DNA of 64,000 bases, taken from assembly GCA_016220165.1 (NCBI GenBank), contig JACRIE010000022.1:5456-69455 (forward strand), in the 5' to 3' direction. Made by a program: the position numbers and the translations under genes. Shown here piece by piece: positions 1 through 64,000 of this stretch. How positions within the stretch are numbered: position 1 is the first letter of the stretch; every line of letters starts with the position of its first letter. Source of the DNA: Candidatus Peregrinibacteria bacterium. Lineage in GTDB: Bacteria > Patescibacteriota > Gracilibacteria > UM-FILTER-43-11 > JACRIE01. The notes under the pieces were generated by a model that saw only the letters and a list, made by a program, of their open reading frames with translations, ran no database searches and was not told the origin of the DNA.

Positions 1-877
1 ATCCGTTCCTATTCGCATCAAGCTCTCCTTCGACACGCGTACTGCGGATATCATAGTTCACGGCGACTATCGCGTGGAAGATGGCGAGGGGAAGCTTCTT
101 TTTAAGGCGCCAAAAGAAAGTACTGTGGAGGTAGAATTGGGTGTGGGAATCGTTAACGTCCATGGAGGTCTTATCACCAAAAGCGCAAAAATTATCCGGT
201 TTATCCCGGAGACTTCTGAAGGAATTTTTGAAATTCTTTCGTGGGAACGTCGTCCTTCCTGGAATCTGGCGCTGAATGACAATCAATTCCGGAGAATTTT
301 AGAGTTACGGTTAATCGATGATAAACCTGTTTATATCAACGAACTTCCTCTGGAAAACTATCTAAGAGGTGTCGCTGAAGTCAGCGATTCTCTTCCTTTT
401 GAAAAATTAAAAACCATCGCGGTTCTTGCGCGATCTTATGCCGAATTTTATCTCGATCCCGCTCATCGTAAATTTTTAGGCATGCCTTATGACGGCAGCG
501 ATGACCCGGATATTTTTCAAAAATATTTAGGATATGGCTATGAACAGCGTTCTAAAAATTTCACCACCGCTGTCGTCAATACCAAGAGTGAAGTCGTGAC
601 CTATAAAGGCAGTTTGATTAAAACCCCCTACTTCAACCAAAGTGACGGCCGCACGCGTTCCGCCGAAGAAGTCTGGGGATGGAAGGATACACCGTATCTA
701 AAAGCCGTGGACGACCCTTGGTGCGACGACAAAACGCTCAAAGGCCATGGCGTTGGCCTTTCCGGTTGCGGCGCGACCGAACTGGCGAAACAGGGAAAAA
801 CGTATCAGGAAATCATTAAATACTATTATACAGGCGTGGAAATAGAAAAAAATCGGCCCCCCAATCAAATTAATTAA
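1..877 (+). CDS. SpoIID/LytB-domain protein (lytic transglycosylase-like), probably 5'-truncated by the window
   Basis: Motifs INELPLENYLRGVAE, LKTIAVLARSYA, GHGVGLSGCGA and YQEIIKYYY typical of SpoIID/LytB; ORF track starts at 74. Confidence 0.85.
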   Translation, partial: SVPIRIKLSFDTRTADIIVHGDYRVEDGEGKLLFKAPKESTVEVELGVGIVNVHGGLITKSAKIIRFIPETSEGIFEILSWERRPSWNLALNDNQFRRILELRLIDDKPVYINELPLENYLRGVAEVSDSLPFEKLKTIAVLARSYAEFYLDPAHRKFLGMPYDGSDDPDIFQKYLGYGYEQRSKNFTTAVVNTKSEVVTYKGSLIKTPYFNQSDGRTRSAEEVWGWKDTPYLKAVDDPWCDDKTLKGHGVGLSGCGATELAKQGKTYQEIIKYYYTGVEIEKNRPPNQIN

Positions 878-942
878 TTAGCGATTAGTCTTTAGCCAAA
901 TTTTCTGGCTAACAGCTAACCGCTAATAGCTAACTGCTAATT
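874..942. repeat. Inverted GCTAAnn heptamer arrays filling the stop-to-start spacer
   Basis: ttagcga/ttagtct/ttagcc arm, then gctaaca gctaacc gctaata gctaact gctaatt (908-942); ATG at 944. Confidence 0.9.
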
Positions 943-943
943 A

Positions 944-1567
944 ATGATTCTCTGCATCAATACCGCTATTGCGGAACATCACGTGGCAATCGCGGCCTGC
1001 GGTCACACGGCAAGGCCGCAAAATTTTGCGGCCTTGCCCCTTCCCGCGGGCCGCGAATCCGAAACCATCCTCTCTGTCATCGCGGATCTTCTCAAAAAGG
1101 CCGGCGTTAAACCCTCAGACTTAACCGGCGTCGCCGCCATCACAGGCCCCGGAGGTTTCACGAGTCTGCGCATAGGATTGACCGTCGCGAACACATTCGC
1201 GCATGAATTCAAGATTCCGATCGTTGGCTTTCACGGCGACGAATGGTTCGCCGCGCGTACGGACGAAACCGATTTCTTATATCTGCAATCGATGAACCGG
1301 GAGGAAATTTACACAAAGGGATTTGGGAAATCTAAAAACATTGCCGGAATTCTAAAATTCCTCGATTTGCCGAAAACTCCAACACTCTTTTTAGGCAACC
1401 TCTCCGCGCTCCACAAAAACCGACTTCCCAAAAATTCCACAGAAATAAAAAAAATAAAATCCCCTGACGGCACATGGACTGCCCTCTGCCAAAATTTTCA
1501 AAAAACCAACGACCTTCTCCTTCCCTTTTACGGCAAAGAACCAACGATCACGAAAGCGAAGCGCTGA
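944..1567 (+). CDS. tsaB: tRNA threonylcarbamoyladenosine biosynthesis protein TsaB
   Basis: MILCINTA start; GPGGFTSLRIG motif. Confidence 0.9.
   Translation: MILCINTAIAEHHVAIAACGHTARPQNFAALPLPAGRESETILSVIADLLKKAGVKPSDLTGVAAITGPGGFTSLRIGLTVANTFAHEFKIPIVGFHGDEWFAARTDETDFLYLQSMNREEIYTKGFGKSKNIAGILKFLDLPKTPTLFLGNLSALHKNRLPKNSTEIKKIKSPDGTWTALCQNFQKTNDLLLPFYGKEPTITKAKR
1009..1038. repeat. Perfect 30-bp palindrome inside tsaB
   Basis: ggcaaggccgcaaaattttgcggccttgcc is self-complementary. Confidence 0.9.
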
Positions 1568-1582
1568 ACCCGAACAAAATTC

Positions 1583-2692
1583 TTATTTTGTGAGTGGTTC
1601 AGTGCTTTGAAATTCACGCCACTGTGATTCCACGGCAGTAGCCACTTTTTCTTTAAACCGCTCCACATCGAATTTAAGCGCGTGACTGCGAATGAATCGC
1701 GGGTCAAATTCGGTCTGATGAAACTCGCGAATCGCGGCCATTAAAACTCCCGGAGTTTGGCGTGGAAACACAAGACCTGTTTTGCCATCGATCATCGTGT
1801 CCTGACTGCCTCCTTCGTCATACGCGATTACCGGGCGTCCGCAGCACATCGCTTCAAGGATCGTGATACCCGCGTCTTCAAGTTGGGGAAATAAAAAGGC
1901 CGTGCAATTCGCGTACAATTCGCGAAGCGATTCGCTGTCCACATACCCCATGAGCTGGACCGTGGAGCCAGCCAGCGACTTGAGCCGGGACATGTCGGGC
2001 CCGATCCCGACGATTTTAAGAGGCAGTTTAAGCTGATTGAATGTTTCGATCAAAAGATCAAACCGCTTGTAGGGGATGAGCCGGCCTACGGCCAGAAAAT
2101 AATTATTCGCCGGCCGCGCCACAGGCTGAAAATAATCCCCGCGCACGGGTGGATAGAGCACTGTGGAATCGCGATTGTAGAACTGACGGATGCGTTTTTT
2201 GACGTGCGACGAATTGGCAATGTAGGAATCCGCGCGCTCCGCCGCGATCCGATCCCAGCGGCGGATCGATTCCATCTGGCGGCGGATGAGCGGATGAAGA
2301 ATTCGCGGGAATTGCTGCAGTCGGGTTTCCAGATCCCACGATTCCCACGCGTAGCGCATCGGTGTGTGGCAGTAACAAATGTGCAACGTGGATGGCAGCG
2401 TTATAACGCCTTTGGCCACGCTGTGACAGCTGCTGAGAACCACGTCGTATTCGTCGAGATCAAACGACTCGATGGCCATCGGCATCCAAGGCAAAAGCAA
2501 CTGATGCCGCGCAAAGGGAATTTTTTGAAGATACGACGTGCGCACGTCGGCCGTGGCCAGATCGCGCATCTTATCGCGTCTAAATAAGGTCGTATAAATC
2601 GGCGCGTCGGGATACAGCTCATGAAACGCGCTCACCACGTTTTCCGCGCCTCCATAATTCGTCAGCCAGTCTGCGACAATCGCGAGCTTCAT
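1583..2692 (-). CDS. Glycosyltransferase family 4 (GT-B)
   Basis: DWLTNYGGAE, YCHTPMRY, GRLIPYKR, EDAGITILEAM; ATG at 2692 preferred over 2707. Confidence 0.9.
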   Translation of the reverse strand: MKLAIVADWLTNYGGAENVVSAFHELYPDAPIYTTLFRRDKMRDLATADVRTSYLQKIPFARHQLLLPWMPMAIESFDLDEYDVVLSSCHSVAKGVITLPSTLHICYCHTPMRYAWESWDLETRLQQFPRILHPLIRRQMESIRRWDRIAAERADSYIANSSHVKKRIRQFYNRDSTVLYPPVRGDYFQPVARPANNYFLAVGRLIPYKRFDLLIETFNQLKLPLKIVGIGPDMSRLKSLAGSTVQLMGYVDSESLRELYANCTAFLFPQLEDAGITILEAMCCGRPVIAYDEGGSQDTMIDGKTGLVFPRQTPGVLMAAIREFHQTEFDPRFIRSHALKFDVERFKEKVATAVESQWREFQSTEPLTK

Positions 2693-2727
2693 GAAAAATA
2701 AATTCAATATTCGACCGACAGTATCTT

Positions 2728-2758
2728 ACTACAGACTACCGACTATGAACTACAGACT
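2728..2758. repeat. ACTAnnn heptamer array
   Basis: actacag actaccg actatga actacag act. Confidence 0.8.
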
Positions 2759-2834
2759 TATTTTTTTAGACTCTTGACAGTTAATCAAAAATTGGCTATT
2801 AGAAGGCACGAAAATAATTTTTATACAATTTTTT

Positions 2835-4616
2835 ATGATGGCACCTAGTGATGGAAACGCGGCGGCGGCCTCAGTAACAGAAGGAAAAGATCATGCTCTT
2901 TTTCCTCCCGATACTGCCCACGCAGATCATGGAAGAAGAAGGGCAAAGTGCGCAGTAGGAGGAGTGGTAGGTCAAACTGCCCGGGAAGTGCATGCGACAT
3001 TGAATCCTGAAACTGCTGAATTGATACGAGCGACCATGATCGCAATCGATCATTATTTAAAGGCGCTCAATGAGGACAGAGAAATAGTATCCGAACGGGA
3101 TGCTCGATATCTACAATACTTTTTAAAGGGTTTTATTACTGAACGAGATGAACGCGCGGATGAAGTAGAGTCAGGCGAAGTTCATAGGGCGGCAAAAATT
3201 ATGAATAAACTTTTTAAAATGCCGCCCTTTGCATTTCTCTGTATCGATGGACGTGTTAATTTAACCCAACTGTTTGGCTTTGCGCTCCATATGAAAGGAG
3301 GCTCTATCCAATTACCCGCGGGTAAACCAAAAGAATTTGTTCGAAAAAAAGGCGGGGGAAGGATGCTAGATCCCAATTCAAATACGGCTCGTCAAACTGA
3401 CTTAGCGCTAGGGCAGCACTCGCGGATACTCCACATCCTGGATGCCCATTCAGCATGCGCTGCTCAAAAAAAACATCAAATCAGTGTGGGGAAATCGATT
3501 AAAGATGATGGACTTTATCAAGACGTGCTCTGGAAGCGGGAAATGGCCAAAGCTTTGGTCGACTACGCGACGGAAAGACACAAAGGAAAAACAATTATTC
3601 CAATTCAGGTCAGTTTCGATCTTCCGCATGAAGCCCATGGCGAATTTCAGCCTGGATACATGTTCATGGGGCTCGAAAAAGAAGAAGCGCTGGAGGATGC
3701 GCACGCGAAAAAAGAAGGATTTACTCCCCATGTCTTGGCAAAATTAGTGGAAAAAGGGGTGATTATCAGCACAGCCAACATGGCCCATCGTCCCGAAATC
3801 GAACGTGCTTTTGCAAGTCATTATGAAACCTTCAATCCGCCTCATGACTGGACTCGGCATTACAAAGAGACTGCGTTCCAGCTATGGGACATAATGGAAA
3901 CAATGCAGGCGGATATACTCCCTTTTTTTCAAGCAGAAGTTCAAAAGACTTTCCCTTCGATGAGAAATGAGGAAGAAATCAATGACCGTGCCATGCTTCT
4001 GCTCTCCAATGCTTTTAACGCGTACTGCAATAATCAACACCCGGGAGGATATCCGGACGGAGACCATAAAGAAAAGGCCGTAAGCGTCACAGAACGCGAC
4101 GCGCGCCCATGTCCTACCATGACCTTTGGAGTGAATAGTTTGGATCACGACACGGTAGCGTCGACTACAGTATTTGGTTCTGGAATTGTGCGCACCGTGC
4201 GGGAAAAAGGCCGTGATACTGAAGCGCAAAAATTTTATGAAACGGATCAGGAATATATCGGGGCGCCGGTGCCGGTGGTTGTCAAAGAAATTGTTCGCCA
4301 TCCTATTGATCAACAGGAATGGGAACAGCTTAGAGCGGTCGACTGGGAATTCATACAGGGAATTAATTGGAAAAAACTTAGTGACAATGAATTCGCCAAT
4401 CGATTAGAGGCTCACAATCCTGGTATTAAAATCGGCAGAAGAACAGGAATCTCTATGAACCAATTGCGAAAAACCATGGCAAAACTCTATGATCGCCGCG
4501 GTGAAAGCGCCGAATTATTGATGGATGGCAATCTCGTTGCTTTGCCATTCTTGGCAGACCGCAGCCGCCGCCTTCAGGTCCTGGTACCGTTCTTTTTGAA
4601 GGGTTTCGACGTTTAA
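2835..4616 (+). CDS. Hypothetical protein with beta-carbonic-anhydrase-like zinc motifs
   Basis: CIDGR (CxDxR) and HSAC (HxxC) motifs; 593 aa. Confidence 0.5.
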   Translation: MMAPSDGNAAAASVTEGKDHALFPPDTAHADHGRRRAKCAVGGVVGQTAREVHATLNPETAELIRATMIAIDHYLKALNEDREIVSERDARYLQYFLKGFITERDERADEVESGEVHRAAKIMNKLFKMPPFAFLCIDGRVNLTQLFGFALHMKGGSIQLPAGKPKEFVRKKGGGRMLDPNSNTARQTDLALGQHSRILHILDAHSACAAQKKHQISVGKSIKDDGLYQDVLWKREMAKALVDYATERHKGKTIIPIQVSFDLPHEAHGEFQPGYMFMGLEKEEALEDAHAKKEGFTPHVLAKLVEKGVIISTANMAHRPEIERAFASHYETFNPPHDWTRHYKETAFQLWDIMETMQADILPFFQAEVQKTFPSMRNEEEINDRAMLLLSNAFNAYCNNQHPGGYPDGDHKEKAVSVTERDARPCPTMTFGVNSLDHDTVASTTVFGSGIVRTVREKGRDTEAQKFYETDQEYIGAPVPVVVKEIVRHPIDQQEWEQLRAVDWEFIQGINWKKLSDNEFANRLEAHNPGIKIGRRTGISMNQLRKTMAKLYDRRGESAELLMDGNLVALPFLADRSRRLQVLVPFFLKGFDV

Positions 4617-4622
4617 ATAATC

Positions 4623-4675
4623 AAATAAGCTTTTATCTGGCTAATAACTAACCGCTAATAGCTAAAAGCTTATTT
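4623..4675. repeat. 13-bp stem hairpin containing a GCTAAnn array at a convergent junction (possible terminator)
   Basis: aaataagctttta ... taaaagcttattt; gctaata actaacc gctaata gctaaaa. Confidence 0.7.
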
Positions 4676-5989
4676 AATCGTCGTCCCGATATAAAAAAAT
4701 GGCAACATGACGGCCAGAAGCGTTGATCCGACCAGCGCCGCCACCACAAAAATCATGAGCGGCTCGATGACGGACGAAAGATTCTTGAGAGTGTAATCGA
4801 TACTCTTTTTGTAGTTCGACCGGACTTTGAGGAGCATTTTACCGATTTTGCCCGTAGTCTCGCCAATGTGCACGAGTTGCGCGACCTGGAGGGGAAAGAG
4901 GCTTTTTCGCTTGGCATCCTGTCCAGATGAGAGATCGACAAGCCCCATCATTTCGCTCATCCCCTGCCCCATCATCACGCCCTGGCGGATTTTGGAGAGC
5001 TCTTGTTCGTAGTGGAGACTGCCCATGGTTTTGGCCGTGATCTCCAGGGCGTCGGTGATCAGCACGCCGCTTTGCATGAGCATGCCAAGGTTGGCCGAAA
5101 AAATCATGATCTGTTTTTCAGTCGCGATCTTGCCAAAAATCGGCATATAGGCCGTAAAACTCTCCCACAAAAAACGCCCAAAGCGGGTAAAATGCACCAA
5201 GCTCCATAAAAAAAGAAGGATGCCGGCAACGCCCAAAAACAAAAATTTCCAGTTCATCGAAACAAATTGGCTAAGCGCGATCACCTTTTGAGTGAGAACC
5301 GGCAACGACACATTCGCGTCCTTGTACATCGATGAAATTTTGGGAATAACAAATAGCATCATGCCCGTGATGAGCGTGATACACATGACAATGAGGATGG
5401 CCGGATAAAACATCGCGCCGGTCACCTTGCGGACAAAATCCTGATGCCCTTCCATCTCTTCCGTGAGTTCGGCTAAAACGGTTTTAAGATTGCCGCTTTT
5501 TTCGCCCGCTTCCACCAGGGCCGACATCATTTCGGGAAAAAGATGAGGCAATCCGCGCATGCTTTGGGCCAGCCCCATGCCCCCGTTGATGTCGTGAATC
5601 ATCTGGGCGTAAATCTTCTTGAGAGATCCGCTCTTCGCTTGACGCTGAATAATAGTGAGCGCGGGAATGAGCGTGACGCCCGAATCGATCAGCGTCGCGA
5701 GCTGGTCGAAGAAAAAAAGCCGTTCCTTGCCCGACAGCCTCAGCATCCTGAGCGACCAGGACAGTTTATTGGTTTCCTTCTTTATCTTTTCCCTCTTCTC
5801 AATCTTTACGGCTTCTTTCGGTTGCACTAGGACCCTCGAAGGGGCTCCTTCGAGACCGCTATTCGGCCCGCCATCTGGCTTGCTATCCGTAATCATCTTC
5901 TTCCTGGAAAAAATCCGCTCAAAAAACAGCTCCAGCTCAAACCCGAGCGCAATCCATCCATCCCGAATTTTGTGCGCTAGGAAGCTCAT
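4670..5989 (-). CDS. pilC: Type II secretion/type IV pilus platform protein (PilC/GspF)
   Basis: QLATLIDSGV, AGEKSGNL, AMFYP, IGETTG, IEPLMI motifs. Confidence 0.9.
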   Translation of the reverse strand: MSFLAHKIRDGWIALGFELELFFERIFSRKKMITDSKPDGGPNSGLEGAPSRVLVQPKEAVKIEKREKIKKETNKLSWSLRMLRLSGKERLFFFDQLATLIDSGVTLIPALTIIQRQAKSGSLKKIYAQMIHDINGGMGLAQSMRGLPHLFPEMMSALVEAGEKSGNLKTVLAELTEEMEGHQDFVRKVTGAMFYPAILIVMCITLITGMMLFVIPKISSMYKDANVSLPVLTQKVIALSQFVSMNWKFLFLGVAGILLFLWSLVHFTRFGRFLWESFTAYMPIFGKIATEKQIMIFSANLGMLMQSGVLITDALEITAKTMGSLHYEQELSKIRQGVMMGQGMSEMMGLVDLSSGQDAKRKSLFPLQVAQLVHIGETTGKIGKMLLKVRSNYKKSIDYTLKNLSSVIEPLMIFVVAALVGSTLLAVMLPFFYIGTTIK

Positions 5990-6017
5990 TCAAAATTAAA
6001 AATTAAAAAATTCAAAA

Positions 6018-6386
6018 TTATTTTTTATGAGAAGAAATTGAAAAAATACCAAATTTTGCAAGTTGCCTGGAAATATTTAAACTATCAGATTTTAGTTCAT
6101 TAAATTGCTCTTCCTCCAAATAACGGTTATCGAAAGCAATATAAAAAACAGCGCGACATTCTCCGGCAGAAGCCTTCGCCTGATTAATGAATCGAGCAAA
6201 ATCTATATTGGATGCACGTTCAAAACCCTCAGAAATATTCAAAAGTATTGATACGGCGGCTCGACGTAGCTGATCCCTCAAACCAAAATCACGCCCAAAC
6301 TGTTTCTCGGTAATTTTGTAAATTCTAGAAACAAAACGTCTCACTTCCTGCCACAATGGTATATCTCCAAAAGTTTGGTATTTCGT
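6018..6386 (-). CDS. Four-helix-bundle protein (TIGR02436 / 23S rRNA IVS protein / Avd-like); start codon uncertain
   Basis: LRDQLRRAAVSILLNISEGFER...AKASAGECR; frame extends upstream of TTG 6356 as (ACG)KYQTFGDIPLWQ with no ATG. Confidence 0.85.
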   Translation of the reverse strand, partial: TKYQTFGDIPLWQEVRRFVSRIYKITEKQFGRDFGLRDQLRRAAVSILLNISEGFERASNIDFARFINQAKASAGECRAVFYIAFDNRYLEEEQFNELKSDSLNISRQLAKFGIFSISSHKK

Positions 6387-6415
6387 ATTAATTTTGAATT
6401 AAATAGTATCTTAAT

Positions 6416-6444
6416 ATTATATCAAAATACGCCAAGAAAAACAA
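6416..6444 (-). promoter_or_regulatory. Putative sigma70 promoter inside the cassette
   Basis: Minus strand TTGTTT-17bp-TATAAT with TG extended -10. Confidence 0.55.
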
Positions 6445-6495
6445 GGGGTTTTGGCTTAACTACATTATTAAGCAACACACTTAATTTTGAATTTT

Positions 6496-7200
6496 CTAAT
6501 TTTTAATTTTGAATGAAAAGGACGATCCGAACACCTTTTTCAGAACGCTGAGCAGATCCATTGGGATCGGCGCCTCAATCGTGATAAGCTGTTTGAGGAA
6601 AGGGTGCATGAAACGGATCCGTTTCGCGTGCAAAAAAAGTCGGCCAAGCCGCAGAACAATGCGAAATTTACGATTAAACGCGAAATCCCCGTATTCGGCG
6701 TCCATGATGACGGGGCAGCCGATCCGCGAAAAGTGCTCGCGAATCTGATGGCGACGCCCTGTTTCGATTACGGCCTCAACCAAGGCGCAGGAAGCGCCGA
6801 AAATACGCATAGTTTTTAAAATACTAAAATGAGTTTTAGCCTCAACAGACACGTCCGCCGTACGGGCTTTGAGTGGGATTTGAACAGAATCCCCGCGCGG
6901 GACTCCCTTTAGAAAAGTGAGATAACTTTTTTCAGTTTCCGAATGCTGGAAAATGGCTTCCAAAGGAGTCCGGTCGCGCTCAAATTTTCCAAAAAGCAAT
7001 ACGCCAGATGTCTCCTTGTCTAACCGATGCAGCAAATAGGGTTTAAACCCTTTGCCTTCATACCGGCGCTGAACTTTGCCAAGAACCGACGCATTCAAAG
7101 ACGTCTGCGGATTGGGTACGGAAACCACGCGCGGCGGCTTCTGGATCGCGATCAAATAATCATCCTCATAAAGAGTGGGGATGAGATCTTTTTTAGGCAT
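6496..7200 (-). CDS. RluA-family pseudouridine synthase
   Basis: HRLDKETSG, TGRRHQIR and LFLHA motifs. Confidence 0.92.
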   Translation of the reverse strand: MPKKDLIPTLYEDDYLIAIQKPPRVVSVPNPQTSLNASVLGKVQRRYEGKGFKPYLLHRLDKETSGVLLFGKFERDRTPLEAIFQHSETEKSYLTFLKGVPRGDSVQIPLKARTADVSVEAKTHFSILKTMRIFGASCALVEAVIETGRRHQIREHFSRIGCPVIMDAEYGDFAFNRKFRIVLRLGRLFLHAKRIRFMHPFLKQLITIEAPIPMDLLSVLKKVFGSSFSFKIKN

Positions 7201-7226
7201 AAGGGCACTCCATTATTAATTCAAAA

Positions 7227-7829
7227 TTATCGGGATGCAAGCACCGAGTCCCCTGCAGTCGTTCCGGAAGGAACCGCTGCCATGGCCGCATCAAAACGGG
7301 CACGGGCCCCACTTTCACCGCCGTCATTATCACTCCCTGCATACTGAGCTCCTTCGCCTTTTTCTCCAATTCTTCTAATGAAATAATAAATATCCTTTTC
7401 TCCTGCAAAACGAATCGCTTCCAGACAAAAACGTTCTCCATTCATTTCAAAAATCTCACCGGGTTTTACGTTTTCTCTTTGTACAAATTCCAACTCCTGA
7501 CCCTCTAGTCTCACAGCCCCTTCGCAGAACTTGGCGCCTCTGAGCACACGCTGCTCGGAAGGTGCTCTTGAAGACGGCGGATACCCGCGAAGGCGTTCGG
7601 CAATACTTCTCCGGGTTCCATCCATGACAATCTTTGGTTCGCTGAACGTATCGATCATCACACCAGCGGCGAGGGAGGCAGCCGTTAACAAAACACCCCC
7701 CGCAGCGGCACGCGTCGCTTTTGCAAAAAGCCCTCTTTGGTGAGGTAAAAGTCTGGATTTCAAAAAATCAGGGGCTCCCTCACTGCCCACGAAATCAAGT
7801 TGCGATGCTGTGGGGGCTGATGGCGTCAT
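7227..7829 (-). CDS. Hypothetical protein, one predicted TM segment
   Basis: 200-aa ORF with hydrophobic AAAGGVLLTAASLAAGVMI; no family recognised. Confidence 0.55.
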   Translation of the reverse strand: MTPSAPTASQLDFVGSEGAPDFLKSRLLPHQRGLFAKATRAAAGGVLLTAASLAAGVMIDTFSEPKIVMDGTRRSIAERLRGYPPSSRAPSEQRVLRGAKFCEGAVRLEGQELEFVQRENVKPGEIFEMNGERFCLEAIRFAGEKDIYYFIRRIGEKGEGAQYAGSDNDGGESGARARFDAAMAAVPSGTTAGDSVLASR

Positions 7830-7886
7830 AAACGGATCTCTTTATGCCCTTGGGTATTACTTATCGTAGCAAAAATTCAAAAAAAA

Positions 7887-8861
7887 TCAATCGCCTGTTT
7901 TTAAAATGGGCTTTACTTCGATAGTCGCTGTAAAGGGAGGTTCGTCTAGTTGCCCATCGGGGCTATAGGCCACCACACCGACACGAGCGTCAGACCCAAG
8001 CGCAAAGTCTGAACCATCGCGAAGCTTGCCATCAACGACAATGCTCGGAGTCAGGCCAGCGGAATTCACGGAAAAACGACCTGGTTTTCCCGAATTCGTC
8101 CACTCGGCGGTGGCGACTGGACGCACTGCCCCGTCAACCCAGTGAGGTGTCAGAGGAACGGCAGGATGGTCATTTAAATTCGTCGTTTCTCCGCCGCCGC
8201 GAAGCGTTGTCATAATAGAACTGGGAAGAATAGGGTTTCCGGCGCCAAAAGTTCTCATAACTCCTGTAGTCGACTCAGGAGGAAGACGCAATTTCCACAA
8301 AGTGCCAGGACCTTCTTGAGTAACGCCACAGCCAATGTTAATTCTCATCTCCTGTCCGCGAGGAAGGCGTAAAACCAATATCACAGCGTCACGCGTCTCA
8401 TGAACCGCTTCGGCTCCAACAAGGGCTGCAGAATCTCGGGTATCAACGAGAAGCTTTTTCGGAGCCAAAGCATCAATGGCATAAACCATCTGATTCCAAC
8501 CCTCTGGCCGCCTTAAAATCAAATTCACAATCGTTCGCACATCTTCAGCGACAGGATGAATCTCGTCAGCGCTTGCAGGAGGAATGATTCGATCACTCAT
8601 GTCGCCACCACGGCGAATAACCGCAGGGCCGCCACGAGAAGGAGGAACGTCTGTATGTCCGCCGCAAGCCATAGACAAAGCAGCCGCTCCAGCGATGGCA
8701 TGACCGGTTTTACTCCTGCGCAGACTCGCTGTCACTGGTTCAGAAGCACCATCTTCAGGTTCAAGAACTGCCGCGGCAACACGTTCGCCTGGCCTCCGAC
8801 GTAAAACGGAACCGGAAAAAACGGGATGATCGGCAGATCCTTCAGGGGGCTTGGAGGGCAT
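7887..8861 (-). CDS. Hypothetical protein, possible lipoprotein
   Basis: 324-aa ORF; internal AIAGAAALSMAC lipobox-like segment. Confidence 0.55.
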   Translation of the reverse strand: MPSKPPEGSADHPVFSGSVLRRRPGERVAAAVLEPEDGASEPVTASLRRSKTGHAIAGAAALSMACGGHTDVPPSRGGPAVIRRGGDMSDRIIPPASADEIHPVAEDVRTIVNLILRRPEGWNQMVYAIDALAPKKLLVDTRDSAALVGAEAVHETRDAVILVLRLPRGQEMRINIGCGVTQEGPGTLWKLRLPPESTTGVMRTFGAGNPILPSSIMTTLRGGGETTNLNDHPAVPLTPHWVDGAVRPVATAEWTNSGKPGRFSVNSAGLTPSIVVDGKLRDGSDFALGSDARVGVVAYSPDGQLDEPPFTATIEVKPILKTGD

Positions 8862-8946
8862 AAAAAATACTTCTTAAAGAATCAAGAGGGCTGAATTAGG
8901 ATAGCTTTTTTTAATTTATATGTCAAGAAACATTATAATAAATTTG

Positions 8947-9831
8947 TCAAAGTGCCTTTTTTAGGGCCGGAATAATCTTTTGCGCCTGAAGGTAGCCTTC
9001 ATCAATCATGAACCGCGCCAGATGAAAATCGAAAAGCATAATGCGGCCGACGCGGGGACGGATAAGAAAATCCGCCGGATAAGAACGGAGATTGGCTTCC
9101 GTGATCCCCTTCTGCATGATCGTGACCGAACTGTCGAGGATGTCCACCAAATTAGGACGCATCGCTTCGGACATCCATTCCCTAAGCTTCGCTCTGGATT
9201 CCTCTTTGAGCTTGTCCCACCACGTATCAGAACGAGGAGAACGCCGGATTTTGGTCGCTTTTTTAAAACCGACCTCCGCATTCAAGTCGACCGCGACGAC
9301 GACCTCGGCACCCAGCGCTCGCACCGCATTGATTGGCAAGGGGTTCAAAAGGCCTCCGTCAGCCAAAAAATCACCATTGAGCTGTGCGGGAACAAAAATA
9401 CCGGGGATTGAAATACTGGCGCGAATCGCGTCCGCCAGACTCCCGGTTTTAAAATGAACCTCTTTGCCTGCCTGAAGGTCTGCGGCAACCGCCACGAACG
9501 GAATAGAGGTGTCTTCAATCAGCTTTTCTATAAACCGTTCGGACAAAAGTCTTTTCACTTTGTCGCCGTTCAAAAGACCTTTATTGGATAAAGCGATATC
9601 CAGATGACTTAGAATTTTTTTGGCGCTGTTGAGCCGACGCAAAAACGACTCGAGCTCCTTGATTTTCCCGGACGCGTAAACACCTCCAACGAGGGCCCCG
9701 ATACTCGTCCCGGCGACACAGTCGATCGGAATATGAGCCTCGCGCAAAGCCTTAATCACTCCAATATGAGCGCATCCGCGCGCGCCGCCGCCGCCCAAAG
9801 CGAGCCCAACTATTTTTCGTTTATGTTTCAT
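8947..9831 (-). CDS. Patatin-like phospholipase (RssA/NTE family)
   Basis: GGGARG, GTSIG and DGG motifs. Confidence 0.92.
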   Translation of the reverse strand: MKHKRKIVGLALGGGGARGCAHIGVIKALREAHIPIDCVAGTSIGALVGGVYASGKIKELESFLRRLNSAKKILSHLDIALSNKGLLNGDKVKRLLSERFIEKLIEDTSIPFVAVAADLQAGKEVHFKTGSLADAIRASISIPGIFVPAQLNGDFLADGGLLNPLPINAVRALGAEVVVAVDLNAEVGFKKATKIRRSPRSDTWWDKLKEESRAKLREWMSEAMRPNLVDILDSSVTIMQKGITEANLRSYPADFLIRPRVGRIMLFDFHLARFMIDEGYLQAQKIIPALKKAL

Positions 9832-9867
9832 AAAACGTGCCCTTTAAGATTTATCCACATTATACAT

Positions 9868-11174
9868 CACTAGTGTCCCGTTAACTTTCAGCGCGGAAAG
9901 TCTTTTGGATCTGGATTAAAAAGAAAAAGGGTTTCAGGATGGTTGTGTCAACGCCCAAACCATTAGCCCCTTTTCCCTATGGCCAATTCTACCATAACCG
10001 TCCTTCAGCAGCTTCTCCATTTATTACCCAGAAATGATTTCGAGTCGTTTGTGGGACAGCATGAAGCGGATAAATACACCAAAAAATTAAGCTGCTGGAA
10101 CCAGCTCACCATTCTGCTTTATGCCCAGGCCACGGAGAAGGACAGCCTGCGCGAAATCGAGACCGGCCTGCTCGTCCAAAACGAGAGGTGGTATCACCTG
10201 GGCCTTCAGACCTGCGCCCGTTCCACGCTGGCCAGGGCGAACGGGAAACGCCACTGGTCCATTTACGAGTCCCTGTTCTACAAACTGTCGGAGCGGTGCG
10301 GGAATCTGGGTTCCGGGACGGCATCGTTTACCTTCCGGAATGACCTGTACGCCGTCGATTCCACCACCATCGACCTGTGCCTTTCCCTTTTCCCCTGGGC
10401 CAGGTTCCGCAGGGAGAAGGGGGCCATCAAACTGCATACCCTGCCCAATGTCCGCAGCCAGATCCCGGAGCTGATTCTGATGACCGACGGCAAAGTGTCC
10501 GATATCGGAGCCATACGGGCCATCGACTTCACCGCATACCCCAGAGGCAGCATTTTCGTTTTTGACCGGGGTTACAATGATTACGGCTTTCTGGGGAAGA
10601 TCAGGGAGGCGGGGCACCACTTTGTAATCCGGCTCAAGGATAATGCCTGTATCGTTCATCTGGGACAGCATAAAAAAATTCCGGGGAAGGGGCGCTGAAA
10701 GACGAGAGGGCGGCGTTTATCCTCGAAAAGGCCCGGGCCGACTATCCCGATGACCTGCGTCTCGTCACCTTCCACGACGGTGAGGGCGATGTCACCTATG
10801 AATTCCTGACCGGCCATTTTCAGTTTTCGGCCGCCAATATCGCCCGGATCTACAGAAAACGATGGACCATCGAGCTGTTTTTCAGGTGGATCAGGCAGCA
10901 CCTGAAGATAAAAACCTTCCTCGGCACGTCGAAAAACGCCGTCCTGACGCAGATATGGATCGCCATGATTTATTACCTGCTTCTGGCGTGGATAAAGCAC
11001 CAGACGCGTTTCCCGGGCTCGCTGCATACCCTGACGGTCATGATCAAAGAGCTGATTCTGCAGGCCGTTCAGATCATCGAGATACTCCGCCTGAGCCCGA
11101 AAACCGTCTTAAAAGCCCTTTCCGGAGGAGATCCCCAGCTATCGTTATTCTGAAAAGTTAACGGGACAGTAGTG
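9868..11174 (+). mobile_element. IS4-family insertion sequence with terminal IRs and 9-bp target duplication
   Basis: IRL cactagtgtcccgttaacttt; IRR reverse complement cactactgtcccgttaacttt; ATTATACAT at 9859-9867 and 11175-11183. Confidence 0.95.
9979..11153 (+). pseudogene. IS4 DDE transposase split by a frameshift near 10690
   Basis: DSTT and DRGY in frame 1; YRKRWTIELFF (YREK-type signature) continues in another frame; one extra G in the run at 10689-10692 would restore a single ORF. Confidence 0.88.
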
Positions 11175-11313
11175 ATTATACATAAAACAAATTCCGTAAA
11201 AAGCGCTCTCTGTGCTAAGATATATTAAATAATTTCAAATAAAATAATACTGAACTCGAATAAAATTCTGATTTTATGAGTAGTTCAGTATCAAATAAAA
11301 TAATAGAAAAAAT

Positions 11314-13344
11314 ATGAAGAAAAAAATAAAAAAGAATATAAAAAAGAACATCGGAAAAATAGTAAAAATCGTCTCCCGCGATCAAACCGACGTCCTTTTG
11401 AACGAACAAAAATGGTACAAGCCTTTAAAAACAATTGTGAAGCAGGCGAAAATTCAGGATCTGGAAAAAATGAGAAAGGAAGCCGCGCGCAATCCACTTA
11501 AATTCTGGGAAAACGCGGCAAAAGAATTAGCATGGATGGAGCCATGGAAAAAAGTGCTGGAAGAGAAAAAAGCGCCGTTTTACCAATGGTTCGTGGGTGG
11601 AAAATGTAACATCGTGGAGAACGCGCTTGACCGACATATTGGCACGCCCATTGAACGAAAAAACGCGATCCTATGGGAAGGAAATTCAGGAAAATCCAAA
11701 AGGTTTACCTATGGACAGCTCTATCGTGCCGTCAATCGGATGGCCAACGGCCTCAAGCACCTGGGGGTTGTCAAAGGCGATCGCGTCGTGATCTATTTGC
11801 AGAACATTCCGGAGACCGCGATCAGTATGCTGGCCGCAGCGAAGATCGGCGCCGTGCATTCCGTGGTGTACGGCGGTTTTTCCGCGCATGCCCTCAAAAC
11901 GCGTGTTGAAGACGCGGAGGCAAAAGTCGTGGTCACCTCGGATATCGGATATCGCCGGGACAAAACCATCGATATGAAATCGATCGTCGATGAAGTGTTG
12001 CAGGGATGTAAATGCGTACAAAAAGTGATCGTGGTGAAACAAAATAATGAACCAACACCCACGGCAAAAAAACGCGGTAGTCGTAGGGACACGCCACGGC
12101 GCGTCTTCCCCGAAACCCATATGGAACCGCATCGCGACGTCTTTTACAACCATTTGATCGCGCACGAATCCGAAGAATGTCCGACAGAAAGAATGGATGC
12201 GGAAGACCCATTGTTTATTTTGTACACCTCGGGTACCACGGGGACTCCAAAAGGCGTTGTCCACGTGCACGGCGGCTACATGGTGGGCATCCATAAAACA
12301 TTTCAAACTGTTTTTGATATCCAATCAAAGGATACCTTCTGGTGCACCGCAGATCCCGGATGGATCACGGGCCACAGTTATACCGTGTACGCGCCGCTCA
12401 TGGCCGGCATCACCACAATCCTGTTTGAGGGTGTGCAGGACTATCCGAAGCCCGATCGCCTCTGGAACATGGTGGAAAAATACAACGTAACCATTTTCTA
12501 CACAGCGCCCACGTTGATCCGGGCGCTCATGCGCTACGGAGATCAATGGCCTAAAAAACACAATCTCAACTCTTTGCGCCTCCTCGGTTCCGTGGGCGAA
12601 CCCATCAATCCAGAAGCATGGCGCTGGTACTACACAGTAATCGGCCAAAAAAAGTGTCCTATTATGGACACATGGTGGCAGACGGAAACCGGTATGTTTA
12701 TGATCACGCCTTTTGTTACCATGTCGCTCAAAGCCAGTTCTGCCACCAAACCTTTTCCCGGAATTCAGGCCGAAGTCGTGGATGCACAAGGCAAAAAGGT
12801 AGCTCCTGGAAAAGGCGGATATTTGGTTATCAAAAATCCATGGCCTGCCATGCTTCGGACCATTTATAAAAATCCAAAACGCTATTTAGAGACCTATTGG
12901 AAAAAAATTCCCGGCTGGTACCTAACCGGCGACATGGCCCACAAAGACAAGGACGGCTATTTTTGGATTCAGGGACGTTCTGACGACGTGCTCAAAATCG
13001 CGGGACACCGCATCGGCAGCGTCGAGGTGGAAAGCGCGCTCGTATCGCATCCATCCGTGGCCGAAGCCGGCGTCATCGGAAAACCCGATCCCGTCAAAGG
13101 CGAAACTATCAAGGCATTCGTGGTATTAAAAAAAGGCGTCTCCATCGGAGCGCGTCATGGCGAAGAGTTGAAAGAAAAATTAAAAAATCATGTTCGCCAT
13201 GAAATCGGTCCGATTGCGGTCATGGAAGAAATCGAATACATCGACCAGCTTCCAAAAACACGAAGCGGGAAAATCATGAGGCGCGTGCTCCGCGCGCGCG
13301 AACTCGGCCAAGACGCCGGAGACGTAAGCACACTGGCGGATTGA
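11314..13344 (+). CDS. acs: Acetate--CoA ligase (acetyl-CoA synthetase)
   Basis: YTSGTTGTPKG, DTWWQTETG, GRSDD, PKTRSGKIMRR. Confidence 0.95.
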   Translation: MKKKIKKNIKKNIGKIVKIVSRDQTDVLLNEQKWYKPLKTIVKQAKIQDLEKMRKEAARNPLKFWENAAKELAWMEPWKKVLEEKKAPFYQWFVGGKCNIVENALDRHIGTPIERKNAILWEGNSGKSKRFTYGQLYRAVNRMANGLKHLGVVKGDRVVIYLQNIPETAISMLAAAKIGAVHSVVYGGFSAHALKTRVEDAEAKVVVTSDIGYRRDKTIDMKSIVDEVLQGCKCVQKVIVVKQNNEPTPTAKKRGSRRDTPRRVFPETHMEPHRDVFYNHLIAHESEECPTERMDAEDPLFILYTSGTTGTPKGVVHVHGGYMVGIHKTFQTVFDIQSKDTFWCTADPGWITGHSYTVYAPLMAGITTILFEGVQDYPKPDRLWNMVEKYNVTIFYTAPTLIRALMRYGDQWPKKHNLNSLRLLGSVGEPINPEAWRWYYTVIGQKKCPIMDTWWQTETGMFMITPFVTMSLKASSATKPFPGIQAEVVDAQGKKVAPGKGGYLVIKNPWPAMLRTIYKNPKRYLETYWKKIPGWYLTGDMAHKDKDGYFWIQGRSDDVLKIAGHRIGSVEVESALVSHPSVAEAGVIGKPDPVKGETIKAFVVLKKGVSIGARHGEELKEKLKNHVRHEIGPIAVMEEIEYIDQLPKTRSGKIMRRVLRARELGQDAGDVSTLAD

Positions 13345-13366
13345 TCCTCTTGTCAGGTGTCAGATG

Positions 13367-15079
13367 TTATCTTTGCACCACGGTAATCTCTTTTGGATCC
13401 GATTGAATCGCGTTTTTGTTGCGGTCACGGATACCCTTCATTGAAATCCTATATTGCTCTAAGGGTTGGCTTGTGATACCGGAAAGGCTAAGACGCGTGA
13501 CTGCCTGATCCGTTGAAACGCTTTCGATTTTTACCGTGTCTGTCGTGGGACTGATCGCGTTTATGTCCTGGATCGTGTAATTCGCGGGATTATTCACGCT
13601 CACGTCATCCATCGGTTCGCTCCATAAAAGACTAATCTGACTCAGGGTGTCGAACTTTTGTTCCAGAACGTAAGGAGGGGTAGTATCCGGCTGAACATGT
13701 AGCGTCAGATCGGTATCGCCCAGCAAAGAACCGCGCCAAAAAGCTTTGTCCTCGCGCGCGTCGAAGATATCGCTCTCCAGCATCGAGTCGCGGGGGCCCG
13801 TGATAGCCACGAGATAATTCGTGCGATCCGCGGATTGTTTGGTCAGACGCAATCGATAATCGCTGCCTGAAAAAAGATTCCTCGGCAGCGTGTAATCATA
13901 CGTCCACTCCGCGCTGGGTTTTTCATCCGTGAGTTGCACAACCGTGCCGATCATTTGAAATTGAGAAGTGAGTTCAATTTTGCTTCCATCCGGCATATAA
14001 GAAATCGTGTATCCAACCGGTAAAATCACGCGCAAATAGCCGCGGTAAGGATCACTGTAACTGTTGAGCTTTCCCGGAAAATTGAGTTCCACTTTCAAGT
14101 GCGCGGTCGGAACGGGCGTGCTGAGATCAACATAATATTCCGCGTTTTTAAGTAAATAACGATCCGCTTTTTTGCTACCAAGATTCGCGAGATTGAGTCC
14201 CAAAAAATCGCTTCCCATACTCTGAAGGCGCGATTCCGTAATCGCGCCGGGATACGTCAGCGCGTTCCCCCATCCGCGCGCGATAACCTTCGCTTCCAAC
14301 GCGGGCTTTTTGAACCAAAAATAAAGATCTTTTTGGTCTATGGCGCTGGATAAAACATTGCGAGTGCGAAAAGGACTCCAAAACATTTTAGAAGTCAGGC
14401 TTTGAGCGAGTTCTTTTAAAACATCCTTTCGACTCGCGAGCGCGGCAAGGTTGTGGCGATCGACATTCCCGACCTGAAATTCAAGAAAAGAAAACAGGTT
14501 CTTTGAATCAACGGATTGATTTTTAATCGACACCGAGCCCAATTCTTTAAGTAAGTCTTCAATCACCTTGAAATTCATCACGACGACGCCATCAATGTCG
14601 CTCGAAGGGAATTTCTTTTGATAAAAATCAACAATCGTTTTCGCCGCGTCAGGAAAATTGGGATCCCAATTCGCGTCGCGAAAAGTATATCCCTGATACC
14701 ATTCGTTTTTTAGAAGTTCCTCTTGGGGATAGGGCGGTGTGACGTAAGAAGACGTGTCCACTTCATAGGAATTATGGAACGAAAACGACGTAGGAATCCC
14801 AAAAAGCAGATTCAGATTCGCGTACGCAGTCACAAATCCGCCTCCGGGTCGCAGTTCGTCATTATTCTGGAACACAATAAGATATTCTTTGTAGCCGAAC
14901 GCTGAATCCCAAAAATGATTAACAAAAAAACGAAACCGCTCTAAAAAAACATAAAACCCAAGCAATAAAAAAACGAGAACGCTTCCTAAAATTATTAAAA
15001 AAGGCCAACGCCGGGAAGGGGGTCTTGGTATGAGGAGCGACCGTCTTGTAGCGGCAAATTTTTCCAATGAATATTTCAA
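13367..15079 (-). CDS. DUF4012-like membrane-anchored protein with C-terminal Ig-like domain
   Basis: N-terminal TM; YLIVFQNNDELRPGGGF and RDANWDPNFP motifs; DTTPP...WSEPMD Ig-like tail. Confidence 0.7.
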   Translation of the reverse strand: MKYSLEKFAATRRSLLIPRPPSRRWPFLIILGSVLVFLLLGFYVFLERFRFFVNHFWDSAFGYKEYLIVFQNNDELRPGGGFVTAYANLNLLFGIPTSFSFHNSYEVDTSSYVTPPYPQEELLKNEWYQGYTFRDANWDPNFPDAAKTIVDFYQKKFPSSDIDGVVVMNFKVIEDLLKELGSVSIKNQSVDSKNLFSFLEFQVGNVDRHNLAALASRKDVLKELAQSLTSKMFWSPFRTRNVLSSAIDQKDLYFWFKKPALEAKVIARGWGNALTYPGAITESRLQSMGSDFLGLNLANLGSKKADRYLLKNAEYYVDLSTPVPTAHLKVELNFPGKLNSYSDPYRGYLRVILPVGYTISYMPDGSKIELTSQFQMIGTVVQLTDEKPSAEWTYDYTLPRNLFSGSDYRLRLTKQSADRTNYLVAITGPRDSMLESDIFDAREDKAFWRGSLLGDTDLTLHVQPDTTPPYVLEQKFDTLSQISLLWSEPMDDVSVNNPANYTIQDINAISPTTDTVKIESVSTDQAVTRLSLSGITSQPLEQYRISMKGIRDRNKNAIQSDPKEITVVQR

Positions 15080-15123
15080 TTAAAATCCATATAATGATAG
15101 TTGAAAATTAATCTTGAGCAAGC

Positions 15124-15705
15124 ATGAACATCGTTGACCTGATCAAGACACGCCGCAGTGTCCGAAATTATCAACAAAAACCTGTTCCAAAAGCGCTTTT
15201 TCAGCAAGTTCTGGAAGCGGGTATTTGGGCGCCGTCAAGCCGCAATCAACAGCCCTGGCGCTTCATTGCCATGAGCCATCCCGACAAACGGAATGAGCTC
15301 GCGCGCGAGGCTAAAATTCAGCTCGCCGAGTTCCTGGAAACACAAGAAGCCGCGTCCAAATACGGCGCGCCTGCGGTGGAACGCTTCAAAAAACGGGCGA
15401 CGGGCGAAGGAGACACCCTGCTCTACAACGCCCCCGTCATCCTGTTCGTCATACAGACAAAACCGGTCGACAGCGATCTGGATTACGGACTATGCCTCGA
15501 AAACATGATGCTCTGCGCGCACGGCATAGGACTGGGAACCTGTCCCATCGGCCTCGCGATTCCGCTCAATAATTCAAAAACAGCGCGGGAAATACTGAAG
15601 TTAAAAACACCCGAAAAAATCGTCCTGGCATTATCTCTGGGTTTTCCCGATGAGGCGCCGTCACCGACTGAACGTCGTCTGGACGTTATCCAATGGGTAG
15701 AATAA
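15124..15705 (+). CDS. Nitroreductase family protein
   Basis: RRSVRNY, APSSRNQQPW, LGTCPIG. Confidence 0.92.
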   Translation: MNIVDLIKTRRSVRNYQQKPVPKALFQQVLEAGIWAPSSRNQQPWRFIAMSHPDKRNELAREAKIQLAEFLETQEAASKYGAPAVERFKKRATGEGDTLLYNAPVILFVIQTKPVDSDLDYGLCLENMMLCAHGIGLGTCPIGLAIPLNNSKTAREILKLKTPEKIVLALSLGFPDEAPSPTERRLDVIQWVE

Positions 15706-15707
15706 AC

Positions 15708-15743
15708 TACAGAAGGCGATGATCCCTATCTTCGTCTTCTGTA
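15708..15743. repeat. GAAGGCG-type hairpin (REP-like or terminator)
   Basis: tacagaaggcga...tcgtcttctgta; resembles 29321-29358. Confidence 0.65.
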
Positions 15744-15756
15744 AAAAATATAAAAA

Positions 15757-16707
15757 ATGAAAAAAGATTTGAATTCAATGATGTGTAGCCATCGTAGCAC
15801 GATCGCGGTTGTGGGCACCGGCATGGTGGGCTCTTCCTTTGCCTATGCCGCGCTCATCCGCGGGCTCGCCGCCGAAATCATTCTCATCGACGCCTCTGAA
15901 GAACGGGAGCAGGGTGAAGTGATGGATTTGGCGCATGGACTCATCGGAAGTGAAACGGGCAACGTGCGCGGTGGACAGCTTAAAGACTGCCAACAGGCTG
16001 ACATCATCGTCATCACGGCAGGCGCGGCGCAAAAACTGGGAGAAACCCGTCTGGATTTGGTGAATAAAAATGTGGGAGTCCTAAAATCCATTATTAAGGG
16101 TATGGGGGATCTTCGTCCAAGCGCCATTGTCGTTATTGTTTCAAATCCCGTCGACATTTTGACGTACATGGCTCGCAAACTCATCCGACTGCCTGAAAAT
16201 CAAATTATTGGAACTGGAACCTCTTTGGACACGGCTCGCTTCCGCTACCTTATCAGCCGGGAGCTGAACGTCAACTTGCATAACGTCCATGGTTATATTT
16301 TAGGAGAACACGGCGACAGCGAAGTTCCTGCCTGGAGTTTGACCACGGTTGGAGGCGTGAAAGCCACGGAACTGCTTTCCGCCGCGCAACAAAAAAAAAT
16401 TTTTGAAGGCACCAAAAACGCGGCCTATCAAATCATTCAACGCAAGCAGGCCACCTATTACGGCATCGGAATCACGATCGTAGGATTGGTGGAACGCATA
16501 GTCTACGACCAAAAATCAATCGTCCCAGTCTCCGTCAACCCGAAGGGCCTGTACGGCATCCGCGACATCTCCATAGGAATCACGGCCGTTTTGGGCGTTC
16601 AGGGAATCAAAAAGGTATGGGAACTCCCCTTGAGTGTCAGCGAAAAAAAGAAACTCGTTCAATCGGCCGCCGCGCTAAAGGCGATCTTAAAAAAGATCAA
16701 GTTGTAA
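15757..16707 (+). CDS. ldh: L-lactate dehydrogenase
   Basis: GTGMVG, AGAAQKLGETRLDL, NPVD, LDTARF, GEHGDS. Confidence 0.92.
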   Translation: MKKDLNSMMCSHRSTIAVVGTGMVGSSFAYAALIRGLAAEIILIDASEEREQGEVMDLAHGLIGSETGNVRGGQLKDCQQADIIVITAGAAQKLGETRLDLVNKNVGVLKSIIKGMGDLRPSAIVVIVSNPVDILTYMARKLIRLPENQIIGTGTSLDTARFRYLISRELNVNLHNVHGYILGEHGDSEVPAWSLTTVGGVKATELLSAAQQKKIFEGTKNAAYQIIQRKQATYYGIGITIVGLVERIVYDQKSIVPVSVNPKGLYGIRDISIGITAVLGVQGIKKVWELPLSVSEKKKLVQSAAALKAILKKIKL

Positions 16708-16755
16708 AATAATAATTTTATTGTATAATAGCCTACTATTTCTATAGTAAAGGCT

Positions 16756-17766
16756 ATGTCTCCCTCCACCTGCTCACTTTTCCCAGAAAGAACCCCGCTG
16801 CTCTGCCAAAGGCATGCAGTGGCAGAAATAAGCCAGGGGACTTGTGTGCAAGAATGTCGGATAGCTCTTGAAGAAGCCCTAAGAAGAGGATCTGCAGAAG
16901 CTACCGATCCTCAAAATTTTTGGCGGAACGCACACGACGGCCTTATCGAAAAATTAGAAGACAGCCCTCTGAGAGACGCGCTGATTGAAGAAGTGGAAAG
17001 CATACGCCTTGGACTCCTGACGGCGGGAGATCCTGTATGCCAAAGGCTATCTCTAAAATCACACCGCGCAGCGATTCTCGATTTTTCCTATACGGACGCG
17101 CAAAGAGCATTAAAAAACACGGCAAAACTATGCTTTGACAGTGGAAATTATCACCAGGGAATACAATGCATCGCCCGACTTCTCAGTTGCGGCCAACATC
17201 TGATCGCGGACATCGGAACCATGGGGGCGGCAATGAACGGAGCCCATCAGACAAACCGTCATCCCGAGGCGCTTAGGCTGGCAATACATTGCGCTCAAAT
17301 AGAAGAAACGTATACATCGCTGGGAATTGCGGCACAGTCTGCCGCACAACTAAGGCTTGATGGAATTGCCCTGCGCTACGCAGAAAGGCTATTGGAAAAA
17401 AGATTCGAAAAGCCGACCCTTCAACTGGCGGCCCAGGCGGCCCGCCGTCTTAAAAAATGGAAAACGGCATTCCTATTAATCAATCAAGGGCTCTCATATA
17501 AGGATAACTCACGCGGATATCAAAAGCTAATGATTGAAATGCTGCTACATTCCGGCTGGGTTCCGGAGCCAGGACTCGCCCGGCAACTGAGCAGAATAGA
17601 CCTGACGAACATTGTAAACGGTTTAAGATCCGGAATCAACGAATCGGGAATCAATCCGAATTTACTTCTGGTGATCTCAATATTGTATCGAACGCTTGGC
17701 AGAGAAGAGGAGGCGAATCGATTTCAGAAACGACATGAACGTCGTTTCGCCGCCGTGTCGTTATAA
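16756..17766 (+). CDS. Hypothetical helical-repeat (TPR-like) protein
   Basis: 336-aa ORF with Ala-rich amphipathic helical repeats. Confidence 0.5.
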   Translation: MSPSTCSLFPERTPLLCQRHAVAEISQGTCVQECRIALEEALRRGSAEATDPQNFWRNAHDGLIEKLEDSPLRDALIEEVESIRLGLLTAGDPVCQRLSLKSHRAAILDFSYTDAQRALKNTAKLCFDSGNYHQGIQCIARLLSCGQHLIADIGTMGAAMNGAHQTNRHPEALRLAIHCAQIEETYTSLGIAAQSAAQLRLDGIALRYAERLLEKRFEKPTLQLAAQAARRLKKWKTAFLLINQGLSYKDNSRGYQKLMIEMLLHSGWVPEPGLARQLSRIDLTNIVNGLRSGINESGINPNLLLVISILYRTLGREEEANRFQKRHERRFAAVSL

Positions 17767-17828
17767 TATTTCCAGATGAAAAAAACCCATGCGTCTGCTA
17801 GCATAAAAGACGACTTCGCTTTTTTCAT

Positions 17829-20681
17829 ATGTTCAAAAAAACCTTTGTCGTTCTCGACATCGAAACCACCGGCCTCTATCCGGAAAGCGACGACATCATC
17901 GAGGTGGCGTGTATTCGCTATGAGCAGGGAAAGGAAGTCAGCCGTTTCGATTCGCTAATCAAAATCGACAAAGAAATCCCGCCGATTGTCTCTCTCATCA
18001 CAACGATTCAAAACACAGATTTAGTAGACGCGCCCTTGTGGGAAACCGTAAAACTTGAAGTTCAAAAAATCGTACGGGGCGCGCACATCATCGGCCACAA
18101 CATCAATTTTGACGTGGGATTTTTGAAAAAAAAGGGCATCGATTTTGAATCCAGCGTTCTTTTGGACACGGTGCCGTTGGCCCAAATCGCCTTCCCGACC
18201 GCGGTCAGTCACAGTTTAGAGTCTTTGACGGACGAACTCGATATAAAGCACACGGCCAAGCACCGCGCCATGAGCGATACCGAAGCCACGCTCGACCTGT
18301 TTAAAAAAATCTGGAAAAAAATCGACGGTCTTCCGAAGCCGATCATCGATGAAATCAAAGACTGCGTCCGCCGAAGCGAGTGGGGCATGGCAATATTTTT
18401 CGACGAAATCCGCGGGAAAGCGCGGGCGACGTCCGACAAATGTAGCTACAAGGCATGCCTTGTAGCTACCGGAACGTCGGCGCCGCCCCGCGGATTATCC
18501 GTGGCCGAAGTTTTCAACGAAAACGGTTTCCTCTCGCAGGCATGGGACCATTACGAATCGCGGCCTCAGCAAAAACAAATGGCTACAGCGGTCGCGCACG
18601 CCTTCGAACACGAATATCATTTGATTTGCGAAGCGCCCACGGGCGTTGGAAAATCGCTCGCCTATTTAGTGCCGGCCGCTGAAATCGCGCTAAACAAAAA
18701 ACAGCGCGTCGTGATCGCGACCCACACCATTACGCTCCAGCATCAACTCTTTGAGAAGGATCTTCATCATCTGCACCAGATCTATCAACAATCAGCCCCC
18801 ATCACTTCTTGCCCCCCTGAGCCTGCCCTGAGCAGGGTCGAAGGGAAGGGGGGTTTGGGTGGTTTGTCTCCCCTCAACGTCGCAGTGCTCAAGGGGCGCG
18901 GCAACTATTTATGCCTTCAGCGCCTGCGCGAATTCAAAAAAAGGTCTCGTTTCAGTCCGTCCGAGATCACGTTGCTCATCAAAATTCTCGCGTGGCCGTG
19001 GATGAATCTAGGAGGCGATTTGGCGGATATGACCCTCACGCGCGAGGAGCGCATTGTGTGGGATTTTGAACTGTCCGCGGCCAGCAAAGCCATTCATGGC
19101 GGCAAGTGCTGCAAAAATCCGGACTGTTATTTTCAGCAGGCGCTCAAAGCGACGCAGGACGCGCCCATCGTCATTGTAAATCACGCGCTCTTAATGGCGG
19201 ATCTCGTTATGGGCGGAGGACTACTTCCCGAATACAAGTACCTCATCATCGACGAAGCGCACCATTTTGAAGAAGTGGCAACGAAGAGCTACGGAAGAAC
19301 CGTGACTCAGGAAAACCTGACCATTCCGGAAAAATCGATCGTGGCGCATTTGGGACAACTAAAAAGGAATTACTCGGAAACGCTTTTCGGGCAACAATCC
19401 TGTTTTCAGGAAATCGAACCATTGCTCTCCGGGGCAAATGATCTTTTGCAAAAAACAGACAATATCTTTAGCTTAATTTCACTCTTCGTCAACACGCATG
19501 TAATGCCGTCGAAGTATCAGGAAAGCCTTTTGATTGATCGCGCGATCATGACGAGCGGAGAGTGGCTGAATCTCGGAGATTCCGTTCAAAAACTGATTGA
19601 AGCCACTCAGGAGTGGATCCGAAAAATCGAATATTTTTCCGACAAGCTGGCAGGCGCCGCGTCTAAAGATTTTCCGGAATGCGATGAATTCAGCGAAGAA
19701 CTGAATCAGGAAATCGCCATTCTTAAAGAACAATTGGCGCAACTGCATCCGTTCTTTTTGCCAGTGGAAACGCCGCGCGATATTCGCTTTTTTTCGTGTA
19801 ACGACAGCGGCGCCGTCGTTCTCACATCGCTACCGATACTCGTGGGAGAAAATCTTAAAAAGGACCTCTACGCTTCCAAAAAATCGATCCTTCTGACATC
19901 CGCTACTCTTAGTACTCCTTTATTCGCCGATGACGCTCCTGATGTCGCTCAAAAACCGTTCGACTATCTTCGTAAAATGCTAAGTTTAGATGAACACTTC
20001 GAAGAACTGATTCTCGACTCGCCCTTCGACTACGAAAAACAGGCGCTCATGATTCTTCCAACGGATTTACCCGACGTGCGGAGTCAAGACAGTCTCGCGC
20101 CCGTGGCCGAACTCATAAAACAGGTGGCCGAAGCGACACAGGGACGTATGTTGGGACTTTTCACGTCTTATCGCACGATTGAAAATCTTTATCTCAATCT
20201 CGTGATTCCGCTCCAAAAAAAAGGAATCAGTGTCCTTGCGCAACGCTTTAGCGGAGGCCGTAATAAAATTCTGCGCGCGTTTCTGAATAATCCGGAACAT
20301 TCCATTCTTCTCGGCACCAGCAGTTTCTGGGAAGGCATCGACATCCCCGGTGACGACCTCAGTTGCGTCATGATCCATAAACTCCCGTTCGATATTCCGA
20401 GCGACCCGCTGCATAAAACGCGAAGCCAATGGTTCTCCAATGGTTTTTATCAATACACCATGCCGCGCGCGATTCTGCGCTTTAAGCAAGGTTTCGGCCG
20501 TCTCATCCGCTCCAAAAAAGACGTGGGCATCATGATCATGCTGGACAGCGCGCTCACCAAAAAAGATTACGGGCAATTCTTCCTCAAAAGTTTGCCAAAC
20601 GTGCCCGTGGAAAAAATAAAATGCGCCGAAATCCCCGCGTTGATCAAGGAGTGGCTGAAATTACAAAGAAGTGACGAGTGA
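17829..20681 (+). CDS. dinG: DnaQ-type exonuclease / DinG helicase fusion
   Basis: DIETTG, HNINFD, HRAMSD; APTGVGKS, DEAH, SATL, FWEGID, QGFGRLIR. Confidence 0.93.
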   Translation: MFKKTFVVLDIETTGLYPESDDIIEVACIRYEQGKEVSRFDSLIKIDKEIPPIVSLITTIQNTDLVDAPLWETVKLEVQKIVRGAHIIGHNINFDVGFLKKKGIDFESSVLLDTVPLAQIAFPTAVSHSLESLTDELDIKHTAKHRAMSDTEATLDLFKKIWKKIDGLPKPIIDEIKDCVRRSEWGMAIFFDEIRGKARATSDKCSYKACLVATGTSAPPRGLSVAEVFNENGFLSQAWDHYESRPQQKQMATAVAHAFEHEYHLICEAPTGVGKSLAYLVPAAEIALNKKQRVVIATHTITLQHQLFEKDLHHLHQIYQQSAPITSCPPEPALSRVEGKGGLGGLSPLNVAVLKGRGNYLCLQRLREFKKRSRFSPSEITLLIKILAWPWMNLGGDLADMTLTREERIVWDFELSAASKAIHGGKCCKNPDCYFQQALKATQDAPIVIVNHALLMADLVMGGGLLPEYKYLIIDEAHHFEEVATKSYGRTVTQENLTIPEKSIVAHLGQLKRNYSETLFGQQSCFQEIEPLLSGANDLLQKTDNIFSLISLFVNTHVMPSKYQESLLIDRAIMTSGEWLNLGDSVQKLIEATQEWIRKIEYFSDKLAGAASKDFPECDEFSEELNQEIAILKEQLAQLHPFFLPVETPRDIRFFSCNDSGAVVLTSLPILVGENLKKDLYASKKSILLTSATLSTPLFADDAPDVAQKPFDYLRKMLSLDEHFEELILDSPFDYEKQALMILPTDLPDVRSQDSLAPVAELIKQVAEATQGRMLGLFTSYRTIENLYLNLVIPLQKKGISVLAQRFSGGRNKILRAFLNNPEHSILLGTSSFWEGIDIPGDDLSCVMIHKLPFDIPSDPLHKTRSQWFSNGFYQYTMPRAILRFKQGFGRLIRSKKDVGIMIMLDSALTKKDYGQFFLKSLPNVPVEKIKCAEIPALIKEWLKLQRSDE
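18442..18469. repeat. Perfect 28-bp GTAG...CTAC palindrome inside dinG
   Basis: gtagctacaaggcatgccttgtagctac is self-complementary. Confidence 0.9.
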
Positions 20682-20777
20682 CCAGTCACGAGAAAATTTT
20701 CTACTCGTCTCTCGCCTGCCCCGAGCTTAGTCGAGAGGTCACTCGTCACTTACTACTCGTCGCTCGTCCCTCGTCAC
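20671..20777. repeat. Inverted GTGACGA/CTCGTCA heptamer arrays with a nested 25-bp repeat, at the dinG/rarA convergent junction
   Basis: gtgacga gtgacca gtcacga ... ctcgtca ... ctcgtcg ctcgtcc ctcgtca; nested gcctgccccgagcttagtcgagagg at 20714-20738. Confidence 0.8.
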
Positions 20778-21973
20778 TAATAGTATTTCCTCCCATTCAG
20801 TTCCTCTGGAAAATATTCCTGTCCGCTGCTGTCTTGAAGCGGCGTGTATTTGTAATCTTTCCCGTATCCCAAATCCTTCATAAGATCCGTAGGCGCGTTG
20901 CGTAAGTGGAGCGGCACGCCTAAATTTCCGAATTGTTCAACGTCCGCCTTGGCCTTGTTGTAGCCCTGATACGCCGCAATCGATTTTTTGGCGTGGGCCA
21001 AATAAATCACGAGTTGCGCCAAGTGAACGCTGCATTCCGGCATGCCAAGCTTATGACATGTGTCAAACACATTGTTCGCCAAAACGGTCGCGAAGTTATC
21101 CTCCACGCCCACATCTTCCGCCGCGAAGCGAAGCAAGCGGCGCGCGATGTAGAGCGGATCCTCGCCAGCCTCGAGCATGCGGGCCAGCCAATACAGGCCG
21201 GCGTGGCCATCGCCCCCGCGAAGGGATTTGTGGAGCGCGGAAATGATGTTGTAATGTTCCTCGCCGTTTTTGTCGTACAAAAGGTTCGATTTTTGAACCA
21301 CCTGCTTCACGAGTTCCGACGTAACATTTTTCTGCTGTTTGGCGCAGATCTCGAGCGTCGTGAGCGCCGCGCGCGCGTCTCCATTGGACAAATGAGTGAT
21401 CAGATGGAGAGTATCCTCATCAATTTTGATTTTTTCTTGGCCTAAACCATGGGTTTTATTCGTCAGCGCGCGGCGAAGAATCTCAAGTAGATGCGCTTCG
21501 CTCAGGCGCTTGAGAACGAACACGCGCACCCGTGAAAGCAGCGCCGAAATCACCTCGAAACTCGGGTTCTCCGTGGTCGCGCCGATGAGCGTGATGAGTC
21601 CATGCTCCACATGAGGAAGCAGCGCGTCCTGCTGGGCCTTATTCCAGCGATGAATTTCGTCCACAAAAAGAATCGTACGTATGTTCAAACGCTTACTCTC
21701 TTCGGCGCGTTCGATCGCCGCGCGAAGATTTTTGATGCCGCTCCCCACGGCGCTGAGTTCGATAAAATCCGCTTTTGTTTTCTCGGCAATGATATGCGCG
21801 AGCGTAGTTTTACCGCTCCCCGGCGGCCCCCAAAAAATTGAACTGGGCGCTTCGCCCTTTTCAATCGCCTCACGAAGGAAGGCGTTTGCGCCAACCAATT
21901 CCTCCTGTCCAAAAAAATCCGCAAGCGATCGCGGCCGCATACGCACGGCGAGCGGTGAAGTTGAATCAGTCAT
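20777..21973 (-). CDS. rarA: Replication-associated recombination protein A (RarA/MgsA)
   Basis: PLAVRMRP, GPPGSGKTT, DEIHRW, TTENPSF, ISALHKSLRG. Confidence 0.95.
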   Translation of the reverse strand: MTDSTSPLAVRMRPRSLADFFGQEELVGANAFLREAIEKGEAPSSIFWGPPGSGKTTLAHIIAEKTKADFIELSAVGSGIKNLRAAIERAEESKRLNIRTILFVDEIHRWNKAQQDALLPHVEHGLITLIGATTENPSFEVISALLSRVRVFVLKRLSEAHLLEILRRALTNKTHGLGQEKIKIDEDTLHLITHLSNGDARAALTTLEICAKQQKNVTSELVKQVVQKSNLLYDKNGEEHYNIISALHKSLRGGDGHAGLYWLARMLEAGEDPLYIARRLLRFAAEDVGVEDNFATVLANNVFDTCHKLGMPECSVHLAQLVIYLAHAKKSIAAYQGYNKAKADVEQFGNLGVPLHLRNAPTDLMKDLGYGKDYKYTPLQDSSGQEYFPEELNGRKYY

Positions 21974-22149
21974 ATTCTGGATTTGTCATTCTGCCCCGTA
22001 GCACCGTGCGGGGTCAGGATCTTAAAATAAGGTATTGCATTCTTATTATATATCATTATTATAGTAAACGTTTGTTCACTAATCAAAATTCGATTCAGCT
22101 CATCTTGACCCTGAGAATCATACGAATGGGTCAACCGCAATTTTTTTAT

Positions 22150-22187
22150 TTGATTTTGTAGCTACAAAAGAATAGTCTGTAGCTACA
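22150..22187 (+). promoter_or_regulatory. TA promoter with two TGTAGCTACA palindromic operators
   Basis: TGTAGCTACA at 22157 and 22178 (21-bp period) overlapping TTGATT-17-TAGTCT. Confidence 0.7.
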
Positions 22188-22206
22188 GAATCCGCGCTTA
22201 TCCTAT

Positions 22207-22449
22207 ATGTCACGACATGAAAAGCTAATTCAAAAATTTACCGAACGACCAAAATCTCTGAGATACCATGAAATTGAATCGATATTATTGTATCTGGGAT
22301 TCACAAAAGACCGCGGCAAAGGAAGCCATGTGTGTTTTAGACATCCCCTGGTCAAAAGAGACGTCACTATTCCTGTCCACAATAATGACTGTAAAACTAT
22401 TTATAAAAAAGAAACTGCTAAAATAATAAAAATTTATTTTTCATTATGA
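22207..22449 (+). CDS. hicA: HicA-family toxin (mRNA interferase)
   Basis: 80 aa basic protein; GF...GKGSH..F.HP...TIPVH pattern. Confidence 0.85.
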   Translation: MSRHEKLIQKFTERPKSLRYHEIESILLYLGFTKDRGKGSHVCFRHPLVKRDVTIPVHNNDCKTIYKKETAKIIKIYFSL

Positions 22450-22808
22450 AAAAATCTAAAAAATCAGTTCATTTTATCATGGTCGGCAAAAAAAAATATG
22501 AATACAGTATTGAGTCTCTCAGTAAAAAAATAGTATTTTTTGAATGCGATGCCGCCAATATAGGCCAACAATTTTTAACCGAGGATATACCCGCTCTCTT
22601 AATTGATCTCCCTGAACTGATCATAGGCCGAAAAGAATACGAAAAAAAACAGAATCAGGTTCTGCGCTTCCGCTGCAGCGCGAAAGAACGAAGGGAGATC
22701 GAAAAAAGAGCTATTCAAAAACGCTTCCCGAACATTTCCGCTTTCATAAGAGCCCTGGCGCTCACAGGGGAATTCAAACCGCCGATTCGACAAAAAACCA
22801 ACCTCTAA
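22446..22808 (+). CDS. Putative antitoxin with C-terminal ribbon-helix-helix domain
   Basis: ATGA overlap with hicA; VLRFRCSAKERREIEKRA...NISAFIRALAL RHH-like. Confidence 0.65.
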   Translation: MKKSKKSVHFIMVGKKKYEYSIESLSKKIVFFECDAANIGQQFLTEDIPALLIDLPELIIGRKEYEKKQNQVLRFRCSAKERREIEKRAIQKRFPNISAFIRALALTGEFKPPIRQKTNL

Positions 22809-22858
22809 AACCCTTGATTCTTTTATAATTTCGTGTTAAAAAGCGGGAGAATTTTACC

Positions 22859-23107
22859 GTGAAAATGATGAAAAACGCTGATCAGAAAGAGAGAAATATA
22901 AAGAGAAAAGTGGGAATCGATCTCCTTCAAACCGCCTTGGAATTCGGGGTGATCATCGGGATCCCGCTCATTATTTTCCTGGGAATTGGCCTGCTCCTAG
23001 ACAAAACCTATCATACCGTACCGATCTTCATTATAGTAGGGATGTTTGTGGCCTTGGGCATCTCAACCTACGCTCTCTATAAAAAAATCAGTGAAATTCT
23101 AAAATAA
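22859..23107 (+). CDS. atpI: AtpZ/AtpI-family protein
   Basis: Two TM segments, GLLLD motif, first gene of atp operon. Confidence 0.75.
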   Translation: MKMMKNADQKERNIKRKVGIDLLQTALEFGVIIGIPLIIFLGIGLLLDKTYHTVPIFIIVGMFVALGISTYALYKKISEILK

Positions 23108-23109
23108 GC

Positions 23110-23850
23110 ATGGAAATCTTTCTTAACGCGGAAAAAGTAGGGCAAATCGGATCTTTCGTCATCACCAATACCTTGGTCGCCTCCACCTGTGTGGTTCTTT
23201 TCTTGGTTATTGTGGCCATAAAAATTTTTAGGTCAGGATATGACATCAAAAATCGATTTTATAACTTTGCGGAAATGCTGATCGAAGGCTTCATGTCAAT
23301 CATTGAAGGCGTGGTGGGGCGCGGCATAGTGGCCAAACAGATTTTCGGCGTCATCGTTACTTTCTTCCTTTTTGTAATATTTAATAACTGGTTTGGTATC
23401 TTCCCGGGCATGGGATCCGTCGGAATAAAAGAAGTCGAAGAAGGAAAAGAAGTTTTCGTCCCACTCCTTCGCTCCGCCAACAGCGACCTCAACATGACAT
23501 TGGCGATCGCCCTTGTTTCCGTTTGCTTCATTCAAATCATCGCGATCAAAAATATCGGAATAAAGTCCTATCTTCACAAATTCTTCAATTTTACGAATCC
23601 GATTCTGTGTTTTGTGGGTCTTCTCGAAATTATCAGTGAATTAGTCAAAATTTTTTCATTCTCTTTCCGTCTTTTTGGAAATATTTTTGCCGGCGACGTT
23701 CTTCTGATCGTGATGTTTAGCCTCGTCCCATGGATAGCGCCCATCCCGTTTATGGGAATCGAAATGTTCGCGGGATTCATTCAGGCGCTGATCTTCTCGA
23801 TGCTCACACTCGTGTTTATTAAAGTTTCCGTCTCTCACGAAGAATATTAA
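23110..23850 (+). CDS. atpB: ATP synthase F0 subunit a
   Basis: SFSFRLFGNIFAG, IQALIF. Confidence 0.95.
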   Translation: MEIFLNAEKVGQIGSFVITNTLVASTCVVLFLVIVAIKIFRSGYDIKNRFYNFAEMLIEGFMSIIEGVVGRGIVAKQIFGVIVTFFLFVIFNNWFGIFPGMGSVGIKEVEEGKEVFVPLLRSANSDLNMTLAIALVSVCFIQIIAIKNIGIKSYLHKFFNFTNPILCFVGLLEIISELVKIFSFSFRLFGNIFAGDVLLIVMFSLVPWIAPIPFMGIEMFAGFIQALIFSMLTLVFIKVSVSHEEY

Positions 23851-23928
23851 CGCGACGATCGACAATTGACCTTTGACTTTTGACTTTGAATTTAGGTCAA
23901 ACGTCAAATGTCAGGTGTCAAATGTTAA
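23847..23928. repeat. Inverted TGAC/GTCA heptamer arrays (atpB-atpE spacer)
   Basis: gacaatt gaccttt gactttt gactttg ... gtcaaac gtcaaat gtcaggt gtcaaat. Confidence 0.85.
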
Positions 23929-23943
23929 AAATTTATTTTATAA

Positions 23944-24171
<228 letters not shown>

Positions 24172-24234
24172 GGATCGCTGGGCTTTTTTCTGGCTAACAG
24201 TTAGCCGCTTCTTAGCTAATCGCTATTAAAATAT

Positions 24235-24744
24235 ATGGATCAAATTTTTGAAAAGTTCGGCTTACACCTGAATTTGTTGATCGCTCAGATCATCAACTTT
24301 GGCGTCCTCTTCTTTGTCCTTTATAAATTGGCCTATAAACCGATTCTCAAAGTCCTGGATCAGCGCAGGGAGAAAATCGAAAACAGCCTGAAGCAGGCTA
24401 AAGAAATTGAAGAGAGGACCCTTCGTCTTGAAGAAGATATCAAAAAAAGATTAGCGGAAACAAAACAGCAGGCGGAAGGAATCTTGGCTGAAGCCAAAGA
24501 AATAGCCGAAAAAGTCCATAATGACGGAATGACTAAAACCAATCAGGAGATAGCGGTCATGCTCGCGAAAACTAAGGCCGATATCGCTCAACAAAAAGAA
24601 GGAATGATGACCGATATTAAAGACTACGTTGTACAGACCAGCGTTGAAGTGGTTAAAAAGATCCTCAGTGAAAAATTGGATGAAAAAACACGGGAACGTG
24701 TCGTCATCGATTCTATTAGGGAACTTGCTTCCAGTAAAAAATGA
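24235..24744 (+). CDS. atpF: ATP synthase F0 subunit b
   Basis: QIINF...YKPI...R, coiled coil. Confidence 0.93.
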   Translation: MDQIFEKFGLHLNLLIAQIINFGVLFFVLYKLAYKPILKVLDQRREKIENSLKQAKEIEERTLRLEEDIKKRLAETKQQAEGILAEAKEIAEKVHNDGMTKTNQEIAVMLAKTKADIAQQKEGMMTDIKDYVVQTSVEVVKKILSEKLDEKTRERVVIDSIRELASSKK

Positions 24745-25286
24745 ATCTTAAGCCAAAAATCCTAGCACAGGCGTTCTGGGAAATGATCTGGGAGAAAGGC
24801 GATGAGTCTGTCTCTCATACATTGAATGGTCTTCGGGTCTTCTATAATCTCTATTATTTAGATCAAAACGCTCACGATTTCTTCAGCCATCCGCGCATCG
24901 CGCTTCAGGAAAAATCAAAAATAGCTCAGGATTTCTTGTCATCATTAAAAATGACTGAGACGGCTCAGCGTTTTTTGGCGCTGCTGCTGGCAAAACAACA
25001 GCTACAGGATCTTCCTGTCATTCTCGCTCATCTGCAAAGACTTAGAAATCATCATTTCTCTGTCGCTTCGGTAAAAGTCTCTTTCGCGACTCTCCCCTCA
25101 GAAGGGCAACGAAAAGAGTTGGAGGAAGAAGTAAAAAAAGTTACCAAAGCGACTCGCATCGAATGGAGTGAGACAGTAGATAAAACGCTCCTGGGGGGAG
25201 TCGTGCTTCGCGCTGAAGACAACGTCTGGGACGCTTCCCTCCGATCCAAACTCAAAAAGGTACAAAAAAATCTTTGTAGCACTTGA
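24741..25286 (+). CDS. atpH: ATP synthase F1 delta
   Basis: VDKTLLGGVVL...DASL; operon position. Confidence 0.88.
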   Translation: MNLKPKILAQAFWEMIWEKGDESVSHTLNGLRVFYNLYYLDQNAHDFFSHPRIALQEKSKIAQDFLSSLKMTETAQRFLALLLAKQQLQDLPVILAHLQRLRNHHFSVASVKVSFATLPSEGQRKELEEEVKKVTKATRIEWSETVDKTLLGGVVLRAEDNVWDASLRSKLKKVQKNLCST

Positions 25287-25322
25287 GCGCTTAAAAAATT
25301 AATCTTTAATCGTCAATCGAAT

Positions 25323-26828
25323 ATGACCACGAACGCTAAAGAAAAACTGAATATCATCTTAGAGAACATCAAGTCTCAATTAAGTGGAACCGATCTTTCG
25401 TCTAAGATCGAAGAAGTGGGTTATGTGACCGAGGCGAATGATGGCGTGGCTCGTATTTACGGCCTCAAAAACGTCATGATGTCCGAAATGGTGGAGTTTG
25501 GAGACACCGGCATTTTTGGCTTGGCTCTAAACCTCGAAGAAGACAGCATCGGCGTCGTTGTATTGGGGGACTATGAAAAAATTGCCGAAGGCATGGAAGT
25601 TCGCCTCACCGGCAAAGTGCTACGGGTGCCCGTGGGCGAAGCCATGATCGGACGCGTGGTAAATGCGGTCGGGTTGCCGATTGATGGAAAAGGACCTATT
25701 AAAACTCAAACGTTTTACCCTGTCGAACGCATCGCGTCCGGCGTTATTTCCAGAAAGGGGGTCGATACGCCGCTTCAAACAGGCCTCAAAGCGATCGATA
25801 GCGTGATCCCGATCGGACGCGGCCAACGAGAGCTCATTATCGGAGACCGCCAAACCGGAAAAAGCGCTATCGCGATCGACACAATCATCAATCAAAAGGG
25901 GCAGAATATCATCTCGATTTACGTCGCCATCGGACAACGCAAATCTAAAATCGCCCGTATTGTGCATGAACTGGAGAGAAGAGGCGCTATGGAGCACACG
26001 ATCGTTGTGGTCGCCACGGCCTCGGATCCGGCGCCTTTAAATTACATCGCTCCGTACGCGGGTTGCGCCATGGGAGAATATTTTATGGATAAAGGGAAAG
26101 AATCGCTCGTCATCTATGACGACCTCAGTAAACATGCCGTGGCTTATCGCGAAATGTCACTTTTGCTCCGCCGTCCCCCGGGGCGTGAGGCATACCCCGG
26201 AGATGTATTCTATCTTCACAGCCGCCTCCTGGAACGTTCCGCCAAAATGAGTGAAAAATTTGGAGGAGGATCATTAACCGCTTTGCCCATTATCGAAACT
26301 CAGGCTGGCGACGTGTCCGCCTATATCCCCACGAACGTTATTTCAATCACGGACGGGCAAATCTATCTTGAATCCGACCTGTTCTATAAAGGTATTCGCC
26401 CCGCGGTCAACTCCGGCCTTTCGGTCTCCCGCGTCGGTTCCGCCGCTCAAACCAAGGCCATGAAAAAAGTGGCCGGTCGCCTGCGCCTGGATCTCGCTCA
26501 ATTCCGAGAGCTGGAAGCGTTCGCTCAATTCGGATCGGATTTGGATGAAACCACGCGCAACAAGCTCGAACGCGGAAAACGTTTGGTCGAAATCTTAAAA
26601 CAAAAACAATTCGAACCGCTCCCCTTCGAAAAACAGGTCTGCCTCATTTACGCGGCCGTCAACGGCTTCATGGATTCAGTCGAAGTGGCCAAAATCGCCG
26701 ATTACGAGAAAAAACTTTACGAAAAACTCGACACCGTCCATCTTGCTTTCGCTGAAAAACTAAAAAAAGAAAAACAATTCACGGACGAAATCGAAAAAGA
26801 ACTAAAACAGATTATCGCATCCATGTAA
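25323..26828 (+). CDS. atpA: ATP synthase F1 alpha
   Basis: [29 protein letters not shown]. Confidence 0.98.
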
Positions 26829-26832
26829 TAAA

Positions 26833-26912
26833 ACACCTGGCACATAACTGATGACATCTGACAAAATTCTTTGATTTAAAAAGTCAGGTGTCAAATGTCA
26901 GGAGTCAGGTGT
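26833..26912. repeat. Inverted TGACA/TGTCA heptamer arrays (atpA-atpG spacer)
   Basis: acacctg...tgacatc tgacaaa ... gtcaggt gtcaaat gtcagga gtcaggt gt. Confidence 0.8.
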
Positions 26913-26936
26913 AAAAATTTTATCCGATAAAATTTT

Positions 26937-27851
26937 ATGGCCAAAGATCTCGACATTCGCCGGCGCATCAAATCCGTGAAGAGCACGCGCTCGATCACGA
27001 AAGCCATGCAGATGGTGTCTGCCAGCAAAATGAGGAAAGCGCAGGAACAAGCCTTAAAAACGAGAAATTACGCCTTAAAATCTCTTGAAATTCTAGCCAC
27101 AATTTCAGGAAAAATTACGGATTATCCACACTATTTATTGGCTCGGCCTGAAAAAAAGCGCTGCCTCATGCTCCTAATCACTTCCAACAAAGGATTGTGC
27201 GGCTCGTTGAATGCCAATGTCATGAGAAAAGCATTCGATTTCGTTGAATTCATGAAAAGTAATAAAGGCGTCGAGGCGGAAGAAGTTGATTTTGTGACCC
27301 TTGGAAAAAAAGGAAGAGACATGCTCTTCCGTGCCGGAAAAAAAGTCATTGCTGATTTTTCGGATCTTGGCGAAAGCCTCTCTGTTCTCAATATAGGGGC
27401 CATCACCAAACTCATTTTTGGCGAATTTCAAACTCAAAATTACAGCCGCATTTACATCGCCTACAGCCATTTTGTTTCTGTTCTTTCGCAAAAACCCGTT
27501 GTGAAGAGACTTTTGCCGCTCGATAAGGGTATTTTGGAATATTTGGAAGAAGTCCTGAATAAAAAAAAGGAAGATTTACAAAGAGATTCCTATGAGTATC
27601 TTGTTGAACCGAATCCAAAAGAACTATTAGAGGATCTGCTTCCGCGACTCGTAGAGATTCAAATATTCCAATCCTACCTGGAAGGCTACGCATCAGAACA
27701 ATCCGCGCGCATGGTAGCCATGAAAAACGCCACCGAAGCCGCCGGCGATCTGATTGAAGATCTCACGCTCACATACAATAAAGCCCGCCAAGCAGGCATC
27801 ACGCAGGAGATCTCCGAAATCGTGGGCGGTGTTGAGGCGCTTAAAAAATAA
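26937..27851 (+). CDS. atpG: ATP synthase F1 gamma
   Basis: ITKAMQMVSASK, KGLCGSLN, RQAGITQEISEI. Confidence 0.97.
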   Translation: MAKDLDIRRRIKSVKSTRSITKAMQMVSASKMRKAQEQALKTRNYALKSLEILATISGKITDYPHYLLARPEKKRCLMLLITSNKGLCGSLNANVMRKAFDFVEFMKSNKGVEAEEVDFVTLGKKGRDMLFRAGKKVIADFSDLGESLSVLNIGAITKLIFGEFQTQNYSRIYIAYSHFVSVLSQKPVVKRLLPLDKGILEYLEEVLNKKKEDLQRDSYEYLVEPNPKELLEDLLPRLVEIQIFQSYLEGYASEQSARMVAMKNATEAAGDLIEDLTLTYNKARQAGITQEISEIVGGVEALKK

Positions 27852-27856
27852 TCCGA

Positions 27857-29310
<1,454 letters not shown>

Positions 29311-29320
29311 TTTACATTTC

Positions 29321-29358
29321 TTCCTGAAGGCGAGGATATATATCCTCGCCTTCAGGAA
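29321..29358. repeat. Perfect 38-bp palindrome in the atpD-atpC spacer
   Basis: ttcctgaaggcgaggatat|atatcctcgccttcaggaa. Confidence 0.9.
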
Positions 29359-29366
29359 TCAAAATT

Positions 29367-29828
29367 ATGTCCGAACAAACCTACATTACCCTCGATCTCG
29401 TAACGCTTGAAAAAACCCTCTTTCAGGGAAAGGTCAAAGAAATCATCGCGCCCACAAAAAGCGGAGAAATCGCGGTTCTTCCGAATCACATTCCGCTGGT
29501 CACAGCGCTCCAGGCCGGCGAACTGAAATTAAAAGTGAACGAAGGAGAAGGCATCTATTCTCCGGACATGATTTTCATCGCGATCTCAGGGGGCTTCATG
29601 GAAGTAAAACCGGACAGCGTGGTCAACATCATCGCCGACAGCGCTCTGAGGGTCGATGAAATCGATGAAAAAAAGGCGCTGGAGGCCAAAGAAAAGGCCG
29701 AACAGTTGCTCCGAGAACATGCCGCGGGCATCGCCCGCATGTCCGATCAGGAATTCGCCAGAGCCGCCGCGCAAATCGAACGTGCCGCCGCGCAACTCAA
29801 AGTCTTTCGCCGCAAACGACACAAATAA
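29367..29828 (+). CDS. atpC: ATP synthase F1 epsilon
   Basis: GEIAVLPNHIPL, ISGGFMEV. Confidence 0.95.
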   Translation: MSEQTYITLDLVTLEKTLFQGKVKEIIAPTKSGEIAVLPNHIPLVTALQAGELKLKVNEGEGIYSPDMIFIAISGGFMEVKPDSVVNIIADSALRVDEIDEKKALEAKEKAEQLLREHAAGIARMSDQEFARAAAQIERAAAQLKVFRRKRHK

Positions 29829-29844
29829 TCAATAATTTTCAAAA

Positions 29845-29914
29845 AGCTTTTAGCGATTAGCTCTTAGCTATTAGTCAGAGCTAAAAGCTAGAAGCTAACA
29901 GCTAAAAGCTAATC
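29845..29914. repeat. Inverted TTAGC/GCTAA heptamer arrays after atpC, followed by a TGnTATAAT extended -10 for trxB
   Basis: agctttt agcgatt agctctt agctatt / gctaaaa gctagaa gctaaca gctaaaa gctaatc. Confidence 0.88.
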
Positions 29915-29944
29915 TGCTATAATAATTCCGCCTAATCTTTTGCT

Positions 29945-30871
29945 ATGTCTGAAACAATCGATGTCATTATCATCGGCGCCGGCCCGGCGGGTTACACTGC
30001 GGCGCTCTACGCCAGCCGCGCCAACTTAAAGGTGTTCTGCCTGGAGGGCTGGCAACCGGGTGGACAGCTCACCACGACCACCGTGATCGAAAATTTTCCC
30101 GGGTTTAAGAATGGAGTGGATGGAAACGCGCTCATAAAAGAAATGCGCGCCCAGGCGGCCCGCTTCGGCACGGAATACGACACTGCGGAAGTGGCACGAG
30201 TCGATTTTTCTCATAGGCCCTTCGAAGTTCGCACCGAATCACGGGAATATCACGCCAAAGCCGTCATCATCGCCACAGGAGCGCGTCCTCGGATGCTGGG
30301 GATTCCCTCTGAACAGCGCTTGTGGGCCAAAGGCGTAAGTTCCTGCGCCACATGCGACGGCTTCTTCTTTCGCGGAAAAACCGTGGCCATTCTCGGTGGC
30401 GGCGATTCCGCCATGGAAGAAGCGAACTTCCTGACGAAATTCGCCGTCAAAGTCTATCTGATCCATCGCCGCAGCGAATTCCGTGCCTCAAAAATCATGA
30501 TCGACCGCACCAAGAACAACCCCAAAATCGAATTCGTGCTGAACAAAACCGTCGAAGAAGTGCTCGGCGAGCAACGCGTTACCGGTTTACGACTGAAAGA
30601 CGCTCAAACGGGCGAGCCAAGTGAGCTGAAGCTGGATGGCATGTTCCTGGCCATTGGCCACGTCCCGAGCACGCAAATTTTCAAAGGACAGATCGCCATG
30701 GACGAGGAAGGCTATATCGTGCCACAAAAACACACCATGACCAATGTCGAAGGAATTTTTGCCGCTGGAGATTGCGTGGATCATCGTTACCGACAGGCAA
30801 TTACCGCCTCCGGAGACGGTTGCCGCGCCGCCATTGACGCGGAACGCTGGCTGGCGGCGCGAACCCTGTAG
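29945..30871 (+). CDS. trxB: Thioredoxin-disulfide reductase
   Basis: GAGPAG, CATCDG, GGGDSA, AAGD. Confidence 0.97.
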   Translation: MSETIDVIIIGAGPAGYTAALYASRANLKVFCLEGWQPGGQLTTTTVIENFPGFKNGVDGNALIKEMRAQAARFGTEYDTAEVARVDFSHRPFEVRTESREYHAKAVIIATGARPRMLGIPSEQRLWAKGVSSCATCDGFFFRGKTVAILGGGDSAMEEANFLTKFAVKVYLIHRRSEFRASKIMIDRTKNNPKIEFVLNKTVEEVLGEQRVTGLRLKDAQTGEPSELKLDGMFLAIGHVPSTQIFKGQIAMDEEGYIVPQKHTMTNVEGIFAAGDCVDHRYRQAITASGDGCRAAIDAERWLAARTL

Positions 30872-30895
30872 GCGTGATTCGCGAATCGCGCCTAT
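30868..30895. terminator. GTAG-type palindrome supplying both convergent TAG stops; likely bidirectional terminator
   Basis: gtaggcgtgattcgcgaatcgcgcctat followed by a T-run. Confidence 0.65.
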
Positions 30896-31254
30896 TTTTT
30901 CGGCAACGCCGCCTTCACCTTTTCCATGACCGCTTTGAAAGCTTCTGGTTGCTGAATCGCGAGCTCGGAGAGCATTTTGCGATTGAGCGCGATGTCCGCC
31001 AGCTCCAAACCATAAATAAAACGGCTGTATTGGATACCATTGGCGCGGCATGCCGCGTTGAGACGGATAATCCACAATCCGCGATATTCGCGTTTCTTCA
31101 GACGGCGATCGCGATACGCGTTTTGGCCCGCATGGGCCACAGCCTCTTTCGCGACTTTAAATACATTCTTACGACGATTGCGATAACCCTTGGAAAGCTC
31201 CAAAAGTTTTTTATGCCGGCGATGAGAAGCGACTCCTCGTTTAACTCGGGTCAT
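30892..31254 (-). CDS. rplT: 50S ribosomal protein L20
   Basis: MTRVKRG...AYRDRR...LWIIRLNAA. Confidence 0.97.
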   Translation of the reverse strand: MTRVKRGVASHRRHKKLLELSKGYRNRRKNVFKVAKEAVAHAGQNAYRDRRLKKREYRGLWIIRLNAACRANGIQYSRFIYGLELADIALNRKMLSELAIQQPEAFKAVMEKVKAALPKK

Positions 31255-31265
31255 ACATGAAAAAA

Positions 31266-31481
31266 TTACAAATTAGGAAGAACACGACTAAGCGCTCTTT
31301 TATCAATAGAAGAATTAACAAAAGCCTTCCTGGAAAGGCGTTTCTGACGGCGAGACTTCTGCTGTAATAAATGATTGTGACCCGCTTTTTGGGAAACAAA
31401 TTTACCGCTGCCGGTCTTGCGAAAACGCTTCTTGGCACCGCTAGCGCTTCTTATTTTTCCGACACGTGCTTTTCCTGGCAT
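31266..31481 (-). CDS. rpmI: 50S ribosomal protein L35
   Basis: GAKKRFRKTGSGK...H; lies between infC and rplT. Confidence 0.92.
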   Translation of the reverse strand: MPGKARVGKIRSASGAKKRFRKTGSGKFVSQKAGHNHLLQQKSRRQKRLSRKAFVNSSIDKRALSRVLPNL

Positions 31482-31489
31482 AATATTTT

Positions 31490-31571
31490 AGTTACAAGTT
31501 ACAGATTACCATTCGGTCATGAGCTCATGGTCGAAGGACAAGTTACGAGTGACGAGTTTCTAGTTTCGAAT
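31490..31571 (-). repeat. ACTYGTA heptamer array with nested palindrome
   Basis: Minus strand actagaa actcgtc actcgta acttgt [ccttcgaccatgagctcatgaccgaatgg] atctgta acttgta. Confidence 0.8.
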
Positions 31572-32081
31572 TTACTTTATCGGGTTCAAAATCATGAGAA
31601 GTTGGTTTCCCTGGAGTTTAGGCGCCTGCTCAATCGTGGCGACCGATTCCAGCATTTTATAGAACAAATTCATCTTTTCGATTCCCAGATCGCGGTGGGC
31701 CATTTCACGGCCGCGGAAAATGAGAACGACGCGGATTACATGCCTTTTTTCAATGAATTTTTGCGTTTGGCGCGCCTTAGTTTCCAAATCATGGGTATCC
31801 GTGCGGATACTGAGACGAATAGTTTTAGGTTCCACCTGCTTCTGCTGGCGCTTTTGCTTTTTTTCTAATTTTTTCTGTTTATAAACAAAGTTGCCAAAAT
31901 CCAAAATCTTACAGACCGGCGGTTTGGCCAAAGGAGCGACTTCAACCAAGTCCAACCCCTTTTCAGAGGCCATTTGAAGAGCTTGAGGAGTTGCCACCGT
32001 TCCAACGGTTTCACCCCCTTCATTGATCAAAAGGACCTCAGGGACACGAATTTCAGCATTAATGCGAAAGCGCTTAGAAAT
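31572..32081 (-). CDS. infC: Translation initiation factor IF-3, probable ATT start
   Basis: GLDLVEV...PPVCKILD; frame extends to ATT-SKRFRINAEIR at 32081. Confidence 0.93.
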   Translation of the reverse strand: MSKRFRINAEIRVPEVLLINEGGETVGTVATPQALQMASEKGLDLVEVAPLAKPPVCKILDFGNFVYKQKKLEKKQKRQQKQVEPKTIRLSIRTDTHDLETKARQTQKFIEKRHVIRVVLIFRGREMAHRDLGIEKMNLFYKMLESVATIEQAPKLQGNQLLMILNPIK

Positions 32082-32135
32082 ACGGAAAAAATGAAGAATT
32101 AAAAAAAGCTTTCAAATTTTAAGTAAAAAAGGGCT

Positions 32136-32393
32136 TTAAGTCAAGAGCCACGCGATTCCTATTTCCGCGAGATCCAAAAGAAAAAAGGCGATCAGGGGTG
32201 AAAAATCAATCATGCCGGTATTCGGGAGTAACGATCGGATCACTCTCAAAAAGGGATCCGTGGCCTCATAAATGAAGCGAGTGAAGCGCCCCGGAGAGGC
32301 AGAAGAACGAATCCAGGACATCAAAACGCGCACCAGAATGGCGTATTTCAGGATTTTGATGACATTGAGGATGAAAATCAGAAAAAATTGCAT
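32136..32393 (-). CDS. YggT family membrane protein
   Basis: RVLMSW...TDPFL...IDFSPLI. Confidence 0.9.
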   Translation of the reverse strand: MQFFLIFILNVIKILKYAILVRVLMSWIRSSASPGRFTRFIYEATDPFLRVIRSLLPNTGMIDFSPLIAFFLLDLAEIGIAWLLT

Positions 32394-32417
32394 GAATTTC
32401 CCGAATTTAATTCGTAA

Positions 32418-33101
32418 TTACATCATAATAACGGCTCCCATTCGACCCGTATCGCCGGCACGGGCGGAAAAACAAAGGTCATGGGAAGACTGGGTGCAGA
32501 CTTTCATTAATTCAATATGGGAAGGAGGCACGCCTGCCTCATGCAATTCTGCTTGAGTAAACGCCCATAAATCAACATGATTCTCGGAATTAATGTATGG
32601 CGAAAAACGGGGCGGCAGTTCACGATGAGGATCGGTAAACGTGGCACAGCACGGCCCCAATGAAGGCCCTGCAGCGACCAGAAGATCTTCCTGGCGAGAG
32701 TCAAAATCCGCCACAAGCGTCCGGATCACGGTGGCGATAATATCCGCCACCAAACCGCGCCAACCCGCGTGCACGGCCGCGATCACGTGTTGCGTTGGGT
32801 CATAGAACAAAAGCGCCTGGCAATCCGCCACTTTGATCATTAGGGGGACGCCTTTGAGCTGAGTAATCAAAACATCCGCTTCGGGCATCTCAGACAGAGG
32901 AGCAACCGTGTTTACGACATGAATCTTGTTTCCATGAACTTGTCGCAAAAAATGCGGCTCCGTTGGAAGGCTCAGCTCACGCTGAAGCTTTTTAATGGTG
33001 TCCTGAAAACCATTTTCGTCGCTATTCAAAGACCCAAAGTCCTTGGTGGTCATCCCCTGCACAACCTCCGGGAAGCCGTTGAATATCTTAAAATCAATCA
33101 A
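32418..33101 (-). CDS. pgeF: PgeF/YfiH family (laccase-domain) protein
   Basis: QVHG, ADC, HAGWRG, GPSLGPCC, FSAR. Confidence 0.9.
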   Translation of the reverse strand: MIDFKIFNGFPEVVQGMTTKDFGSLNSDENGFQDTIKKLQRELSLPTEPHFLRQVHGNKIHVVNTVAPLSEMPEADVLITQLKGVPLMIKVADCQALLFYDPTQHVIAAVHAGWRGLVADIIATVIRTLVADFDSRQEDLLVAAGPSLGPCCATFTDPHRELPPRFSPYINSENHVDLWAFTQAELHEAGVPPSHIELMKVCTQSSHDLCFSARAGDTGRMGAVIMM

Positions 33102-33156
33102 AGTCAGGTGTCAGTTTTGTCAGTTGTCAGATGTTATGTGTCAGGTGTAAGTCAGA
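33101..33156 (-). repeat. TGACA heptamer array filling the nnrD-pgeF spacer
   Basis: Minus strand ...cctgacac ataacat ctgacaa ctgacaa aa ctgacac ctgact-TTG. Confidence 0.85.
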
Positions 33157-33933
33157 TCATAGTTGTTGTAACATCATCTGCGGTATCCTCTTAATCAATT
33201 CATAAGCCGTCAGGTTCGCCTGGAGTTCAATGAGATTTTCAGCACACACCCCAAGGATGTTCGTGGCGGTTTCCGCCGCTTCCACGGGCGTCATTTTCTG
33301 CGCCATTAACCCTGCGATAAAACCAGCCAAAACGTCTCCGGTTCCACCCACGGTCATAAAAGCGTTTCCCGTCTCGTTGATCGCGATCGTTTCCTTATTG
33401 GCAATGATGTCCTGAGGCCCTTTACACACGATCGTTGTCTTGTAGAAAGCCGCCCACTTTTGAACCGTTTCGGGCGTGGCGTCTTCCCCCGTCATCCGCT
33501 TGAACTCGCCGCGATGCGGCGTGAGAACTGAAATCGCGGGGAATGACGGAGAGTCGATCAGAGCGCCACCGTCAATCACCACCGGACGCTTGAGCTCGGA
33601 GAAGAGTCGCTTAAGAGCTTTGACGGTTTTGGGAGTTGAATCGAGTCCGGAACCAATCGCCACTACATCTACTTTTTCGCTCCACTCCAAAATTAAATCA
33701 ACGTCTGAAAGACCCAATTCCTCTTCCCTAAAGGCGTGGAGGATAAAATTAAGCGAGTACGTTTTGGCAGCCTCGATGTGCCGCGGCGGCAAAAAGGGAA
33801 AAATAAGGTCAACGCCGGAAGACTGGGCTCCCAAGGCGCACAAAATAGGCGCTCCGTGATAAAGCGAGCTGCCGCCGATCACCATTACTTTGCCGTTATC
33901 GCCTTTGTGAGAATTCGGGTCGCGTTTAAGCAT
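33157..33933 (-). CDS. nnrD: ADP-dependent NAD(P)H-hydrate dehydratase
   Basis: RDPNSHKGDNG, LTPHRGE, GGTGDVLAG. Confidence 0.92.
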   Translation of the reverse strand: MLKRDPNSHKGDNGKVMVIGGSSLYHGAPILCALGAQSSGVDLIFPFLPPRHIEAAKTYSLNFILHAFREEELGLSDVDLILEWSEKVDVVAIGSGLDSTPKTVKALKRLFSELKRPVVIDGGALIDSPSFPAISVLTPHRGEFKRMTGEDATPETVQKWAAFYKTTIVCKGPQDIIANKETIAINETGNAFMTVGGTGDVLAGFIAGLMAQKMTPVEAAETATNILGVCAENLIELQANLTAYELIKRIPQMMLQQL

Positions 33934-33955
33934 AATTTTAGGAATGAGTGACTAG

Positions 33956-34837
33956 TCACTTCTTAAAGGGATTAAAAGGAACAATTTGCACTTCGGGCTC
34001 CAATACAACACGGAACTTCTTAAAAACTTTTTCTTGGATTTTCTTTGCCAACGTAACAATATCTTTCGTCGTGGCGTTGTCCGTGTTTAAAATCCAGTTC
34101 GCGTGTTTTTGAGAAACAATCGCGCCGCCTTCACGCATGCCTTTGCAACCAACCTGTTCGATGAGCCATCCCGCCGAGGGGAATTCGCCCGGATTCTTAA
34201 AGAAACTACCGCAGGATTTCCCCGAGGGCTGTTTTAAAACGCGACTTTTGATCACCTCATTAATGCGCCGTTGCGCTTGAACTTGAGGCTGGGGCTCGAG
34301 CTTAAACGTAGCCGCCAGAACAATGTCCTTTCGCCCTTTGAGCACGCTGGAGCGGTAGGCAAATTGAAAATACTGCGGCTGAACAATTGTCGGGAAGCTG
34401 TTTTGCTCCTCCAAAATCATGGAGTGCATCAACCGATCCTGAAGCTCACAGCCGGGGACGCCCGCGTTGCCGTAAATCGCGCCGCCGATACTTCCCGGAA
34501 TGCCAGCCAGCTCCTCGAATCCGCTCAAATTGAGCTTGGCCGCGGCATGAATGAGCTGGGTAAGCGGCACGCCGCTTTCCACGGTAACAATCGGCCCCTG
34601 GAAATGCATTTTGAGCATCTGATTGTAGACCACAAGCCCCTGGAACCCCTCGTCTGCGAAAAGAACATTGCTTCCAAGTCCCAACATAAAAAAGAGAATC
34701 CCCTTTTTCTTGGCGAATTCACGAAGATAATACATCTCTTCGCCGCTACGAGCCTCGGAAAAAAATAAGGCGGATCCGCCGATTCCGTAGGTCGTGTAAT
34801 TCCCGAGGACGACGTTTTGCTTGATTGCAAGCTCCAT
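33956..34837 (-). CDS. murB: UDP-N-acetylmuramate dehydrogenase
   Basis: GLGSNVL, GIPGSIGGA, GSFFKNP, HANW, LEPEV. Confidence 0.95.
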   Translation of the reverse strand: MELAIKQNVVLGNYTTYGIGGSALFFSEARSGEEMYYLREFAKKKGILFFMLGLGSNVLFADEGFQGLVVYNQMLKMHFQGPIVTVESGVPLTQLIHAAAKLNLSGFEELAGIPGSIGGAIYGNAGVPGCELQDRLMHSMILEEQNSFPTIVQPQYFQFAYRSSVLKGRKDIVLAATFKLEPQPQVQAQRRINEVIKSRVLKQPSGKSCGSFFKNPGEFPSAGWLIEQVGCKGMREGGAIVSQKHANWILNTDNATTKDIVTLAKKIQEKVFKKFRVVLEPEVQIVPFNPFKK

Positions 34838-34843
34838 ATGCCC

Positions 34844-35269
34844 TTATTTTAACGTTTTTTGTGAATAAAGTAAAAGGGCTGAAATAAAATTCAAAACAAT
34901 ATAAAAACAAAGAATCACCAAAAAGGGAAATACAAAAAATAACCACCATTCTATCGACAAAATCGCACGATATAAAACATAAATCATTGCCGACAGAAAT
35001 AATATAAAAATAACCAATAGAAGCATGCCGCCGTACTGTTTACGGACTATCCATAAGGCATGAAGAGGAAAGCGCTCCTGCAAATAATATTTACGAAAAA
35101 TAATGAACATAATCCGATGAAAGAAGGCGGCTAGGATACCGAACATCGGACTAAGAATAGAGCCTATAAGAAAATTGAAGTTCAATGATAATAGAATTCC
35201 CATAAAACCAATCCATGAGACCAGAAAAGTCAACGAAAAAATAAGGTCGCTCAACCTGAAAAAAGCCAT
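34844..35269 (-). CDS. Hypothetical membrane protein
   Basis: About four hydrophobic segments; AT-rich. Confidence 0.6.
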   Translation of the reverse strand: MAFFRLSDLIFSLTFLVSWIGFMGILLSLNFNFLIGSILSPMFGILAAFFHRIMFIIFRKYYLQERFPLHALWIVRKQYGGMLLLVIFILFLSAMIYVLYRAILSIEWWLFFVFPFLVILCFYIVLNFISALLLYSQKTLK

Positions 35270-35342
35270 TTATTCATCGTTTCATAAAATTATATTTTCT
35301 TTGATTTTAATTTCTATCTGATAATTTTTATCGTATCCCATT

Positions 35343-36791
35343 CTACAATTTCCCAAGCGCAAACTCCAAGCGTTTTAACGTCTCCTCCTTTCCAAGATAC
35401 ACCATCAGCGTGGCAAAATTGGGCGATCGTTCCGCGCCCGAAAGCGCCGCGCGGATGGGCCAGAGCACCTGACCGTTTTTGAGCCCAAGCGCGGGCACGA
35501 GCGCCATCATGGCATCGGATAAAACTTTAGTTTTAGCGCTGTCGCCAACATCCCAATCGATATCGCGGACCGCCTCAATCGCCTTTTGAAAAACCGTCTT
35601 AGCGATCTCGGGCGTGACTTTAAATTTCTCGTTCAAAATCAATGAAGGGCTGTACGCCGGCAACGCTTCAAAAAAGACACGAAGTTCCGACGCGATATCG
35701 CTGAGCTTTTTAAAACGTCCTTCAAAATCAGGATCTTTTAAAATCTTTTTAATCAAGTCTGTATTTTGAGTCGGAATCTTGCCTTCAAAAAATTTAAAAT
35801 ATTTTTTAAAAAATCCATCCACGTCTTCCTGAATCGCTTTTTTGATGTATTCGCCGTTGATCCAGTCCAACTTTTTAATGTCAAAAATCGCGCCGCCGTG
35901 ATGCACTCGCGAGAGGTCAAACGCCACGATCAGCTCGTCCATCGAGAGGATTTCTTTACCCTCCGGATGACTCCAGCCCACCAACGCCAAAAAATTAACG
36001 ATCGCCTCGGGAAGATAGCCTTCAGCCAAATAATCGTTGAGCGATACCTTATTTTTCCGCTTGCTCATCTTCGTGCGATCCTCGTTTAAAATCAGCGGCA
36101 AATGCGCGAACTCCGGAATATCCCAACCGAACGCGCGGTAAATCAGAATTTGCTTGGGCGTGTTGGAAATATGATCCTCTCCACGGATCACATGGGTAAT
36201 TTTCATGTCGTGGTCGTCCACCACCACGGTGAAGTTATAGAGGCAGTCATCCAGTCGTCGCGCAATCACAAAATCATCGAATTCCTTACTGGAAAACACG
36301 GTCTCGCCACGAATCAAATCCTTGAAACGCAACTCTTGATCTTGTATCACGCGCAGGCGTATTACCGCCGATTCACCCGCTTTCACTCGCGCGGCGCTAG
36401 CCTTGGGATCAAGTGTGCTACAGGCGCCGTCGTAGCGCGTCGGAAATTTTTTGGCAGTCTGTTCTTCGCGCATTTTGTCGAGGCGTTCTTTACTGCAAAA
36501 ACAATAATACGCCGTATTTTTTTTCAGTAATTCTTTGAGATATTTTTTATAATTTTCTGTCCGTTCGCTCTGCCGATAAGGCCCTTCGTCCCACGTGATC
36601 CCAAGGAGATTGAGGCCGTGGACGATGTCGTCTTCATACTCCTTTTTACTGCGCTCCTTGTCCGTATCCTCACTGCGAAAAACGATCTGCCCTTTTTCAT
36701 GCCGCGCGAAAAGATAGTTGTACAGTGCCGTACGAGCGGTACCGATGTGCAATAAACCAGTTGGGGACGGTGGGATTCGGACTCTTATCAT
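35343..36791 (-). CDS. gltX: Glutamate--tRNA ligase
   Basis: PSPTGLLHIG, IRGEDH, KMSKR. Confidence 0.96.
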   Translation of the reverse strand: MIRVRIPPSPTGLLHIGTARTALYNYLFARHEKGQIVFRSEDTDKERSKKEYEDDIVHGLNLLGITWDEGPYRQSERTENYKKYLKELLKKNTAYYCFCSKERLDKMREEQTAKKFPTRYDGACSTLDPKASAARVKAGESAVIRLRVIQDQELRFKDLIRGETVFSSKEFDDFVIARRLDDCLYNFTVVVDDHDMKITHVIRGEDHISNTPKQILIYRAFGWDIPEFAHLPLILNEDRTKMSKRKNKVSLNDYLAEGYLPEAIVNFLALVGWSHPEGKEILSMDELIVAFDLSRVHHGGAIFDIKKLDWINGEYIKKAIQEDVDGFFKKYFKFFEGKIPTQNTDLIKKILKDPDFEGRFKKLSDIASELRVFFEALPAYSPSLILNEKFKVTPEIAKTVFQKAIEAVRDIDWDVGDSAKTKVLSDAMMALVPALGLKNGQVLWPIRAALSGAERSPNFATLMVYLGKEETLKRLEFALGKL

Positions 36792-36800
36792 AAAAATTAT

Positions 36801-38162
36801 TTAAATAGTTTGTTTTTCAATTTCCTCTTCCACTTTGCGTTTAGCATCCTCTAAAAGCGCCTTCGATTTTCTGCGCGCTTCATGCGATTGACGGACAAGA
36901 GCCGAAATCTGCTGCTGAACGGGTAACGGCAATAATGGAACCAAAACATTTTTGATTTGTTCCGGCTTCCAGTGCTGAATAATCGATCCTCCGGCATCGC
37001 GCTTAGCCTGCATCTGCCCGATGATGGAGTTGATGCATAAGGCCAGGTATTCAGGGTCAACTTCCTCATTCTTGATTTTAAGCCGCATAATTCCGCCCGA
37101 GTTAATGCCTTTTACCGATTCTTTCAATACATAAGCAATCCCCGGCGTTGCGTCTTTGCTGAGCAGAATTTCTCCTTCCTTCGGCTCATAATCCTTTCGG
37201 AGTTCCTGATATAATTTTTCACTCAGATATTTCTGGCTATTGTCCGTCAGACCCTCTTTTGAAAGATTACTGACCCGTATAAAAAGTTTATCTCCTTCTT
37301 CATAGGCTTCGCTCCCCGGTTCCACGCCTTTTTTCATTGTCACAAGATCGCCCAATTTTGCAGGTTGATGCCTTTGGATAGCTGAAAACAGCTTTCTGAA
37401 TTTCGGATCAAAGTAATCCGCGTCAATCCTCTCCGCCGCCCTGACCTCAGAAAATCGGACGATGCCAAAAAGGCCAGCGTGCTCCTCAAAATCAGTGAGA
37501 CCGAGTTCACTGAGAAGCAAAACGACGGCCTGAGAATACAAATTTTTTGAATCGTTGCAACTCCTCAATCCCTGTTTTACTAAATCTGCAATTAACCCTT
37601 GCCATTTAGGTATAGATATAAATAAACGATTTTTTATTTTTTCTAAGGCAATATGTGTTTGAATTTGACCAGTTGTTTCTCGCTCAATTTGAAATTGGCC
37701 AAATTTTGAATTCAAAAAGGCAATCAAAAAAAAGGGATCAATTAAACTCTGGTCATGAATATGCACTCTGGCAACATCCTGATCTATGTTAGCTGGCAAT
37801 ACATCATCGCTAACAATGCCAACCGAACCGATGGTGCCTGCTGTAGAAATTAGAATATCTCCGAATTCTAGAGCTGAACGTAAATTTTTCCGATTTGTTT
37901 CTTCTGCTAATCTGTCAGCCCCATCGTCATTCACCAGCCAATGCGAGACGCTCTTGGCCGTTAAATGTCGGATACTGCTTAAGGGATCTACAATGTGATA
38001 CCCATGCTGACCATCGGTTATAAAGGCCAATTTTCCCAAGGATACTTCTCCAATTGCCTTCAATTTTTTCCCAAAAACTAAGTACTCTGGTTGGTAATAC
38101 TCTGCATCTATCCGATGCGCGCCCTCGAGCTGTGATTTTAGGATGATGGAACAAATGATCAT
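36801..38162 (-). CDS. Restriction-modification specificity subunit (HsdS-like, two TRDs)
   Basis: Duplicated RIDAEYY/RIDADYF, GDILIS/GEILLS, LNSKFG/INSIIG. Confidence 0.85.
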   Translation of the reverse strand: MIICSIILKSQLEGAHRIDAEYYQPEYLVFGKKLKAIGEVSLGKLAFITDGQHGYHIVDPLSSIRHLTAKSVSHWLVNDDGADRLAEETNRKNLRSALEFGDILISTAGTIGSVGIVSDDVLPANIDQDVARVHIHDQSLIDPFFLIAFLNSKFGQFQIERETTGQIQTHIALEKIKNRLFISIPKWQGLIADLVKQGLRSCNDSKNLYSQAVVLLLSELGLTDFEEHAGLFGIVRFSEVRAAERIDADYFDPKFRKLFSAIQRHQPAKLGDLVTMKKGVEPGSEAYEEGDKLFIRVSNLSKEGLTDNSQKYLSEKLYQELRKDYEPKEGEILLSKDATPGIAYVLKESVKGINSGGIMRLKIKNEEVDPEYLALCINSIIGQMQAKRDAGGSIIQHWKPEQIKNVLVPLLPLPVQQQISALVRQSHEARRKSKALLEDAKRKVEEEIEKQTI

Positions 38163-38164
38163 TT

Positions 38165-40126
38165 TTACTTTAAAAAATTAAATCTCTCTTTCCTCCCGAA
38201 CTCCAAAAACCCTTCCGCAATCTCGTCCAAATCATGATCCAGGACTTTGTGTCCTCTCATATCACGGACAAAATTGCCGTTCGGATCTTTTTTGTAAACA
38301 TAGTCGCCGGAGTTGTCTTTGCCCGCCTTTTTTGAAACGGCCATGAAGATGGGGTAATCGGGCTGCGGATCGCCCACTTCACCACCCCACTTTTGAAGGA
38401 AGAGGACGCTCGTTTTGGTGCCCGTATGGGGTTTGAAAGTATTGCCGTGCAGGCCGACCACCGCGAGAATGCGCACTTTTTCAAAGAGGTACTGGCGCAC
38501 GTATTCCATGTTGGTGTTATTCAGCACGCCCTGCGGGAGCACAATGGCCATGCGGCCGCCGGGGCGGAGCATGTCGAGAGTACGCTCGATGAAGAGGATG
38601 TGGCGCTCGATCTTGCTGACGAGCTTTCCGCGTTTTTTACCAAAAAAATACTGGCGTAAAAGCCCTCCATCTTTGATCTCACCTGCAAAAGGAGGATTGG
38701 TGAGAAGAACGTCAAAACCGAAATAATGGAAAGTGCGTCTATTCTCGGCGGCGTCAGCTGAATTTTCCATGGGCAACAACCGCTTCTGCAGTTCGCTACG
38801 GGCATGCAGAAGGATTTGTGATTCACCCTGCCATTCACGCGGATCAAGACTGTTTAGCTTGAACATGTGCGAGCGCCCGTCGCCGGCGATCAGCATAAGC
38901 GCGCGGGAAACGCGCGAGATTTCCTCGGCAAAATCAATGCCCCAGATGTATTCTTTCGCATATTCTCGCTTGGACTCTTCGCTATTACCAAGATGTTTTT
39001 CATTCACATAATTCATGGCCTGAATCAAAAAACCGCCTGAGCCTGCGGCAGGATCAATCACATATTCATCCCTTTTTGGATTCAGCATTTTAACCGCCAT
39101 CGAAATGGCGTGACGGGGAGTAAAATACTGGCCTTTTTTGCCTTTTGCCACCTCAGGAATCAAATATTCAAACGCCTCGTCAATAATAGAAAGATCTGAA
39201 CCAAACAAGCGGGTTTTCTCAAGCTCAGCCACCACGATAGAAAGATGCTCAGGCGAAAGGCTGATGTTATCCTGTTCGTGGAATGTATTAGGCCATTTTT
39301 TGATCGCTTTTTTAAAAAGATCATTGATGACCGCGTAAGTTTTAGACGGATCTTTATATTTTCGGAAAAATACCTCATGATCCGGCCGGCTTAGACGCGC
39401 TTCATTTTCATCAAATAATTTGGCGTAAATTAACTTAAAAACTTCGGTAAAGACATCAACGCCCGCGTTCGCCAGCACCAGCTCTTCCATACTCTCGACA
39501 ATTTTCTTAAGTTCGGTTTTGCTAGTCGTATATTCAAACAGGGTCTTTTTGGACTCCAGAAGATCATCAATCGTCTGACTGGCTTTTGGCAGATCGGGCA
39601 AAGTGTCATCAAATTCCTTGGGATAAGGACGGTACAGGATGATCCGCTGGACGCCATTAGACCAAAAACCAATTTCCGCCCCTTCGGCACTCAGATAACT
39701 TTTCAACTGTTCTATCCCCTTCTTTTCGGACGGAGATTTCACTTCAATAATGATATAAGGAGTGATTTTATCCGACTTATAAATAATGATGTCGGCCGCC
39801 TTTGCATGAATCTCGCGCCCAAAATGAATACTTTTTTCGGTATCAATACGGTCAATTGGATATCCATATGAGCGGGTCAACTTATAGAGCCAAAGCTGAC
39901 GGATAATTTCTTCCGGCTTCCCCTTGCCCTTATTTTCATTCAGCACTACCTTTTTCCCTCCCGATTTCAAATCTTTTACAAAAAATTCTCCCTGTTCTTC
40001 CTCGGTAATTTCAAGAGCCTCATCAAAATTGATTCCATCAAATTCTTTTAGGCCGTAAGCCATATCCGGATCATGGAAGATTTTATCCAGAATTTCCAGG
40101 GTCTTGTTTAACTTTTGAGTGGGCAT
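38165..40126 (-). CDS. Fused PD-(D/E)xK endonuclease + N6-adenine methyltransferase (type IIB/IIG-like)
   Basis: ADIII...IEVK nuclease motif; GQYFTP, DPAAGSGGF, NPPF. Confidence 0.88.
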   Translation of the reverse strand: MPTQKLNKTLEILDKIFHDPDMAYGLKEFDGINFDEALEITEEEQGEFFVKDLKSGGKKVVLNENKGKGKPEEIIRQLWLYKLTRSYGYPIDRIDTEKSIHFGREIHAKAADIIIYKSDKITPYIIIEVKSPSEKKGIEQLKSYLSAEGAEIGFWSNGVQRIILYRPYPKEFDDTLPDLPKASQTIDDLLESKKTLFEYTTSKTELKKIVESMEELVLANAGVDVFTEVFKLIYAKLFDENEARLSRPDHEVFFRKYKDPSKTYAVINDLFKKAIKKWPNTFHEQDNISLSPEHLSIVVAELEKTRLFGSDLSIIDEAFEYLIPEVAKGKKGQYFTPRHAISMAVKMLNPKRDEYVIDPAAGSGGFLIQAMNYVNEKHLGNSEESKREYAKEYIWGIDFAEEISRVSRALMLIAGDGRSHMFKLNSLDPREWQGESQILLHARSELQKRLLPMENSADAAENRRTFHYFGFDVLLTNPPFAGEIKDGGLLRQYFFGKKRGKLVSKIERHILFIERTLDMLRPGGRMAIVLPQGVLNNTNMEYVRQYLFEKVRILAVVGLHGNTFKPHTGTKTSVLFLQKWGGEVGDPQPDYPIFMAVSKKAGKDNSGDYVYKKDPNGNFVRDMRGHKVLDHDLDEIAEGFLEFGRKERFNFLK

Positions 40127-40142
40127 TTTTTAAAATTTTAAA

Positions 40143-40784
40143 TTATTTTATGGGTTTCCAGTAACTATTTTTCAAAACCGAAATCACTTTCCCCTCCATT
40201 ATGACCTCATCGGTAAAAAGCTGAATTTTATATTTTGGATTTTCCGGCTTTAGATATAAATAGGGCGGCTTATCTTCAGAAATAAAGCGTTTTACCGTGG
40301 TCATATTATTTCCTATACGGGCCAAAACGATATCACCCGAAGCAAATTCTTTATGACTTTGAACGAGAACAATATCGCCATGATCAATACCAGCGTTAAT
40401 CATAGAATCCCCGCAGATCCGAAGAAGAAATATGTTCTCTTTAAGCTGCGCAAGCTCCGAAGAGACCATTTGCCACTCGCCAGATATTTCAATCGTTTCA
40501 ATAGGCGCTCCGGCATGAGTCACACCCAGAAAAGGGGCCAGAGGGGATTTATTCAGCAATTGATAAGCAAGAGGTAATAGCGCAATACTGCGCGCCGCGG
40601 ATCCATTTTTCTTGATAAAACCTGCTTTTTCTAGTTTTATCAAAAGATCAATAACCGACTGATTAGAAACAACATTGAGGGATTGCTTCATTTCCTCAAA
40701 ACTGGGCGGATAACCGGTATTTTTAATATACCGATAAAGAAAAAGAAGAAGGTCTTTTTGCCTAGGGGTGATAGTGGTTATCAT
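40143..40784 (-). CDS. LexA-like self-cleaving repressor (wHTH + S24 peptidase)
   Basis: TPRQ...GYPPS..E, Ala-Gly site (HAGAP), GDSM, TVKRF; ATG 40784 preferred. Confidence 0.88.
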   Translation of the reverse strand: MITTITPRQKDLLLFLYRYIKNTGYPPSFEEMKQSLNVVSNQSVIDLLIKLEKAGFIKKNGSAARSIALLPLAYQLLNKSPLAPFLGVTHAGAPIETIEISGEWQMVSSELAQLKENIFLLRICGDSMINAGIDHGDIVLVQSHKEFASGDIVLARIGNNMTTVKRFISEDKPPYLYLKPENPKYKIQLFTDEVIMEGKVISVLKNSYWKPIK

Positions 40785-40790
40785 GCCACG

Positions 40791-40819
40791 AATATACCCG
40801 ACCATTTAGTCGGGTTCAA
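40791..40819 (-). promoter_or_regulatory. Promoter with palindromic operator; probable leaderless transcript
   Basis: TTGAAC-17-TATATT, 6 nt before ATG; ACCCGAC-N6-GTCGGGT at 40796-40815. Confidence 0.7.
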
Positions 40820-40880
40820 TTAAAATTGAATGACAAAATTAAAAAAAATCGCGAAATATCATAGGATCCGCCATCGGACT

Positions 40881-41549
40881 CTAATAGGCTTCCACCGCAA
40901 CCTTGTTCATCTTAATATCCGTGAGCGGCTTATCATTCGCGTCGCGTTCGGCATTGACGATTTTGTCCACCGTGTCCATGCCTTCGAACACCTGCCCGAA
41001 TACGGTATGCTTGCCGTCCAGCCAAGGCGTGGCCTGCGCCTGAACGATGAAGAATTGGCTTCCGTTGGTGCCAGGGCCTTTGTTGGCCATACTAAGCGCG
41101 CCTTTGATATTTTTGAGATTGGGAGTGAACTCGTCCGCGAAATCCTTGCCCCAAATACTCGCGCCGCCCGTGCCTGTGCCCGTGGGATCGCCGCCCTGGA
41201 TCATAAAATCAGGGATGACCCGATGAAAAATCAAACCGTTATAATAGCCCTTCGACGCGAGTCCGAGGAAGTTTTCCACGGCCTTGGGCGCGAATTGCGG
41301 AAATAAGCGGATTTTGATCGTCCCGTCCGTAGTTTCCATGATCACGATCTGTTCGCCCTTTTTGGGCATGTCGGCTTGCTTAAAATCGCTCATAACGGTG
41401 TCCTGGTTAACTTGGCTTTCCTGCGGCGAGCCTTGATAAAATTTATTGATGTCATCCTCGGGCGACGACGCGCAGGCGCTTAATAAGAGTAATGCCAAAC
41501 CCGAAATAAAGGCAAAAAGAAAAAGTGATTTCTTAGATCCAATTTTCAT
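40881..41549 (-). CDS. Cyclophilin-type peptidyl-prolyl isomerase, lipoprotein
   Basis: LSAC lipobox; FHRVIPDFMIQGGDP, NGSQFF, WLDGKHTVFG. Confidence 0.93.
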   Translation of the reverse strand: MKIGSKKSLFLFAFISGLALLLLSACASSPEDDINKFYQGSPQESQVNQDTVMSDFKQADMPKKGEQIVIMETTDGTIKIRLFPQFAPKAVENFLGLASKGYYNGLIFHRVIPDFMIQGGDPTGTGTGGASIWGKDFADEFTPNLKNIKGALSMANKGPGTNGSQFFIVQAQATPWLDGKHTVFGQVFEGMDTVDKIVNAERDANDKPLTDIKMNKVAVEAY

Positions 41550-41570
41550 AAAAAATAAATTAAATAAACT

Positions 41571-42107
41571 TTATGTCGCTGGCGTCACGAGATAAGGCAA
41601 ACAAGTCCCTGCGTCAAGAACTGAATCACAATCAGAACTATCTGCCTTTTGACCAGTCAAAGTCGGAGGCGTTTCCCCTTTGGTAACCACATAGGCGAGA
41701 TCATTATCCTTACCGGCATCATTTTCGAGTGTGGCCGCTAAAATATAATTGGAGCCGCTTACTTTATATCGATATTTCTGCCCTACTGTTACTGGCTTTG
41801 GATCAGTGGGAACTTTAGATAAATATTTTCCTGTTAACTCAGTGGCGCTGATAGTATCGCCTGCTCCTGCCACAGGATAAGCGTTATTTTCCACAAAATA
41901 CAATTCCAGTCCACTTTGTATTGACGTAAGATCCTGTTGTCGTCTGGAGTCCCTCGCCTTCGCAGTCTGTCCGCCCACGGCCGTGTAGGCCACCACCGAG
42001 AGAATCGCGATGATCGTGACAACCACCAGCAACTCCACGAGGCTGAACCCTTTATTTCTTCTTAATTCGTAATTCGTAATTCTGTAATTCGTAATTGCTT
42101 TGTCCAT
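41571..42107 (-). CDS. Type IV major pilin / GspG-like
   Basis: G|FSLVELLVVVTIIAILS; KARDSRR. Confidence 0.9.
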   Translation of the reverse strand: MDKAITNYRITNYELRRNKGFSLVELLVVVTIIAILSVVAYTAVGGQTAKARDSRRQQDLTSIQSGLELYFVENNAYPVAGAGDTISATELTGKYLSKVPTDPKPVTVGQKYRYKVSGSNYILAATLENDAGKDNDLAYVVTKGETPPTLTGQKADSSDCDSVLDAGTCLPYLVTPAT

Positions 42108-42173
42108 ATTTTTTCTTTTAAGGAATTGTTCTCAAAAATTATATTACGGGGGCTCCGTGAAGGCAATTTGATT

Positions 42174-42803
42174 CTAGAACACCTCATCCATCTCAATCTT
42201 TTTGCCAAAATTACCCACGGGGATCTCCGCATGGAGCGCCCATTTGGCTTTATTGAACGCGCCAGTGCCCGAATGAGTGATCCGGTAATGCAGCGGCGCG
42301 TTCATGGATCGAAGCAGGAACGATGGTGGAGGAGAAGAGAGTAGCTGAAAGCTATCCGCGTATTCTCCGGAAGGACACGAAGCGCCTCCATGCGGCTTAG
42401 GAGGATCTGTCACGATCATTAAATCACCCGCTTCCTCCCCGCACAAATTCCAATGAACCGTAATAGTTCCGAGATCGCCGGATCCGCTCAAATCAAGAGT
42501 AGTACCGGCGCCGCTATCCAGCACGCCGTCAATCGTAGGCTGCCGCGTCATGGACGCTTTAATTCCGTCAAAATCCAATGATGGAACTGGCCCTGGCGGA
42601 TGAGCCTTCAAATAAGCCACATAACTCTCCAGGTACGCCTTTTGGCTGTGGTACGCAATCGTATCCCGCTGGGCATCCCGCATCACGCCCAGGCGAACCG
42701 CCAAAAAAAAGAACGCGGTCGTAAGCGCCAAACCGATCGTCACAGTCCAAATGAGGATGCTACCCCTTCTTCGATTGAAAATTAAAAATTGAAAATTAGT
42801 CAT
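42174..42803 (-). CDS. PilX-like minor pilin
   Basis: RRG|SILIWTV hydrophobic helix lacking E5. Confidence 0.6.
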   Translation of the reverse strand: MTNFQFLIFNRRRGSILIWTVTIGLALTTAFFFLAVRLGVMRDAQRDTIAYHSQKAYLESYVAYLKAHPPGPVPSLDFDGIKASMTRQPTIDGVLDSGAGTTLDLSGSGDLGTITVHWNLCGEEAGDLMIVTDPPKPHGGASCPSGEYADSFQLLSSPPPSFLLRSMNAPLHYRITHSGTGAFNKAKWALHAEIPVGNFGKKIEMDEVF

Positions 42804-44620
42804 AGTGGTGCATCTATTTTATATTCTTTTGTCTTCCCATTGCCAAAATCCAGGCCAATCGTAGCCTCAAGAATCTGATACGGCGCAACGCCATATTGAT
42901 GGAAATTCAATCCAGTTACCGTAAAACCGCTCGTCGCATAATCGAATTGAGAAATAGATCCCGGATCCAAATAGTTCAGACCACGAGAACTTCCTACACC
43001 GAAAGGAATAATCTGACCATCAAGACTGCTGGCCACATAGGCATCGGTGACTCCTGTAGGAAAATTCAAGCCAGTGTCTTTTACAACTTCGATCTTATCT
43101 TCAGCAGTACCAAGCACTCCATCCCCCTGGCGCAAGATAAAATACTGGGTCTGCACGATCGCGGGAGTCTGATCATAAATTTCCATTTTGACCGTATTGA
43201 ACAAATTCGGCAATGTGGCTGTACCGGGAATAAAATTCAAATGCCATTCAAAGGGGTCTTCGGCGAACTCTTTAAAAAGTCGAATAATCGTGCCTGCTGG
43301 ATAAGAATGAGTGGTTTCATTTTCAATAAAGTAGACATCGTTATTCTCTGGATGATCTACCCTAGCCCAAGGCGAGCCGCTGCCAATCTTGAGATATTCT
43401 CCATTAGCATTAAAAATATTTTCTCCTCCTTGTACCGTCACAAATCCCAAAGTACAAACTGGAGGACCTGAAGGCGCGGGATTAGTGCAATACGTAAGAC
43501 TCGTATCTTGAGACAATGTCGTGCTAAAATCCGAGGTCATGGCATTACCGGAAAAACGATAAATCGCTTTATGTAAATCATTAAGACCTTCCGTGATGTC
43601 GCTAATGCCTGCGCTGCCATCCGGAAACGTAAAAGTGACTTTTGATATGTACGTTGGATTATCCAAAGTGAACGCAAAGTCATAACTTAAAAGCGTCCCC
43701 GGATCACTCACTTTTAAAACTCGTCCGCTGCCGCTGTCTGCGATATAAAGGCTATTATCCTGAACCGAAAGACCTGTCGGCATATTGAGCTTGCAATAAA
43801 GCGCGGTATTATCGCAAGCAGTCGATTCTCCGCTACCCGCGATTGTCGTGACTTTTTTGTCAGCGATATTAATTTTTTTCACGAGATTATTCAGCGTATC
43901 TGCCACAAAAAGGGTTGGACTACTCCCAGTCGTACTATAGGCAATCCCCGTTGGAAAATTTAGACCGGAGGCAATCTCAGTAAACGTCGTTCCGGTTGCG
44001 TCAATTTTGACCACGCGGTTATTCCCGCTGTCCGTAACGTAAAAACTCGTCCCGTCCGTTATAATGTCCGTGGGCGCGCTGAGCCCGGAAGTAATCCAAT
44101 CGATGCAAGCGCCACTTTCACATTTCTGAACCTTATTTTCTAACGGGAACACCACGTAATAGATACTTCCATTCGCAACAAAACTCGAGGCATTCGTAAC
44201 GCCGGAAAGAACCTCCGTCTCATCCGATAATCGTTTAATCTTACCTGCACCCGAATCCAAATAATTCCCGTCTTTAATGCCATTAAAAATCATCAGATCC
44301 TTGAAAGCTAGTTGGGTGCCGCTTTTAGCAATATAGTTAAAGGAAACAACACCTTTTTCGTCGCTCTGGAACAAGATGTTGGAGGCGCTGGAGCCGCCTG
44401 GGAGAACCGTCTTCACGTGTCGCAATTTTTCACGAAAAATTTCCCCCGACGTAAACTGCTGTTGAGAAATTTGCGTCTGTTCCTGAGCCTGGAGCAGATT
44501 ATGAAACGTACTCGAAAAAAACGTGCTGAGTCCGAGCATGAGGATCGCCGTAATCGCAACGGAGACGATCAGTTCTACGAGGCTGAAGCCTTCCTTTAAT
44601 TTTAAATTTTCAATTTTCAA
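42800..44620 (-). CDS. Large minor pilin with NHL-repeat beta-propeller
   Basis: G|FSLVE; repeats LSAPTDI..YVTDSGNNRV, LNFPTGI..FVADTLNNLV, LNMPTGL..YIADSGSGRV. Confidence 0.8.
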   Translation of the reverse strand: MKIENLKLKEGFSLVELIVSVAITAILMLGLSTFFSSTFHNLLQAQEQTQISQQQFTSGEIFREKLRHVKTVLPGGSSASNILFQSDEKGVVSFNYIAKSGTQLAFKDLMIFNGIKDGNYLDSGAGKIKRLSDETEVLSGVTNASSFVANGSIYYVVFPLENKVQKCESGACIDWITSGLSAPTDIITDGTSFYVTDSGNNRVVKIDATGTTFTEIASGLNFPTGIAYSTTGSSPTLFVADTLNNLVKKINIADKKVTTIAGSGESTACDNTALYCKLNMPTGLSVQDNSLYIADSGSGRVLKVSDPGTLLSYDFAFTLDNPTYISKVTFTFPDGSAGISDITEGLNDLHKAIYRFSGNAMTSDFSTTLSQDTSLTYCTNPAPSGPPVCTLGFVTVQGGENIFNANGEYLKIGSGSPWARVDHPENNDVYFIENETTHSYPAGTIIRLFKEFAEDPFEWHLNFIPGTATLPNLFNTVKMEIYDQTPAIVQTQYFILRQGDGVLGTAEDKIEVVKDTGLNFPTGVTDAYVASSLDGQIIPFGVGSSRGLNYLDPGSISQFDYATSGFTVTGLNFHQYGVAPYQILEATIGLDFGNGKTKEYKIDAPL

Positions 44621-45063
44621 TTTTCAATTAATATGATCCGCTTCACGTCCACCGAATGCGGACCCGTATTGTCCGTCCATTCCACGCGCGACGTAACTTT
44701 ATAAGCACTCGTTAAACCGGTCCCGTCAGCGAGAATTAATCGTCTGAAAACACCTCCGATTAAAGGTTCTTGAGTATCTGCAAGGTTATAAGGCGCACTG
44801 GAAAGGTATTTCGTGCAAGGTGAATGGGCGCAAACAGGCTGAATAGCCGCGTATCCAAGCCCTTCCGCGATCTCAATACCCTGATTCGCCCAGAAATAAG
44901 CGTCCGACTCTTTTTCCGTCGTATTCGACAGCATCAGATTGCTCGTTTGGAGCTTTATGACGCCAAAAACAATGAGTGCCAAAAAAACCATGGCGAACAT
45001 GAGCTCGATGAGGCTGAAACCTTCTAGTGACAGGAGACGAGTGACGAGAAGTGAACGTTTCAT
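44617..45063 (-). CDS. PilV-like minor pilin
   Basis: G|FSLIELMFAMV; ATG 45063 preferred over 45114. Confidence 0.75.
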   Translation of the reverse strand: MKRSLLVTRLLSLEGFSLIELMFAMVFLALIVFGVIKLQTSNLMLSNTTEKESDAYFWANQGIEIAEGLGYAAIQPVCAHSPCTKYLSSAPYNLADTQEPLIGGVFRRLILADGTGLTSAYKVTSRVEWTDNTGPHSVDVKRIILIEN

Positions 45064-45128
45064 TTTTATTTTATATTCAGCCGCTATTATATCTCGTTCC
45101 TCGTCACTAGTCATTTGTCACTAAAACA

Positions 45129-45157
45129 TTGTAAAAACAGCCTTTTTTTGGTATAAT
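45129..45157 (+). promoter_or_regulatory. Putative sigma70 promoter for pilB
   Basis: TTGTAA-17-TATAAT. Confidence 0.6.
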
Positions 45158-45175
45158 ATTTAGATTCTTAAAAAA

Positions 45176-45253
45176 CACATGACAACTAACAACTGACACC
45201 TGACGTTGAAATGCATTTTATGGTCAATTGTCAGATGTCATATGTCAGATGTA
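45176..45253. repeat. Inverted TGACA/TGTCA heptamer arrays in the pilB 5' leader (empty version)
   Basis: tgacaac taacaac tgacacc tgac ... gtcaatt gtcagat gtcatat gtcagat gt; ATG at 45258. Confidence 0.88.
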
Positions 45254-45257
45254 AATT

Positions 45258-46487
45258 ATGTCTTTACTCGATACATTTCAAAAAAAGGAAAAAGAGGAAG
45301 GCCAACTGCCGACAACGGATTTCGATGACGAAAAAATTCCGGGCCTCGTGGATGAAATTTTCGCCGCGGCAATCAGCATACGGGCCAGCGATGTGCACTT
45401 CAAGCCCGTGGATGAGAAACTAAAAGTGTATTTTCGCGTGGATGGCGCGTTGCAGACCTTCCAGGAATTCGAAAAAATTTACCATCACCCCATCATCGCC
45501 CGTATTAAAATCATCTCGGGTCTCAAAATCGATGAACGCCGCTTGCCGCAGGATGGCAAAAGCAGTTTTGCCACTGAAGGAAAGGAGGTCGATCTGCGCG
45601 TCTCCGTTCTGCCCACGAGTTTTGGAGAAAAAGCCGTCATCCGTATTTTGGAAAAAAATCCGGAAATGATCAATCTTCGGGACTTGGGAATGTTGCCGAA
45701 TATCCTGCTCCGAATCGAAAAACATCTAAAAGCCACTTACGGTATGATTATGGCCGTGGGCCCAACCGGAAGCGGAAAATCGACCTCGCTCTTTTCCATG
45801 ATTTCGACGTTTGACGCGACCAAGGTCAACATTTCGACTCTGGAAGATCCCATCGAATACAAAATCCCCAACGTGACGCAGACACAAATCAACACGGACA
45901 TCGGATTTGACTTCTCCGACGGATTGCGCACGCTCGTCCGCCAGGACCCCGATATCATCATGGTCGGTGAAATCCGCGACAAAAAAACAGCCTCGCTGGC
46001 GATCGAATCCGCGCTGACCGGCCACCTGGTCTTTTCCACGCTTCACACGAATACGGCCGTGGGAAGCATCCAGCGCCTCCTCAACATGGAAATCGACCGC
46101 TTCCTGATCTCAACCGCGATCAAACTGATCATCTCTCAGCGACTGGTGCGCAAGGTGTGCAGTTATTGCCGCGAACCCTATGCCGTGCCGTCCAAGTACC
46201 ACGAGCTGTTGCAACGGGAGACCGGCATGGATCCGGCGAAAGCCTTCTTTTATAGAGCCAAAGGCTGTGAGCGCTGCCACAACATCGGCTACCACGGCCG
46301 TATCGGACTTTTTGAAGTTTTGGAAATGTCGCCCGTGATCGAAGAGATGATCGTGAAAGGCGTCACAAACCAGGAAATCGAAGCGCAAGCCGCGAAAGAA
46401 GGCATGATTCTCCTCAAAAAAGACGCGCTCTACAAAGCGGCCACTGGAGACATTACGATTGAAGAAGCGATTAAGGTTATGACGTAG
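45258..46487 (+). CDS. pilB: Type IV pilus assembly ATPase PilB/GspE
   Basis: ASDVH, RLPQDG, GPTGSGKS, EDPIE, RQDPD, TGHLVFSTLH, CxxC pairs. Confidence 0.93.
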   Translation: MSLLDTFQKKEKEEGQLPTTDFDDEKIPGLVDEIFAAAISIRASDVHFKPVDEKLKVYFRVDGALQTFQEFEKIYHHPIIARIKIISGLKIDERRLPQDGKSSFATEGKEVDLRVSVLPTSFGEKAVIRILEKNPEMINLRDLGMLPNILLRIEKHLKATYGMIMAVGPTGSGKSTSLFSMISTFDATKVNISTLEDPIEYKIPNVTQTQINTDIGFDFSDGLRTLVRQDPDIIMVGEIRDKKTASLAIESALTGHLVFSTLHTNTAVGSIQRLLNMEIDRFLISTAIKLIISQRLVRKVCSYCREPYAVPSKYHELLQRETGMDPAKAFFYRAKGCERCHNIGYHGRIGLFEVLEMSPVIEEMIVKGVTNQEIEAQAAKEGMILLKKDALYKAATGDITIEEAIKVMT

Positions 46488-46497
46488 GCTGCACCTA

Positions 46498-46980
46498 ACA
46501 TTTGACAACTGACATTTGACAATTGACCGAATAACCGATGAAAAAATTTCGCTTCAGAGAATTTCAGGTCTATAGAGATTCAAGAAAATTTAGTAGTAAA
46601 AATTTAAAATCTTTAACAAGGATTAAATTTCCTAAGGAGGAACAATTCTGCCTCACTTCACAGCTCTGGAGAGCTTTGGATTCAATAATATTAAATATCG
46701 CAGAAGGTTCCGATCGAGGTACGGACAAAGATTTCGCGCATTTTTTAAATACTTCACACACTTCTCTTAATGAAGTTGTCGCGTGTCTGGATGTCGCCTT
46801 AGATAGCAAATATCTTACAGAAAAAGAACATGATGAATGTCTTAAGGAATCAGAATTATTAGGAAATCAATTAACAGCATTCCGAAAAAGACTTCTGGAT
46901 AATCCAACCAAATAGGAACTATGCCAAAAGTTAAAAGCCAGATATCAACGGTCAATTGTCAAATGTCAAAAGTCAAATGT
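46498..46980. mobile_element. Second four-helix-bundle cassette bounded by 32-bp inverted TGACA arms
   Basis: 46498-46529 versus 46949-46980: 29/32 complementary; mobility is inferred only. Confidence 0.6.
46538..46915 (+). CDS. Four-helix-bundle protein (TIGR02436 / IVS protein / Avd-like)
   Basis: FREFQVY...FPKEEQFCLTSQLWRALDSIILNIAEG...SLNEV. Confidence 0.92.
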   Translation: MKKFRFREFQVYRDSRKFSSKNLKSLTRIKFPKEEQFCLTSQLWRALDSIILNIAEGSDRGTDKDFAHFLNTSHTSLNEVVACLDVALDSKYLTEKEHDECLKESELLGNQLTAFRKRLLDNPTK

Positions 46981-47607
46981 GCGAACGGTTTTTCGCTCGT
47001 TGAACTCCTGATCGCCGTCGCCATCATCGCGATCATCAGCGTGGGATCTATGGCGAGTTTTAGCTTGGTCGGAGACATCGTTCGCGTAAAACAGGGCGCG
47101 GGACTCATCCAGGACATCATTCATCAAATGGATGGACAAGCGCTTCGTGGCGAGTATCAAAAAATGACAGTTCATTTTTTAACGAATTATTTAGTAATTG
47201 AGTATGAGCCAAAAGGCCTGGAATCCAATCTCTTAAAATGGGATTCAAATAACATCACGGCAACTCAAGGCGGGAATCTTTATAAATCGGATAGCGCTGG
47301 AAGACAGATTAGTATTAATGTGGTGCCTGCGGGATCGGTTCAAAACCTCGATACAAATTTTCGAAATGCGAAAGAAGATGGTTGGCAATTTCAACTCAAA
47401 AATGGCAATCAATTTTCTGAAATCATTGCTCTGCGCCATTTCAACGTAAACCGCGACAGTCAGCAGACAAACCTACTGAGTCTCGATCCAAATACGGTCA
47501 TTTTAACTGTGGAGGCGCCTTATGCAAAACATAGCGTCTCCGGCGGAAACACCCTGAAAATGCATGACGCCAAAGCAAACAAAGAAGAAACCATTGAAAT
47601 AAAATAA
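46963..47607 (+). CDS. Prepilin-type protein
   Basis: MSKVKCANG|FSLVELLIAV; alternative in-frame ATG at 46921. Confidence 0.8.
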   Translation: MSKVKCANGFSLVELLIAVAIIAIISVGSMASFSLVGDIVRVKQGAGLIQDIIHQMDGQALRGEYQKMTVHFLTNYLVIEYEPKGLESNLLKWDSNNITATQGGNLYKSDSAGRQISINVVPAGSVQNLDTNFRNAKEDGWQFQLKNGNQFSEIIALRHFNVNRDSQQTNLLSLDPNTVILTVEAPYAKHSVSGGNTLKMHDAKANKEETIEIK

Positions 47608-47669
47608 GGATTTTAATTGGTTATTCATTCTCTTTTGTAATAAAATAATGAAGCTTTTTTGAGCTACAA

Positions 47670-48113
47670 ATGAAAATTCTAATCATCTACGGCACCACAG
47701 GCGGAAATACAGAAATGGCCGCGGAACAAGTGGCGGACGTGTTGCGTAAAAACGGTCATACAGTGGAACTAAAGCGCGTGGAAAAAAGCACGCCGCAGGA
47801 CGCGACATCAGCGGATCTCTGTATCCTCGCCTGCCCCACCTACGGCCACGGCGTTCTTCAGGAGCATTTTGTGCCATTCCATGCCGCCTTGAAACAAGCG
47901 GATTTGAAGGGAAAAAAGTATGCGGTTATCGGACTGGGAGATCCAAAATACGACGCCCAATATCACGTGGAATCGGCGACCATTATAGAAGAAGCGATCA
48001 AGGGGGCAGGCGGTGAACTCGTCTGTCCAGCCCTCAAAATCAGTCGCTCCCCTGTCCCATTCCTCGACACGCTCATTCAAAAATGGGCCGAAGGACTTTC
48101 TAAACTATTATGA
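47670..48113 (+). CDS. Flavodoxin
   Basis: YGTTGGNTE, PTYGHG, GLGD. Confidence 0.92.
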   Translation: MKILIIYGTTGGNTEMAAEQVADVLRKNGHTVELKRVEKSTPQDATSADLCILACPTYGHGVLQEHFVPFHAALKQADLKGKKYAVIGLGDPKYDAQYHVESATIIEEAIKGAGGELVCPALKISRSPVPFLDTLIQKWAEGLSKLL

Positions 48114-49855
48114 AACGAACCGTTATTAAAGTCGCAGGCGAAAGCGGTATGGGTCTCCTCAGTGTGGGGAATATCGTCTCGAAAGCCCTCAAGGGAATGG
48201 GGTTCTATGTCGTATCCGACCGCGAATACCCTTCGCTCATCAAAGGCGGCCACTCCAATCTTCAAATCGACTTCAGCGCCGAACCGCTCCACTCGCTGAG
48301 CAAATCGGTTGATTTCGTGATCGCCTTGGATCGGCCGGGATTAGTGGAATACATGAATATCGTGAAACCCGGCGGCGTATTGATCCACGGATTCGAGCGT
48401 CATCAGAGCATCCCAAATCTGGAAACGCGGGCCAAAGAGCGCGGCATTCACATGATCTACCTTCCAGCGCGCACGCTCGCCTACTCGCTCGGCGGCACGG
48501 AATTGATGGCGAACATGGTTCTTTTAGGACTTTTGTGGCGCCTCTTGGGATTCGATCTAAAACCATTAGAAACAGGGATTGAAAAACAGTTCGCGAATAA
48601 GCCGAAATTGCTCACAATCGATCTTCAATGCGTCCGCGTCGGATTTTCCGCCCAAGAAGGGAACGGGGGTTTTGTAGGGGCGTGCCATGGCGCGCCCACC
48701 CAAACCCCCGACACCATCCTCGTCAACGGCAACCAGGCGATCACGCTCGGCGCGATCCAGGCGGGCGTGCGCGCGTACTACGCCTATCCCATGAGCCCCG
48801 CGAGCTCGATCCTGACATACATGGCCGAATACGCGCGTGAAACAGGCCTGCTCGTGAAACAGGCCGAAGATGAGATCACAGCGGCGCAAATGGCCGTGGG
48901 ATCGATGTTCATGGGCACGCGGGCCCTCGTCGCCACCTCCGGTGGCGGCTACGATTTGATGACGGAAACCGTATCGCTCGCGGGCATGATCGAGACGCCG
49001 CTCGTGATCGTCATTGCCCAGCGGCCGGGGCCTGCTACCGGGCTTCCCACATGGAGCGCGCAAGCCGATCTGAATCTGGCCATCCATTCCGGCCATGGCG
49101 AATTCGCGCGCGTGGTCATCGGCGTCAGCGATCCCGCGTCGTGCTACGAATTGATCCAGCACGCCATGAATTATGCGGATGAATTCCAGACGGCCGTGAT
49201 CGTACTCACGGAAAAAACCATCTGCGAAATGCAGACGACCGTGCCGCCGTTTGAAGAAGGAAAAATTCCAATTAAGCGCGGTTTATTGGTAACAGACCCG
49301 AAAGAGCTCGAAACTCTCAAAGCTTCAGACCGTTTTAAAATCACGGAAAACGGGCTATCGAAACGATGGATTCCGGGAAGTGGCAAAACTTGGTTCTATG
49401 GCAACGGCGACGAGCACAAAGAAGACGGCGTGCTCACGGAAGAGGGCGCCGAAGTGAGCGCCATGATCGCGAAACGCATGAAAAAAATGGAGACGATCGA
49501 AAAAGCGCTCCCTGAACCAACAATCCACGGAGTTAAAAAGGGCGCCGCCATTTCATTTGTCGGCTGGGGTAGTAGCAAAAACGCCGTGCTCGACGCAATT
49601 CAAAACTGCAAAGAAAAAGGAATAACCGTAAATTATCTCCATTTCGATTACCTTTGGCCGTTCAAAACAGCCACGCTCACGCAGTTCTTCAGAGACAACC
49701 AAAACGTCCACCTGATCGAAGGAAACTATCAGGGCCAACTCGGCAACTTGATTGAAGCCTTACCCAATCTACGCTTCAAAGGCCGCCTTCTCCAATGGAA
49801 CGGCCGCCCGTTTTGTATGGAAGACGTCACCGATTACATATCTCGTCACTCGTAA
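48110..49855 (+). CDS. korA: 2-oxoacid:ferredoxin oxidoreductase alpha subunit
   Basis: GESGMG, IKGGHS, YPMSP, QAEDE, TSGGG, QRPGPATG. Confidence 0.9.
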   Translation: MKRTVIKVAGESGMGLLSVGNIVSKALKGMGFYVVSDREYPSLIKGGHSNLQIDFSAEPLHSLSKSVDFVIALDRPGLVEYMNIVKPGGVLIHGFERHQSIPNLETRAKERGIHMIYLPARTLAYSLGGTELMANMVLLGLLWRLLGFDLKPLETGIEKQFANKPKLLTIDLQCVRVGFSAQEGNGGFVGACHGAPTQTPDTILVNGNQAITLGAIQAGVRAYYAYPMSPASSILTYMAEYARETGLLVKQAEDEITAAQMAVGSMFMGTRALVATSGGGYDLMTETVSLAGMIETPLVIVIAQRPGPATGLPTWSAQADLNLAIHSGHGEFARVVIGVSDPASCYELIQHAMNYADEFQTAVIVLTEKTICEMQTTVPPFEEGKIPIKRGLLVTDPKELETLKASDRFKITENGLSKRWIPGSGKTWFYGNGDEHKEDGVLTEEGAEVSAMIAKRMKKMETIEKALPEPTIHGVKKGAAISFVGWGSSKNAVLDAIQNCKEKGITVNYLHFDYLWPFKTATLTQFFRDNQNVHLIEGNYQGQLGNLIEALPNLRFKGRLLQWNGRPFCMEDVTDYISRHS

Positions 49856-49865
49856 CTCGTCACTC

Positions 49866-50783
49866 ATGTCCTGTCCCAACAATCAATCATCGTACCTTCG
49901 CGAACTCGCGGCCAAAAAAAAGGACTTCATGGCCTATGAATCCACGGAAGTCATGACGTGGTGCAGCGGCTGTGGCGACTACGGAATCCAAAAAGCATTG
50001 GAGCGCGCGCTCGTGCTCGAAGGAATCAAACCGCATGAAACGCTCCTCTGTTTCGACATCGGTTGCAACGGCAACGGCGCCGACAAAATCAACGGTTACA
50101 CGCTTCACGGCCTCCACGGCCGCGTGGTGAGCGTCGCGGCCGGCGCGTGCCTTGCCAACCCGAAAATAAAAGTCATCGCCGAAGGCGGCGACGGCGGCAC
50201 GTTTAGCGAAGGCATCAACCATCTCGTCCACTCTGTTCGCAGCAACTATCCCATGGTTTTCATCCTGCACAACAACGAGAATTACGGCCTCACCATTGGC
50301 CAAGCATCCGCTCTGACGCGCAAAGGGCAGGCCATGAACGGCACGCCTGATGGAGTGGTACTGCAACCCATGAACACCTGCCAATTTGTGTTAGGACTGA
50401 ACCCGACCTTCGTGGCGCGAGGATTCAGTAGCGACGTAAAACACATGACCGAAATCATTCGCGCGGGTCTGCGTCACAAAGGGTTCGCTTTCATCGAAAT
50501 CATGCAGTTGTGTCCCACATTTAATAAAGTCACGTCCGCAAAGTGGTTTTGGGATCGCGTGCGCTATACAGACCAACAAAAAAATTACGACCCGACCAAT
50601 CTCAAAAGGGCCCGTGAAGCGTCTGAAGATCTTGAAAAAGAGATCATGCTCGGCGTCTTGTATCAGGACAAATCGCGACCGAGCTTCCCTGAGCTCTTTG
50701 AGTCCCGAAAAGGCATTACGACCTCTTTGTCCGAAGAAGTTAGGCCTTATTCCATAAAAGAATTAATTAAAAACTTAAAATAA
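49866..50783 (+). CDS. korB: 2-oxoacid:ferredoxin oxidoreductase beta subunit
   Basis: WCSGCG, IGC, LHGR, GGDG, NNENYGLT; ATG 49866 ends a CTCGTCA array. Confidence 0.9.
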   Translation: MSCPNNQSSYLRELAAKKKDFMAYESTEVMTWCSGCGDYGIQKALERALVLEGIKPHETLLCFDIGCNGNGADKINGYTLHGLHGRVVSVAAGACLANPKIKVIAEGGDGGTFSEGINHLVHSVRSNYPMVFILHNNENYGLTIGQASALTRKGQAMNGTPDGVVLQPMNTCQFVLGLNPTFVARGFSSDVKHMTEIIRAGLRHKGFAFIEIMQLCPTFNKVTSAKWFWDRVRYTDQQKNYDPTNLKRAREASEDLEKEIMLGVLYQDKSRPSFPELFESRKGITTSLSEEVRPYSIKELIKNLK

Positions 50784-50791
50784 AAGATCAT

Positions 50792-51376
50792 ATGTCTCAT
50801 CAAATCAAAGATTTTAGCCATCTCATAGGCAAGCTCGAAGGTCTGAGCGCGCCTCAAATTGAAGCCCATCTGGGTCTTTACGCAGGCTACATTAAAAAAC
50901 TCAACGAAATCGAAGGAAAACTCGCCAAGGCGGACCGTAGTCTTGCCAATTACTCCTTCGGCGAGTACAGCGAACTCAAGCGCCGGGAAGTCGTCGCCTT
51001 CAACGGCGCCTATCTGCACCAGGCGTATTTCGAAAACCTGAGTGGCGGCAACCGCGGCAAAAGATCCGAGGCATTTGAGGAGGCAGTCATCGCCTCGTTC
51101 GGCTCCGTCGAGGATTACCTCAAAGACCTCAAGGCCTCCGGAATCTCAACCCCCGGTTGGGTGCTCACCACCAAGAATAAAGTGGACGGCATGCTCCACA
51201 ACTACATCCTATTCGAGCACCACATCGGCTTGCCCGCCTATCAAGACATCGTCCTCGCGCTCGACTGCTGGGAGCATGCTTACATGATTGACTACGGAAC
51301 CAAAAAAGCGGATTATCTGGAAACCTTCCTCTTAAATACTGACTGGAACGTGGTGAATAAACGGTTTAAAAATTAA
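50792..51376 (+). CDS. Fe/Mn superoxide dismutase family
   Basis: H..LY.GY, NGAYLH..YF, DCWEHAY. Confidence 0.9.
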   Translation: MSHQIKDFSHLIGKLEGLSAPQIEAHLGLYAGYIKKLNEIEGKLAKADRSLANYSFGEYSELKRREVVAFNGAYLHQAYFENLSGGNRGKRSEAFEEAVIASFGSVEDYLKDLKASGISTPGWVLTTKNKVDGMLHNYILFEHHIGLPAYQDIVLALDCWEHAYMIDYGTKKADYLETFLLNTDWNVVNKRFKN

Positions 51377-51381
51377 TTGAA

Positions 51382-52506
51382 ATGGACGACCTCTACAAAA
51401 TTCTCGGCGTCGATAAAAAGACGGACGTATCGGAAATCAAGCGCGCCTATCGCAAACTGGCGCAAAAATATCATCCGGACGTCAGCGGCAAAAAGGACGC
51501 GGAGACCGAAAAAAAATTTAAAGAAATCAACCAGGCCTATGAAGTCCTGAGCGATCCGCAAAAACGCGCCCAATACGACCAGTTTGGCTCCGTGGGCAAC
51601 GGCCCGGCGGGCCCGGGAGGGTTCGATTTCAATGGATTTGATTTCGGAAATTTCAACGGCGCGTTCGATTTCGGAAGTTCTTTCGGCGACATTTTCAGCT
51701 CAGTTTTCGGAAGAGGAACACGGAGGGGGTCGGCCGGCCCGGAACGCGGGGACGACATTGAAATCGCGATCAACGTCTCATTCGAAGAGTCCGTGCAGGG
51801 AACCGAAAAACCCATCGAATACTCCCGCCTCATTCTCTGCGCACACTGCAAAGGAAAAGGCGCTGAGCCCGGAAGTAAGATCGTGACCTGCCACACGTGC
51901 CAGGGCACGGGCCAACAGATACGTGTTCAACGCACGCCGTTGGGGCAAATCCAAACCGCCACCGTCTGCAGAACATGCGAAGGAAGCGGAGAAAAAGCCG
52001 ACAAAAAATGTGCCAAGTGCCACGGCGAAGGAAGAACCCATGAACGCAATCGGATCACCGTGAGGATCCCAGCCGGAATTTTTGACAAAGCCGCCATCCG
52101 CCTCAACGGAAAAGGAGAAATCGGTCGCCAAGGGGGCGAACCGGGAGACCTTTACGTACACATCAAAGTCACTCCAAGCCGTGAATTTGAACGAGTAAAA
52201 GACGACATCCATACCACGCGAAAAATTCACGTGCTTCAGGCGATTTTGGGAGACGAAATTCAGGTAAAAACCATTCACGGGGACGCCGCGCTTAAGATCC
52301 CGGCGGGGACGCCCGGCGGCAAAGTGTTCGAACTTAAAGGATATGGCGTTCCCAAGGTCGGCGCCGGCACGAAAGGCGATCATTTTATAAAAATAGATGT
52401 AGAAATCCCGACGAAGCTCTCTAAAAAAGACCGCGAGCTCTACGAACAGCTGGCAAAAGACGCGAAACTAAATATCAAACCGCAATCCAAAGGATTCTTT
52501 AATTAA
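51382..52506 (+). CDS. dnaJ: Chaperone DnaJ
   Basis: HPD motif, G/F region, four CxxCxGxG repeats. Confidence 0.97.
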   Translation: MDDLYKILGVDKKTDVSEIKRAYRKLAQKYHPDVSGKKDAETEKKFKEINQAYEVLSDPQKRAQYDQFGSVGNGPAGPGGFDFNGFDFGNFNGAFDFGSSFGDIFSSVFGRGTRRGSAGPERGDDIEIAINVSFEESVQGTEKPIEYSRLILCAHCKGKGAEPGSKIVTCHTCQGTGQQIRVQRTPLGQIQTATVCRTCEGSGEKADKKCAKCHGEGRTHERNRITVRIPAGIFDKAAIRLNGKGEIGRQGGEPGDLYVHIKVTPSREFERVKDDIHTTRKIHVLQAILGDEIQVKTIHGDAALKIPAGTPGGKVFELKGYGVPKVGAGTKGDHFIKIDVEIPTKLSKKDRELYEQLAKDAKLNIKPQSKGFFN

Positions 52507-52608
52507 TTCGGATGGCGGCTCGTATCGTAGCTCGTATTGTGGGTCGAATTGTATTGTAGACGACCATCCGAGCCACTATTCGAGCCGCCATCCGAGTCGC
52601 AATACGAA
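52507..52608 (+). repeat. About 100-bp hairpin element of inverted 12-mers, copy 1
   Basis: ttcggatggcgg ctcgtatcgtag ctcgtattgtgg ... cgaccatccgag ccactattcgag ccgccatccgag tcgcaatacgaa. Confidence 0.9.
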
Positions 52609-52610
52609 AT

Positions 52611-53402
52611 ATGAATATTTTATTCATCGGCGATATCTTCGGGCGACCGGGGCGTGAGACGATCCAAAAAATCGTTTCGACCCTCAAAAAAGAACGAGCC
52701 ATCGACCTCGTGATCGCGAATGGGGAAAACATGGCTCACGGAAAAGGGGTCAATTTAAAAGCCTATCGGGAACTTGAGAAAGAAATCGATCTTTTTACAA
52801 CGGGAAATCATACCTGGGCGGATGAAAAAATCCTAGCCGAAGTAAACAAAGAAAACACGAAAATCCTAAGACCCGCCAACTTCCCGCCGGGCAATCATGG
52901 CAAAGGGTTTCAGGTGATTGAAAAGGAAAGGCGTAAAATCCTCGTCATCAACCTGATCGGCCGCGTGTTTTCGAAGCATCATTACGACTGCCCCTTTCGA
53001 ACCGTCGATGGAATTCTAAAACAATTTGAGCATAAAAAAATGGACGCCATTCTGATCGATTTTCATGCCGAAGCGACCAGCGAAAAAATCGCCATGAAGC
53101 ACTTCGTGAATGGCCGCGTCACCGCGCTTTTTGGGACACACACGCATGTCCAAACCGCCGATGCTGAAATTACGTCAGAAGGTATGGCTTACATGACAGA
53201 TGTAGGAATGGTAGGGCCCGCCGACTCCGTTATTGGCATTGAAAAAAATGAAATCGTAAAAAGTTTTATTTATCAAACTCCCTTTAAAATTGTCGTTCCG
53301 TCCGGACCTTGTATTTTCAATGCTGTTATGATAGAAGTGGATGAAAAAAAAGCTCATACAAAAGCCATTAGCCCGATTCATTTTTTTCTAAAAAATATCT
53401 AG
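52611..53402 (+). CDS. ymdB: YmdB-family metallophosphoesterase
   Basis: GDIFG, NGEN, GNH, DFHAEATSEK, GTHTHV. Confidence 0.92.
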   Translation: MNILFIGDIFGRPGRETIQKIVSTLKKERAIDLVIANGENMAHGKGVNLKAYRELEKEIDLFTTGNHTWADEKILAEVNKENTKILRPANFPPGNHGKGFQVIEKERRKILVINLIGRVFSKHHYDCPFRTVDGILKQFEHKKMDAILIDFHAEATSEKIAMKHFVNGRVTALFGTHTHVQTADAEITSEGMAYMTDVGMVGPADSVIGIEKNEIVKSFIYQTPFKIVVPSGPCIFNAVMIEVDEKKAHTKAISPIHFFLKNI

Positions 53403-53408
53403 CGCACT

Positions 53409-54665
53409 ATGAACACACCCTTTCAATCATTCAAAAGACAACACAAAGAAAGCCCTTCCGCTCCAAAATATGTGGGGCTGCTTATTCTGGTGTTTTTTGT
53501 ATTCATCCTTGGATGGAATGTGGGCGCCAGCCACATGCGCATTCAGCTGGAAAAAGTGCAGAAAACCAACATTTATTCAGCGACCGACAGTCTCCTTCTG
53601 AAAAATATCGACATGGATCTTTTTTGGGACGCGTGGCAGATCCTCAATGACAAATATGCTGATCCGGATTCCATAAATTATAACAAAATGTTAGATGGAG
53701 CTATTCATGGACTCGTTACCTCCTTTGGCGATCCTTACACAGCCTACATGAACCCTAAAGAAAATCAGGAATTCCAAAATAATCTTGAAGGAATGCTGGA
53801 TGGCGGCATTGGCGCGGAGCTTACTTTAAAAAACAATCAGCTAACGGTTGTATCTCCGCTTAAAAAATCCCCGGCATCGCGAGCGGGTCTCCAGCCTGAA
53901 GATGTCATCATAAAAATAAACGGTCAGCCTTCCGGAAATTTCACCTTGGAACAAGCGGTGAATAAGATCCGTGGTCCGAAGGGTTCTCCGGTTACGCTCA
54001 CAATTCTCCGAAAAAACACGGAAAAATCTTTCGAGATTCGTATAGTGCGGGACGCCATTAATATCGACTCAGTGAATTGGAGGATGAAAGACAATATAGC
54101 GATTATCGAAATCAATCAATTCAGCAATAAAACACAGGAAGAATTTAGTCAGGCCATTAACAAAGCGCTCAGTAAAAGCCCTCAGGGACTTATCTTGGAT
54201 CTAAGATTCAATGGGGGTGGCTATCTGGACAGTGCCGTGGCAATCGCCTCTGAATTTATTGAAAAGGGGAAAGTCGTTACGATTAAAAAACGTGATCCTG
54301 CCGACGACGAAGTCATTTATGTTAATGGGAAAGCGCGCGTCACCACGCTTCCCATGGTCGTGCTCATTAACAAAGGAAGTGCTTCCGCCTCTGAAATCGT
54401 TGCGGGCGCGTTACAGGATTATAAACGCGCCTATCTCATCGGGGAACAAAGCTTTGGAAAGGGAACCGTTCAGGAAGTAGACAATCTGATTGGCGGTTCA
54501 AGTCTTCGTGTTACTATCGCTAAATGGTATACGCCGAACGACAAAAATATTACGGAAGTCGGTATCACGCCGAATTTAACCGTTGCACGCACAACCGACG
54601 ATTTTCAGAAAGGTCGCGATCCGCAATTGGACGCCGCGTTTAAATATCTGAACGAAAATCATTAA
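53409..54665 (+). CDS. ctpA: C-terminal processing protease (S41, PDZ)
   Basis: DPYT, GIG, DLRFNGGG, SASASE, FGKG. Confidence 0.93.
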   Translation: MNTPFQSFKRQHKESPSAPKYVGLLILVFFVFILGWNVGASHMRIQLEKVQKTNIYSATDSLLLKNIDMDLFWDAWQILNDKYADPDSINYNKMLDGAIHGLVTSFGDPYTAYMNPKENQEFQNNLEGMLDGGIGAELTLKNNQLTVVSPLKKSPASRAGLQPEDVIIKINGQPSGNFTLEQAVNKIRGPKGSPVTLTILRKNTEKSFEIRIVRDAINIDSVNWRMKDNIAIIEINQFSNKTQEEFSQAINKALSKSPQGLILDLRFNGGGYLDSAVAIASEFIEKGKVVTIKKRDPADDEVIYVNGKARVTTLPMVVLINKGSASASEIVAGALQDYKRAYLIGEQSFGKGTVQEVDNLIGGSSLRVTIAKWYTPNDKNITEVGITPNLTVARTTDDFQKGRDPQLDAAFKYLNENH

Positions 54666-54671
54666 ATAGGA

Positions 54672-55118
54672 TTATTTGAGGAGCTTTCCCAATTCTTCTT
54701 TAAATTCTTCCACGTCTTTAAACTGCCGATACACGCTGGCGAAACGGATGTAGGCGATGTGGTCGAGAGCTTTGAGCGCTTTCATGACATCTTCTCCGAT
54801 CGTTTGGCTGGAGATCATTTTCTTATTGGCGCTCCAGCGCTCTTCAAGGCCGCTGATCATGTCGTCTATTTGATTTTGAGTGACAGGCCGTTTTCCACAG
54901 GCGATCCAGATGCCGCTTTCCAGTTTACTGCGATTGTAGGGCTCAAACGTCGCGTCCTTTTTCTTAACCATTAAACTCGCCATTTCAGCCCGCTCAAAGG
55001 TGGTGAAACGTCGGCCGCATTGATCGCATTCGCGTCGTCGTCGGATCACGCGCCCCTGCTCGGTTAGACGGGAATCGATCACCTTGGTATCCAGATTTTT
55101 ACACTTGGGGCATTGCAT
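54672..55118 (-). CDS. nrdR: Transcriptional repressor NrdR
   Basis: CPKC, DSR, RRRECDQC..RFTTFE, AYIRFASVY. Confidence 0.97.
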   Translation of the reverse strand: MQCPKCKNLDTKVIDSRLTEQGRVIRRRRECDQCGRRFTTFERAEMASLMVKKKDATFEPYNRSKLESGIWIACGKRPVTQNQIDDMISGLEERWSANKKMISSQTIGEDVMKALKALDHIAYIRFASVYRQFKDVEEFKEELGKLLK

Positions 55119-55120
55119 AA

Positions 55121-55217
55121 TTTCGTATAGTAGCTAGAATAGTTGATCGGATAGTGGCTCGGATGGTCGTCTACAATTGGATCTACAATACGAGCTACGA
55201 TACGAGCCGCTATTCGA
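55121..55217 (-). repeat. About 100-bp hairpin element of inverted 12-mers, copy 2
   Basis: Minus strand shares gcggctcgtatcgtagctcgtattgt and attgtagacgaccatccgagccactat with copy 1. Confidence 0.9.
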
Positions 55218-56366
55218 TTATAATTTACGATACATTTCCAGCGCGAAGTTGTCTGTCATTCCGGCAACGTAATCCTTGACAAGGATAGCGCGAGGCTCGG
55301 TCCGATCCGCGCGCGGATCCAAAGGAATCGCTTCAAAATGATCCATAAAATACGCGAAAAGAACCTGGATCGCTTTTTGACCGGTCAAATTATATTTGGT
55401 CACCCCTTCGGACTGATAAAAATGACTGTGGAGAAACATTTTAAGCTCATCATTCATCATTTGCATCTCGGGCGAAAAGGCAATGAGCGGCGCGGCGGTT
55501 TGATAAACATCCTCAAGCGTCCGAATAAAATGATGATTAAGAAGCGCATCGCTGTGACGGCAGACATCATGAATCATGAGCTTAATCAAAGCGCTTACCG
55601 TCATCGAGATCCAAACCTCTTCACCCGGCTCCATGGTTACTCCCTCTTGGGCTTTTTTCCAGAGAGCGATTCCATTAAGTTTTTTAACAGTCAGAATTCC
55701 CGAACGTAATCCGTCGTCAATGTCATGATTTTGATAAGCGATCTCGTCGGCCAGATTCACAAGCTGGGCTTCCAGAGAAGCCATGGGATGATCAATCTCC
55801 ACCCCTGAAGGCGCGGATCCAAATCCGCGCTTTGGGGGATGATCGTACGTCGTGCGGTGTTTGATGAGCCCGTCGCGGACCTCGTACGTCAGATTGAGTC
55901 CGATAAAATCGGCATACCGATACTCCAACCGCTCGACAATGCGCAGACTTTGCTCGTTGTGCTCAAAACGAAGGCCGTACGGCTGCATCATTTCATGAAG
56001 GGTTGTCTCCCCTGCGTGACCGAAAGGCGTGTGTCCCAGATCATGCGCCAAGGCGATCGTCTCGGCCAGATCTTCGTTGAGCCCAAGCGTCCTCGCCATG
56101 TCGCGGCTGATTTGCGCCACCTCCATGCTATGCATCATGCGTGACCGGTAGTGGTCGCCGTAATGCGCCACAAAAACCTGAGTTTTGCCCTTGGAACGAC
56201 GAAACGCCTTGGAATGAATCACGCGATCACGATCGCGTTGAAAAGAAGTACGGGTAAGATCGGATTTTTCCGTATAAAAACGTCCGCGCGATTGCCCGCT
56301 TTTCACCGCATACGACGCCAAACGGGATACCTCCTGCGCTTCAAGTTGGGAACGTGTAAAAATCAT
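55218..56366 (-). CDS. dgt: dGTP triphosphohydrolase (HD)
   Basis: FQRDRDR, KTQVF, AHDLGHTPFGH, ADEIAY..HD, VAGMTD. Confidence 0.92.
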   Translation of the reverse strand: MIFTRSQLEAQEVSRLASYAVKSGQSRGRFYTEKSDLTRTSFQRDRDRVIHSKAFRRSKGKTQVFVAHYGDHYRSRMMHSMEVAQISRDMARTLGLNEDLAETIALAHDLGHTPFGHAGETTLHEMMQPYGLRFEHNEQSLRIVERLEYRYADFIGLNLTYEVRDGLIKHRTTYDHPPKRGFGSAPSGVEIDHPMASLEAQLVNLADEIAYQNHDIDDGLRSGILTVKKLNGIALWKKAQEGVTMEPGEEVWISMTVSALIKLMIHDVCRHSDALLNHHFIRTLEDVYQTAAPLIAFSPEMQMMNDELKMFLHSHFYQSEGVTKYNLTGQKAIQVLFAYFMDHFEAIPLDPRADRTEPRAILVKDYVAGMTDNFALEMYRKL

Positions 56367-56432
56367 TCTAAGATGGCCTTACAAGCGTATTTACGTTATC
56401 ATATTTCCGTTGAATTTGTAATTGGGTTTTAA

Positions 56433-57020
56433 ATGCACGAACTTGAATTCCGTCGACAAATTTTGCACACGATTTATGGATTCGTTCTGGTAATCTTGCA
56501 TTTTTACGGTTTTCTCCCCCTGCCTTTACTTTTTCTCATCATTTTAGGGGGGGCGCTAACATCATGGCTGGTTCTAAAGAAAAAAGCTTCCTTCGTGGAA
56601 CGTTTGTTGCGAATTTTTGAACGCGAGCATCATCTTTTAAATTTCCCGGGGCGCGGCATGCTTTTTTTCACGATCGGCTCTTTTCTAGTACTATGGATTT
56701 TTGAAAAGACGCCGGAAACAGCCTATGCCGGAATTCTAATCTTAAGCGTTGGCGATTCACTGACCAATGTCGTTGGTCGGCAATGGGGGCGTATCAAAAC
56801 TCGCCTCAATCCCCATAAATATCTGGAAGGAACGCTGGTGGGGATTTTGGGATGCCTTCCTATCGCGTACTATTTTTCTCATAATATTTTTGCCGCCCTG
56901 GCGACCGCCTGCGTGGCTATGTTTCTGGAAATCCCGAATATCCGCATATTCGGCTTTGAAATCGACGACAATCTCATTATTCCCCTCGGAGCGAGTATTA
57001 CCTTATCTTTTTTTACTTGA
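56433..57020 (+). CDS. Polyprenol/phytol (dolichol-type) kinase family membrane protein
   Basis: RRQILH, GDS...VG..WG, K..EG, DDNLIIP. Confidence 0.8.
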   Translation: MHELEFRRQILHTIYGFVLVILHFYGFLPLPLLFLIILGGALTSWLVLKKKASFVERLLRIFEREHHLLNFPGRGMLFFTIGSFLVLWIFEKTPETAYAGILILSVGDSLTNVVGRQWGRIKTRLNPHKYLEGTLVGILGCLPIAYYFSHNIFAALATACVAMFLEIPNIRIFGFEIDDNLIIPLGASITLSFFT

Positions 57021-57379
57021 TGCGAAATCAGATCTCAGGACAAAATGGGGAAGATGTCGCGCTGGAATACCTGCGTCAAAAAGGCTATACAATCCTCGGG
57101 AGAAACTACCGGAAACGCTGCGGAGAGATCGATCTGATCGCCTTTGATCCGACGAATAAAGAGCTGACATTCATTGAAGTTAAACTACGAAAAAATCTCG
57201 TCTTCGGAACACCTGAAGAATCAATCACGGCCAAAAAATGGCAACGGATCATCAAGACCGCGCAGTGGTGGCTTAATGAAAAAAAACGGGCGGAAACGCG
57301 CTGGCGAGTCGATCTAATCGCCATCGAATACATCAACGATAAAATAAATATCAATCACATTCAAAATATCAGCCTATGA
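57020..57379 (+). CDS. YraN family endonuclease-like protein
   Basis: GE..A..YL...GY.IL.RN...GEIDLI...FIEVK.R. Confidence 0.92.
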   Translation: MRNQISGQNGEDVALEYLRQKGYTILGRNYRKRCGEIDLIAFDPTNKELTFIEVKLRKNLVFGTPEESITAKKWQRIIKTAQWWLNEKKRAETRWRVDLIAIEYINDKININHIQNISL

Positions 57380-58275
57380 ATCGATGGAAACAACTGCTCT
57401 TCGTGAGCCCCTTTCTTCTGGCGATCATTCTCATTATCGTCTGGTTCTACGTGCTCGATAAAGGGGATGTCCGCATTCAAACCAATGTGAGAAACGCCAC
57501 AGTGGATAGTGAAAACAAAACGATTCCCTGTGTCAAAAAACAATGTCTTCTAACATTAAAAACAGGGCCGCACCTTCTCACGATTAAAAAGGATGGCTAT
57601 CATCCCGCCACCAAAGCAATAGGCGTGGAACGAAACAAGACGACAGACCTAACGATCACCCTTCTTAAAATAGCACAATTGATTTCGGTCGAGGGAAGCC
57701 CAAGGTTCCCCGCCGCGGCGGGCGAGGGGAATTTGGTCTTTCTGGATCCCGCTGATAATCGCGTCAAAATACAAAAAAAAGAAGGCGTTAAGGTCATCAC
57801 GAGTCTTATCAATATCAAAGGAGCTCTGACATTTTACACGTCACCTAGCGAAGAATGGACTATAGGACAAAATGGAGCCGACTTATATCTAATGAATATC
57901 ATAAAAGGGACGCGTCAAAAAAAACCTCTTTCTGAAATAGCCTATAGCATCAACTGGGCTCCTGATAATGCGGGAATTTTATACAACAATGAAGCCAAAC
58001 AGATTTTTATGTTAAATACGACAGGAGAAACACGGCCTCTCAATGCTACAATCGACATCTCTTTGATAGGCTGGATTGATCCGCAGCGTTTTATTTATAT
58101 TACGGTAGACAACGGATTAACCTCCATAAACGTTTTTGATATCTCTTCGGGTGTCACAGAACAACTAATAACTAAAACCAATTTTTTGATCGACGTCATT
58201 CAATGGGATGAAACACAAAAAACTACTTATTTTCATGAAAATAAAGAAAAAAAATGGTATCGTTTAGAACTTTAG
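57376..58275 (+). CDS. PEGA-domain membrane-anchored protein
   Basis: N-terminal TM; G.H.LTIKKDGY; C-terminal beta-propeller-like region. Confidence 0.65.
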   Translation: MNRWKQLLFVSPFLLAIILIIVWFYVLDKGDVRIQTNVRNATVDSENKTIPCVKKQCLLTLKTGPHLLTIKKDGYHPATKAIGVERNKTTDLTITLLKIAQLISVEGSPRFPAAAGEGNLVFLDPADNRVKIQKKEGVKVITSLINIKGALTFYTSPSEEWTIGQNGADLYLMNIIKGTRQKKPLSEIAYSINWAPDNAGILYNNEAKQIFMLNTTGETRPLNATIDISLIGWIDPQRFIYITVDNGLTSINVFDISSGVTEQLITKTNFLIDVIQWDETQKTTYFHENKEKKWYRLEL

Positions 58276-58308
58276 GGATTTCTCTATCCTCAATAAAACA
58301 TATATTTC

Positions 58309-59457
58309 ATGAAGGAGTCTAAAAAAACCGTCAGAATTTTCGCGCTTGCCTCTTTTTTAAATGACATGGGTTCGGACATGATCGCCCCGCTGTGGCCGGT
58401 TTTTGTCACAAGCGTGCTGGGGGCGAATATGGCTATCCTGGGCTTAATTGATGGCCTTGGAGAGGCCTTAATGTCTCTTTCTCAGGCTATTTCAGGATAT
58501 ATCTCAGATAGAATCAAAAAAAGGAAAGTGTTTGTGTGGTTAGGATATTGCTGTGGAGGTCTTTCGCGCGTCGGATATGCCTTCTCAACGGTATGGCAGG
58601 AGCTCATCCCCTTTCGAATACTGGATCGGGCGGGAAAAATGCGTGCGGCGCCCCGGGATGCCATTATTGCGGAAGTTTCCACTCATAAAAATCGCGGAAA
58701 AAATTTTGGAATTATAAGAATGATGGACAATCTGGGCGCAACCGTAGGCATTATTCTTAGCATTCTTTTATTTCAATGGTTGAGCTATAAGCAACTTTTT
58801 CTCATCGCTTCGATCCCTTCAGTGGTAGCGGTACTCCTGGTGTTTTTTTTCATAAAAGAAAAAAAAACATCTGAAACAAAAATTTTTAAAGGAATCAAAC
58901 TAAAACATCTCACTAGAAATTTAAAGCTATTTTTCGGGATGAGCGCCTTATTCGCGCTCGGCGCTTTCAGCTATTCCTTTTTAATGATTTACGCGAATCG
59001 ATTCGGCGTCAAGCCCATCGCTCTACCTCTGCTTTACCTTCTTTTTTCAGCCGTCGCATCGCTTGTCTCCATTGCGTTTGGGAAATTGGCAGATAAAAAG
59101 GGCCGAAAATTCGTGCTCTGGATCGCCTATGGGCTATGGGGCCTTGCATGCGCTAGCCTGATCATATCGCAGAACCTGATCATGATTATTATTGTGTTCG
59201 CTCTCTATGGCCTTCATAAAGGGGCTTTGGAACCTGTGCAGGCCGCGTTTGTCTCGGAACTGGCGCCTCCGGAATATAAAGCGAGCGTTCTTGGCGGCCT
59301 TCGAATGATCGTAGGACTTTGTGCGCTCCCCTCGTCGCTCCTCGCTGGTCTCCTATGGGATAAAAGTGGCCTCCTTAGCCCGCTATACTTTTCTCTGGGC
59401 CTCACCGTCCTCTCGCTCATCTTGTTGGCCTTCATCAAAGAAAAACGTACAAATTAA
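58309..59457 (+). CDS. MFS transporter
   Basis: GYISDRIKKRK, GKLADKKGRK; about 12 TM segments. Confidence 0.9.
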   Translation: MKESKKTVRIFALASFLNDMGSDMIAPLWPVFVTSVLGANMAILGLIDGLGEALMSLSQAISGYISDRIKKRKVFVWLGYCCGGLSRVGYAFSTVWQELIPFRILDRAGKMRAAPRDAIIAEVSTHKNRGKNFGIIRMMDNLGATVGIILSILLFQWLSYKQLFLIASIPSVVAVLLVFFFIKEKKTSETKIFKGIKLKHLTRNLKLFFGMSALFALGAFSYSFLMIYANRFGVKPIALPLLYLLFSAVASLVSIAFGKLADKKGRKFVLWIAYGLWGLACASLIISQNLIMIIIVFALYGLHKGALEPVQAAFVSELAPPEYKASVLGGLRMIVGLCALPSSLLAGLLWDKSGLLSPLYFSLGLTVLSLILLAFIKEKRTN

Positions 59458-59496
59458 ACCACAATCGGGTCCGCTATCAGTAATTCAAAATACAAT

Positions 59497-60165
59497 ATGA
59501 TCGACCTAATCCTTCATCTCGACGCCAACCTGATCGCCCTAGTACAGGCCTACGGCCCCTGGGTCTATGCCATCGTATTCGCCGTAATTTTTTGCGAAAC
59601 AGGACTCGTCGTCACGCCGTTTCTTCCGGGGGACTCGCTCCTATTCGCCCTCGGAGCGCTCGCGGCGACAAAGTCACTCAACCTGGGTTTGCTCCTGGTT
59701 CTTTTGGGCGCGGCCGCGATCCTGGGAGACACCGTCAACTACTGGATCGGACATACGCTGGAGATCAAATTGGTTGAAGGAAAAAAAATACGATTCATCA
59801 AAGAGTCTCACCTAAAAAAAACCGAGGAATTTTACAAAAAATATGGCAATAAAACCATCATCCTCGCGCGTTTCGCTCCGATCGTCCGGACACTAGCCCC
59901 TTTTGTGGCTGGCGTCGGTAAAATGAATTATTCGCACTTCCTCCTCTACAACATCATCGGAGGCGCCGCTTGGGTCACGCTCTTTCTCTCGGGAGGCTAT
60001 TTCTTCGGAAATATCCCATTCGTCAAAAAGAACTTCACGATGGTAATCTTGGGTATCATCTTCTTCTCAGTCCTTCCAGCGATAATCGAATACATCAAAA
60101 GCAAAAAGCGAACGAATATGCCTTCTACCGTTTCGACCACTGTGGAGCGCGACGAGCGCGTTTGA
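59497..60165 (+). CDS. DedA family protein
   Basis: [26 protein letters not shown]. Confidence 0.93.
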
Positions 60166-60574
60166 GACCGAACTTTTTGCGTTCTTTAATGCGGGCGTCG
60201 CGCGTCAGGAATCCGGCATGCTTCAAATCACGACGTAAAATGGGGTCAAACTGCAAAAGAGCTTTGGCAATGCCATGGCGCACCGCGTCAGCCTGAGAAG
60301 AAACTCCGCCGCCAATCACACGAGCTACCACATCAAATTGTTTGGTCGTGTTAGTAAGTTTTAAAGGGGCCTTCACGTTACCGATCAAAGCTCCAAAAAA
60401 ATAGTCTTGAATGGGACGATCGTTAACTTCAATATTCCCCTTTCCATCTTGATATAAACGGACACGGGCAACCGACGTTTTGCGCTTTCCATTCGCGTAA
60501 AAATACTTCCATTTCCGCTCGGCGGGAACTTTTTTTTCAGAAACTTTTTCGATTATTTTGGCCTTCTTGGGCAT
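60125..60574 (-). CDS. rpsI: 30S ribosomal protein S9
   Basis: [29 protein letters not shown]. Confidence 0.97.
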
Positions 60575-60649
60575 AATAGTCAGATGTTAAATTTCAAGTT
60601 ACAAGTCCCAAAGGGATCACTTAGTGATTACGAGTTACGCATTTAAATT

Positions 60650-61084
60650 TTATAGGGTAACCGATTCAGGTTTTTGGGCGATATGCTCATGTTGCTCACC
60701 GGCATAAATCTTAAGTCGCTCCATAACAAAGCGTCTGGAACGATTGCGGGGGAGCATGCCGGAAACGGCATCCTGGAGAATCTTTGCGGGATTTGTTTTG
60801 CGAAGATCTCCCAATACCTCGCGATGTAGGCCATTCGGATAGCGCGTATGATGGAAATAATCTTTATCCAATTCCTTTTTACCGGTAACGTGAATTTCGC
60901 TCATGTTGATAACGACGACATAGGCGCCAACATCCACATGATGAGTAAAAATTACCTTATTTTTACCGCGTAAAAGATCAACAACTTTAGTGGCTAAATG
61001 ACCCAAAGTCTGTCCTTTGGCGTCAATTAAATACCATTGTTTTTCAGATTTTGTCTGAAGTTTGGGGAGCGTGGTCTTAGTCAT
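60650..61084 (-). CDS. rplM: 50S ribosomal protein L13
   Basis: WYLIDA.GQTLG, RGKNK, GMLP. Confidence 0.96.
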   Translation of the reverse strand: MTKTTLPKLQTKSEKQWYLIDAKGQTLGHLATKVVDLLRGKNKVIFTHHVDVGAYVVVINMSEIHVTGKKELDKDYFHHTRYPNGLHREVLGDLRKTNPAKILQDAVSGMLPRNRSRRFVMERLKIYAGEQHEHIAQKPESVTL

Positions 61085-61099
61085 AAATAAATTCAAGAA

Positions 61100-61456
61100 T
61101 TATACGAAAGCAATTTGAGCTTTGATGGCGGCATCCCCTGGACGAAAGCCCAAATGAGTAATGCGAACATAGCCGGATTTTCGATCCTTAAAACGAACCA
61201 ATAACTCCTCAACCATCTTATAAGAAGCGCGTGGATCAAAAAGTTCGATATTTAAAGTACGATGAGCGTTTAGAGGTGTTTTTGCCTTTCTCGCGCGATC
61301 CATCAGGCGTTCAAAATAAGCCTTTAGTAATTTAGCCTTAGGAAGAGTTGTTTCGATCTTTTCATGCAGAACAAGAGACGCGGCCATAGTACGCAACATC
61401 GCCCTGGTTTGAGGACTATTACGGCTGATCCGCTTATTTTTAACTAAGTGACGCAT
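61100..61456 (-). CDS. rplQ: 50S ribosomal protein L17
   Basis: MRH, IETTLPKAK, GYVRI, RPGDAA. Confidence 0.95.
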   Translation of the reverse strand: MRHLVKNKRISRNSPQTRAMLRTMAASLVLHEKIETTLPKAKLLKAYFERLMDRARKAKTPLNAHRTLNIELFDPRASYKMVEELLVRFKDRKSGYVRITHLGFRPGDAAIKAQIAFV

Positions 61457-61557
61457 AAGATTTCAAAGTTCAGGATTCGTAAATATAAATAAAATTTTTT
61501 GACAATTAGCTTTTTGGAATTCTGATCAATTGTCAGATGTCAGTTCTCAGGTGTTCT

Positions 61558-62547
61558 TTAAGATTCTTCTCCCTCACTCATCAATTTCAATCCGCGTCCG
61601 GCGAGTGCGTCATCCACTTCACTCATTGCCTTCTTTCCGAAACCTCGGAAATTGGATAATTTGCTGGGAGTGCATTTGACCAACTGTTCGATCGAACCGA
61701 TGCCTCCGTTGATCAAAGAATTAAGCGTGCGTGGAGAAAAATTAAGAATTTCGATTGGTGTATAGGATTCCTTTTTGGATTCCTCTTCTTCTTCCACGCG
61801 CTCCAGCTCTTTCACTCGCTGAATATCCGCTTGGAATTCCGGTTCCACAGTTTCCCCTTCAATCGTGAAAAGATTAAAATAAGACGACAAAAGATCCGCG
61901 GCGAATTTTAAAGACTCTTCAGGCATCATCGAACCGTTAGTTTCGACTTCAACAATCAATCGATCAAGATCAGTCATCTGGCCCACGCGCGTATTCTCAA
62001 CATTATAGCGGACTTTCCGAACAGGAGAATAAAGAGCGTCAACCAAAATCAGCCCGATCTCCTGATCAAGCTTCTTTCGCAGGGAGACGGGGACATACCC
62101 CACTCCCTTCGTGATTGTGATATCCATAGCCACTTTTGCCTTTTTAGCGGTAATGGTGGTGATATAGAGATCAGGGTTCAAAATCTCAATATCACTCGAA
62201 TGCTGAATATCCTTAGCGGTAACGATACCTTCTTTTGTGGCTTTTAAATGAACCACTTCTGGATCCTTGGTATGTTTTCGAACACAAAGCTGCTTAAGAT
62301 TCAGAATAATATCCAAAACACTGTCTTGAACGCCTGGGAGAGTGGTGTATTCATGCGTAACGCCCTCCATTTTAATAGCGCTTACAGCGGCCCCTGGCAG
62401 AGAAGAAAGAAGCACGCGACGAAGCGCGTTGCCCACGGTCATCCCATATCCGGAAGGAAGTGGTTCCATGACAAAACGTGCAAGATTTTTTCCAGAACTT
62501 TCGGTTTTAATTCTAGGTAAACCGATCTCTTCCTGAATAATATGCAT
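61558..62547 (-). CDS. rpoA: RNA polymerase alpha subunit
   Basis: EPLPSGYGMTVGNALRRVLLSS, DALYSPV, alpha-CTD. Confidence 0.97.
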   Translation of the reverse strand: MHIIQEEIGLPRIKTESSGKNLARFVMEPLPSGYGMTVGNALRRVLLSSLPGAAVSAIKMEGVTHEYTTLPGVQDSVLDIILNLKQLCVRKHTKDPEVVHLKATKEGIVTAKDIQHSSDIEILNPDLYITTITAKKAKVAMDITITKGVGYVPVSLRKKLDQEIGLILVDALYSPVRKVRYNVENTRVGQMTDLDRLIVEVETNGSMMPEESLKFAADLLSSYFNLFTIEGETVEPEFQADIQRVKELERVEEEEESKKESYTPIEILNFSPRTLNSLINGGIGSIEQLVKCTPSKLSNFRGFGKKAMSEVDDALAGRGLKLMSEGEES

Positions 62548-62577
62548 GGAATGAAAATTAAAAAATAAAGGAGGGAA

Positions 62578-63183
62578 TTAACGAGAGTAAAACTCAACAA
62601 TCAATTTGCTGTCCACGCTCTTTTCCAATTCATCTGCCTGAGGAATATCAGTAATTTCGATCATCAAATTCTTAAGATCGACCTTCATCCATTTTGGAGA
62701 ATAGTCTTTCAATTTTTCAAATCCCTGATAAAGCGGGGAAGTCTTTAGTTTTGGACGAACCTGGATCTTATCACCCGCCTGAACTTGGATAGAGGGAATA
62801 TCGACGCGACGGCCATTGAGCAAAAAATGTCCATGCCCTACTTGTTGTCTGGCTTGCAAACGAGTGACGGCAAATTGAGAAACATACATCACGTTATCCA
62901 AACGCAGTTCCAAAAGACGCAAAAGATTTTCACCGCTCTGGCCGGGTTGTCGAACGGCCTTTTTGTAATAATTATGAAATTGTTTTTCGGAAATGCCGAA
63001 AATACTGCGCGCCTTTTGTTTCTCGCGAAGTTGGCGGCCATATTCACTCAATTTAGCATAGCGTTCACCGTGCATGCCGGGGCGGGAACCGGAATTACGC
63101 ATAATTTTGGTATACTTCTCGTTTCCAAAAAGATTGACTCCTTCTCGACGGCATAAACGTGCTTTTGGACCTGTATAACGCAT
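62578..63183 (-). CDS. rpsD: 30S ribosomal protein S4
   Basis: RYTGP...LREKQK, LELRLDN, IVEFYSR. Confidence 0.97.
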   Translation of the reverse strand: MRYTGPKARLCRREGVNLFGNEKYTKIMRNSGSRPGMHGERYAKLSEYGRQLREKQKARSIFGISEKQFHNYYKKAVRQPGQSGENLLRLLELRLDNVMYVSQFAVTRLQARQQVGHGHFLLNGRRVDIPSIQVQAGDKIQVRPKLKTSPLYQGFEKLKDYSPKWMKVDLKNLMIEITDIPQADELEKSVDSKLIVEFYSR

Positions 63184-63241
63184 AGTAAATTGAAGATGAT
63201 AAATTAATTTTTAATTTTCAATCTTTAATTTTCAATTAAAG

Positions 63242-63751
63242 TTAAACTCGACGGGCTTTCTTGCGACGGCATCCATTATGAGGCATCGCTGTAATATCAA
63301 AAATCGCATCCAGATCAAGCCCCGCGGCTTGGAGACCCCGAACCGCTTGTTCGCGTCCGGTTCCAACGCCTTTAATGAAAACTTTGAGGCTTTTTACGCC
63401 ATAAGGAGCTAATTTTTCAACCACTTTTTCCGCTGTCACCTGGGCGGCGTAAGGAGTAGCTTTCCGGCTTCCCTTAAAACCAACCGATCCTGAACTGGCC
63501 GCGGCAATCAGCTCGCCATTAGGTTCTGTAATGGAAATAATCGTATTATTATAAGAAGCCATAATATAGGCATGCGCCTGAGAAACTACTTTGCGAACCC
63601 GCTTCTTGGCAACCTTTTTACCGGCAGGAACAGCTGCGGCTGGTGTGGCGGCAATAGGCTTGTCCGCCGATCTGTCCGCCGTAGCGGGAGCGGAGGAGGA
63701 AGCTCCAGCGGAGGCGGAAGCGTCCTTAGGCTTGGGTTTGATTTCAGTCAT
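63242..63751 (-). CDS. rpsK: 30S ribosomal protein S11 with Ala/Ser-rich N-terminal extension
   Basis: SYNNTI, GFKGSRKATPYAA, PHNGCR. Confidence 0.96.
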   Translation of the reverse strand: MTEIKPKPKDASASAGASSSAPATADRSADKPIAATPAAAVPAGKKVAKKRVRKVVSQAHAYIMASYNNTIISITEPNGELIAAASSGSVGFKGSRKATPYAAQVTAEKVVEKLAPYGVKSLKVFIKGVGTGREQAVRGLQAAGLDLDAIFDITAMPHNGCRRKKARRV

Positions 63752-63781
63752 ATCCAATTACAAGTTACAAATTTCGAATTT

Positions 63782-64000
63782 TTATGTCTTGGATTCTTTA
63801 ACGCGACCGCTGCCAACCGTCACGCGCTTGCCGCGCTTAGTGCGGGCATTGGTACGAGTCCGCTGTCCACGGGCGGGAAGACGCCGACGATGACGATAGC
63901 CACGATAAGAACCGATTTCTTGCAAACGCTTAATGTCCGTGGCGATTTTACGTCTTAAGTCACCTTCTAATATCCATTTTGAAACCGTCTCACGGATACG
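63782..64000 (-). CDS. rpsM: 30S ribosomal protein S13 (3' part, truncated by window)
   Basis: Manual translation EGDLRR...[29 protein letters not shown]. Confidence 0.95.

Follow-up and report, generated by a model that had tools for sequence, protein, structure and literature searches.

Seven-base-period arrays in a Peribacteria genome are mostly arms of inverted pairs and probably belong to intervening sequence-like four-helix-bundle gene cassettes

The seven-base-period arrays found here in gene junctions are mostly arms of inverted pairs, and these arms are inherited with genes for four-helix-bundle (4HB) proteins. With moderate confidence, we interpret the arrays as the arms, and gene-less copies, of 4HB cassettes resembling intervening sequences (IVSs), which would form part of operon transcripts, where RNase III probably cuts them. 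In a full element, the 4HB gene would point the same way as the host operon and stand between two arrays, the right one being the inverted complement of the left and, as a rule, overlapping the stop codon. The majority of copies, about 70 hairpins here, are gene-less. By analogy, elements would be transcribed within host operons, and the transcripts are predicted to fold into stems of 23–35 bp, mismatched at roughly every seventh base. The stems would be RNase III substrates, like those of ORF-bearing 23S rRNA IVSs, and cutting would free the 4HB message and part the flanking cistrons. Hence, elements could be tolerated even between essential genes. More speculatively, the pentameric 4HB protein might recognise its own heptamer arrays, aiding the persistence or spread of gene-less copies. 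We found no paper that reads such arrays as cassette arms. This reading gives long-unexplained heptamer repeats a testable origin.

The source is the 1.2-Mb genome of a Peribacteria (CPR) organism, an ultrasmall groundwater bacterium, with a 98%-complete assembly. The window is the whole 64,000-nucleotide stretch analysed; runs holding its sequence are DNA contig runs only. A preliminary description of the window had listed 26 periodic intervals. These are largely real: in 24, the best 21-nt stretch has a lag-7 identity of at least 0.67. Below this value are 24190–24225 (0.43) and 27857–27917 (0.57), hairpins of the same families that are scarcely periodic. Tandem Repeats Finder (TRF) reports 27 period-7 rows in the window and, for the genome, 429 period-7 and 106 period-14 rows among 1166. 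In a genome-wide lag-7 scan, which the description had proposed, the excess lies in non-coding DNA (identity 0.3105, against ~0.278 at adjacent lags) and coding DNA has no peak (0.247). Our own detector found 265 period-7 arrays in the whole genome, totalling 10.5 kb; for periods 8–12 it found 17, 4, 0, 1, and 2. Ten Markov shuffles of non-coding DNA gave 0–1 period-7 arrays each. Crude ORFs contain just 44 of the 265 arrays, though 90% of the genome is coding. Each unit indeed has a fixed core and variable bases, with pairing of 97.7% in core columns and 62.8% in variable columns.

The preliminary description missed that the arrays are mostly paired. An inverted partner lies within 700 nt of 122 of the 265 arrays, compared to 6 in a reverse-sequence control; the other 143 have none at a score of 28. 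Strong inverted repeats number 205 in the genome and 3 in a shuffle. Period-7 arms occur in 80 of the 205, giving 80 long interrupted hairpins. The hairpins occupy junctions from stop to start: their median distance is 5 nt from the preceding stop codon and 12 nt from the following start codon. When window spacers were folded, six of eight gave -24 to -38 kcal/mol (z -3.5 to -5.3). For example, TTAGC/GCTAA-type hairpins fill the spacer before tsaB (874–942, with tsaB at 944–1567; TRF; -24.5 kcal/mol, z -5.3) and, with 30-nt arms, lie between atpC and trxB (29845–29914, C3:35300-35365; TRF; -33.7 kcal/mol, z -4.0). The latter fold has 1-nt mismatches every 7 nt. Hairpins with GTGACGAG/CTCGTCAC arms are found between the convergent dinG and rarA genes, together with an inner hairpin (20671–20777; -38 kcal/mol, z -3.6), and at 45026–45122 (-33.3 kcal/mol, z -5.2). 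A TTGAC/GTCAA hairpin lies between atpB and the next atp gene (23853–23927; TRF; -26.8 kcal/mol, z -3.7), and TGACA/TGTCA hairpins lie between atpA and atpG (26833–26912; TRF; best 21-nt stretch 0.71) and end at the pilB start (45175–45257; -24.8 kcal/mol, z -3.5). The weakly periodic GTAAC-type arms between atpG and atpD (27857–27917) enclose a conserved loop module, shared with the GTTAC-type hairpin between rpsI and rplM (60579–60640; lag-7 identity).

Further arrays in the window were recognised by TRF, lag-7 identity, or both. By both, a GCTAA array lies between an ORF (2835–4616) and the minus-strand pilC gene (4670–5989) at 4640–4670, and an AAAATT-type array at 42774–42803. TRF also identified a GTCAGnn array filling the pgeF-nnrD spacer (33101–33156; TRF 33103–33148, period 7, 6.3 copies), an AATTTTC array (44592–44635; 4.6 copies, 96% matches), and a CTCGTCA array where the 2-oxoacid oxidoreductase alpha and beta genes meet (49837–49870). 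Lag-7 identity marks GTTAC/ACGAG-type arrays (31490–31573), TGTCA-type arrays between rplQ and rpoA (61499–61556), a GTTAC-type array after rpsK (63754–63781), and a TGTCA array of fewer than three units between acs and the next gene (13350–13369; 0.77 over 20 nt), which is below TRF length. A direct ACTAnnn array occupies a divergent junction (2728–2758; TRF period 7, 4.4 copies; lag-7 identity 0.71). Two direct arrays in the window lack a fold: TTCGTAA at the 5' end of a pilin ORF (42059–42098; TRF, 5.3 copies, no inverted partner, z +0.6) and TTAATTT between rpsD and rpsK (63202–63238; TRF, weak fold, z -1.1).

Such repeats might have arisen neutrally by slippage, as microsatellites do, or might be intrinsic transcription terminators. 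Heptamer copy number does differ among Coxiella strains (PMC4990558), and a T-rich tail follows 15 of 53 hairpins in co-directional junctions. We consider this explanation highly improbable. The units are imperfect copies that keep fixed cores, arrays have inverted partners, the same arms turn up at loci far apart, and arrays track 4HB genes across genomes (below). Furthermore, the arms are AT-rich (GC 0.33), the T tail is absent in 38 of the 53, and hairpins are also found at divergent junctions and inside the atp and ribosomal-protein operons.

Seven genes of the 4HB family (TIGR02436/S23p, “23S rRNA intervening-sequence protein”; PDB relatives 2gsc and 2rld) are present, as is an RNase III gene. 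Four of the seven each occupy the loop of a single split heptamer hairpin. The other three have short arms of ~13 nt, a complete hairpin just upstream, or a location inside the 23S rRNA gene, the last being a classic IVS. All six copies between protein-coding genes are co-oriented with their neighbours. Two filled cassettes are in the window. The first, on the minus strand (5986–6514, C3:11441-11971), has AAAATT-type inverted arms (5986–6021 and 6481–6514) around a 4HB gene at 6018–6356 (TIGR02436 E 3.2e-29), with an inverted repeat score of 65, a 35-nt arm, and a 461-nt loop. The second, on the plus strand (46498–46984), has TGACA-type arms (46498–46527 and 46943–46984) around a gene at 46538–46915 (TIGR02436 E 1.4e-25), with an inverted repeat score of 40–49. 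Its right arm is within the leader-coding start of a pilin ORF (46921–47607). Note that gene-sized “loops” around S18, S4, and 132-aa genes were rejected as cassettes, each being two separate complete hairpins. The resident 4HB paralogs each come with a heptamer family of their own; for five cassettes in five different families, the chance probability is 0.066. No resident 4HB gene was found in the 98%-complete assembly for the GTAAC and AAATCAC families. The gene-less hairpins, about 70, belong to the same families as the filled cassettes and occupy ~1/10 of gene junctions.

This arrangement resembles that of 23S rRNA IVSs. Elements bearing an S23p ORF are described in Coxiella burnetii, and also Leptospira and others; in Coxiella, a 28-bp stem surrounds the ORF and contains tandem heptamers, variable in number among strains, with RNase III cutting at the first repeat (PMC4990558). 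The likeness extends to the TIGR02436 protein family, to an ORF in a terminal-inverted-repeat stem loop, sense to the host transcript, to heptamers in the stem, those of Coxiella having a TGACA-like core, and to the one copy within the 23S rRNA gene. Conversely, six of the seven copies here are placed between operonic protein-coding genes and not in rRNA, the arms each consist of several heptamer units and fall into at least six families, and about 70 hairpins carry no gene. RNase III excision is demonstrated for rRNA IVSs; here, we infer it. Phage T7 early mRNAs have RNase III hairpins between cistrons, which are gene-less and not built of tandem repeats. As a functional analogy only, those hairpins are likewise imperfect, internally mismatched, and in spacers of polycistronic messages, and hairpins of this type would part the cistrons, leaving protective stems behind. 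The two sets are unrelated in sequence, and cutting of the hairpins here would be by analogy.

The link between arrays and 4HB genes extends across genomes. For one 4HB protein, relatives in several phyla were compared: an inverted repeat encloses the 4HB gene at 32 of 75 testable loci (24 with period 7) but only 4 of 113 control neighbour genes. In non-CPR taxa alone, the figures are 13 of 23 and 1 of 30. Across five Peribacteria genomes, arms scoring at least 27 occur at 32 of 38 4HB loci. Arms are inherited with the 4HB gene: the fraction of shared arm 6-mers is 0.02 below 40% protein identity, 0.16 at 60–70%, and 0.48 above 70% (three pairs), a correlation reached in none of 500 permutations. 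Array number correlates with 4HB gene number, as the description had suggested checking (Spearman 0.80, 13 genomes of one order). Six genomes with 0–1 4HB hits show no lag-7 excess and have 0.0–2.1 arrays per 100 kb, whereas seven with 7–16 hits have 7.8–21.8. Hence, arrays are not equally common where 4HB genes are lacking, which would have spoken against the description's account. Note that just two genera supply the genomes without 4HB genes, so few independent events underlie this contrast. Words of 12 bases taken from the 4HB arms of a genome are enriched elsewhere in that genome; as an exception, G001 arm words are equally common in G024 and G001. The claimed tie to the 4HB system thus stands in that genes sit inside heptamer hairpins, here and in relatives. 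Its wording of arrays as “remnants” or “targets” is not supported. None of 6468 intergenic peptides is a 4HB coding remnant (best E 0.68). Cassette inner flanks and empty loops have no significant similarity (p 0.11–0.36), so descent of empty from filled hairpins is without support. “Targets” is argued against because arms pass down with the gene.

Alternatively, the hairpins could be host RNA devices, for mRNA processing, stability, or translation in a genome lacking Shine-Dalgarno sites, with 4HB genes as selfish genes in safe loops. Junctions filled from stop to start, empty hairpins free of gene remnants, and two different 4HB paralog types at the pilB-pilin junction, in different genera, as for a favoured site, are in keeping with this. 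Shine-Dalgarno motifs are also rare: 0 of 112 array genes and 80 of 1041 array-less genes have one, compared to 13% of random 19-mers. Hence, the observation that starts at arrays lack such motifs holds, but is not array-specific. STRR heptamer repeats are known in heterocystous cyanobacteria. Intergenic TAACTGA heptamers occur in Beggiatoaceae, Cyanobacteria, and Bacteroidetes; those upstream of starts in the Shine-Dalgarno-poor Beggiatoaceae are proposed to act in translation (PMC4679880). Both resemble our arrays as tandem 7-nt intergenic units, hundreds per genome, often ending a few bases 5' of a start codon in genomes with few Shine-Dalgarno sites. TAACTGA sets, though, are direct repeats of one unit (169 direct, one inverted) and predicted to be unfolded (PMC4679880), unlike the several families here, mostly inverted pairs forming hairpins. 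Ours also differ from both in being tied to 4HB genes, and in a CPR bacterium. Overall, we think the host-device explanation unlikely. That arm sequence tracks 4HB relatedness across genomes is unexpected if genes entered pre-existing hairpins. The six relatives with 0–1 4HB genes are almost array-free, with compact junctions; hence, the host has no need of the hairpins. Arm mismatches are G:U-compatible in 23 cases on the sense and 23 on the antisense strand. This balance gives no support to selection for RNA folding of the sense strand; an origin of the symmetry at the DNA level would explain it equally well. No strand bias relative to transcription, a check the description had proposed, was found. 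Nor is there its preference for highly expressed operons: arrays occur in all junction types, roughly as background.

The balanced strands would also fit REP- or MITE-like hairpins spread by a Y1 transposase (IS200/IS605 or RAYT-type) acting on ssDNA hairpins, with 4HB genes as passengers. REP/REPIN-RAYT systems and MITEs likewise consist of short intergenic palindromes, present as numerous near-identical copies, in which a gene-bearing form and many gene-less forms have the same ends. The genome has six Y1_Tnp matches, arms are near-identical at many loci, and the array-poor G006, G007, G009, G013, G014, and G017 also lack Y1 hits. Even so, this is improbable. No heptamer array or hairpin lies within 1.2 kb of any of the six Y1 loci, and a palindrome of another kind, rich in GC, flanks the RAYT-like gene on C64. 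G005 (seven 4HB genes) and G029 (12) have no Y1 hit but 7.8 and 20.1 arrays per 100 kb. Thus, Y1 transposases neither adjoin nor track the arrays. Moreover, the carried gene encodes a 4HB protein without known transposase chemistry, and the arms are tandem arrays, not unique sequence.

Avd accessory proteins are small, basic, pentameric four-helix-bundle proteins acting with nucleic acid, and 4HB proteins would resemble them in these respects. A family relation is mentioned in PMC10053308. Unlike in the diversity-generating retroelements associated with Avd, no reverse transcriptase was found in the 98%-complete genome, and there is no template/variable repeat pair. In favour of the cassette reading, only 2 of 150 4HB matches listed for this and related genomes contain stops, so the genes stay intact. 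Of 74 loci, 49 have the 4HB gene pointing the same way as both neighbours, 3 have it opposed to both, and the other 22 are mixed.

The assembly comprises 1.217 Mb in 73 contigs, with 48% G+C, and is 98% complete. The closest relatives of one of its four-helix-bundle (4HB) proteins place the host in the Peribacteria, a CPR lineage. Among sequencing runs, the sequence is listed in DNA contigs of one groundwater study and in no RNA run. The window encodes the atp operon, ribosomal proteins, type IV pilus genes, dinG and lexA, among others. In the preliminary description, many gene junctions here were said to contain arrays with a seven-base period. This was confirmed: in 24 of the 26 listed intervals, the best 21-nt stretch has at least 0.67 identity to itself shifted by seven bases (lag-7 identity). 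In the same check, intervals 24190-24225 and 27857-27917 proved to be hairpins of the listed families that are hardly periodic. Across the genome, identity in non-coding DNA is 0.3105 at lag 7, compared to about 0.278 at adjacent lags, with echo peaks at lags 14 and 21. No lag-7 peak was found in coding DNA by the same scan. Similarly, 429 of 1166 TRF rows for the whole genome have period 7. A simple detector identified 265 period-7 arrays genome-wide, totalling 10.5 kb, which is approximately 8% of non-coding DNA. Control searches for periods 8, 9, 10, 11 and 12 gave 17, 4, 0, 1 and 2 arrays, and ten Markov shuffles gave 0-1 period-7 arrays each. Just 44 of the 265 arrays are within crude ORFs, with 90% of the genome coding. 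No curated covariance model in Rfam matched the window at gathering score. Note that an A-rich low-complexity repeat, upstream of an acetyl-CoA synthetase gene (window 11293-11368), has periods of 10-24 and is not of the heptamer type.

The preliminary description overlooked that arrays pair, in inverted orientation, to form hairpins. An inverted partner lies within 700 nt of 122 of the 265 arrays, compared to 6 in a reverse-sequence control; direct partners number 20. An ungapped finder, applied to the whole genome, detected 205 strong inverted repeats (3 in a shuffle), and 80 of these have period-7 arms. The arms are about 17-35 nt long and most loops are 5-100 nt. The arm families are TTAGC/GCTAA (23 hairpins), AATTTCT/TTAGAAA (16), GTGACGAG/CTCGTCAC (14), GTAAC (6), AAAATT (4), TGACA (2) and AAATCAC (1), and near-identical arms occur on different contigs. 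Long stems, with a mismatch at about every seventh base, are predicted in six of eight window spacers (-24 to -38 kcal/mol, z -3.5 to -5.3). The other two spacers tested have direct-only arrays and no predicted fold. Between arms, pairing reaches 97.7% in core columns and 62.8% in variable ones.

Hairpins begin a median of 5 nt past the upstream stop codon and end a median of 12 nt before the next start, with start calls being crude. The sites match the background of junction types: 49 are co-directional, 7 convergent, 7 divergent, 4 inside ORFs and 4 at contig edges. They are poor candidates for intrinsic terminators, since only 15 of 53 have a T-rich tail, arm GC content is 0.33, and hairpins occur inside operons. 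Selection on sense-strand RNA might leave an asymmetry between G:U and A:C mismatches in the arms; none was seen (23 versus 23). Nor did unpaired arrays show strand bias relative to transcription, in a comparison based on small numbers. Hairpin symmetry may be maintained at the level of DNA.

Some loops have internal structure. Many in the TTAGC/GCTAA family contain a GC-rich mini-hairpin, CCCGCC..GGCGGG, inside CAGA..TCTG (for example, contig C15:23266-23362, C67:15398-15505 and C32:1864-1959). Hence, these elements are nested palindromes with a conserved inner module. GTAAC hairpins at window 27857-27917 and 60579-60640, and at C26:62417-62534, have in common a loop module of about 24 nt that is itself a small hairpin. 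Its orientation to transcription is the same in the atp and ribosomal protein operons, and opposite at the C26 site. The RNase III gene (C43:14437-15099) directly adjoins a GTGACGAG-type heptamer hairpin (14373-14430).

Seven 4HB matches in the genome exceed the cut-off, with E values from 1.6e-38 to 3.8e-9, and the proteins are only 20-37% identical to each other. Four of the seven genes are each enclosed by a split heptamer hairpin of a different family, with arm scores of 31-65. Two of these filled cassettes are in the window. The first, with AAAATT arms, spans 5986-6514 (gene at 6018-6356, minus strand, TIGR02436 E 3.2e-29). The second, with TGACA arms, spans 46498-46984 (gene at 46538-46915, plus strand, TIGR02436 E 1.4e-25). 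The others are at C50:15482-15972 (GTGACGAG arms) and C26:36622-37097 (AATTTCT arms). At a further copy (C50:22620-22985) the arms are of GCTAA type and short (about 13 nt), and the copy on C24 is not enclosed, with a complete TTAAG-type hairpin just upstream. Additional gene-sized 'loops', containing genes for S18, S4 and a 132-aa membrane protein, were discounted: each gene is flanked by two separate, complete hairpins. The probability of finding one paralog per repeat family by chance is 0.066, which is suggestive only, and two families in this genome, GTAAC and AAATCAC, have no resident 4HB gene. Among the 150 4HB matches listed across this genome and related ones, only 2 are interrupted by stop codons. 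Hence, the genes are intact.

The seventh copy (C8:32723-33148) is in the 23S rRNA gene, sense to the rRNA, and is bounded by a 27-nt inverted repeat without periodicity, making it a classic ORF-bearing intervening sequence (IVS). The 23S rRNA gene (C8:29592-34022, minus strand) spans 4431 nt, compared to a 2925-position model. Therefore, it contains approximately 1.5 kb of insertions, with the 4HB ORF being one. The other six copies sit between protein-coding genes, and all six point in the same direction as both neighbours. ORF-bearing 23S IVSs are the nearest known system. Like them, our elements include an S23p/4HB ORF (PF05635/TIGR02436) enclosed by terminal inverted repeats (clear for four of seven copies, and not for that on C24). 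Unlike them, all except the C8 copy are outside 23S rRNA and, hence, we name these six IVS-like cassettes rather than IVSs. In Coxiella, a 28-bp stem containing two or three tandem heptamers surrounds the S23p ORF (PMC4990558). The same paper reports that heptamer number differs between strains, and that RNase III cuts at the first repeat.

To see how general this arrangement is, we examined relatives of one 4HB paralog in a species-genome collection. The sample is the best 80 of 336 loci, 55 from Peribacteria-type MAGs and 25 from elsewhere (Bacteroidota, Chloroflexi, Pirellulales, Terriglobus, proteobacterial MAGs and one archaeal MAG contig). We scored a gene as enclosed if an inverted repeat, with a score of at least 28, was found within 220 nt on each side. 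Among these best 80 loci, 32 of 75 that were testable have the 4HB gene enclosed, and 24 of the 32 have period-7 arms; neighbouring genes at the same loci were enclosed in 4 of 113 cases. Outside CPR, the equivalent figures are 13 of 23 for 4HB genes and 1 of 30 for neighbours. Within the same 80 loci, the right arm usually extends over the stop codon, and periods of 8-12 are seen in some arms. Of 38 4HB loci in five Peribacteria genomes, 32 have arms with a score of at least 27. For 74 loci, the 4HB gene was oriented with both neighbours in 49 cases, against both in 3, and mixed in 22. The fraction of 6-mers shared between arms was 0.02 for proteins less than 40% identical, 0.056 at 50-60%, 0.16 at 60-70%, and 0.48 above 70% (3 pairs). 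None of 500 permutations reached this correlation. We conclude that the arms travel with the gene, rather than being host hairpins into which it strayed by chance.

The number of 4HB matches varies from 0 to 16 per genome in 30 genomes of the same order. We determined array density in 93-200 kb from each of twelve relatives (genomes designated G plus a number) and in this genome. With no 4HB match, there are 0.0 (G007), 0.5 (G009), 0.0 (G013) and 2.1 (G006) arrays per 100 kb, and the non-coding lag-7 excess is -0.011 to -0.002. With one match, G003 and G014 have 0.7 and 1.0 arrays per 100 kb (excess -0.009 and -0.002). Six genomes with 7-16 matches (G005, G012, G001, G024, G029 and G010) have 7.8-20.1 arrays per 100 kb (excess +0.011 to +0.039). 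The genome studied here, with seven matches, has 21.8 (excess +0.032). Hence, within one order, the repeats are essentially confined to 4HB-bearing genomes, and are scarce (0.0-2.1 per 100 kb) with 0-1 matches. Arrays are, therefore, not equally common without 4HB genes (Spearman 0.80 for 13 genomes, kinship ignored, which overstates the relationship because the genomes are related and those lacking 4HB genes represent only two genera). Furthermore, in a matrix of shared twelve-base words, four of the five columns show that words from a genome's own 4HB arms are overrepresented elsewhere in that genome; the column for G001 was non-specific.

Enclosure, co-inheritance of arm and gene, and co-occurrence across genomes together uphold the link between arrays and 4HB genes made in the preliminary description. 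Its suggestion that the arrays are remnants, or targets, of a 4HB system fared less well. No decayed 4HB gene was detected in all intergenic DNA of this genome (best E 0.68), and empty loops do not significantly resemble the inner flanks of cassettes of the same family (p 0.11-0.36). A 10-nt stretch common to flank and loop in one family, picked by eye, did not stand up either. Inheritance of arms with the gene does not bear out the 'target' reading, and translational coupling, another of its suggestions, is a hypothesis only.

The junction downstream of pilB, traced in 20 relatives, illustrates turnover of these elements. In four relatives it contains a 4HB gene, preceded by heptamer arrays and of a paralog type other than that in the window. 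Gene-less arrays or hairpins are present in several more, and at least four (G007, G022, G028 and G013) have a compact junction lacking any array. Within one genus, the junction is filled in G010 and not in G001 or G002. Hence, turnover must be fast, and two 4HB paralog types have occupied the same junction in different lineages. Downstream of pilB, in some relatives, the 4HB frame stays open across the right-arm array, which reads as a linker rich in Pro, Asn, Ser and Lys, and enters a prepilin cleavage motif, G|F(T/S)L(V/I)EL, and pilin. Such 4HB-pilin frames are at 1673-2731 of locus L088 (G010), 1649-2686 of L094 (G012) and 1679-2713 of L096 (G014). Further examples, of 412 and 360 aa, are at G019:C69:4147-4467 and G029:C44:3879-4193. 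Judging from sequence, the 4HB domain would be an oversized prepilin leader, freed by prepilin peptidase, unless translation begins at an internal codon. In the window, the right arm of the TGACA cassette falls within the start of the pilin ORF, which encodes the leader (46921-46990), and an ATG within a heptamer unit could be the real pilin start. For annotation, note that the element makes up about 8% of non-coding DNA in a streamlined CPR genome, and that arrays can extend into reading frames, such as those of pilin leaders and 4HB-pilin fusions.

We also considered other repeat systems. Resemblance to STRR repeats is at the level of general description, separate from consensus units. In common with STRR and TAACTGA repeats, our arrays have tandem 7-nt units, are strongly intergenic, and occupy many loci per genome. 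TAACTGA repeats (PMC4679880) are direct, of a single unit, and have no linked gene. In contrast, the TAACTGA unit is not among our families, and the host belongs to the Peribacteria rather than to cyanobacteria or Beggiatoaceae. A REP/RAYT system would place arrays near Y1 transposase genes; no array or heptamer hairpin lies closer than 1.2 kb to any of the six Y1 loci in this genome. Elsewhere, arrays are dense in G005 and G029, which lack a Y1 match. We therefore rejected the RAYT reading. Y1 transposases are also missing from array-poor genomes. One RAYT-like Y1 frame, of 221 aa (C64:934-1736), is bordered by a GC-rich palindrome (about 21 nt) in several copies, a repeat family distinct from the heptamer hairpins. 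The 98% complete genome has no RVT_1 match and, lacking reverse transcriptase, its 4HB genes are not the Avd genes of DGRs. Compared with MITEs, arms are common to gene-bearing and gene-less copies, and the carried gene is no known transposase.

Our data tie together three things that were described separately and are not known to have an explanation. These are intergenic heptamer repeats (STRR and TAACTGA), S23p 4HB proteins, and stray 4HB copies in unrelated operons such as cas (PMC3936711); all can be viewed as one type of element. The same paper reports 4HB genes in cas operons as possibly CRISPR-associated; cassettes at operon junctions explain this placement more simply. In full-text literature, most subscription journals being outside its scope, we found no paper stating a general link between 4HB/S23p genes and inverted heptamer arrays.

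By analogy with 23S IVSs, the element would be transcribed together with the host operon, the arms would fold into an interrupted stem of 23-35 bp, and RNase III would cut this stem. The stems are predicted to be stable, and the RNase III gene (rnc) is present in this genome. Several results count against such a reading: arm mismatches have no sense-strand G:U excess, unpaired arrays lack strand bias, spacers contain no trace of a decayed 4HB gene, empty loops do not significantly resemble the inner flanks of cassettes, and two arm families are without a 4HB gene here. More speculatively, a pentameric 4HB protein may bind its own arrays; the PDB relatives 2gsc and 2rld have five chains each. 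A broader proposal, which we consider improbable, is that every 4HB paralog forms a ring that binds nucleic acid in a sequence-specific manner, recognising its own heptamer array. Protein and arrays would then form a new selfish or regulatory element, without a transposase. The protein would either favour the copying or persistence of arrays that lack a gene, or have a trans effect on messages of about 10% of genes in genomes without Shine-Dalgarno sites. If own-array recognition were true, heptamer repeats of cyanobacteria, Bacteroidota, Beggiatoaceae and CPR would be explained together, and the S23p/IVS protein family would have its first function. The preliminary description had stated that starts beside arrays lack Shine-Dalgarno motifs. 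This is correct for all 112 genes with an array, and is not specific to them: only 80 of 1041 genes without an array have such a motif, compared to 13% of random 19-mers. Overall, Shine-Dalgarno-like 4-mers precede only 8% of crude gene starts, below the random level, and this Peribacteria genome seems not to use Shine-Dalgarno-led initiation.

Two other features of the window are apparent. On the minus strand, at 36801-40126, two adjacent genes have sub-threshold matches to MAD5 (specificity subunit) and MAD2 (methyltransferase) of the methylation-associated defence system, and lexA adjoins them. At 9979-10698 there is a fragment of an IS4-family transposase, 239 aa in length compared to a 332-position model.

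Follow-up and report, generated by a model that had tools for sequence, protein, structure and literature searches.

The window analysed here, i.e. the whole stretch of 64,000 nucleotides, contains three genes of interest, all on the minus strand. These encode an RluA-family pseudouridine synthase (6496-7200; 234 aa; PF00849, E 7e-21), a four-helix-bundle (4HB) protein (6018-6356; 112 aa from a TTG start; PF05635/TIGR02436) and, downstream, the PilC/GspF-type platform protein PilC (4670-5989; 439 aa; T2SSF PF00482, E 2.8e-48). The 4HB ORF belongs to the PF05635/TIGR02436 family, scoring above the curated cut-offs over the whole domain, both with PF05635 (E 1.5e-30; 106 bits, cut-off 33.8; profile positions 5-105 of 106) and with TIGR02436 (E 3.2e-29; 101.4 bits, cut-off 24); the nearest solved structures are PDB 2gsc and 2rld. 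A Pfam scan of the ORF returned PF05635 alone, with no recombinase, transposase or Y1 (HUH) domain. The TTG start is preceded at ~9 nt by GGAG. The frame is open upstream as far as 6398 and there encodes an N-terminus resembling that of relatives (..TKYQTFGDIPLWQ), without an ATG, GTG or TTG; the gene thus lacks the ancestral ATG and may therefore be decaying.

The inverted arms and the loop

The 4HB gene lies between two 35-nt inverted arms (5986-6020 and 6482-6516), which are complementary at 34 of 35 positions (97%) and separated by 461 nt, as an earlier reading made from the sequence alone had claimed. Tandem Repeats Finder (TRF) assigns period 7 to both arms, with 4.6 and 4.7 copies. Within the window the arm pattern, allowing up to three mismatches, matches at these two arms only, and none of 100 dinucleotide shuffles contains any match to it. 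The lone mismatch, A6006 opposite C6496 on the plus strand, is U opposite G on the minus (sense) strand, so that in RNA the terminal inverted repeats can form a long near-perfect stem of 34 Watson-Crick pairs and one G·U pair; the sequence-only reading was right on this point, and also in its placing of the neighbouring start and stop codons within the arms. The 5′ arm of the mRNA strand (6482-6516, minus strand), comprising ~5 AAAATT-type heptamers, supplies the C-terminal tail of the RluA-family ORF, i.e. its last six codons (SFKIKN), together with its TAG stop (6498-6496; arm positions 19-21), the final base of which is the G of the mismatch. The 3′ arm (5986-6020, minus strand), an inverted heptamer array, starts with the TAA of the 4HB gene (6020-6018) and includes the ATG of pilC (5989-5987) as positions 32-34 of its 35 nt, opposite bases 2-4 of the 5′ arm. 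A metagenome relative of the RluA-family protein (56% identical) ends ..VLKKIFGKKILF* and has no cassette, its neighbouring gene being convergent. A further heptamer array (4640-4670) adjoins the pilC stop.

When the sense RNA (581 nt) is folded to minimum energy, all 35 arm pairs are closed (-146 kcal/mol, z -4.13), a stability equalled by none of 100 shuffles, and the pilC start codon is predicted to be paired close to the base of the stem. The leader of the loop (6357-6481, minus strand) is AT-rich (GC ~0.29) and carries, at 6388-6403, a third, shorter arm-like copy, 12-13 nt of which could pair with the 3′ arm. A promoter of the loop's own is at best a weak candidate: a -35/-10 promoter scan gave two sites compared with 3.0 expected, and although a perfect extended -10 motif (TGATATAAT) lies at 6416-6424 on the minus strand, the window has five such motifs compared with 1.39 expected. 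No terminator-like site, i.e. a short GC-rich hairpin followed by a U-run, is present on the minus strand between 5800 and 7400.

A cassette of like build in the 23S rRNA gene

A 4HB cassette of like build lies within the 23S rRNA gene of this genome, as identified by an LSU rRNA match; this 548-nt insert has 27-nt arms and takes the place of a hairpin tip (model positions ~680-693). Further 4HB cassettes of this genome lie between protein genes, their arms differing from cassette to cassette yet remaining complementary. A gene for RNase III is present (E 3.8e-39). The rluA-pilC locus has no Rfam match and is not an insertion at a helix tip of an rRNA gene; it does have the features of the ORF-bearing subclass of rRNA intervening sequences (IVSs), i.e. 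a sense S23p/PF05635 ORF in the loop and tandem heptamers in the stem region. The proposal of an intervening-sequence-type cassette within an operon is thus supported by the copy in the 23S rRNA gene.

Inverted repeats around 4HB genes in other genomes

As a rule, inverted heptamer arrays frame PF05635 4HB genes, which are found both at operon junctions and in rRNA. With flanking inverted repeats counted as positive at a score of at least 13, and with shifted positions as controls, such repeats are present at 51 of the 68 scored 4HB genes within the order (0 of 190 controls) and at 45 of the 75 scored across phyla (3 of 286 controls), the remaining 17 and 30 genes, respectively, scoring below 13. 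The rluA-pilC cassette itself scores 32, the maximum among the 190 controls being 11. The collection scan was based on six closer sequences. The arm covariation that the sequence-only reading had called for is seen in that paralogous cassettes have completely different arm sequences with complementarity retained. In the literature searched, no description was found of a link between the 4HB family and repeat hairpins.

The cassettes, which recur in type IV pilus clusters, fill co-oriented junctions, the upstream neighbour having the same orientation in 39 of 51 cassettes in the order and, across phyla, in 39 of 45. The left arm begins at most ~25 nt from the stop of the upstream gene, and the right arm stops 0-35 nt ahead of the next start. 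The arms are also polar with respect to strand, G exceeding C in the 5′ arm in 38 cassettes versus 9 (order) and in 39 versus 4 (across phyla). A bias towards G·U pairs, considered as a sign of selection at the RNA level, was rejected: the 86 arm mismatches over 51 cassettes comprise 22 G·U (sense strand), 23 A·C and 41 others. Since there is no sense-strand G·U excess, the complementarity may be maintained by a process at the DNA level or by rapid turnover of the arrays, rather than by selection on an RNA stem. Separately, the idea that period 7 serves to place stops in all frames finds an approximately two-fold enrichment only (24 of 51, 11.2 expected; 20 of 45, 9.9 expected).

Turnover at orthologous junctions

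Cassettes come and go at orthologous junctions. The pilB-pilin-like site, in 26 loci of relatives, holds six full cassettes, three ORF-less hairpins and two solo arrays, and is clean in seven; in three further loci pilB lies directly beside pilC, and five are unclassified. At the gmk-nadD site of 30 Flavobacterium species, nine have a 4HB gene, ten have ORF-less inverted repeats and four have spacers of 42 nt or less. A 68%-identical 4HB orthologue in another family (locus L086) has the same AAAATT-type arms amid different flanking genes, which argues that gene and arms move together.

Empty sites and arms with a short loop, the alleles by which the sequence-only reading proposed to check the cassette, thus occur at other orthologous junctions. 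None was found at rluA-pilC itself, the adjacency of the two genes being absent from the relatives searched: no RluA gene lies within 1.5 kb in 29 PilC loci of relatives (28 orthologues and one 30%-identical paralogue). Among the contigs of four DNA runs, in which the arm bins draw many foreign contigs, no piece bridges the junction, and a ~90%-identical relative is represented by pieces of 173 and 468 nt only. Inspection by eye showed neither a target-site duplication nor a direct repeat at the flanks.

Heptamer arrays across the genome

The genome has 309 period-7 arrays, compared with two in a shuffled genome. Of 300 arrays lying away from cassettes, 159 have a unit in common with an arm of one of the genome's seven cassettes, and the unit of 34 other arrays is identical to a 7-mer of the rluA-pilC arms. 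Related elements of this genome comprise seven or eight cassettes with a 4HB gene, at least 55 hairpin arrays that lack an ORF, and ~300 heptamer arrays; this population behaves like a single selfish family, mobile or at least turning over fast, with autonomous members and others derived from them by deletion. Arrays and 4HB genes also co-occur among related genomes (44-100 kb sampled of each): array density is 0-2.3 per 100 kb in nine genomes with two or fewer 4HB genes, and 10-31 per 100 kb in seven with at least nine. The matching of array families to cassettes in other genomes is weak, 14 of 105 arrays falling on the diagonal versus ~5% off it, because only 1-5 cassettes per genome were known.

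Discussion

On balance, the element at the rluA-pilC junction is likely to be a selfish cassette of the IVS type, residing in an operon, whose arms make an RNase III-type stem in the transcript. The co-oriented rluA, 4HB and pilC genes would be co-transcribed; the arms would pair as an uninterrupted 35-bp duplex, so looping out the 4HB gene and rejoining the rluA stop with the pilC start; and RNase III would then cleave the duplex, as it does in the rRNA versions. The possibility of looping it out or excising it from the RNA is probably what makes the cassette tolerable, given that RNase III acts on such duplexes in the rRNA forms and that this genome has an RNase III gene. We infer formation of the stem in vivo, its cleavage by RNase III, the mobility of the cassette and any effect on pilC; looping-out or excision of the RNA and gating of pilC by rluA translation, as the sequence-only reading had it, are what the geometry would suggest. 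Points against the IVS-type cassette are the lack of a sense-strand G·U excess, the possible decay of this 4HB gene, the 17 and 30 4HB genes scoring below 13, the weak matching of array families to cassettes and the lack of a visible target-site duplication; in addition, ribosomes on rluA (and, in fusion forms, also on the 3′ arm) must melt the stem, and no enzyme for mobility was found.

A rather unlikely alternative is that the element works at the level of DNA, the arrays being the ends of mobile or recombinogenic DNA or a hotspot of slippage or template switching, with gene conversion or template switching keeping the arms complementary and RNA pairing being incidental. The even split of G·U and A·C mismatches (22 and 23), the scatter of array families through the genome, the fast turnover at orthologous junctions and the orthologous cassette with the same arm type at another locus all accord with such an element. 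However, the arms of paralogous cassettes are wholly different, unlike ends recognised by a transposase, the ORF has only PF05635 and no recombinase or transposase domain, a target duplication was not seen by eye, and the rRNA versions are documented to work as RNA stems (PMC4990558). The strong orientation and base polarity with respect to transcription imply a strand-specific constraint, and so also count against a DNA-level element. The cassette does not fit a classical transposon or MITE, there being no transposase domain, arms that differ between copies and no flanking direct repeat by eye.

That the stem is a regulatory device, which sequesters the pilC start until ribosomes terminating at the rluA stop open it, so coupling pilC translation to that of rluA, is distinctly improbable. 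The geometry is right for it, in that the pilC AUG would pair with the 5′ arm at bases 2-4 and the rluA stop occupies arm positions 19-21; arms generally adjoin an upstream stop and a downstream start, and cassettes recur in type IV pilus clusters. The like architecture at gmk-nadD, in 23S rRNA and after a tRNA is, however, at unrelated junctions, and so is not specific to pilC; moreover, some relatives have pilB directly ahead of pilC with no cassette, and the possible internal promoter would yield transcripts without the 5′ arm. Chance complementarity of AT-rich, low-complexity flanks around an ordinary small gene has a negligible probability. The arms are indeed AT-rich and repetitive, and AAAATT-type arrays are common in the genome, but the 34/35 complementarity with 0/100 shuffles matching, the score of 32, where none of the 190 shifted controls exceeds 11, and the recurrence of the layout at dozens of further 4HB genes whose arms are GC-richer speak against it; the shuffles and the flanking-repeat enrichment, both in the order and across phyla, effectively refute it.

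Beyond the IVS-type cassette at this one junction, it is possible, though we put it forward only tentatively, that PF05635 4HB proteins are the partner of intercistronic hairpin-array elements that span phyla. The 4HB cassettes would then be the autonomous elements and the ORF-less hairpins and solo arrays derived from them, each paralogue would recognise its own heptamer family and either maintain or spread it, much as in REP/RAYT systems, and the ORF-bearing IVSs of 23S rRNA would be copies that landed in rRNA. To our knowledge, what the very widespread TIGR02436/PF05635 family does and where rRNA IVSs come from have been open questions for about thirty years, and bacterial heptamer arrays are unexplained. 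The results join the 4HB family, the rRNA intervening sequences and the heptamer arrays, through the framing arrays, the sharing of operon and rRNA sites, the ORF-less hairpins at the same sites and the genome-wide co-occurrence. If true, the partnership would also provide an origin for the enigmatic bacterial heptamer arrays. With the present results, the questions of function and origin are directly testable. A caution for annotation is that cassette arms can supply a neighbouring gene with its stop or start codon.

Comparison with known systems

The closest likeness in build is to the ORF-bearing 23S rRNA IVSs of Coxiella burnetii and Leptospira, with which, as with the rRNA copy of this genome, the cassette shares terminal inverted repeats forming a stem of ~28-35 bp, tandem heptamers in the stem region, a sense PF05635 ORF in a loop of ~430-540 nt and, presumably, read-through transcription from the host gene (PMC4990558). 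The Coxiella IVS combines a terminal stem of 28 bp with tandem heptamers and an S23p ORF, and RNase III cleaves it in vitro (PMC4990558). By contrast, the rluA-pilC cassette lies between two protein-coding genes and not at the tip of an rRNA helix, and its arms contribute the stop and start codons of the neighbouring genes; excision by RNase III is documented for the rRNA forms only. PF05635 also resembles Avd, the accessory protein of diversity-generating retroelements (DGRs) (PMC10053308), with which the 4HB protein is homologous in fold and family. The rluA-pilC cassette, however, has neither a reverse transcriptase nor a template/variable repeat context, and, unlike Avd, the 4HB gene has many copies in one genome, all of them enclosed by inverted arrays. 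A DGR was separately rejected for this genome, which is 98% complete and has no PF00078 reverse transcriptase.

In REP/REPIN and RAYT systems, a small gene lies between inverted short repeats and the repeat also occurs in many ORF-less intergenic hairpins. Here too the 4HB gene lies between inverted repeats whose family is scattered through the genome and, within this genome, each gene copy has its own repeat family. The differences are that the 4HB protein has no known catalytic domain, whereas the RAYT protein is a Y1 (HUH) transposase, and that the repeats are tandem heptamer arrays as opposed to single palindromes; mobility, moreover, is here something we infer. Heptamer simple-sequence arrays are present in cyanobacteria as STRR elements. 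Abundant intergenic tandem heptamers like those seen here are described in Xanthomonas, with GGGAATC arrays in 70-75 convergent pairs for which stem-loops are possible (PMC4692102), and in the Beggiatoaceae, with TAACTGA arrays (PMC4679880); neither report mentions 4HB or IVS genes. Unlike the arrays in those reports, the present ones are associated with PF05635 genes, at the level of single loci as well as between genomes.

Structure of the rluA-pilC cassette

By ORF reading, the minus strand carries all the genes at the rluA-pilC junction: an RluA-family pseudouridine synthase gene (6496-7200; PF00849, E 7e-21), a 112-residue gene of the PF05635/TIGR02436 four-helix-bundle (4HB) family (6018-6356; E 1.5e-30 and 3.2e-29, respectively) and a PilC/GspF-type gene (4670-5989; T2SSF, E 2.8e-48). 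The two 35-nt arms that frame the 4HB gene (5986-6020 and 6482-6516) are complementary at 34 of 35 positions, with 461 nt between them, and both are period-7 arrays of 4.6-4.7 units (TRF); with up to three mismatches allowed, the arm pattern matched only the arms themselves, and none of 100 shuffles. The sole mismatch, A6006/C6496 on the plus strand, is a U·G pair on the sense strand, the G of which is the final base of the rluA TAG. The rluA stop and last six residues are encoded within the 5' arm, while the 3' arm begins with the 4HB TAA and has the pilC ATG at its positions 32-34. The cassette, at GC 0.29-0.37, is richer in AT than its flanks (GC ~0.5), and the predicted fold of its sense RNA closes 35/35 pairs (-146 kcal/mol, z -4.1; 0/100 shuffles equally stable). 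The sequence-only reading, i.e. that a 35-nt inverted repeat joins the rluA stop to the pilC start around a 4HB gene, is thus confirmed in every structural detail, and the cassette is real.

The proposed promoter in the loop is a weak candidate: a two-hexamer scan was at chance level, and a perfect extended -10 motif at 6416-6424 is only one of 5 in the window, more than the 1.4 expected. The 4HB gene has lost its ancestral ATG (relatives begin M-x-Y-K/Q-T-F); its upstream frame is open, yet no start codon is usable before a TTG, which has GGAG ahead of it. A GCTAATA-type heptamer array (4640-4670) adjoins the pilC stop, so pilC is flanked by arrays at both ends. Two neighbouring ORFs, of 593 residues (2835-4616, plus strand) and 200 residues (7227-7829, minus strand), gave no Pfam hit at E ≤ 0.01.

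Arms around 4HB genes in the order and across phyla

PF05635 occurs in 27 of 32 genomes of the order containing this genome (199 matches, maximum 16 per ~1-Mb genome). From these, 74 places were taken (34 with loci and the next 40 by score), 6 of which were dropped as too close to a contig end; the remaining 68 were scored by the best ungapped inverted repeat between 220-nt flanks, with same-geometry windows shifted by 600-900 nt as controls. Scores of at least 13 were found in 51/68 and of at least 11 in 57/68, versus 0/190 and 2/190 controls. In a cross-phylum scan with one genome per species, the best 80 loci of 591 relatives, from Bacteroidota, Acidobacteriota, Clostridia, Planctomycetota, Chloroflexota, CPR lineages and others, left 75 for scoring after 5 were dropped; 45/75 of these best loci reached at least 13, versus 3/286 controls. 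The enrichment of inverted arms around 4HB genes, which the sequence-only reading had proposed looking for, is thus present at both scales, and the link between the two is more general than that reading supposed.

Wherever periodicity is clear, most arm units are heptamers. The cassettes sit in co-oriented junctions, the upstream neighbour being on the same strand in 39/51 (order) and 39/45 (cross-phylum), with the left arm starting no more than ~25 nt from the upstream stop and the right arm ending 0-35 nt ahead of the next start. On the coding strand, 5' arms with G>C outnumber the reverse by 38 to 9 (order) and 39 to 4 (cross-phylum), and the 5' arm has stops in all three frames in 24/51 and 20/45 cassettes, roughly double the number expected from shuffling; TAG, TGA or TAA is present in many arm unit types. 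Arm 7-mers are shared in 28/75 pairs of 4HB proteins with at least 60% identity, versus 1.7-3.5% of more distant pairs; the closest relative of the rluA-pilC 4HB protein (L086, 68% identity) also has AAAATT-type arms, with other neighbouring genes. In Planctomycetota, Acidobacteriota and Verrucomicrobiota genomes (L142, L177, L181), AGTGACG/CTCGTCA-type heptamers make up 4HB arms, and they are also the commonest array family of the genome studied here (33 arrays), a recurrence indicating that arm unit types are not random.

4HB copies and heptamer arrays in the same genome

The genome (1.217 Mb, 73 contigs, 98% complete, GC 0.48) has eight PF05635 matches, seven of which exceed the cut-off. 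The copy at C8:32723-33148 lies within the 23S rRNA gene, as identified by an Rfam LSU match, and is part of a 548-nt insert (C8:32683-33219) in place of the hairpin tip at LSU model positions ~680-693; its arms are 27 nt long, with both mismatches G·U on the rRNA strand, and it is a classical ORF-bearing intervening sequence (IVS). Because 1929 model positions are spread over 2698 nt in the match, further insertions in this rRNA gene are likely. Elsewhere, 4HB copies are found between protein genes, and their arms differ strongly in sequence, being of GACGAGA-, TTGACAA-, AGCTNTT- and TAATTTC-type, each pair complementary. A second cassette in the window (46498-46980, plus strand; 4HB ORF 46538-46915) has 32-nt arms (46498-46529 and 46949-46980) of TTGACAA/TGACATT units and separates a PilB-like ATPase gene (ending ..ITIEEAIKVMT*) from a pilin-like gene, the probable start and leader of which (MSKVKCANG|FSLVELL) are within the 3' arm. 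At C24:95270-95720, where a 4HB gene directly follows a tRNA gene, both arm-like arrays (AAGAATTAAG / CTTAATTCTT) precede the 4HB ORF, and the 4HB stop overlaps the start of the next gene (ATGA); this is a cassette of different arrangement, or a rearranged one.

TRF found 309 period-7 arrays in the genome (20 in the 64-kb window) versus 2 in a block-shuffled copy; only 54 are inside ORFs of at least 150 residues, though such ORFs make up 79% of the genome. Among the 60 inverted pairs of arrays, 55 have loops of up to 102 nt, 35 of these hairpins being between co-oriented ORFs, and the loops of the other 5 measure 262-460 nt. For 159 of 300 arrays away from cassettes (34 for the rluA-pilC cassette), the consensus unit is an arm 7-mer from the set of seven cassettes in this genome; by comparison, each of 91 foreign cassettes has arms matching, on average, 4.2 arrays here (median 1, maximum 37). 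The same test in seven other genomes, with only 1-5 cassettes per genome compared, gave a weak signal, 14/105 versus ~5%. In samples of 44-100 kb per genome, taken from 16 members of the order, with arrays <300 nt from 4HB genes excluded, density was 0-2.3 arrays per 100 kb in nine genomes with at most two PF05635 matches (five genera) and 10-31 in seven with at least nine (six genera); the correlation (Spearman 0.66, p 0.006) is across related, not independent, genomes. An ORF-less hairpin in the window (29845-29912) comprises inverted AGCTNTT/AGCTAAA arrays with a 4-nt loop (-33.7 or -34.9 kcal/mol by strand, z ~ -5.3), and is directly followed by a TGCTATAAT motif (29915-29923).

Full, ORF-less and empty junctions

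The search for empty alleles, also proposed from the sequence, was productive away from the original site: rluA-pilC adjacency was not found in any relative searched, hence no empty allele of that junction, but intermediate and empty sites exist at two others. At the pilB/pilin-like junction upstream of pilC, 26 loci of relatives comprise six with a 4HB cassette, three with an ORF-less hairpin (arms and a short loop), two with a solo array, seven clean with a short leader, three in which pilB adjoins pilC directly, and five unclassified. In five of the six cassettes (L012, L018, L025, L033, L034) the 4HB frame continues through the 3' arm, here of 9-nt rather than 7-nt units, into the pilin-like ORF, making fused ORFs of 345-389 residues, and a separate start codon ahead of the G|F prepilin cleavage motif is not visible; as read from sequence, the 4HB domain would be a ~125-residue pilin leader, or else the pilin would start at an unseen codon.

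The gmk/nadD junction was compared in 30 Flavobacterium species (30 of 59 matches from 61 genomes; Gmk 85-100% identical). A 4HB cassette is present in nine (one degenerate), and ten have, within gmk/nadD spacers of 57-111 nt, ORF-less inverted repeats with scores of at least 12, several of which share TAGTNNN units with full cassettes. The others have weaker repeats within spacers of 56-110 nt (four), spacers of at most 42 nt (four), unrelated ORFs (two) or, in L298, a tandem array 254 nt long, in which a 43-nt unit with a short palindrome is repeated about six times in place of heptamers.

Mechanism and relation to known systems

The rluA-pilC cassette is an IVS-type build in an mRNA context. 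The Coxiella IVS has an S23p ORF, tandem heptamers and a 28-bp terminal stem cut by RNase III in vitro, and the same report cites Salmonella, Leptospira and others as similar in behaviour (PMC4990558). A read-through transcript of the rluA-pilC cassette may likewise form a 35-bp stem that RNase III, for which the genome has a gene, could cut; a search of the whole genome, itself 98% complete, detected no reverse transcriptase. Alternatively, the stem may serve to bring the rluA stop and pilC start back together, in which case ribosomes terminating at the UAG in the 5' arm would release the pilC AUG from pairing. Excision of the cassette and gating of pilC are both hypotheses. Across 51 cassettes (1226 arm positions), the 86 mismatches comprise 22 G·U on the sense strand, 23 A·C and 41 others, and this G·U/A·C parity counts against a purely RNA-level constraint. 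The strand polarity of the 5' arms still points to some constraint specific to the transcript or the coding strand, for which stop codons in the 5' arm are one candidate.

In the literature searched, mostly outside subscription journals, such that prior mention elsewhere is possible, we found neither PF05635 genes outside rRNA described as framed by inverted heptamer arrays, nor the family linked to genome-wide heptamer arrays; reports on Xanthomonas GGGAATC (PMC4692102) and Beggiatoaceae TAACTGA repeats (PMC4679880) do not mention it. Compared with REP/RAYT, a system of repeats and an associated gene, the rluA-pilC cassette is similar in architecture, but its protein is different. By analogy it may work as an IVS does, but it lies outside rRNA, the defining location of an IVS.

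Follow-up and report, generated by a model that had tools for sequence, protein, structure and literature searches.

A four-helix-bundle gene between inverted heptamer arrays at a pilB-pilin junction of a Peregrinibacteria genome: a candidate mobile cassette resembling rRNA intervening sequences

To our knowledge, the four-helix-bundle (4HB) proteins of PF05635/TIGR02436 make up a very large family with solved structures and no known function outside DGRs, and we know of no explanation, after decades, for either rRNA intervening sequences (IVSs) or intergenic heptamer repeats. Cyanobacterial STRR sequences are among such intergenic heptamer arrays. In the REPIN-RAYT system, the gene encodes an HUH transposase, and each repeat is a single palindrome dispersed as hairpins. 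ORF-bearing IVSs of 23S rRNA, as in Coxiella burnetii and Leptospira, encode an S23p/PF05635 protein, and, as far as the available text of that source goes, RNase III excises them through a stem beginning at heptameric repeats (PMC4990558). Intergenic TAACTGA repeats are described in Beggiatoaceae, cyanobacteria and Bacteroidetes, and the accessible portion of that paper does not link them to 4HB genes; neither "S23" nor "intervening sequence" appears in the paper, with 0 occurrences each (PMC4679880). Avd, the DGR accessory variability determinant, is homologous to PF05635 according to the part available of PMC10053308.

The window, that is, the whole stretch of 64,000 nucleotides analysed here, holds at 46498-46980 a cassette of 483 nt in which a 4HB gene on the forward strand (46538-46915, 125 aa) is enclosed by inverted arms. 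The protein scores above the curated cut-offs of both PF05635 (23S_rRNA_IVP, E 3.2e-27, 95.3 bits, cut-off 33.8), which is its sole Pfam match, and TIGR02436 (89.6 bits, cut-off 24); no HUH (Y1) transposase of the REPIN-RAYT kind is found. The family core of helix 2, Q..R...S...N..E(G), is kept as Q43, R46, S50, N54 and E57, together with E80, all near-invariant in 30 aligned family members, and relatives in the PDB are 2gsc_A (E 1.1e-9) and 2rld_A. Entries 2GSC and 2RLD have five chains each, and one of the two is described as a homopentameric toroid in the available part of PMC4990558, so that the cassette protein may, by homology, form a homopentameric ring. There is no second ORF in the cassette, which encodes neither a transposase nor a reverse transcriptase.

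The arms, 46498-46529 and 46949-46980, are 32 nt each, lie 419 nt apart and are complementary at 29/32 positions (91%), in the order of 9 matches, 3 mismatches and 20 matches. An inverted-repeat search and TRF (period 7, 4.3 copies in each arm) resolve about four TGACAnn units in the left arm and about four inverted nnTGTCA units in the right one; the units, with 78-86% matches, differ at two of seven positions. Degenerate outer units, nnGYCAA, extend the right array over 46921-46948 (46929-46959 is 65% like the arm). When a flanking inverted repeat was scored for 1098 predicted genes of the genome, this 4HB gene ranked second with a score of 23, and only 16 genes reached 15.

Upstream lies the gene of a pilB-type secretion ATPase (45258-46487, forward strand, 409 aa; PF00437 T2SSE, E 8.8e-118), whose stop codon occupies 46485-46487, and the left arm therefore begins after 10 nt. 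Downstream, a prepilin-like gene on the same strand (46921-47607) carries the N_methyl prepilin motif (PF07963, E 5.3e-7) with a leader ending G|FSLVEL, and its leader-coding part is made from the right array: an ATG at 46963, inside the right arm, reads MSKVKC of the leader, and a second in-frame ATG in the outer units, at 46921, lies 5 nt past the 4HB stop. The enclosing arms, their distance from the pilB stop and the start codon in the right arm had all been described in the initial annotation, and all are in the sequence. Rfam models over 44800-47300 gave no rRNA match and no family, which sets the locus apart from an insertion in an rRNA helix; the only hit, a snoRNA match, was dismissed as chance, having 21.7 bits where the gathering score is 45. 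A promoter-like site (TTGTAA, 17 nt, TG-TATAAT; 45129-45157, forward strand), with 10/12 matches to the consensus, would start the pilB transcript just 5' of a gene-less TGACAnn hairpin, which repeat and fold analysis places at 45175-45252 on the forward strand, 5 nt before the pilB ATG.

Can the cassette be simply an RNA element like the IVSs? The arms would then do no more than form a double-stranded RNA stem, cut by RNase III so that the insert leaves the pilB-pilin transcript; the heptamer periodicity would have arisen secondarily, through slippage or concerted evolution, the protein would have an unrelated function and ignore the arms, and any clade-specificity of the arms would come from descent. 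The architecture is that of ORF-bearing rRNA IVSs, of which this genome (G000) has a genuine one with a 4HB gene in its 23S rRNA (G000:C8, inside an LSU rRNA match; arms 25/27). An RNase III gene is present as well, a long-range 29-bp stem joins the arms when 46480-46995 is folded, in the MFE as well as in the centroid structure (z -3.9; 0/100 shuffles fold as well), and the excision of a heptamer-stem IVS by RNase III is reported in the available part of PMC4990558. A constraint on stem length would also be expected to give arms of about 30 nt at any period, and arm length is indeed near 27-31 nt throughout, with 4.1 units at period 7 and 2.6 at period 12. Since it is the length of the arms that stays roughly the same and not their number of units, the idea of one repeat unit per subunit of a pentamer is unsupported, and it was rejected. 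Against a stem as the only function, sense-strand mismatches between arms are G:U in 63 and A:C in 74 instances among 78 cassettes, and 13 and 16 among 37 hairpins; as G:U does not exceed A:C, the arms show no sign of selection as an RNA stem. Moreover, both arms keep the same unit core although the proteins diverge by 30-40% and come from different lineages, and two positions are free to vary; this looks like a repeated recognition word more than a helix. Mismatches between the arms of gene-less hairpins are conserved, and a cut inside the right arm would cost the pilin its start at 46963. We thus regard an element that works through its RNA stem alone as unlikely.

When non-syntenic copies from three groups are aligned, similarity starts and ends at the outer ends of the arms, with no target-site duplication evident at the ends in these three alignments. 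Homologous outer flanks are missing in 186/228 close inter-genome protein pairs; cassette L004, for example, shares flank homology with neither L050 nor L088. Gene and arms move as one unit, between unrelated sites as well as between CPR lineages. The same junction has a varied history in 25 relatives, whose pilB orthologues are 69-76% identical: read by eye, the pilB-pilin junction is bare (48 nt or less) in 9/25, contains gene-less repeats in 5/25 and a 4HB gene with nonamer arms in 6/25. These six proteins form an exclusive clade (support 79) at a tree distance of 4.28 from the window protein, against 0.71 for the nearest relative of the latter, and the junction has been colonised independently by two 4HB clades. 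Presence/absence and length variants were sought in contigs from three DNA runs of one study, one of which is probably the source. In one contig (depth 3, with 22 letters on the shorter of its two sides), 46527 and 46954 are linked through 8 other letters; we take it to be not an empty allele but a further gene-less hairpin, either of this family or from another organism. Length variants were not seen in the contigs of the three runs, which cannot show rare variants.

Another cassette of the window lies at 5988-6514 on the reverse strand (repeat search and TIGR02436), with a 4HB gene at 6018-6356 and arms at 5988-6020 and 6481-6514 built of TTCAAAA/TTAAAAA units (34/35 complementary); it sits upstream of a PilC/GspF gene (4670-5989). 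The two window proteins are only 32% identical, which bears out the initial annotation in that they are divergent paralogues, each with its own repeat (TGACAnn against TTCAAAA/TTAAAAA) and both before pilus genes. The pilus setting, true of both window cassettes, does not hold as a rule, since a prepilin motif stands just downstream in only 1/105 order-level 4HB loci and in 5/78 loci of wider relatives. There are relatives in which arrays fuse the 4HB frame with a pilin frame, as in the 4HB-pilin open frames L120, L126, L128, L139 and L143. The 1.2-Mb genome has seven 4HB paralogues, 2/7 without enclosing arms, and at order level 38/106 4HB loci score below 14, too low for a clear inverted repeat in their flanks. 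A preference of cassettes for orientation was considered and dropped: the upstream neighbour is on the same strand in 44/55 clear cases and the downstream one in 38/58, proportions close to the 68% of the genome's junctions that are co-directional.

How far do the arms depend on the protein? Three T[GA]AC units upstream and three GT[TC]A units downstream, at period 7, are found in 28/38 loci at 60% protein identity or more, in 4/13 at 50-59% and in 6/27 at 40-49%, against 0/106 order-level 4HB loci outside the clade; the wider sample comprised 78 loci, all in named genomes, and spanned many CPR lineages. On the protein tree (111 rows, 63 of them labelled with a period), the repeat period changes 10 times, compared with 24-32 times in 300 label shuffles, and over 3435 inter-genome pairs the similarity of arms is correlated with tree distance at rho -0.173, a value that 0/500 permutations reach. 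Repeat family and even period (6, 7, 8, 9, 11/12) go with the protein clade, whatever the locus. Comparison of a paralogue tree with heptamer families, which had been suggested as a check, thus finds clade and arms in agreement. Gene and arm sharing descent is by itself enough to yield a correlation between clade and arm, and the relatives are not independent of each other.

This pattern bears on another explanation, by which the hairpins are generic host elements such as terminators, attenuators or mRNA stabilisers, whose loops just happen to be frequent landing places for 4HB genes. Short-loop hairpins outnumber 4HB genes in the genome by 47 to 7, they take up intercistronic spacers, where a start codon often follows after 2-8 nt, some loops contain other small GC-rich hairpins, and intergenic heptamer arrays close to start codons are known from other phyla with these proteins unmentioned in the accessible portion of PMC4679880. 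Yet the arms track the protein clade, and neither locus nor genome: nonamer arms go with the other clade at the very same junction, and the same heptamer family accompanies close relatives in other lineages (the 28/38 loci above) and none of the 106 controls. In genome G024, a cassette of the same clade has its arms while only one other array of the family is there, and relatives without 4HB genes have no excess of period 7. We give this explanation, already disfavoured, hardly any credence.

The period-7 excess itself was seen by TRF, which gave 35.2 rows per 100 kb in this genome and 16.6 in G024, against 3.5, 2.5 and 5.1 in relatives with no or one weak PF05635 hit, in a comparison of 79-200 kb samples of five related genomes; period-6 rows are alike across genomes (1.7-5.1 per 100 kb). 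The excess is absent from the sampled relatives without a 4HB gene. The genome as a whole has about 340 period-7 arrays, 253 of them intergenic where 39 are expected, and TGAC/GTCA arrays of at least three units at period 7 number 62, compared with 0-1 in five shuffled genomes. Among 47 short-loop hairpins, 36 lie between co-directional genes, and those of the GCTAA family often end a few bases (2-8 nt) before a start codon. The hairpin in front of pilB, with its TGAC array at 45180-45204, its GTCA array at 45229-45252 and about 17 nt between, has arms 77% and 87% identical to the cassette arms and folds as RNA at -24.8 kcal/mol (z -2.7). Twelve gene-less TGACA hairpins of the genome have loops and a 3' tail in common, and they are therefore copies of each other; a palindromic tail motif matches 24 times in the genome with a variable spacer and 0 times in the window with a 4-nt spacer. 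As for the filled and empty states proposed earlier, these 12 hairpins and the bare, gene-less and filled junctions speak for them, while the hairpin at 45175-45252 is one member of a dispersed family and need not be the emptied state of this particular cassette.

Arms of the genome's own cassettes match 28-80 other arrays, whereas 85/100 foreign arms match 3 or fewer. Clustering of the heptamer units by single linkage chained 330/340 arrays into one group and was dropped. The proposal of paralogue-specific pairs of protein and repeat holds in that arms track clade, and fails in the strictness of one protein for one family: foreign arms match 25 arrays of a GTAACTT-type family for which the 98%-complete assembly offers no evident cognate cassette, and in G024 just 1 dispersed array goes with cassette L050 and 0 with L053, that genome's own arms being outscored by foreign arms of the same clade. 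Rank correlation between protein distance and array matches is not significant (rho -0.06 and -0.15), and those 2x2 tables that come out significant use thresholds picked once the data had been seen.

One may also think of contingency repeats, in which slippage of heptamers in the 5' coding parts of pilin genes would frameshift pilins on and off, the cassette arms being incidental. Seven is not a multiple of three, a period-7 array lies in the leader-coding region of 5/10 prepilin-like genes of the genome, and a strain-variable heptamer number upstream of an IVS ORF is reported in the available text of PMC4990558. The arms, however, are not the perfect tandem units of a contingency locus; their units differ at 2/7 positions and are therefore poor substrates for slippage. 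Besides, most arrays (253/340) are intergenic, they occur as inverted pairs, and the contigs examined, which cannot show rare variants, contain no length variant. Phase variation of pilins by slippage thus seems very improbable.

With belief a little stronger than doubt, we take 46498-46980 to be a discrete, horizontally moving gene cassette of the rRNA-IVS type whose T(G/A)ACAnn arrays serve as cis sites for its own protein. A gene for a ring-forming 4HB protein would be carried between two inverted arrays of about four T(G/A)ACAnn units each; that protein would recognise the arms, with four to five conserved bases of each unit as the probable binding word, and the gene-less hairpins would be non-autonomous copies that rely on the resident protein as REPINs rely on RAYT. 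Because no promoter-like or terminator-like site lies inside, the insert is probably transcribed together with pilB and pilin. The host may tolerate it since it occupies an intercistronic spacer, since the pilin start at 46921, 5 nt past the 4HB stop, allows translational coupling, and since the residues encoded by the array fall in the prepilin leader that is cleaved off. The arms could also pair as a 29-bp RNA stem and be cut by RNase III, by analogy with rRNA IVSs, which is the weakest step of the scheme. For movement, recombination between arrays of the same family would be the simplest candidate; retro-mobility through a resident reverse transcriptase was rejected, as PF00078 has 0 matches in the genome (98% completeness). 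A wider generalisation, which we offer tentatively and with more doubt than belief, is that PF05635 4HB proteins act in trans as the sequence-specific factor of a class of mobile elements, pan-bacterial and hitherto unrecognised, which end in inverted arrays of short tandem words; each clade would read its own word and spacing of 6-12 nt, maintain a family of gene-less hairpins in operon junctions and hop from lineage to lineage as a cassette of about 480 nt.

If true, a PF05635 factor that reads words would jointly account for rRNA IVSs, for heptamer repeats in multiple phyla and for the origin of the Avd of DGRs. What emerges from this locus, its genome and its relatives is a specific hypothesis that is inexpensive to examine, namely that the protein binds its own tandem word. 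Nature supplies the controls: a single 1.2-Mb genome holds seven paralogues whose words differ, two different clades fill one and the same junction, and some relatives have neither genes nor repeats. The arrays also have practical effects, in that they remodel genes at the 5' end, as in the prepilin leader here, break assemblies, and could pass for other repeat systems in annotation. A literature search, with supplementary repeat tables outside its reach, found no paper linking PF05635 proteins to these repeats, and the layout of the cassette points to a kind of mobile element without a description found in the literature.

Compared with known systems, the cassette is closest in build to rRNA IVSs, with an insert of about 430-480 nt, a PF05635 ORF in the loop, no encoded enzyme, terminal inverted repeats that form a stem (about 28 bp) round the ORF and, as far as the available part of PMC4990558 describes them, heptameric repeats at the 5' side. 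Unlike these IVSs, it has its place in a protein-coding operon, with pilB on one side and a prepilin gene on the other, both of its arms are tandem arrays of a clade-specific family with gene-less copies dispersed, and the RNA pairing of the arms is without a selection signal. The TAACTGA repeats resemble the arrays in period 7, in being mostly intergenic and in often standing a few bases before a start codon, and differ from the cassette arms in being described as direct repeats in the accessible portion of PMC4679880. With Avd the protein shares a fold family and the character of a small basic helical protein working with nucleic acid; unlike a DGR, this genome has no reverse transcriptase gene (0 PF00078) and no template/variable repeat pairs, and the neighbours of the cassette are pilB and the prepilin gene. 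A profile of 30 4HB sequences, run against PDB sequences, did not reach Avd at E 0.01. As in REPIN-RAYT, a single-copy gene is flanked by repeats that are dispersed as intergenic hairpins, gene clade is matched to repeat family, and repeats are absent where the gene is absent, with the leaks of GTAACTT and G024; in contrast to REPIN-RAYT, the gene encodes a small 4HB protein without a known catalytic motif instead of an HUH transposase, and the repeats are tandem arrays of 6-12-nt units instead of one palindrome.

The four-helix-bundle gene (4HB; PF05635/TIGR02436) between pilB and the pilin is enclosed by inverted arrays of TGACAnn units, as the initial annotation had described, and every detail of that description was borne out. 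On the forward strand, pilB (45258-46487; PF00437, E 8.8e-118) is followed, starting 10 nt past it, by a 32-nt array (left arm, 46498-46529), after another 8 nt by an ORF of 125 amino acids (46538-46915; PF05635, E 3.2e-27; TIGR02436, 89.6 bits), by 33 nt resembling decayed units, and by the inverted array (right arm, 46949-46980), beyond which the body of the prepilin gene with its N_methyl motif begins. The arms are complementary at 29 of 32 positions with a perfect run of 20 bp, and no second ORF is found in this cassette (46498-46980). The arrangement is real and non-random: when RNA of 46480-46995 is folded, the minimum-energy and the centroid folds both contain the long-range arm stem (z -3.9), none of 100 shuffles folds as well, and the gene ranks second for flanking inverted repeats among 1098 predicted genes of the source genome, only 16 of which score 15 or more. 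This genome, G000, has 1.217 Mb in 73 contigs, and the window is C3:5456-69455 in it. A gene-less hairpin of the TGACA family is indeed present nearby (45175-45252), and so is the second, divergent cassette (5988-6514). This one has its own word, precedes a PilC/GspF gene and encodes a 4HB protein 32% identical to the first.

G000 has seven PF05635 genes. Four of them, outside rRNA, are enclosed by strong inverted arrays of a different word each: TGACAnn, GTGACGA/GAGACGA, TTCAAAA/TTAAAAA and CTAATTT/TTAGAAA. One (L007, contig C8:32683-33219, a 143-aa ORF inside an LSU rRNA match) is a classical intervening sequence (IVS) within the 23S rRNA gene, with arms complementary at 25 of 27 positions and, judged by eye, a 14-nt periodicity; another has a weak left arm only, of the word GCTAAnA, and another has no enclosing arms and lies just 3' of a hairpin. 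Tandem repeats of period 7 abound in this genome (429 rows by TRF, versus 46 of period 6 and 121 of period 8), and merging gives 340 arrays, of which 253 are intergenic versus 39 expected. Neighbouring arrays are inverted in 58 of 192 pairs tested, with loops of at most 110 nt in 47 and of 423-460 nt in five; four of these five long-loop pairs are 4HB cassettes. Most short-loop hairpins (36 of 47) take up almost the whole spacer between two genes of the same direction, and many stop 2-8 nt ahead of the next start codon. Are such gene-less copies remnants of cassettes that lost their gene? The 12 gene-less hairpins of the TGACA family have their loop sequences in common, as well as a palindromic tail at the 3' end, and are therefore copies of one another, not independent decay products.

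Some other features of these arrays are to be noted. A palindromic 21-mer, AAATTTTAY-N3-RTAAAATTT, occurs at 24 sites of G000 (e.g., C3:32370, which is window position 26915, C9:5165 and C26:43388) and is found 3' of many hairpins from several heptamer families, immediately ahead of the following gene; possible roles are those of an operator, a promoter element or an additional small hairpin. Several heptamer hairpins, belonging to different families, have a small GC-rich hairpin of the CCCGCC..GGCGGG type in their loop (C67:15398-15507, C32:1869-1954, C6:10402-10502, C35:6584-6672, C48:5951-6036 and C15:23266-23369). An unusually long array of GACGAGA/CTCGTCT units (C59:9550-9716; 132 nt in the pair list) lies within a predicted 447-aa ORF and pairs with a short inverted arm.

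Within the same order and class, 31 of 41 genomes (G000 counted) have PF05635 genes, with up to 16 copies each. From 116 loci, leaving out five with short flanks, two open frames over 200 aa and two duplicates, a tree of 107 proteins was built, and later five pilB-adjacent domains were added and one row whose flank contains N was removed, to give 111 rows. Flanking inverted repeats score at least 14 in 68 of the 106 loci with usable flanks. The repeat period varies among loci (6, 7, 8, 9 and 11/12) and its distribution tracks the protein tree, the arms being clade-specific: on 63 labelled rows the period changes 10 times versus 24-32 times in 300 label shuffles, and all period-11/12 arrays fall inside one 28-row clade. 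Arm similarity also declines with protein distance (rho -0.173 over 3435 inter-genome pairs, reached by none of 500 permutations). Both tests overstate the association, as relatives share labels, and therefore cases in which locus and gene can be told apart were examined.

The first such case is a single junction with different fillings. Orthologues of pilB, 69-76% identical, exist in 25 relatives, and reading of the junction sequences sorted them into several states: bare, with the pilin after at most 48 nt (9 of 25); repeats or hairpins without a gene, in various words (5); a longer spacer with no clear arrays (2); another gene next (3); and a 4HB gene with nonamer arms, AGGATTATT-like (6). 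The six nonamer-armed proteins form an exclusive clade (support 79) at a tree distance of 4.28 from the window protein, versus 0.71 for its nearest relative, and in the genus g2 alone the junction is in three different states. Thus, at least two different clades have colonised the pilB-pilin junction, and each has arms of its own. In five of the six relatives with a nonamer-armed gene, the 4HB frame runs into the prepilin frame with no stop (347-412 aa; L120, L126, L128, L139 and L143 at the junctions of G010, G012, G014, G019 and G029); the 9-nt period keeps the frame, so that such a prepilin would carry the 4HB domain as a giant leader up to the G|F cleavage site.

The opposite case is a single clade at different sites. 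The window protein groups with L050 and L088 in a 5-row clade (SH-aLRT 98), and these two loci have heptamer arms with a GTCA core and no flank homology to the window locus. Outer flanks are not homologous in 186 of 228 close inter-genome pairs, and when such non-syntenic copies are aligned, similarity is bounded by the outer arm ends: the cassette is a unit. A wider sample, with one genome per species (80 loci, 78 after two short-flanked ones were left out), contains relatives up to 74% identical from records named Parcubacteria-group, Saccharibacteria, Peregrinibacteria, WOR-1, Omnitrophota and others. Heptamer arms, defined as at least three T[GA]AC units upstream and at least three GT[TC]A units downstream at period 7, flank 28 of the 38 loci with at least 60% identity, 4 of the 13 with 50-59% and 6 of the 27 with 40-49%; in the control, the 106 order-level 4HB loci that do not belong to this clade, they flank none. 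One sub-branch has 8-nt AGAAACTN arms instead. The arms have a median of four units with the consensus T(G/A)ACA(A/T)T, in which positions 1-4 are preset by the search expression and only 5-7 are informative. The 4HB identity to other CPR classes (73-74%) equals the level that pilB reaches inside the order, which suggests that the cassette was transferred horizontally as a whole.

If arms and protein belong together, do arrays elsewhere in a genome follow its resident genes? When the arms of each cassette were compared with 804 arrays elsewhere in G000, its own five cassettes came top, with 80 (a figure inflated by an adjacent array of another family), 54, 48, 38 and 28 matches, while 85 of 100 foreign arms matched three or fewer; foreign arms with many matches are mostly from protein clades having a member in G000. 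One exception is a GTAACTT/TTACGAA-type family of about 25-29 arrays (e.g., C51:2075-2126, C35:6584-6672 and C48:5951-6036) with no evident cognate cassette in the assembly, the nearest foreign one being L045 of G010. G024, a second genome consisting of a single contig and taken whole (222 period-7 rows versus 43 of period 6; ten 4HB matches), is a partial replicate. Its commonest array family is best matched by arms of the clade holding the resident L051: three foreign members have 58, 42 and 24 matches, and L051 itself has 17. The other resident cassettes have 10, 5, 4, 1 and 0. With thresholds chosen post hoc, foreign arms matching at least five arrays are found among 7 of 15 near protein relatives versus 6 of 84 distant ones in G000 (p = 5e-4), and 3 of 14 versus 3 of 91 in G024 (p = 0.03); rank correlations between protein distance and matched arrays are not significant in either genome. 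In gene-poor samples with no PF05635 or one weak match (G007, 200 kb; G034, 118 kb; G006, G013 and G017 together, 79 kb), period-7 rows number 3.5, 2.5 and 5.1 per 100 kb versus 35.2 in G000 and 16.6 in G024, and period-6 rows are similar in all (1.7-5.1). The heptamer excess is absent where the gene is absent, a clear direction in samples that are few and related. The pairing of each paralogue with a repeat of its own, in filled and in empty states, as the initial annotation proposed, is supported as a correlation and a pattern of gains, with binding putative; the pairing is not strict, as the orphan GTAACTT-type family and the G024 cassettes with 1 and 0 matches show.

Arrays also enter coding sequence. 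In five of ten prepilin-like motifs of G000, the 75 nt that precede the cleavage site contain a period-7 array, and arrays of different families encode leader peptides such as ITNYRITNYELRR and KLKIENLKLKEG (window 42059-42096, 42774-42798, 44598-44629 and 45022-45048; C43:1482 and C58:651), which is probably explained by the tolerance of leaders. Pilins are not a general neighbour of 4HB cassettes (1 of 105 order-level loci and 5 of 78 loci of the wider sample). In the window, a 606-aa NHL-repeat pilin-like gene (42800-44620, reverse strand) lies between inverted AATTTTC/GAAAATT arrays (42774-42798 and 44598-44629; 23 of 25 positions complementary, 1799 nt apart), and the two arrays encode the N-termini of pilin genes that follow one another. 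At the pilin-like gene 44617-45114 (reverse strand), inverted CTCGTCA-type arrays (45022-45126; 27 nt, 81% complementary, 51 nt apart) enclose the start codon together with a promoter-like site, and one arm encodes LLVTRLLSLE in the leader of this gene.

How might the cassette at 46498-46980 work? It would be co-transcribed with pilB and the pilin, since a promoter-like site lies ahead of pilB (45129-45157) and neither a promoter-like nor a terminator-like site is found inside the cassette. Pilin expression would be kept, because ATG 46921 is only 5 nt past the 4HB stop, and residues coded by the array would land in the cleaved prepilin leader. RNase III, whose gene is present in G000, may cut the arm stem; the analogy with rRNA IVSs, for one of which cleavage of a stem beginning at heptameric repeats is documented together with a homopentameric protein (PMC4990558), suggests this. 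Against it, selection on RNA pairing is not visible, because arm mismatches in sense orientation show no excess of G:U over A:C (63 versus 74 in cassettes, 13 versus 16 in gene-less hairpins). In both arms, four to five bases per unit are kept where the proteins have diverged by 30-40%, and the two other positions drift; a repeated binding word would look like this. PDB relatives of the 4HB protein have five chains per entry. A simple reading of one unit per subunit is not supported, because arm length is about 30 nt at every period.

Among known systems, insertions in CPR rRNA genes with 23S_rRNA_IVP ORFs are described in PMC11270868, PF05635 is linked to Avd in PMC10053308, and no reverse transcriptase was found in G000. 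The passages of PMC4679880 on TAACTGA heptamers ahead of start codons are silent on 4HB proteins, and the relevant passage of PMC8700078 lists four-helix-bundle genes and nothing more; our search found no literature that ties tandem-repeat arms outside rRNA to PF05635 proteins. The cassette is best filed as an element of the IVS kind that lies outside rRNA, organised similarly to REPIN-RAYT systems but with a non-enzymatic protein.
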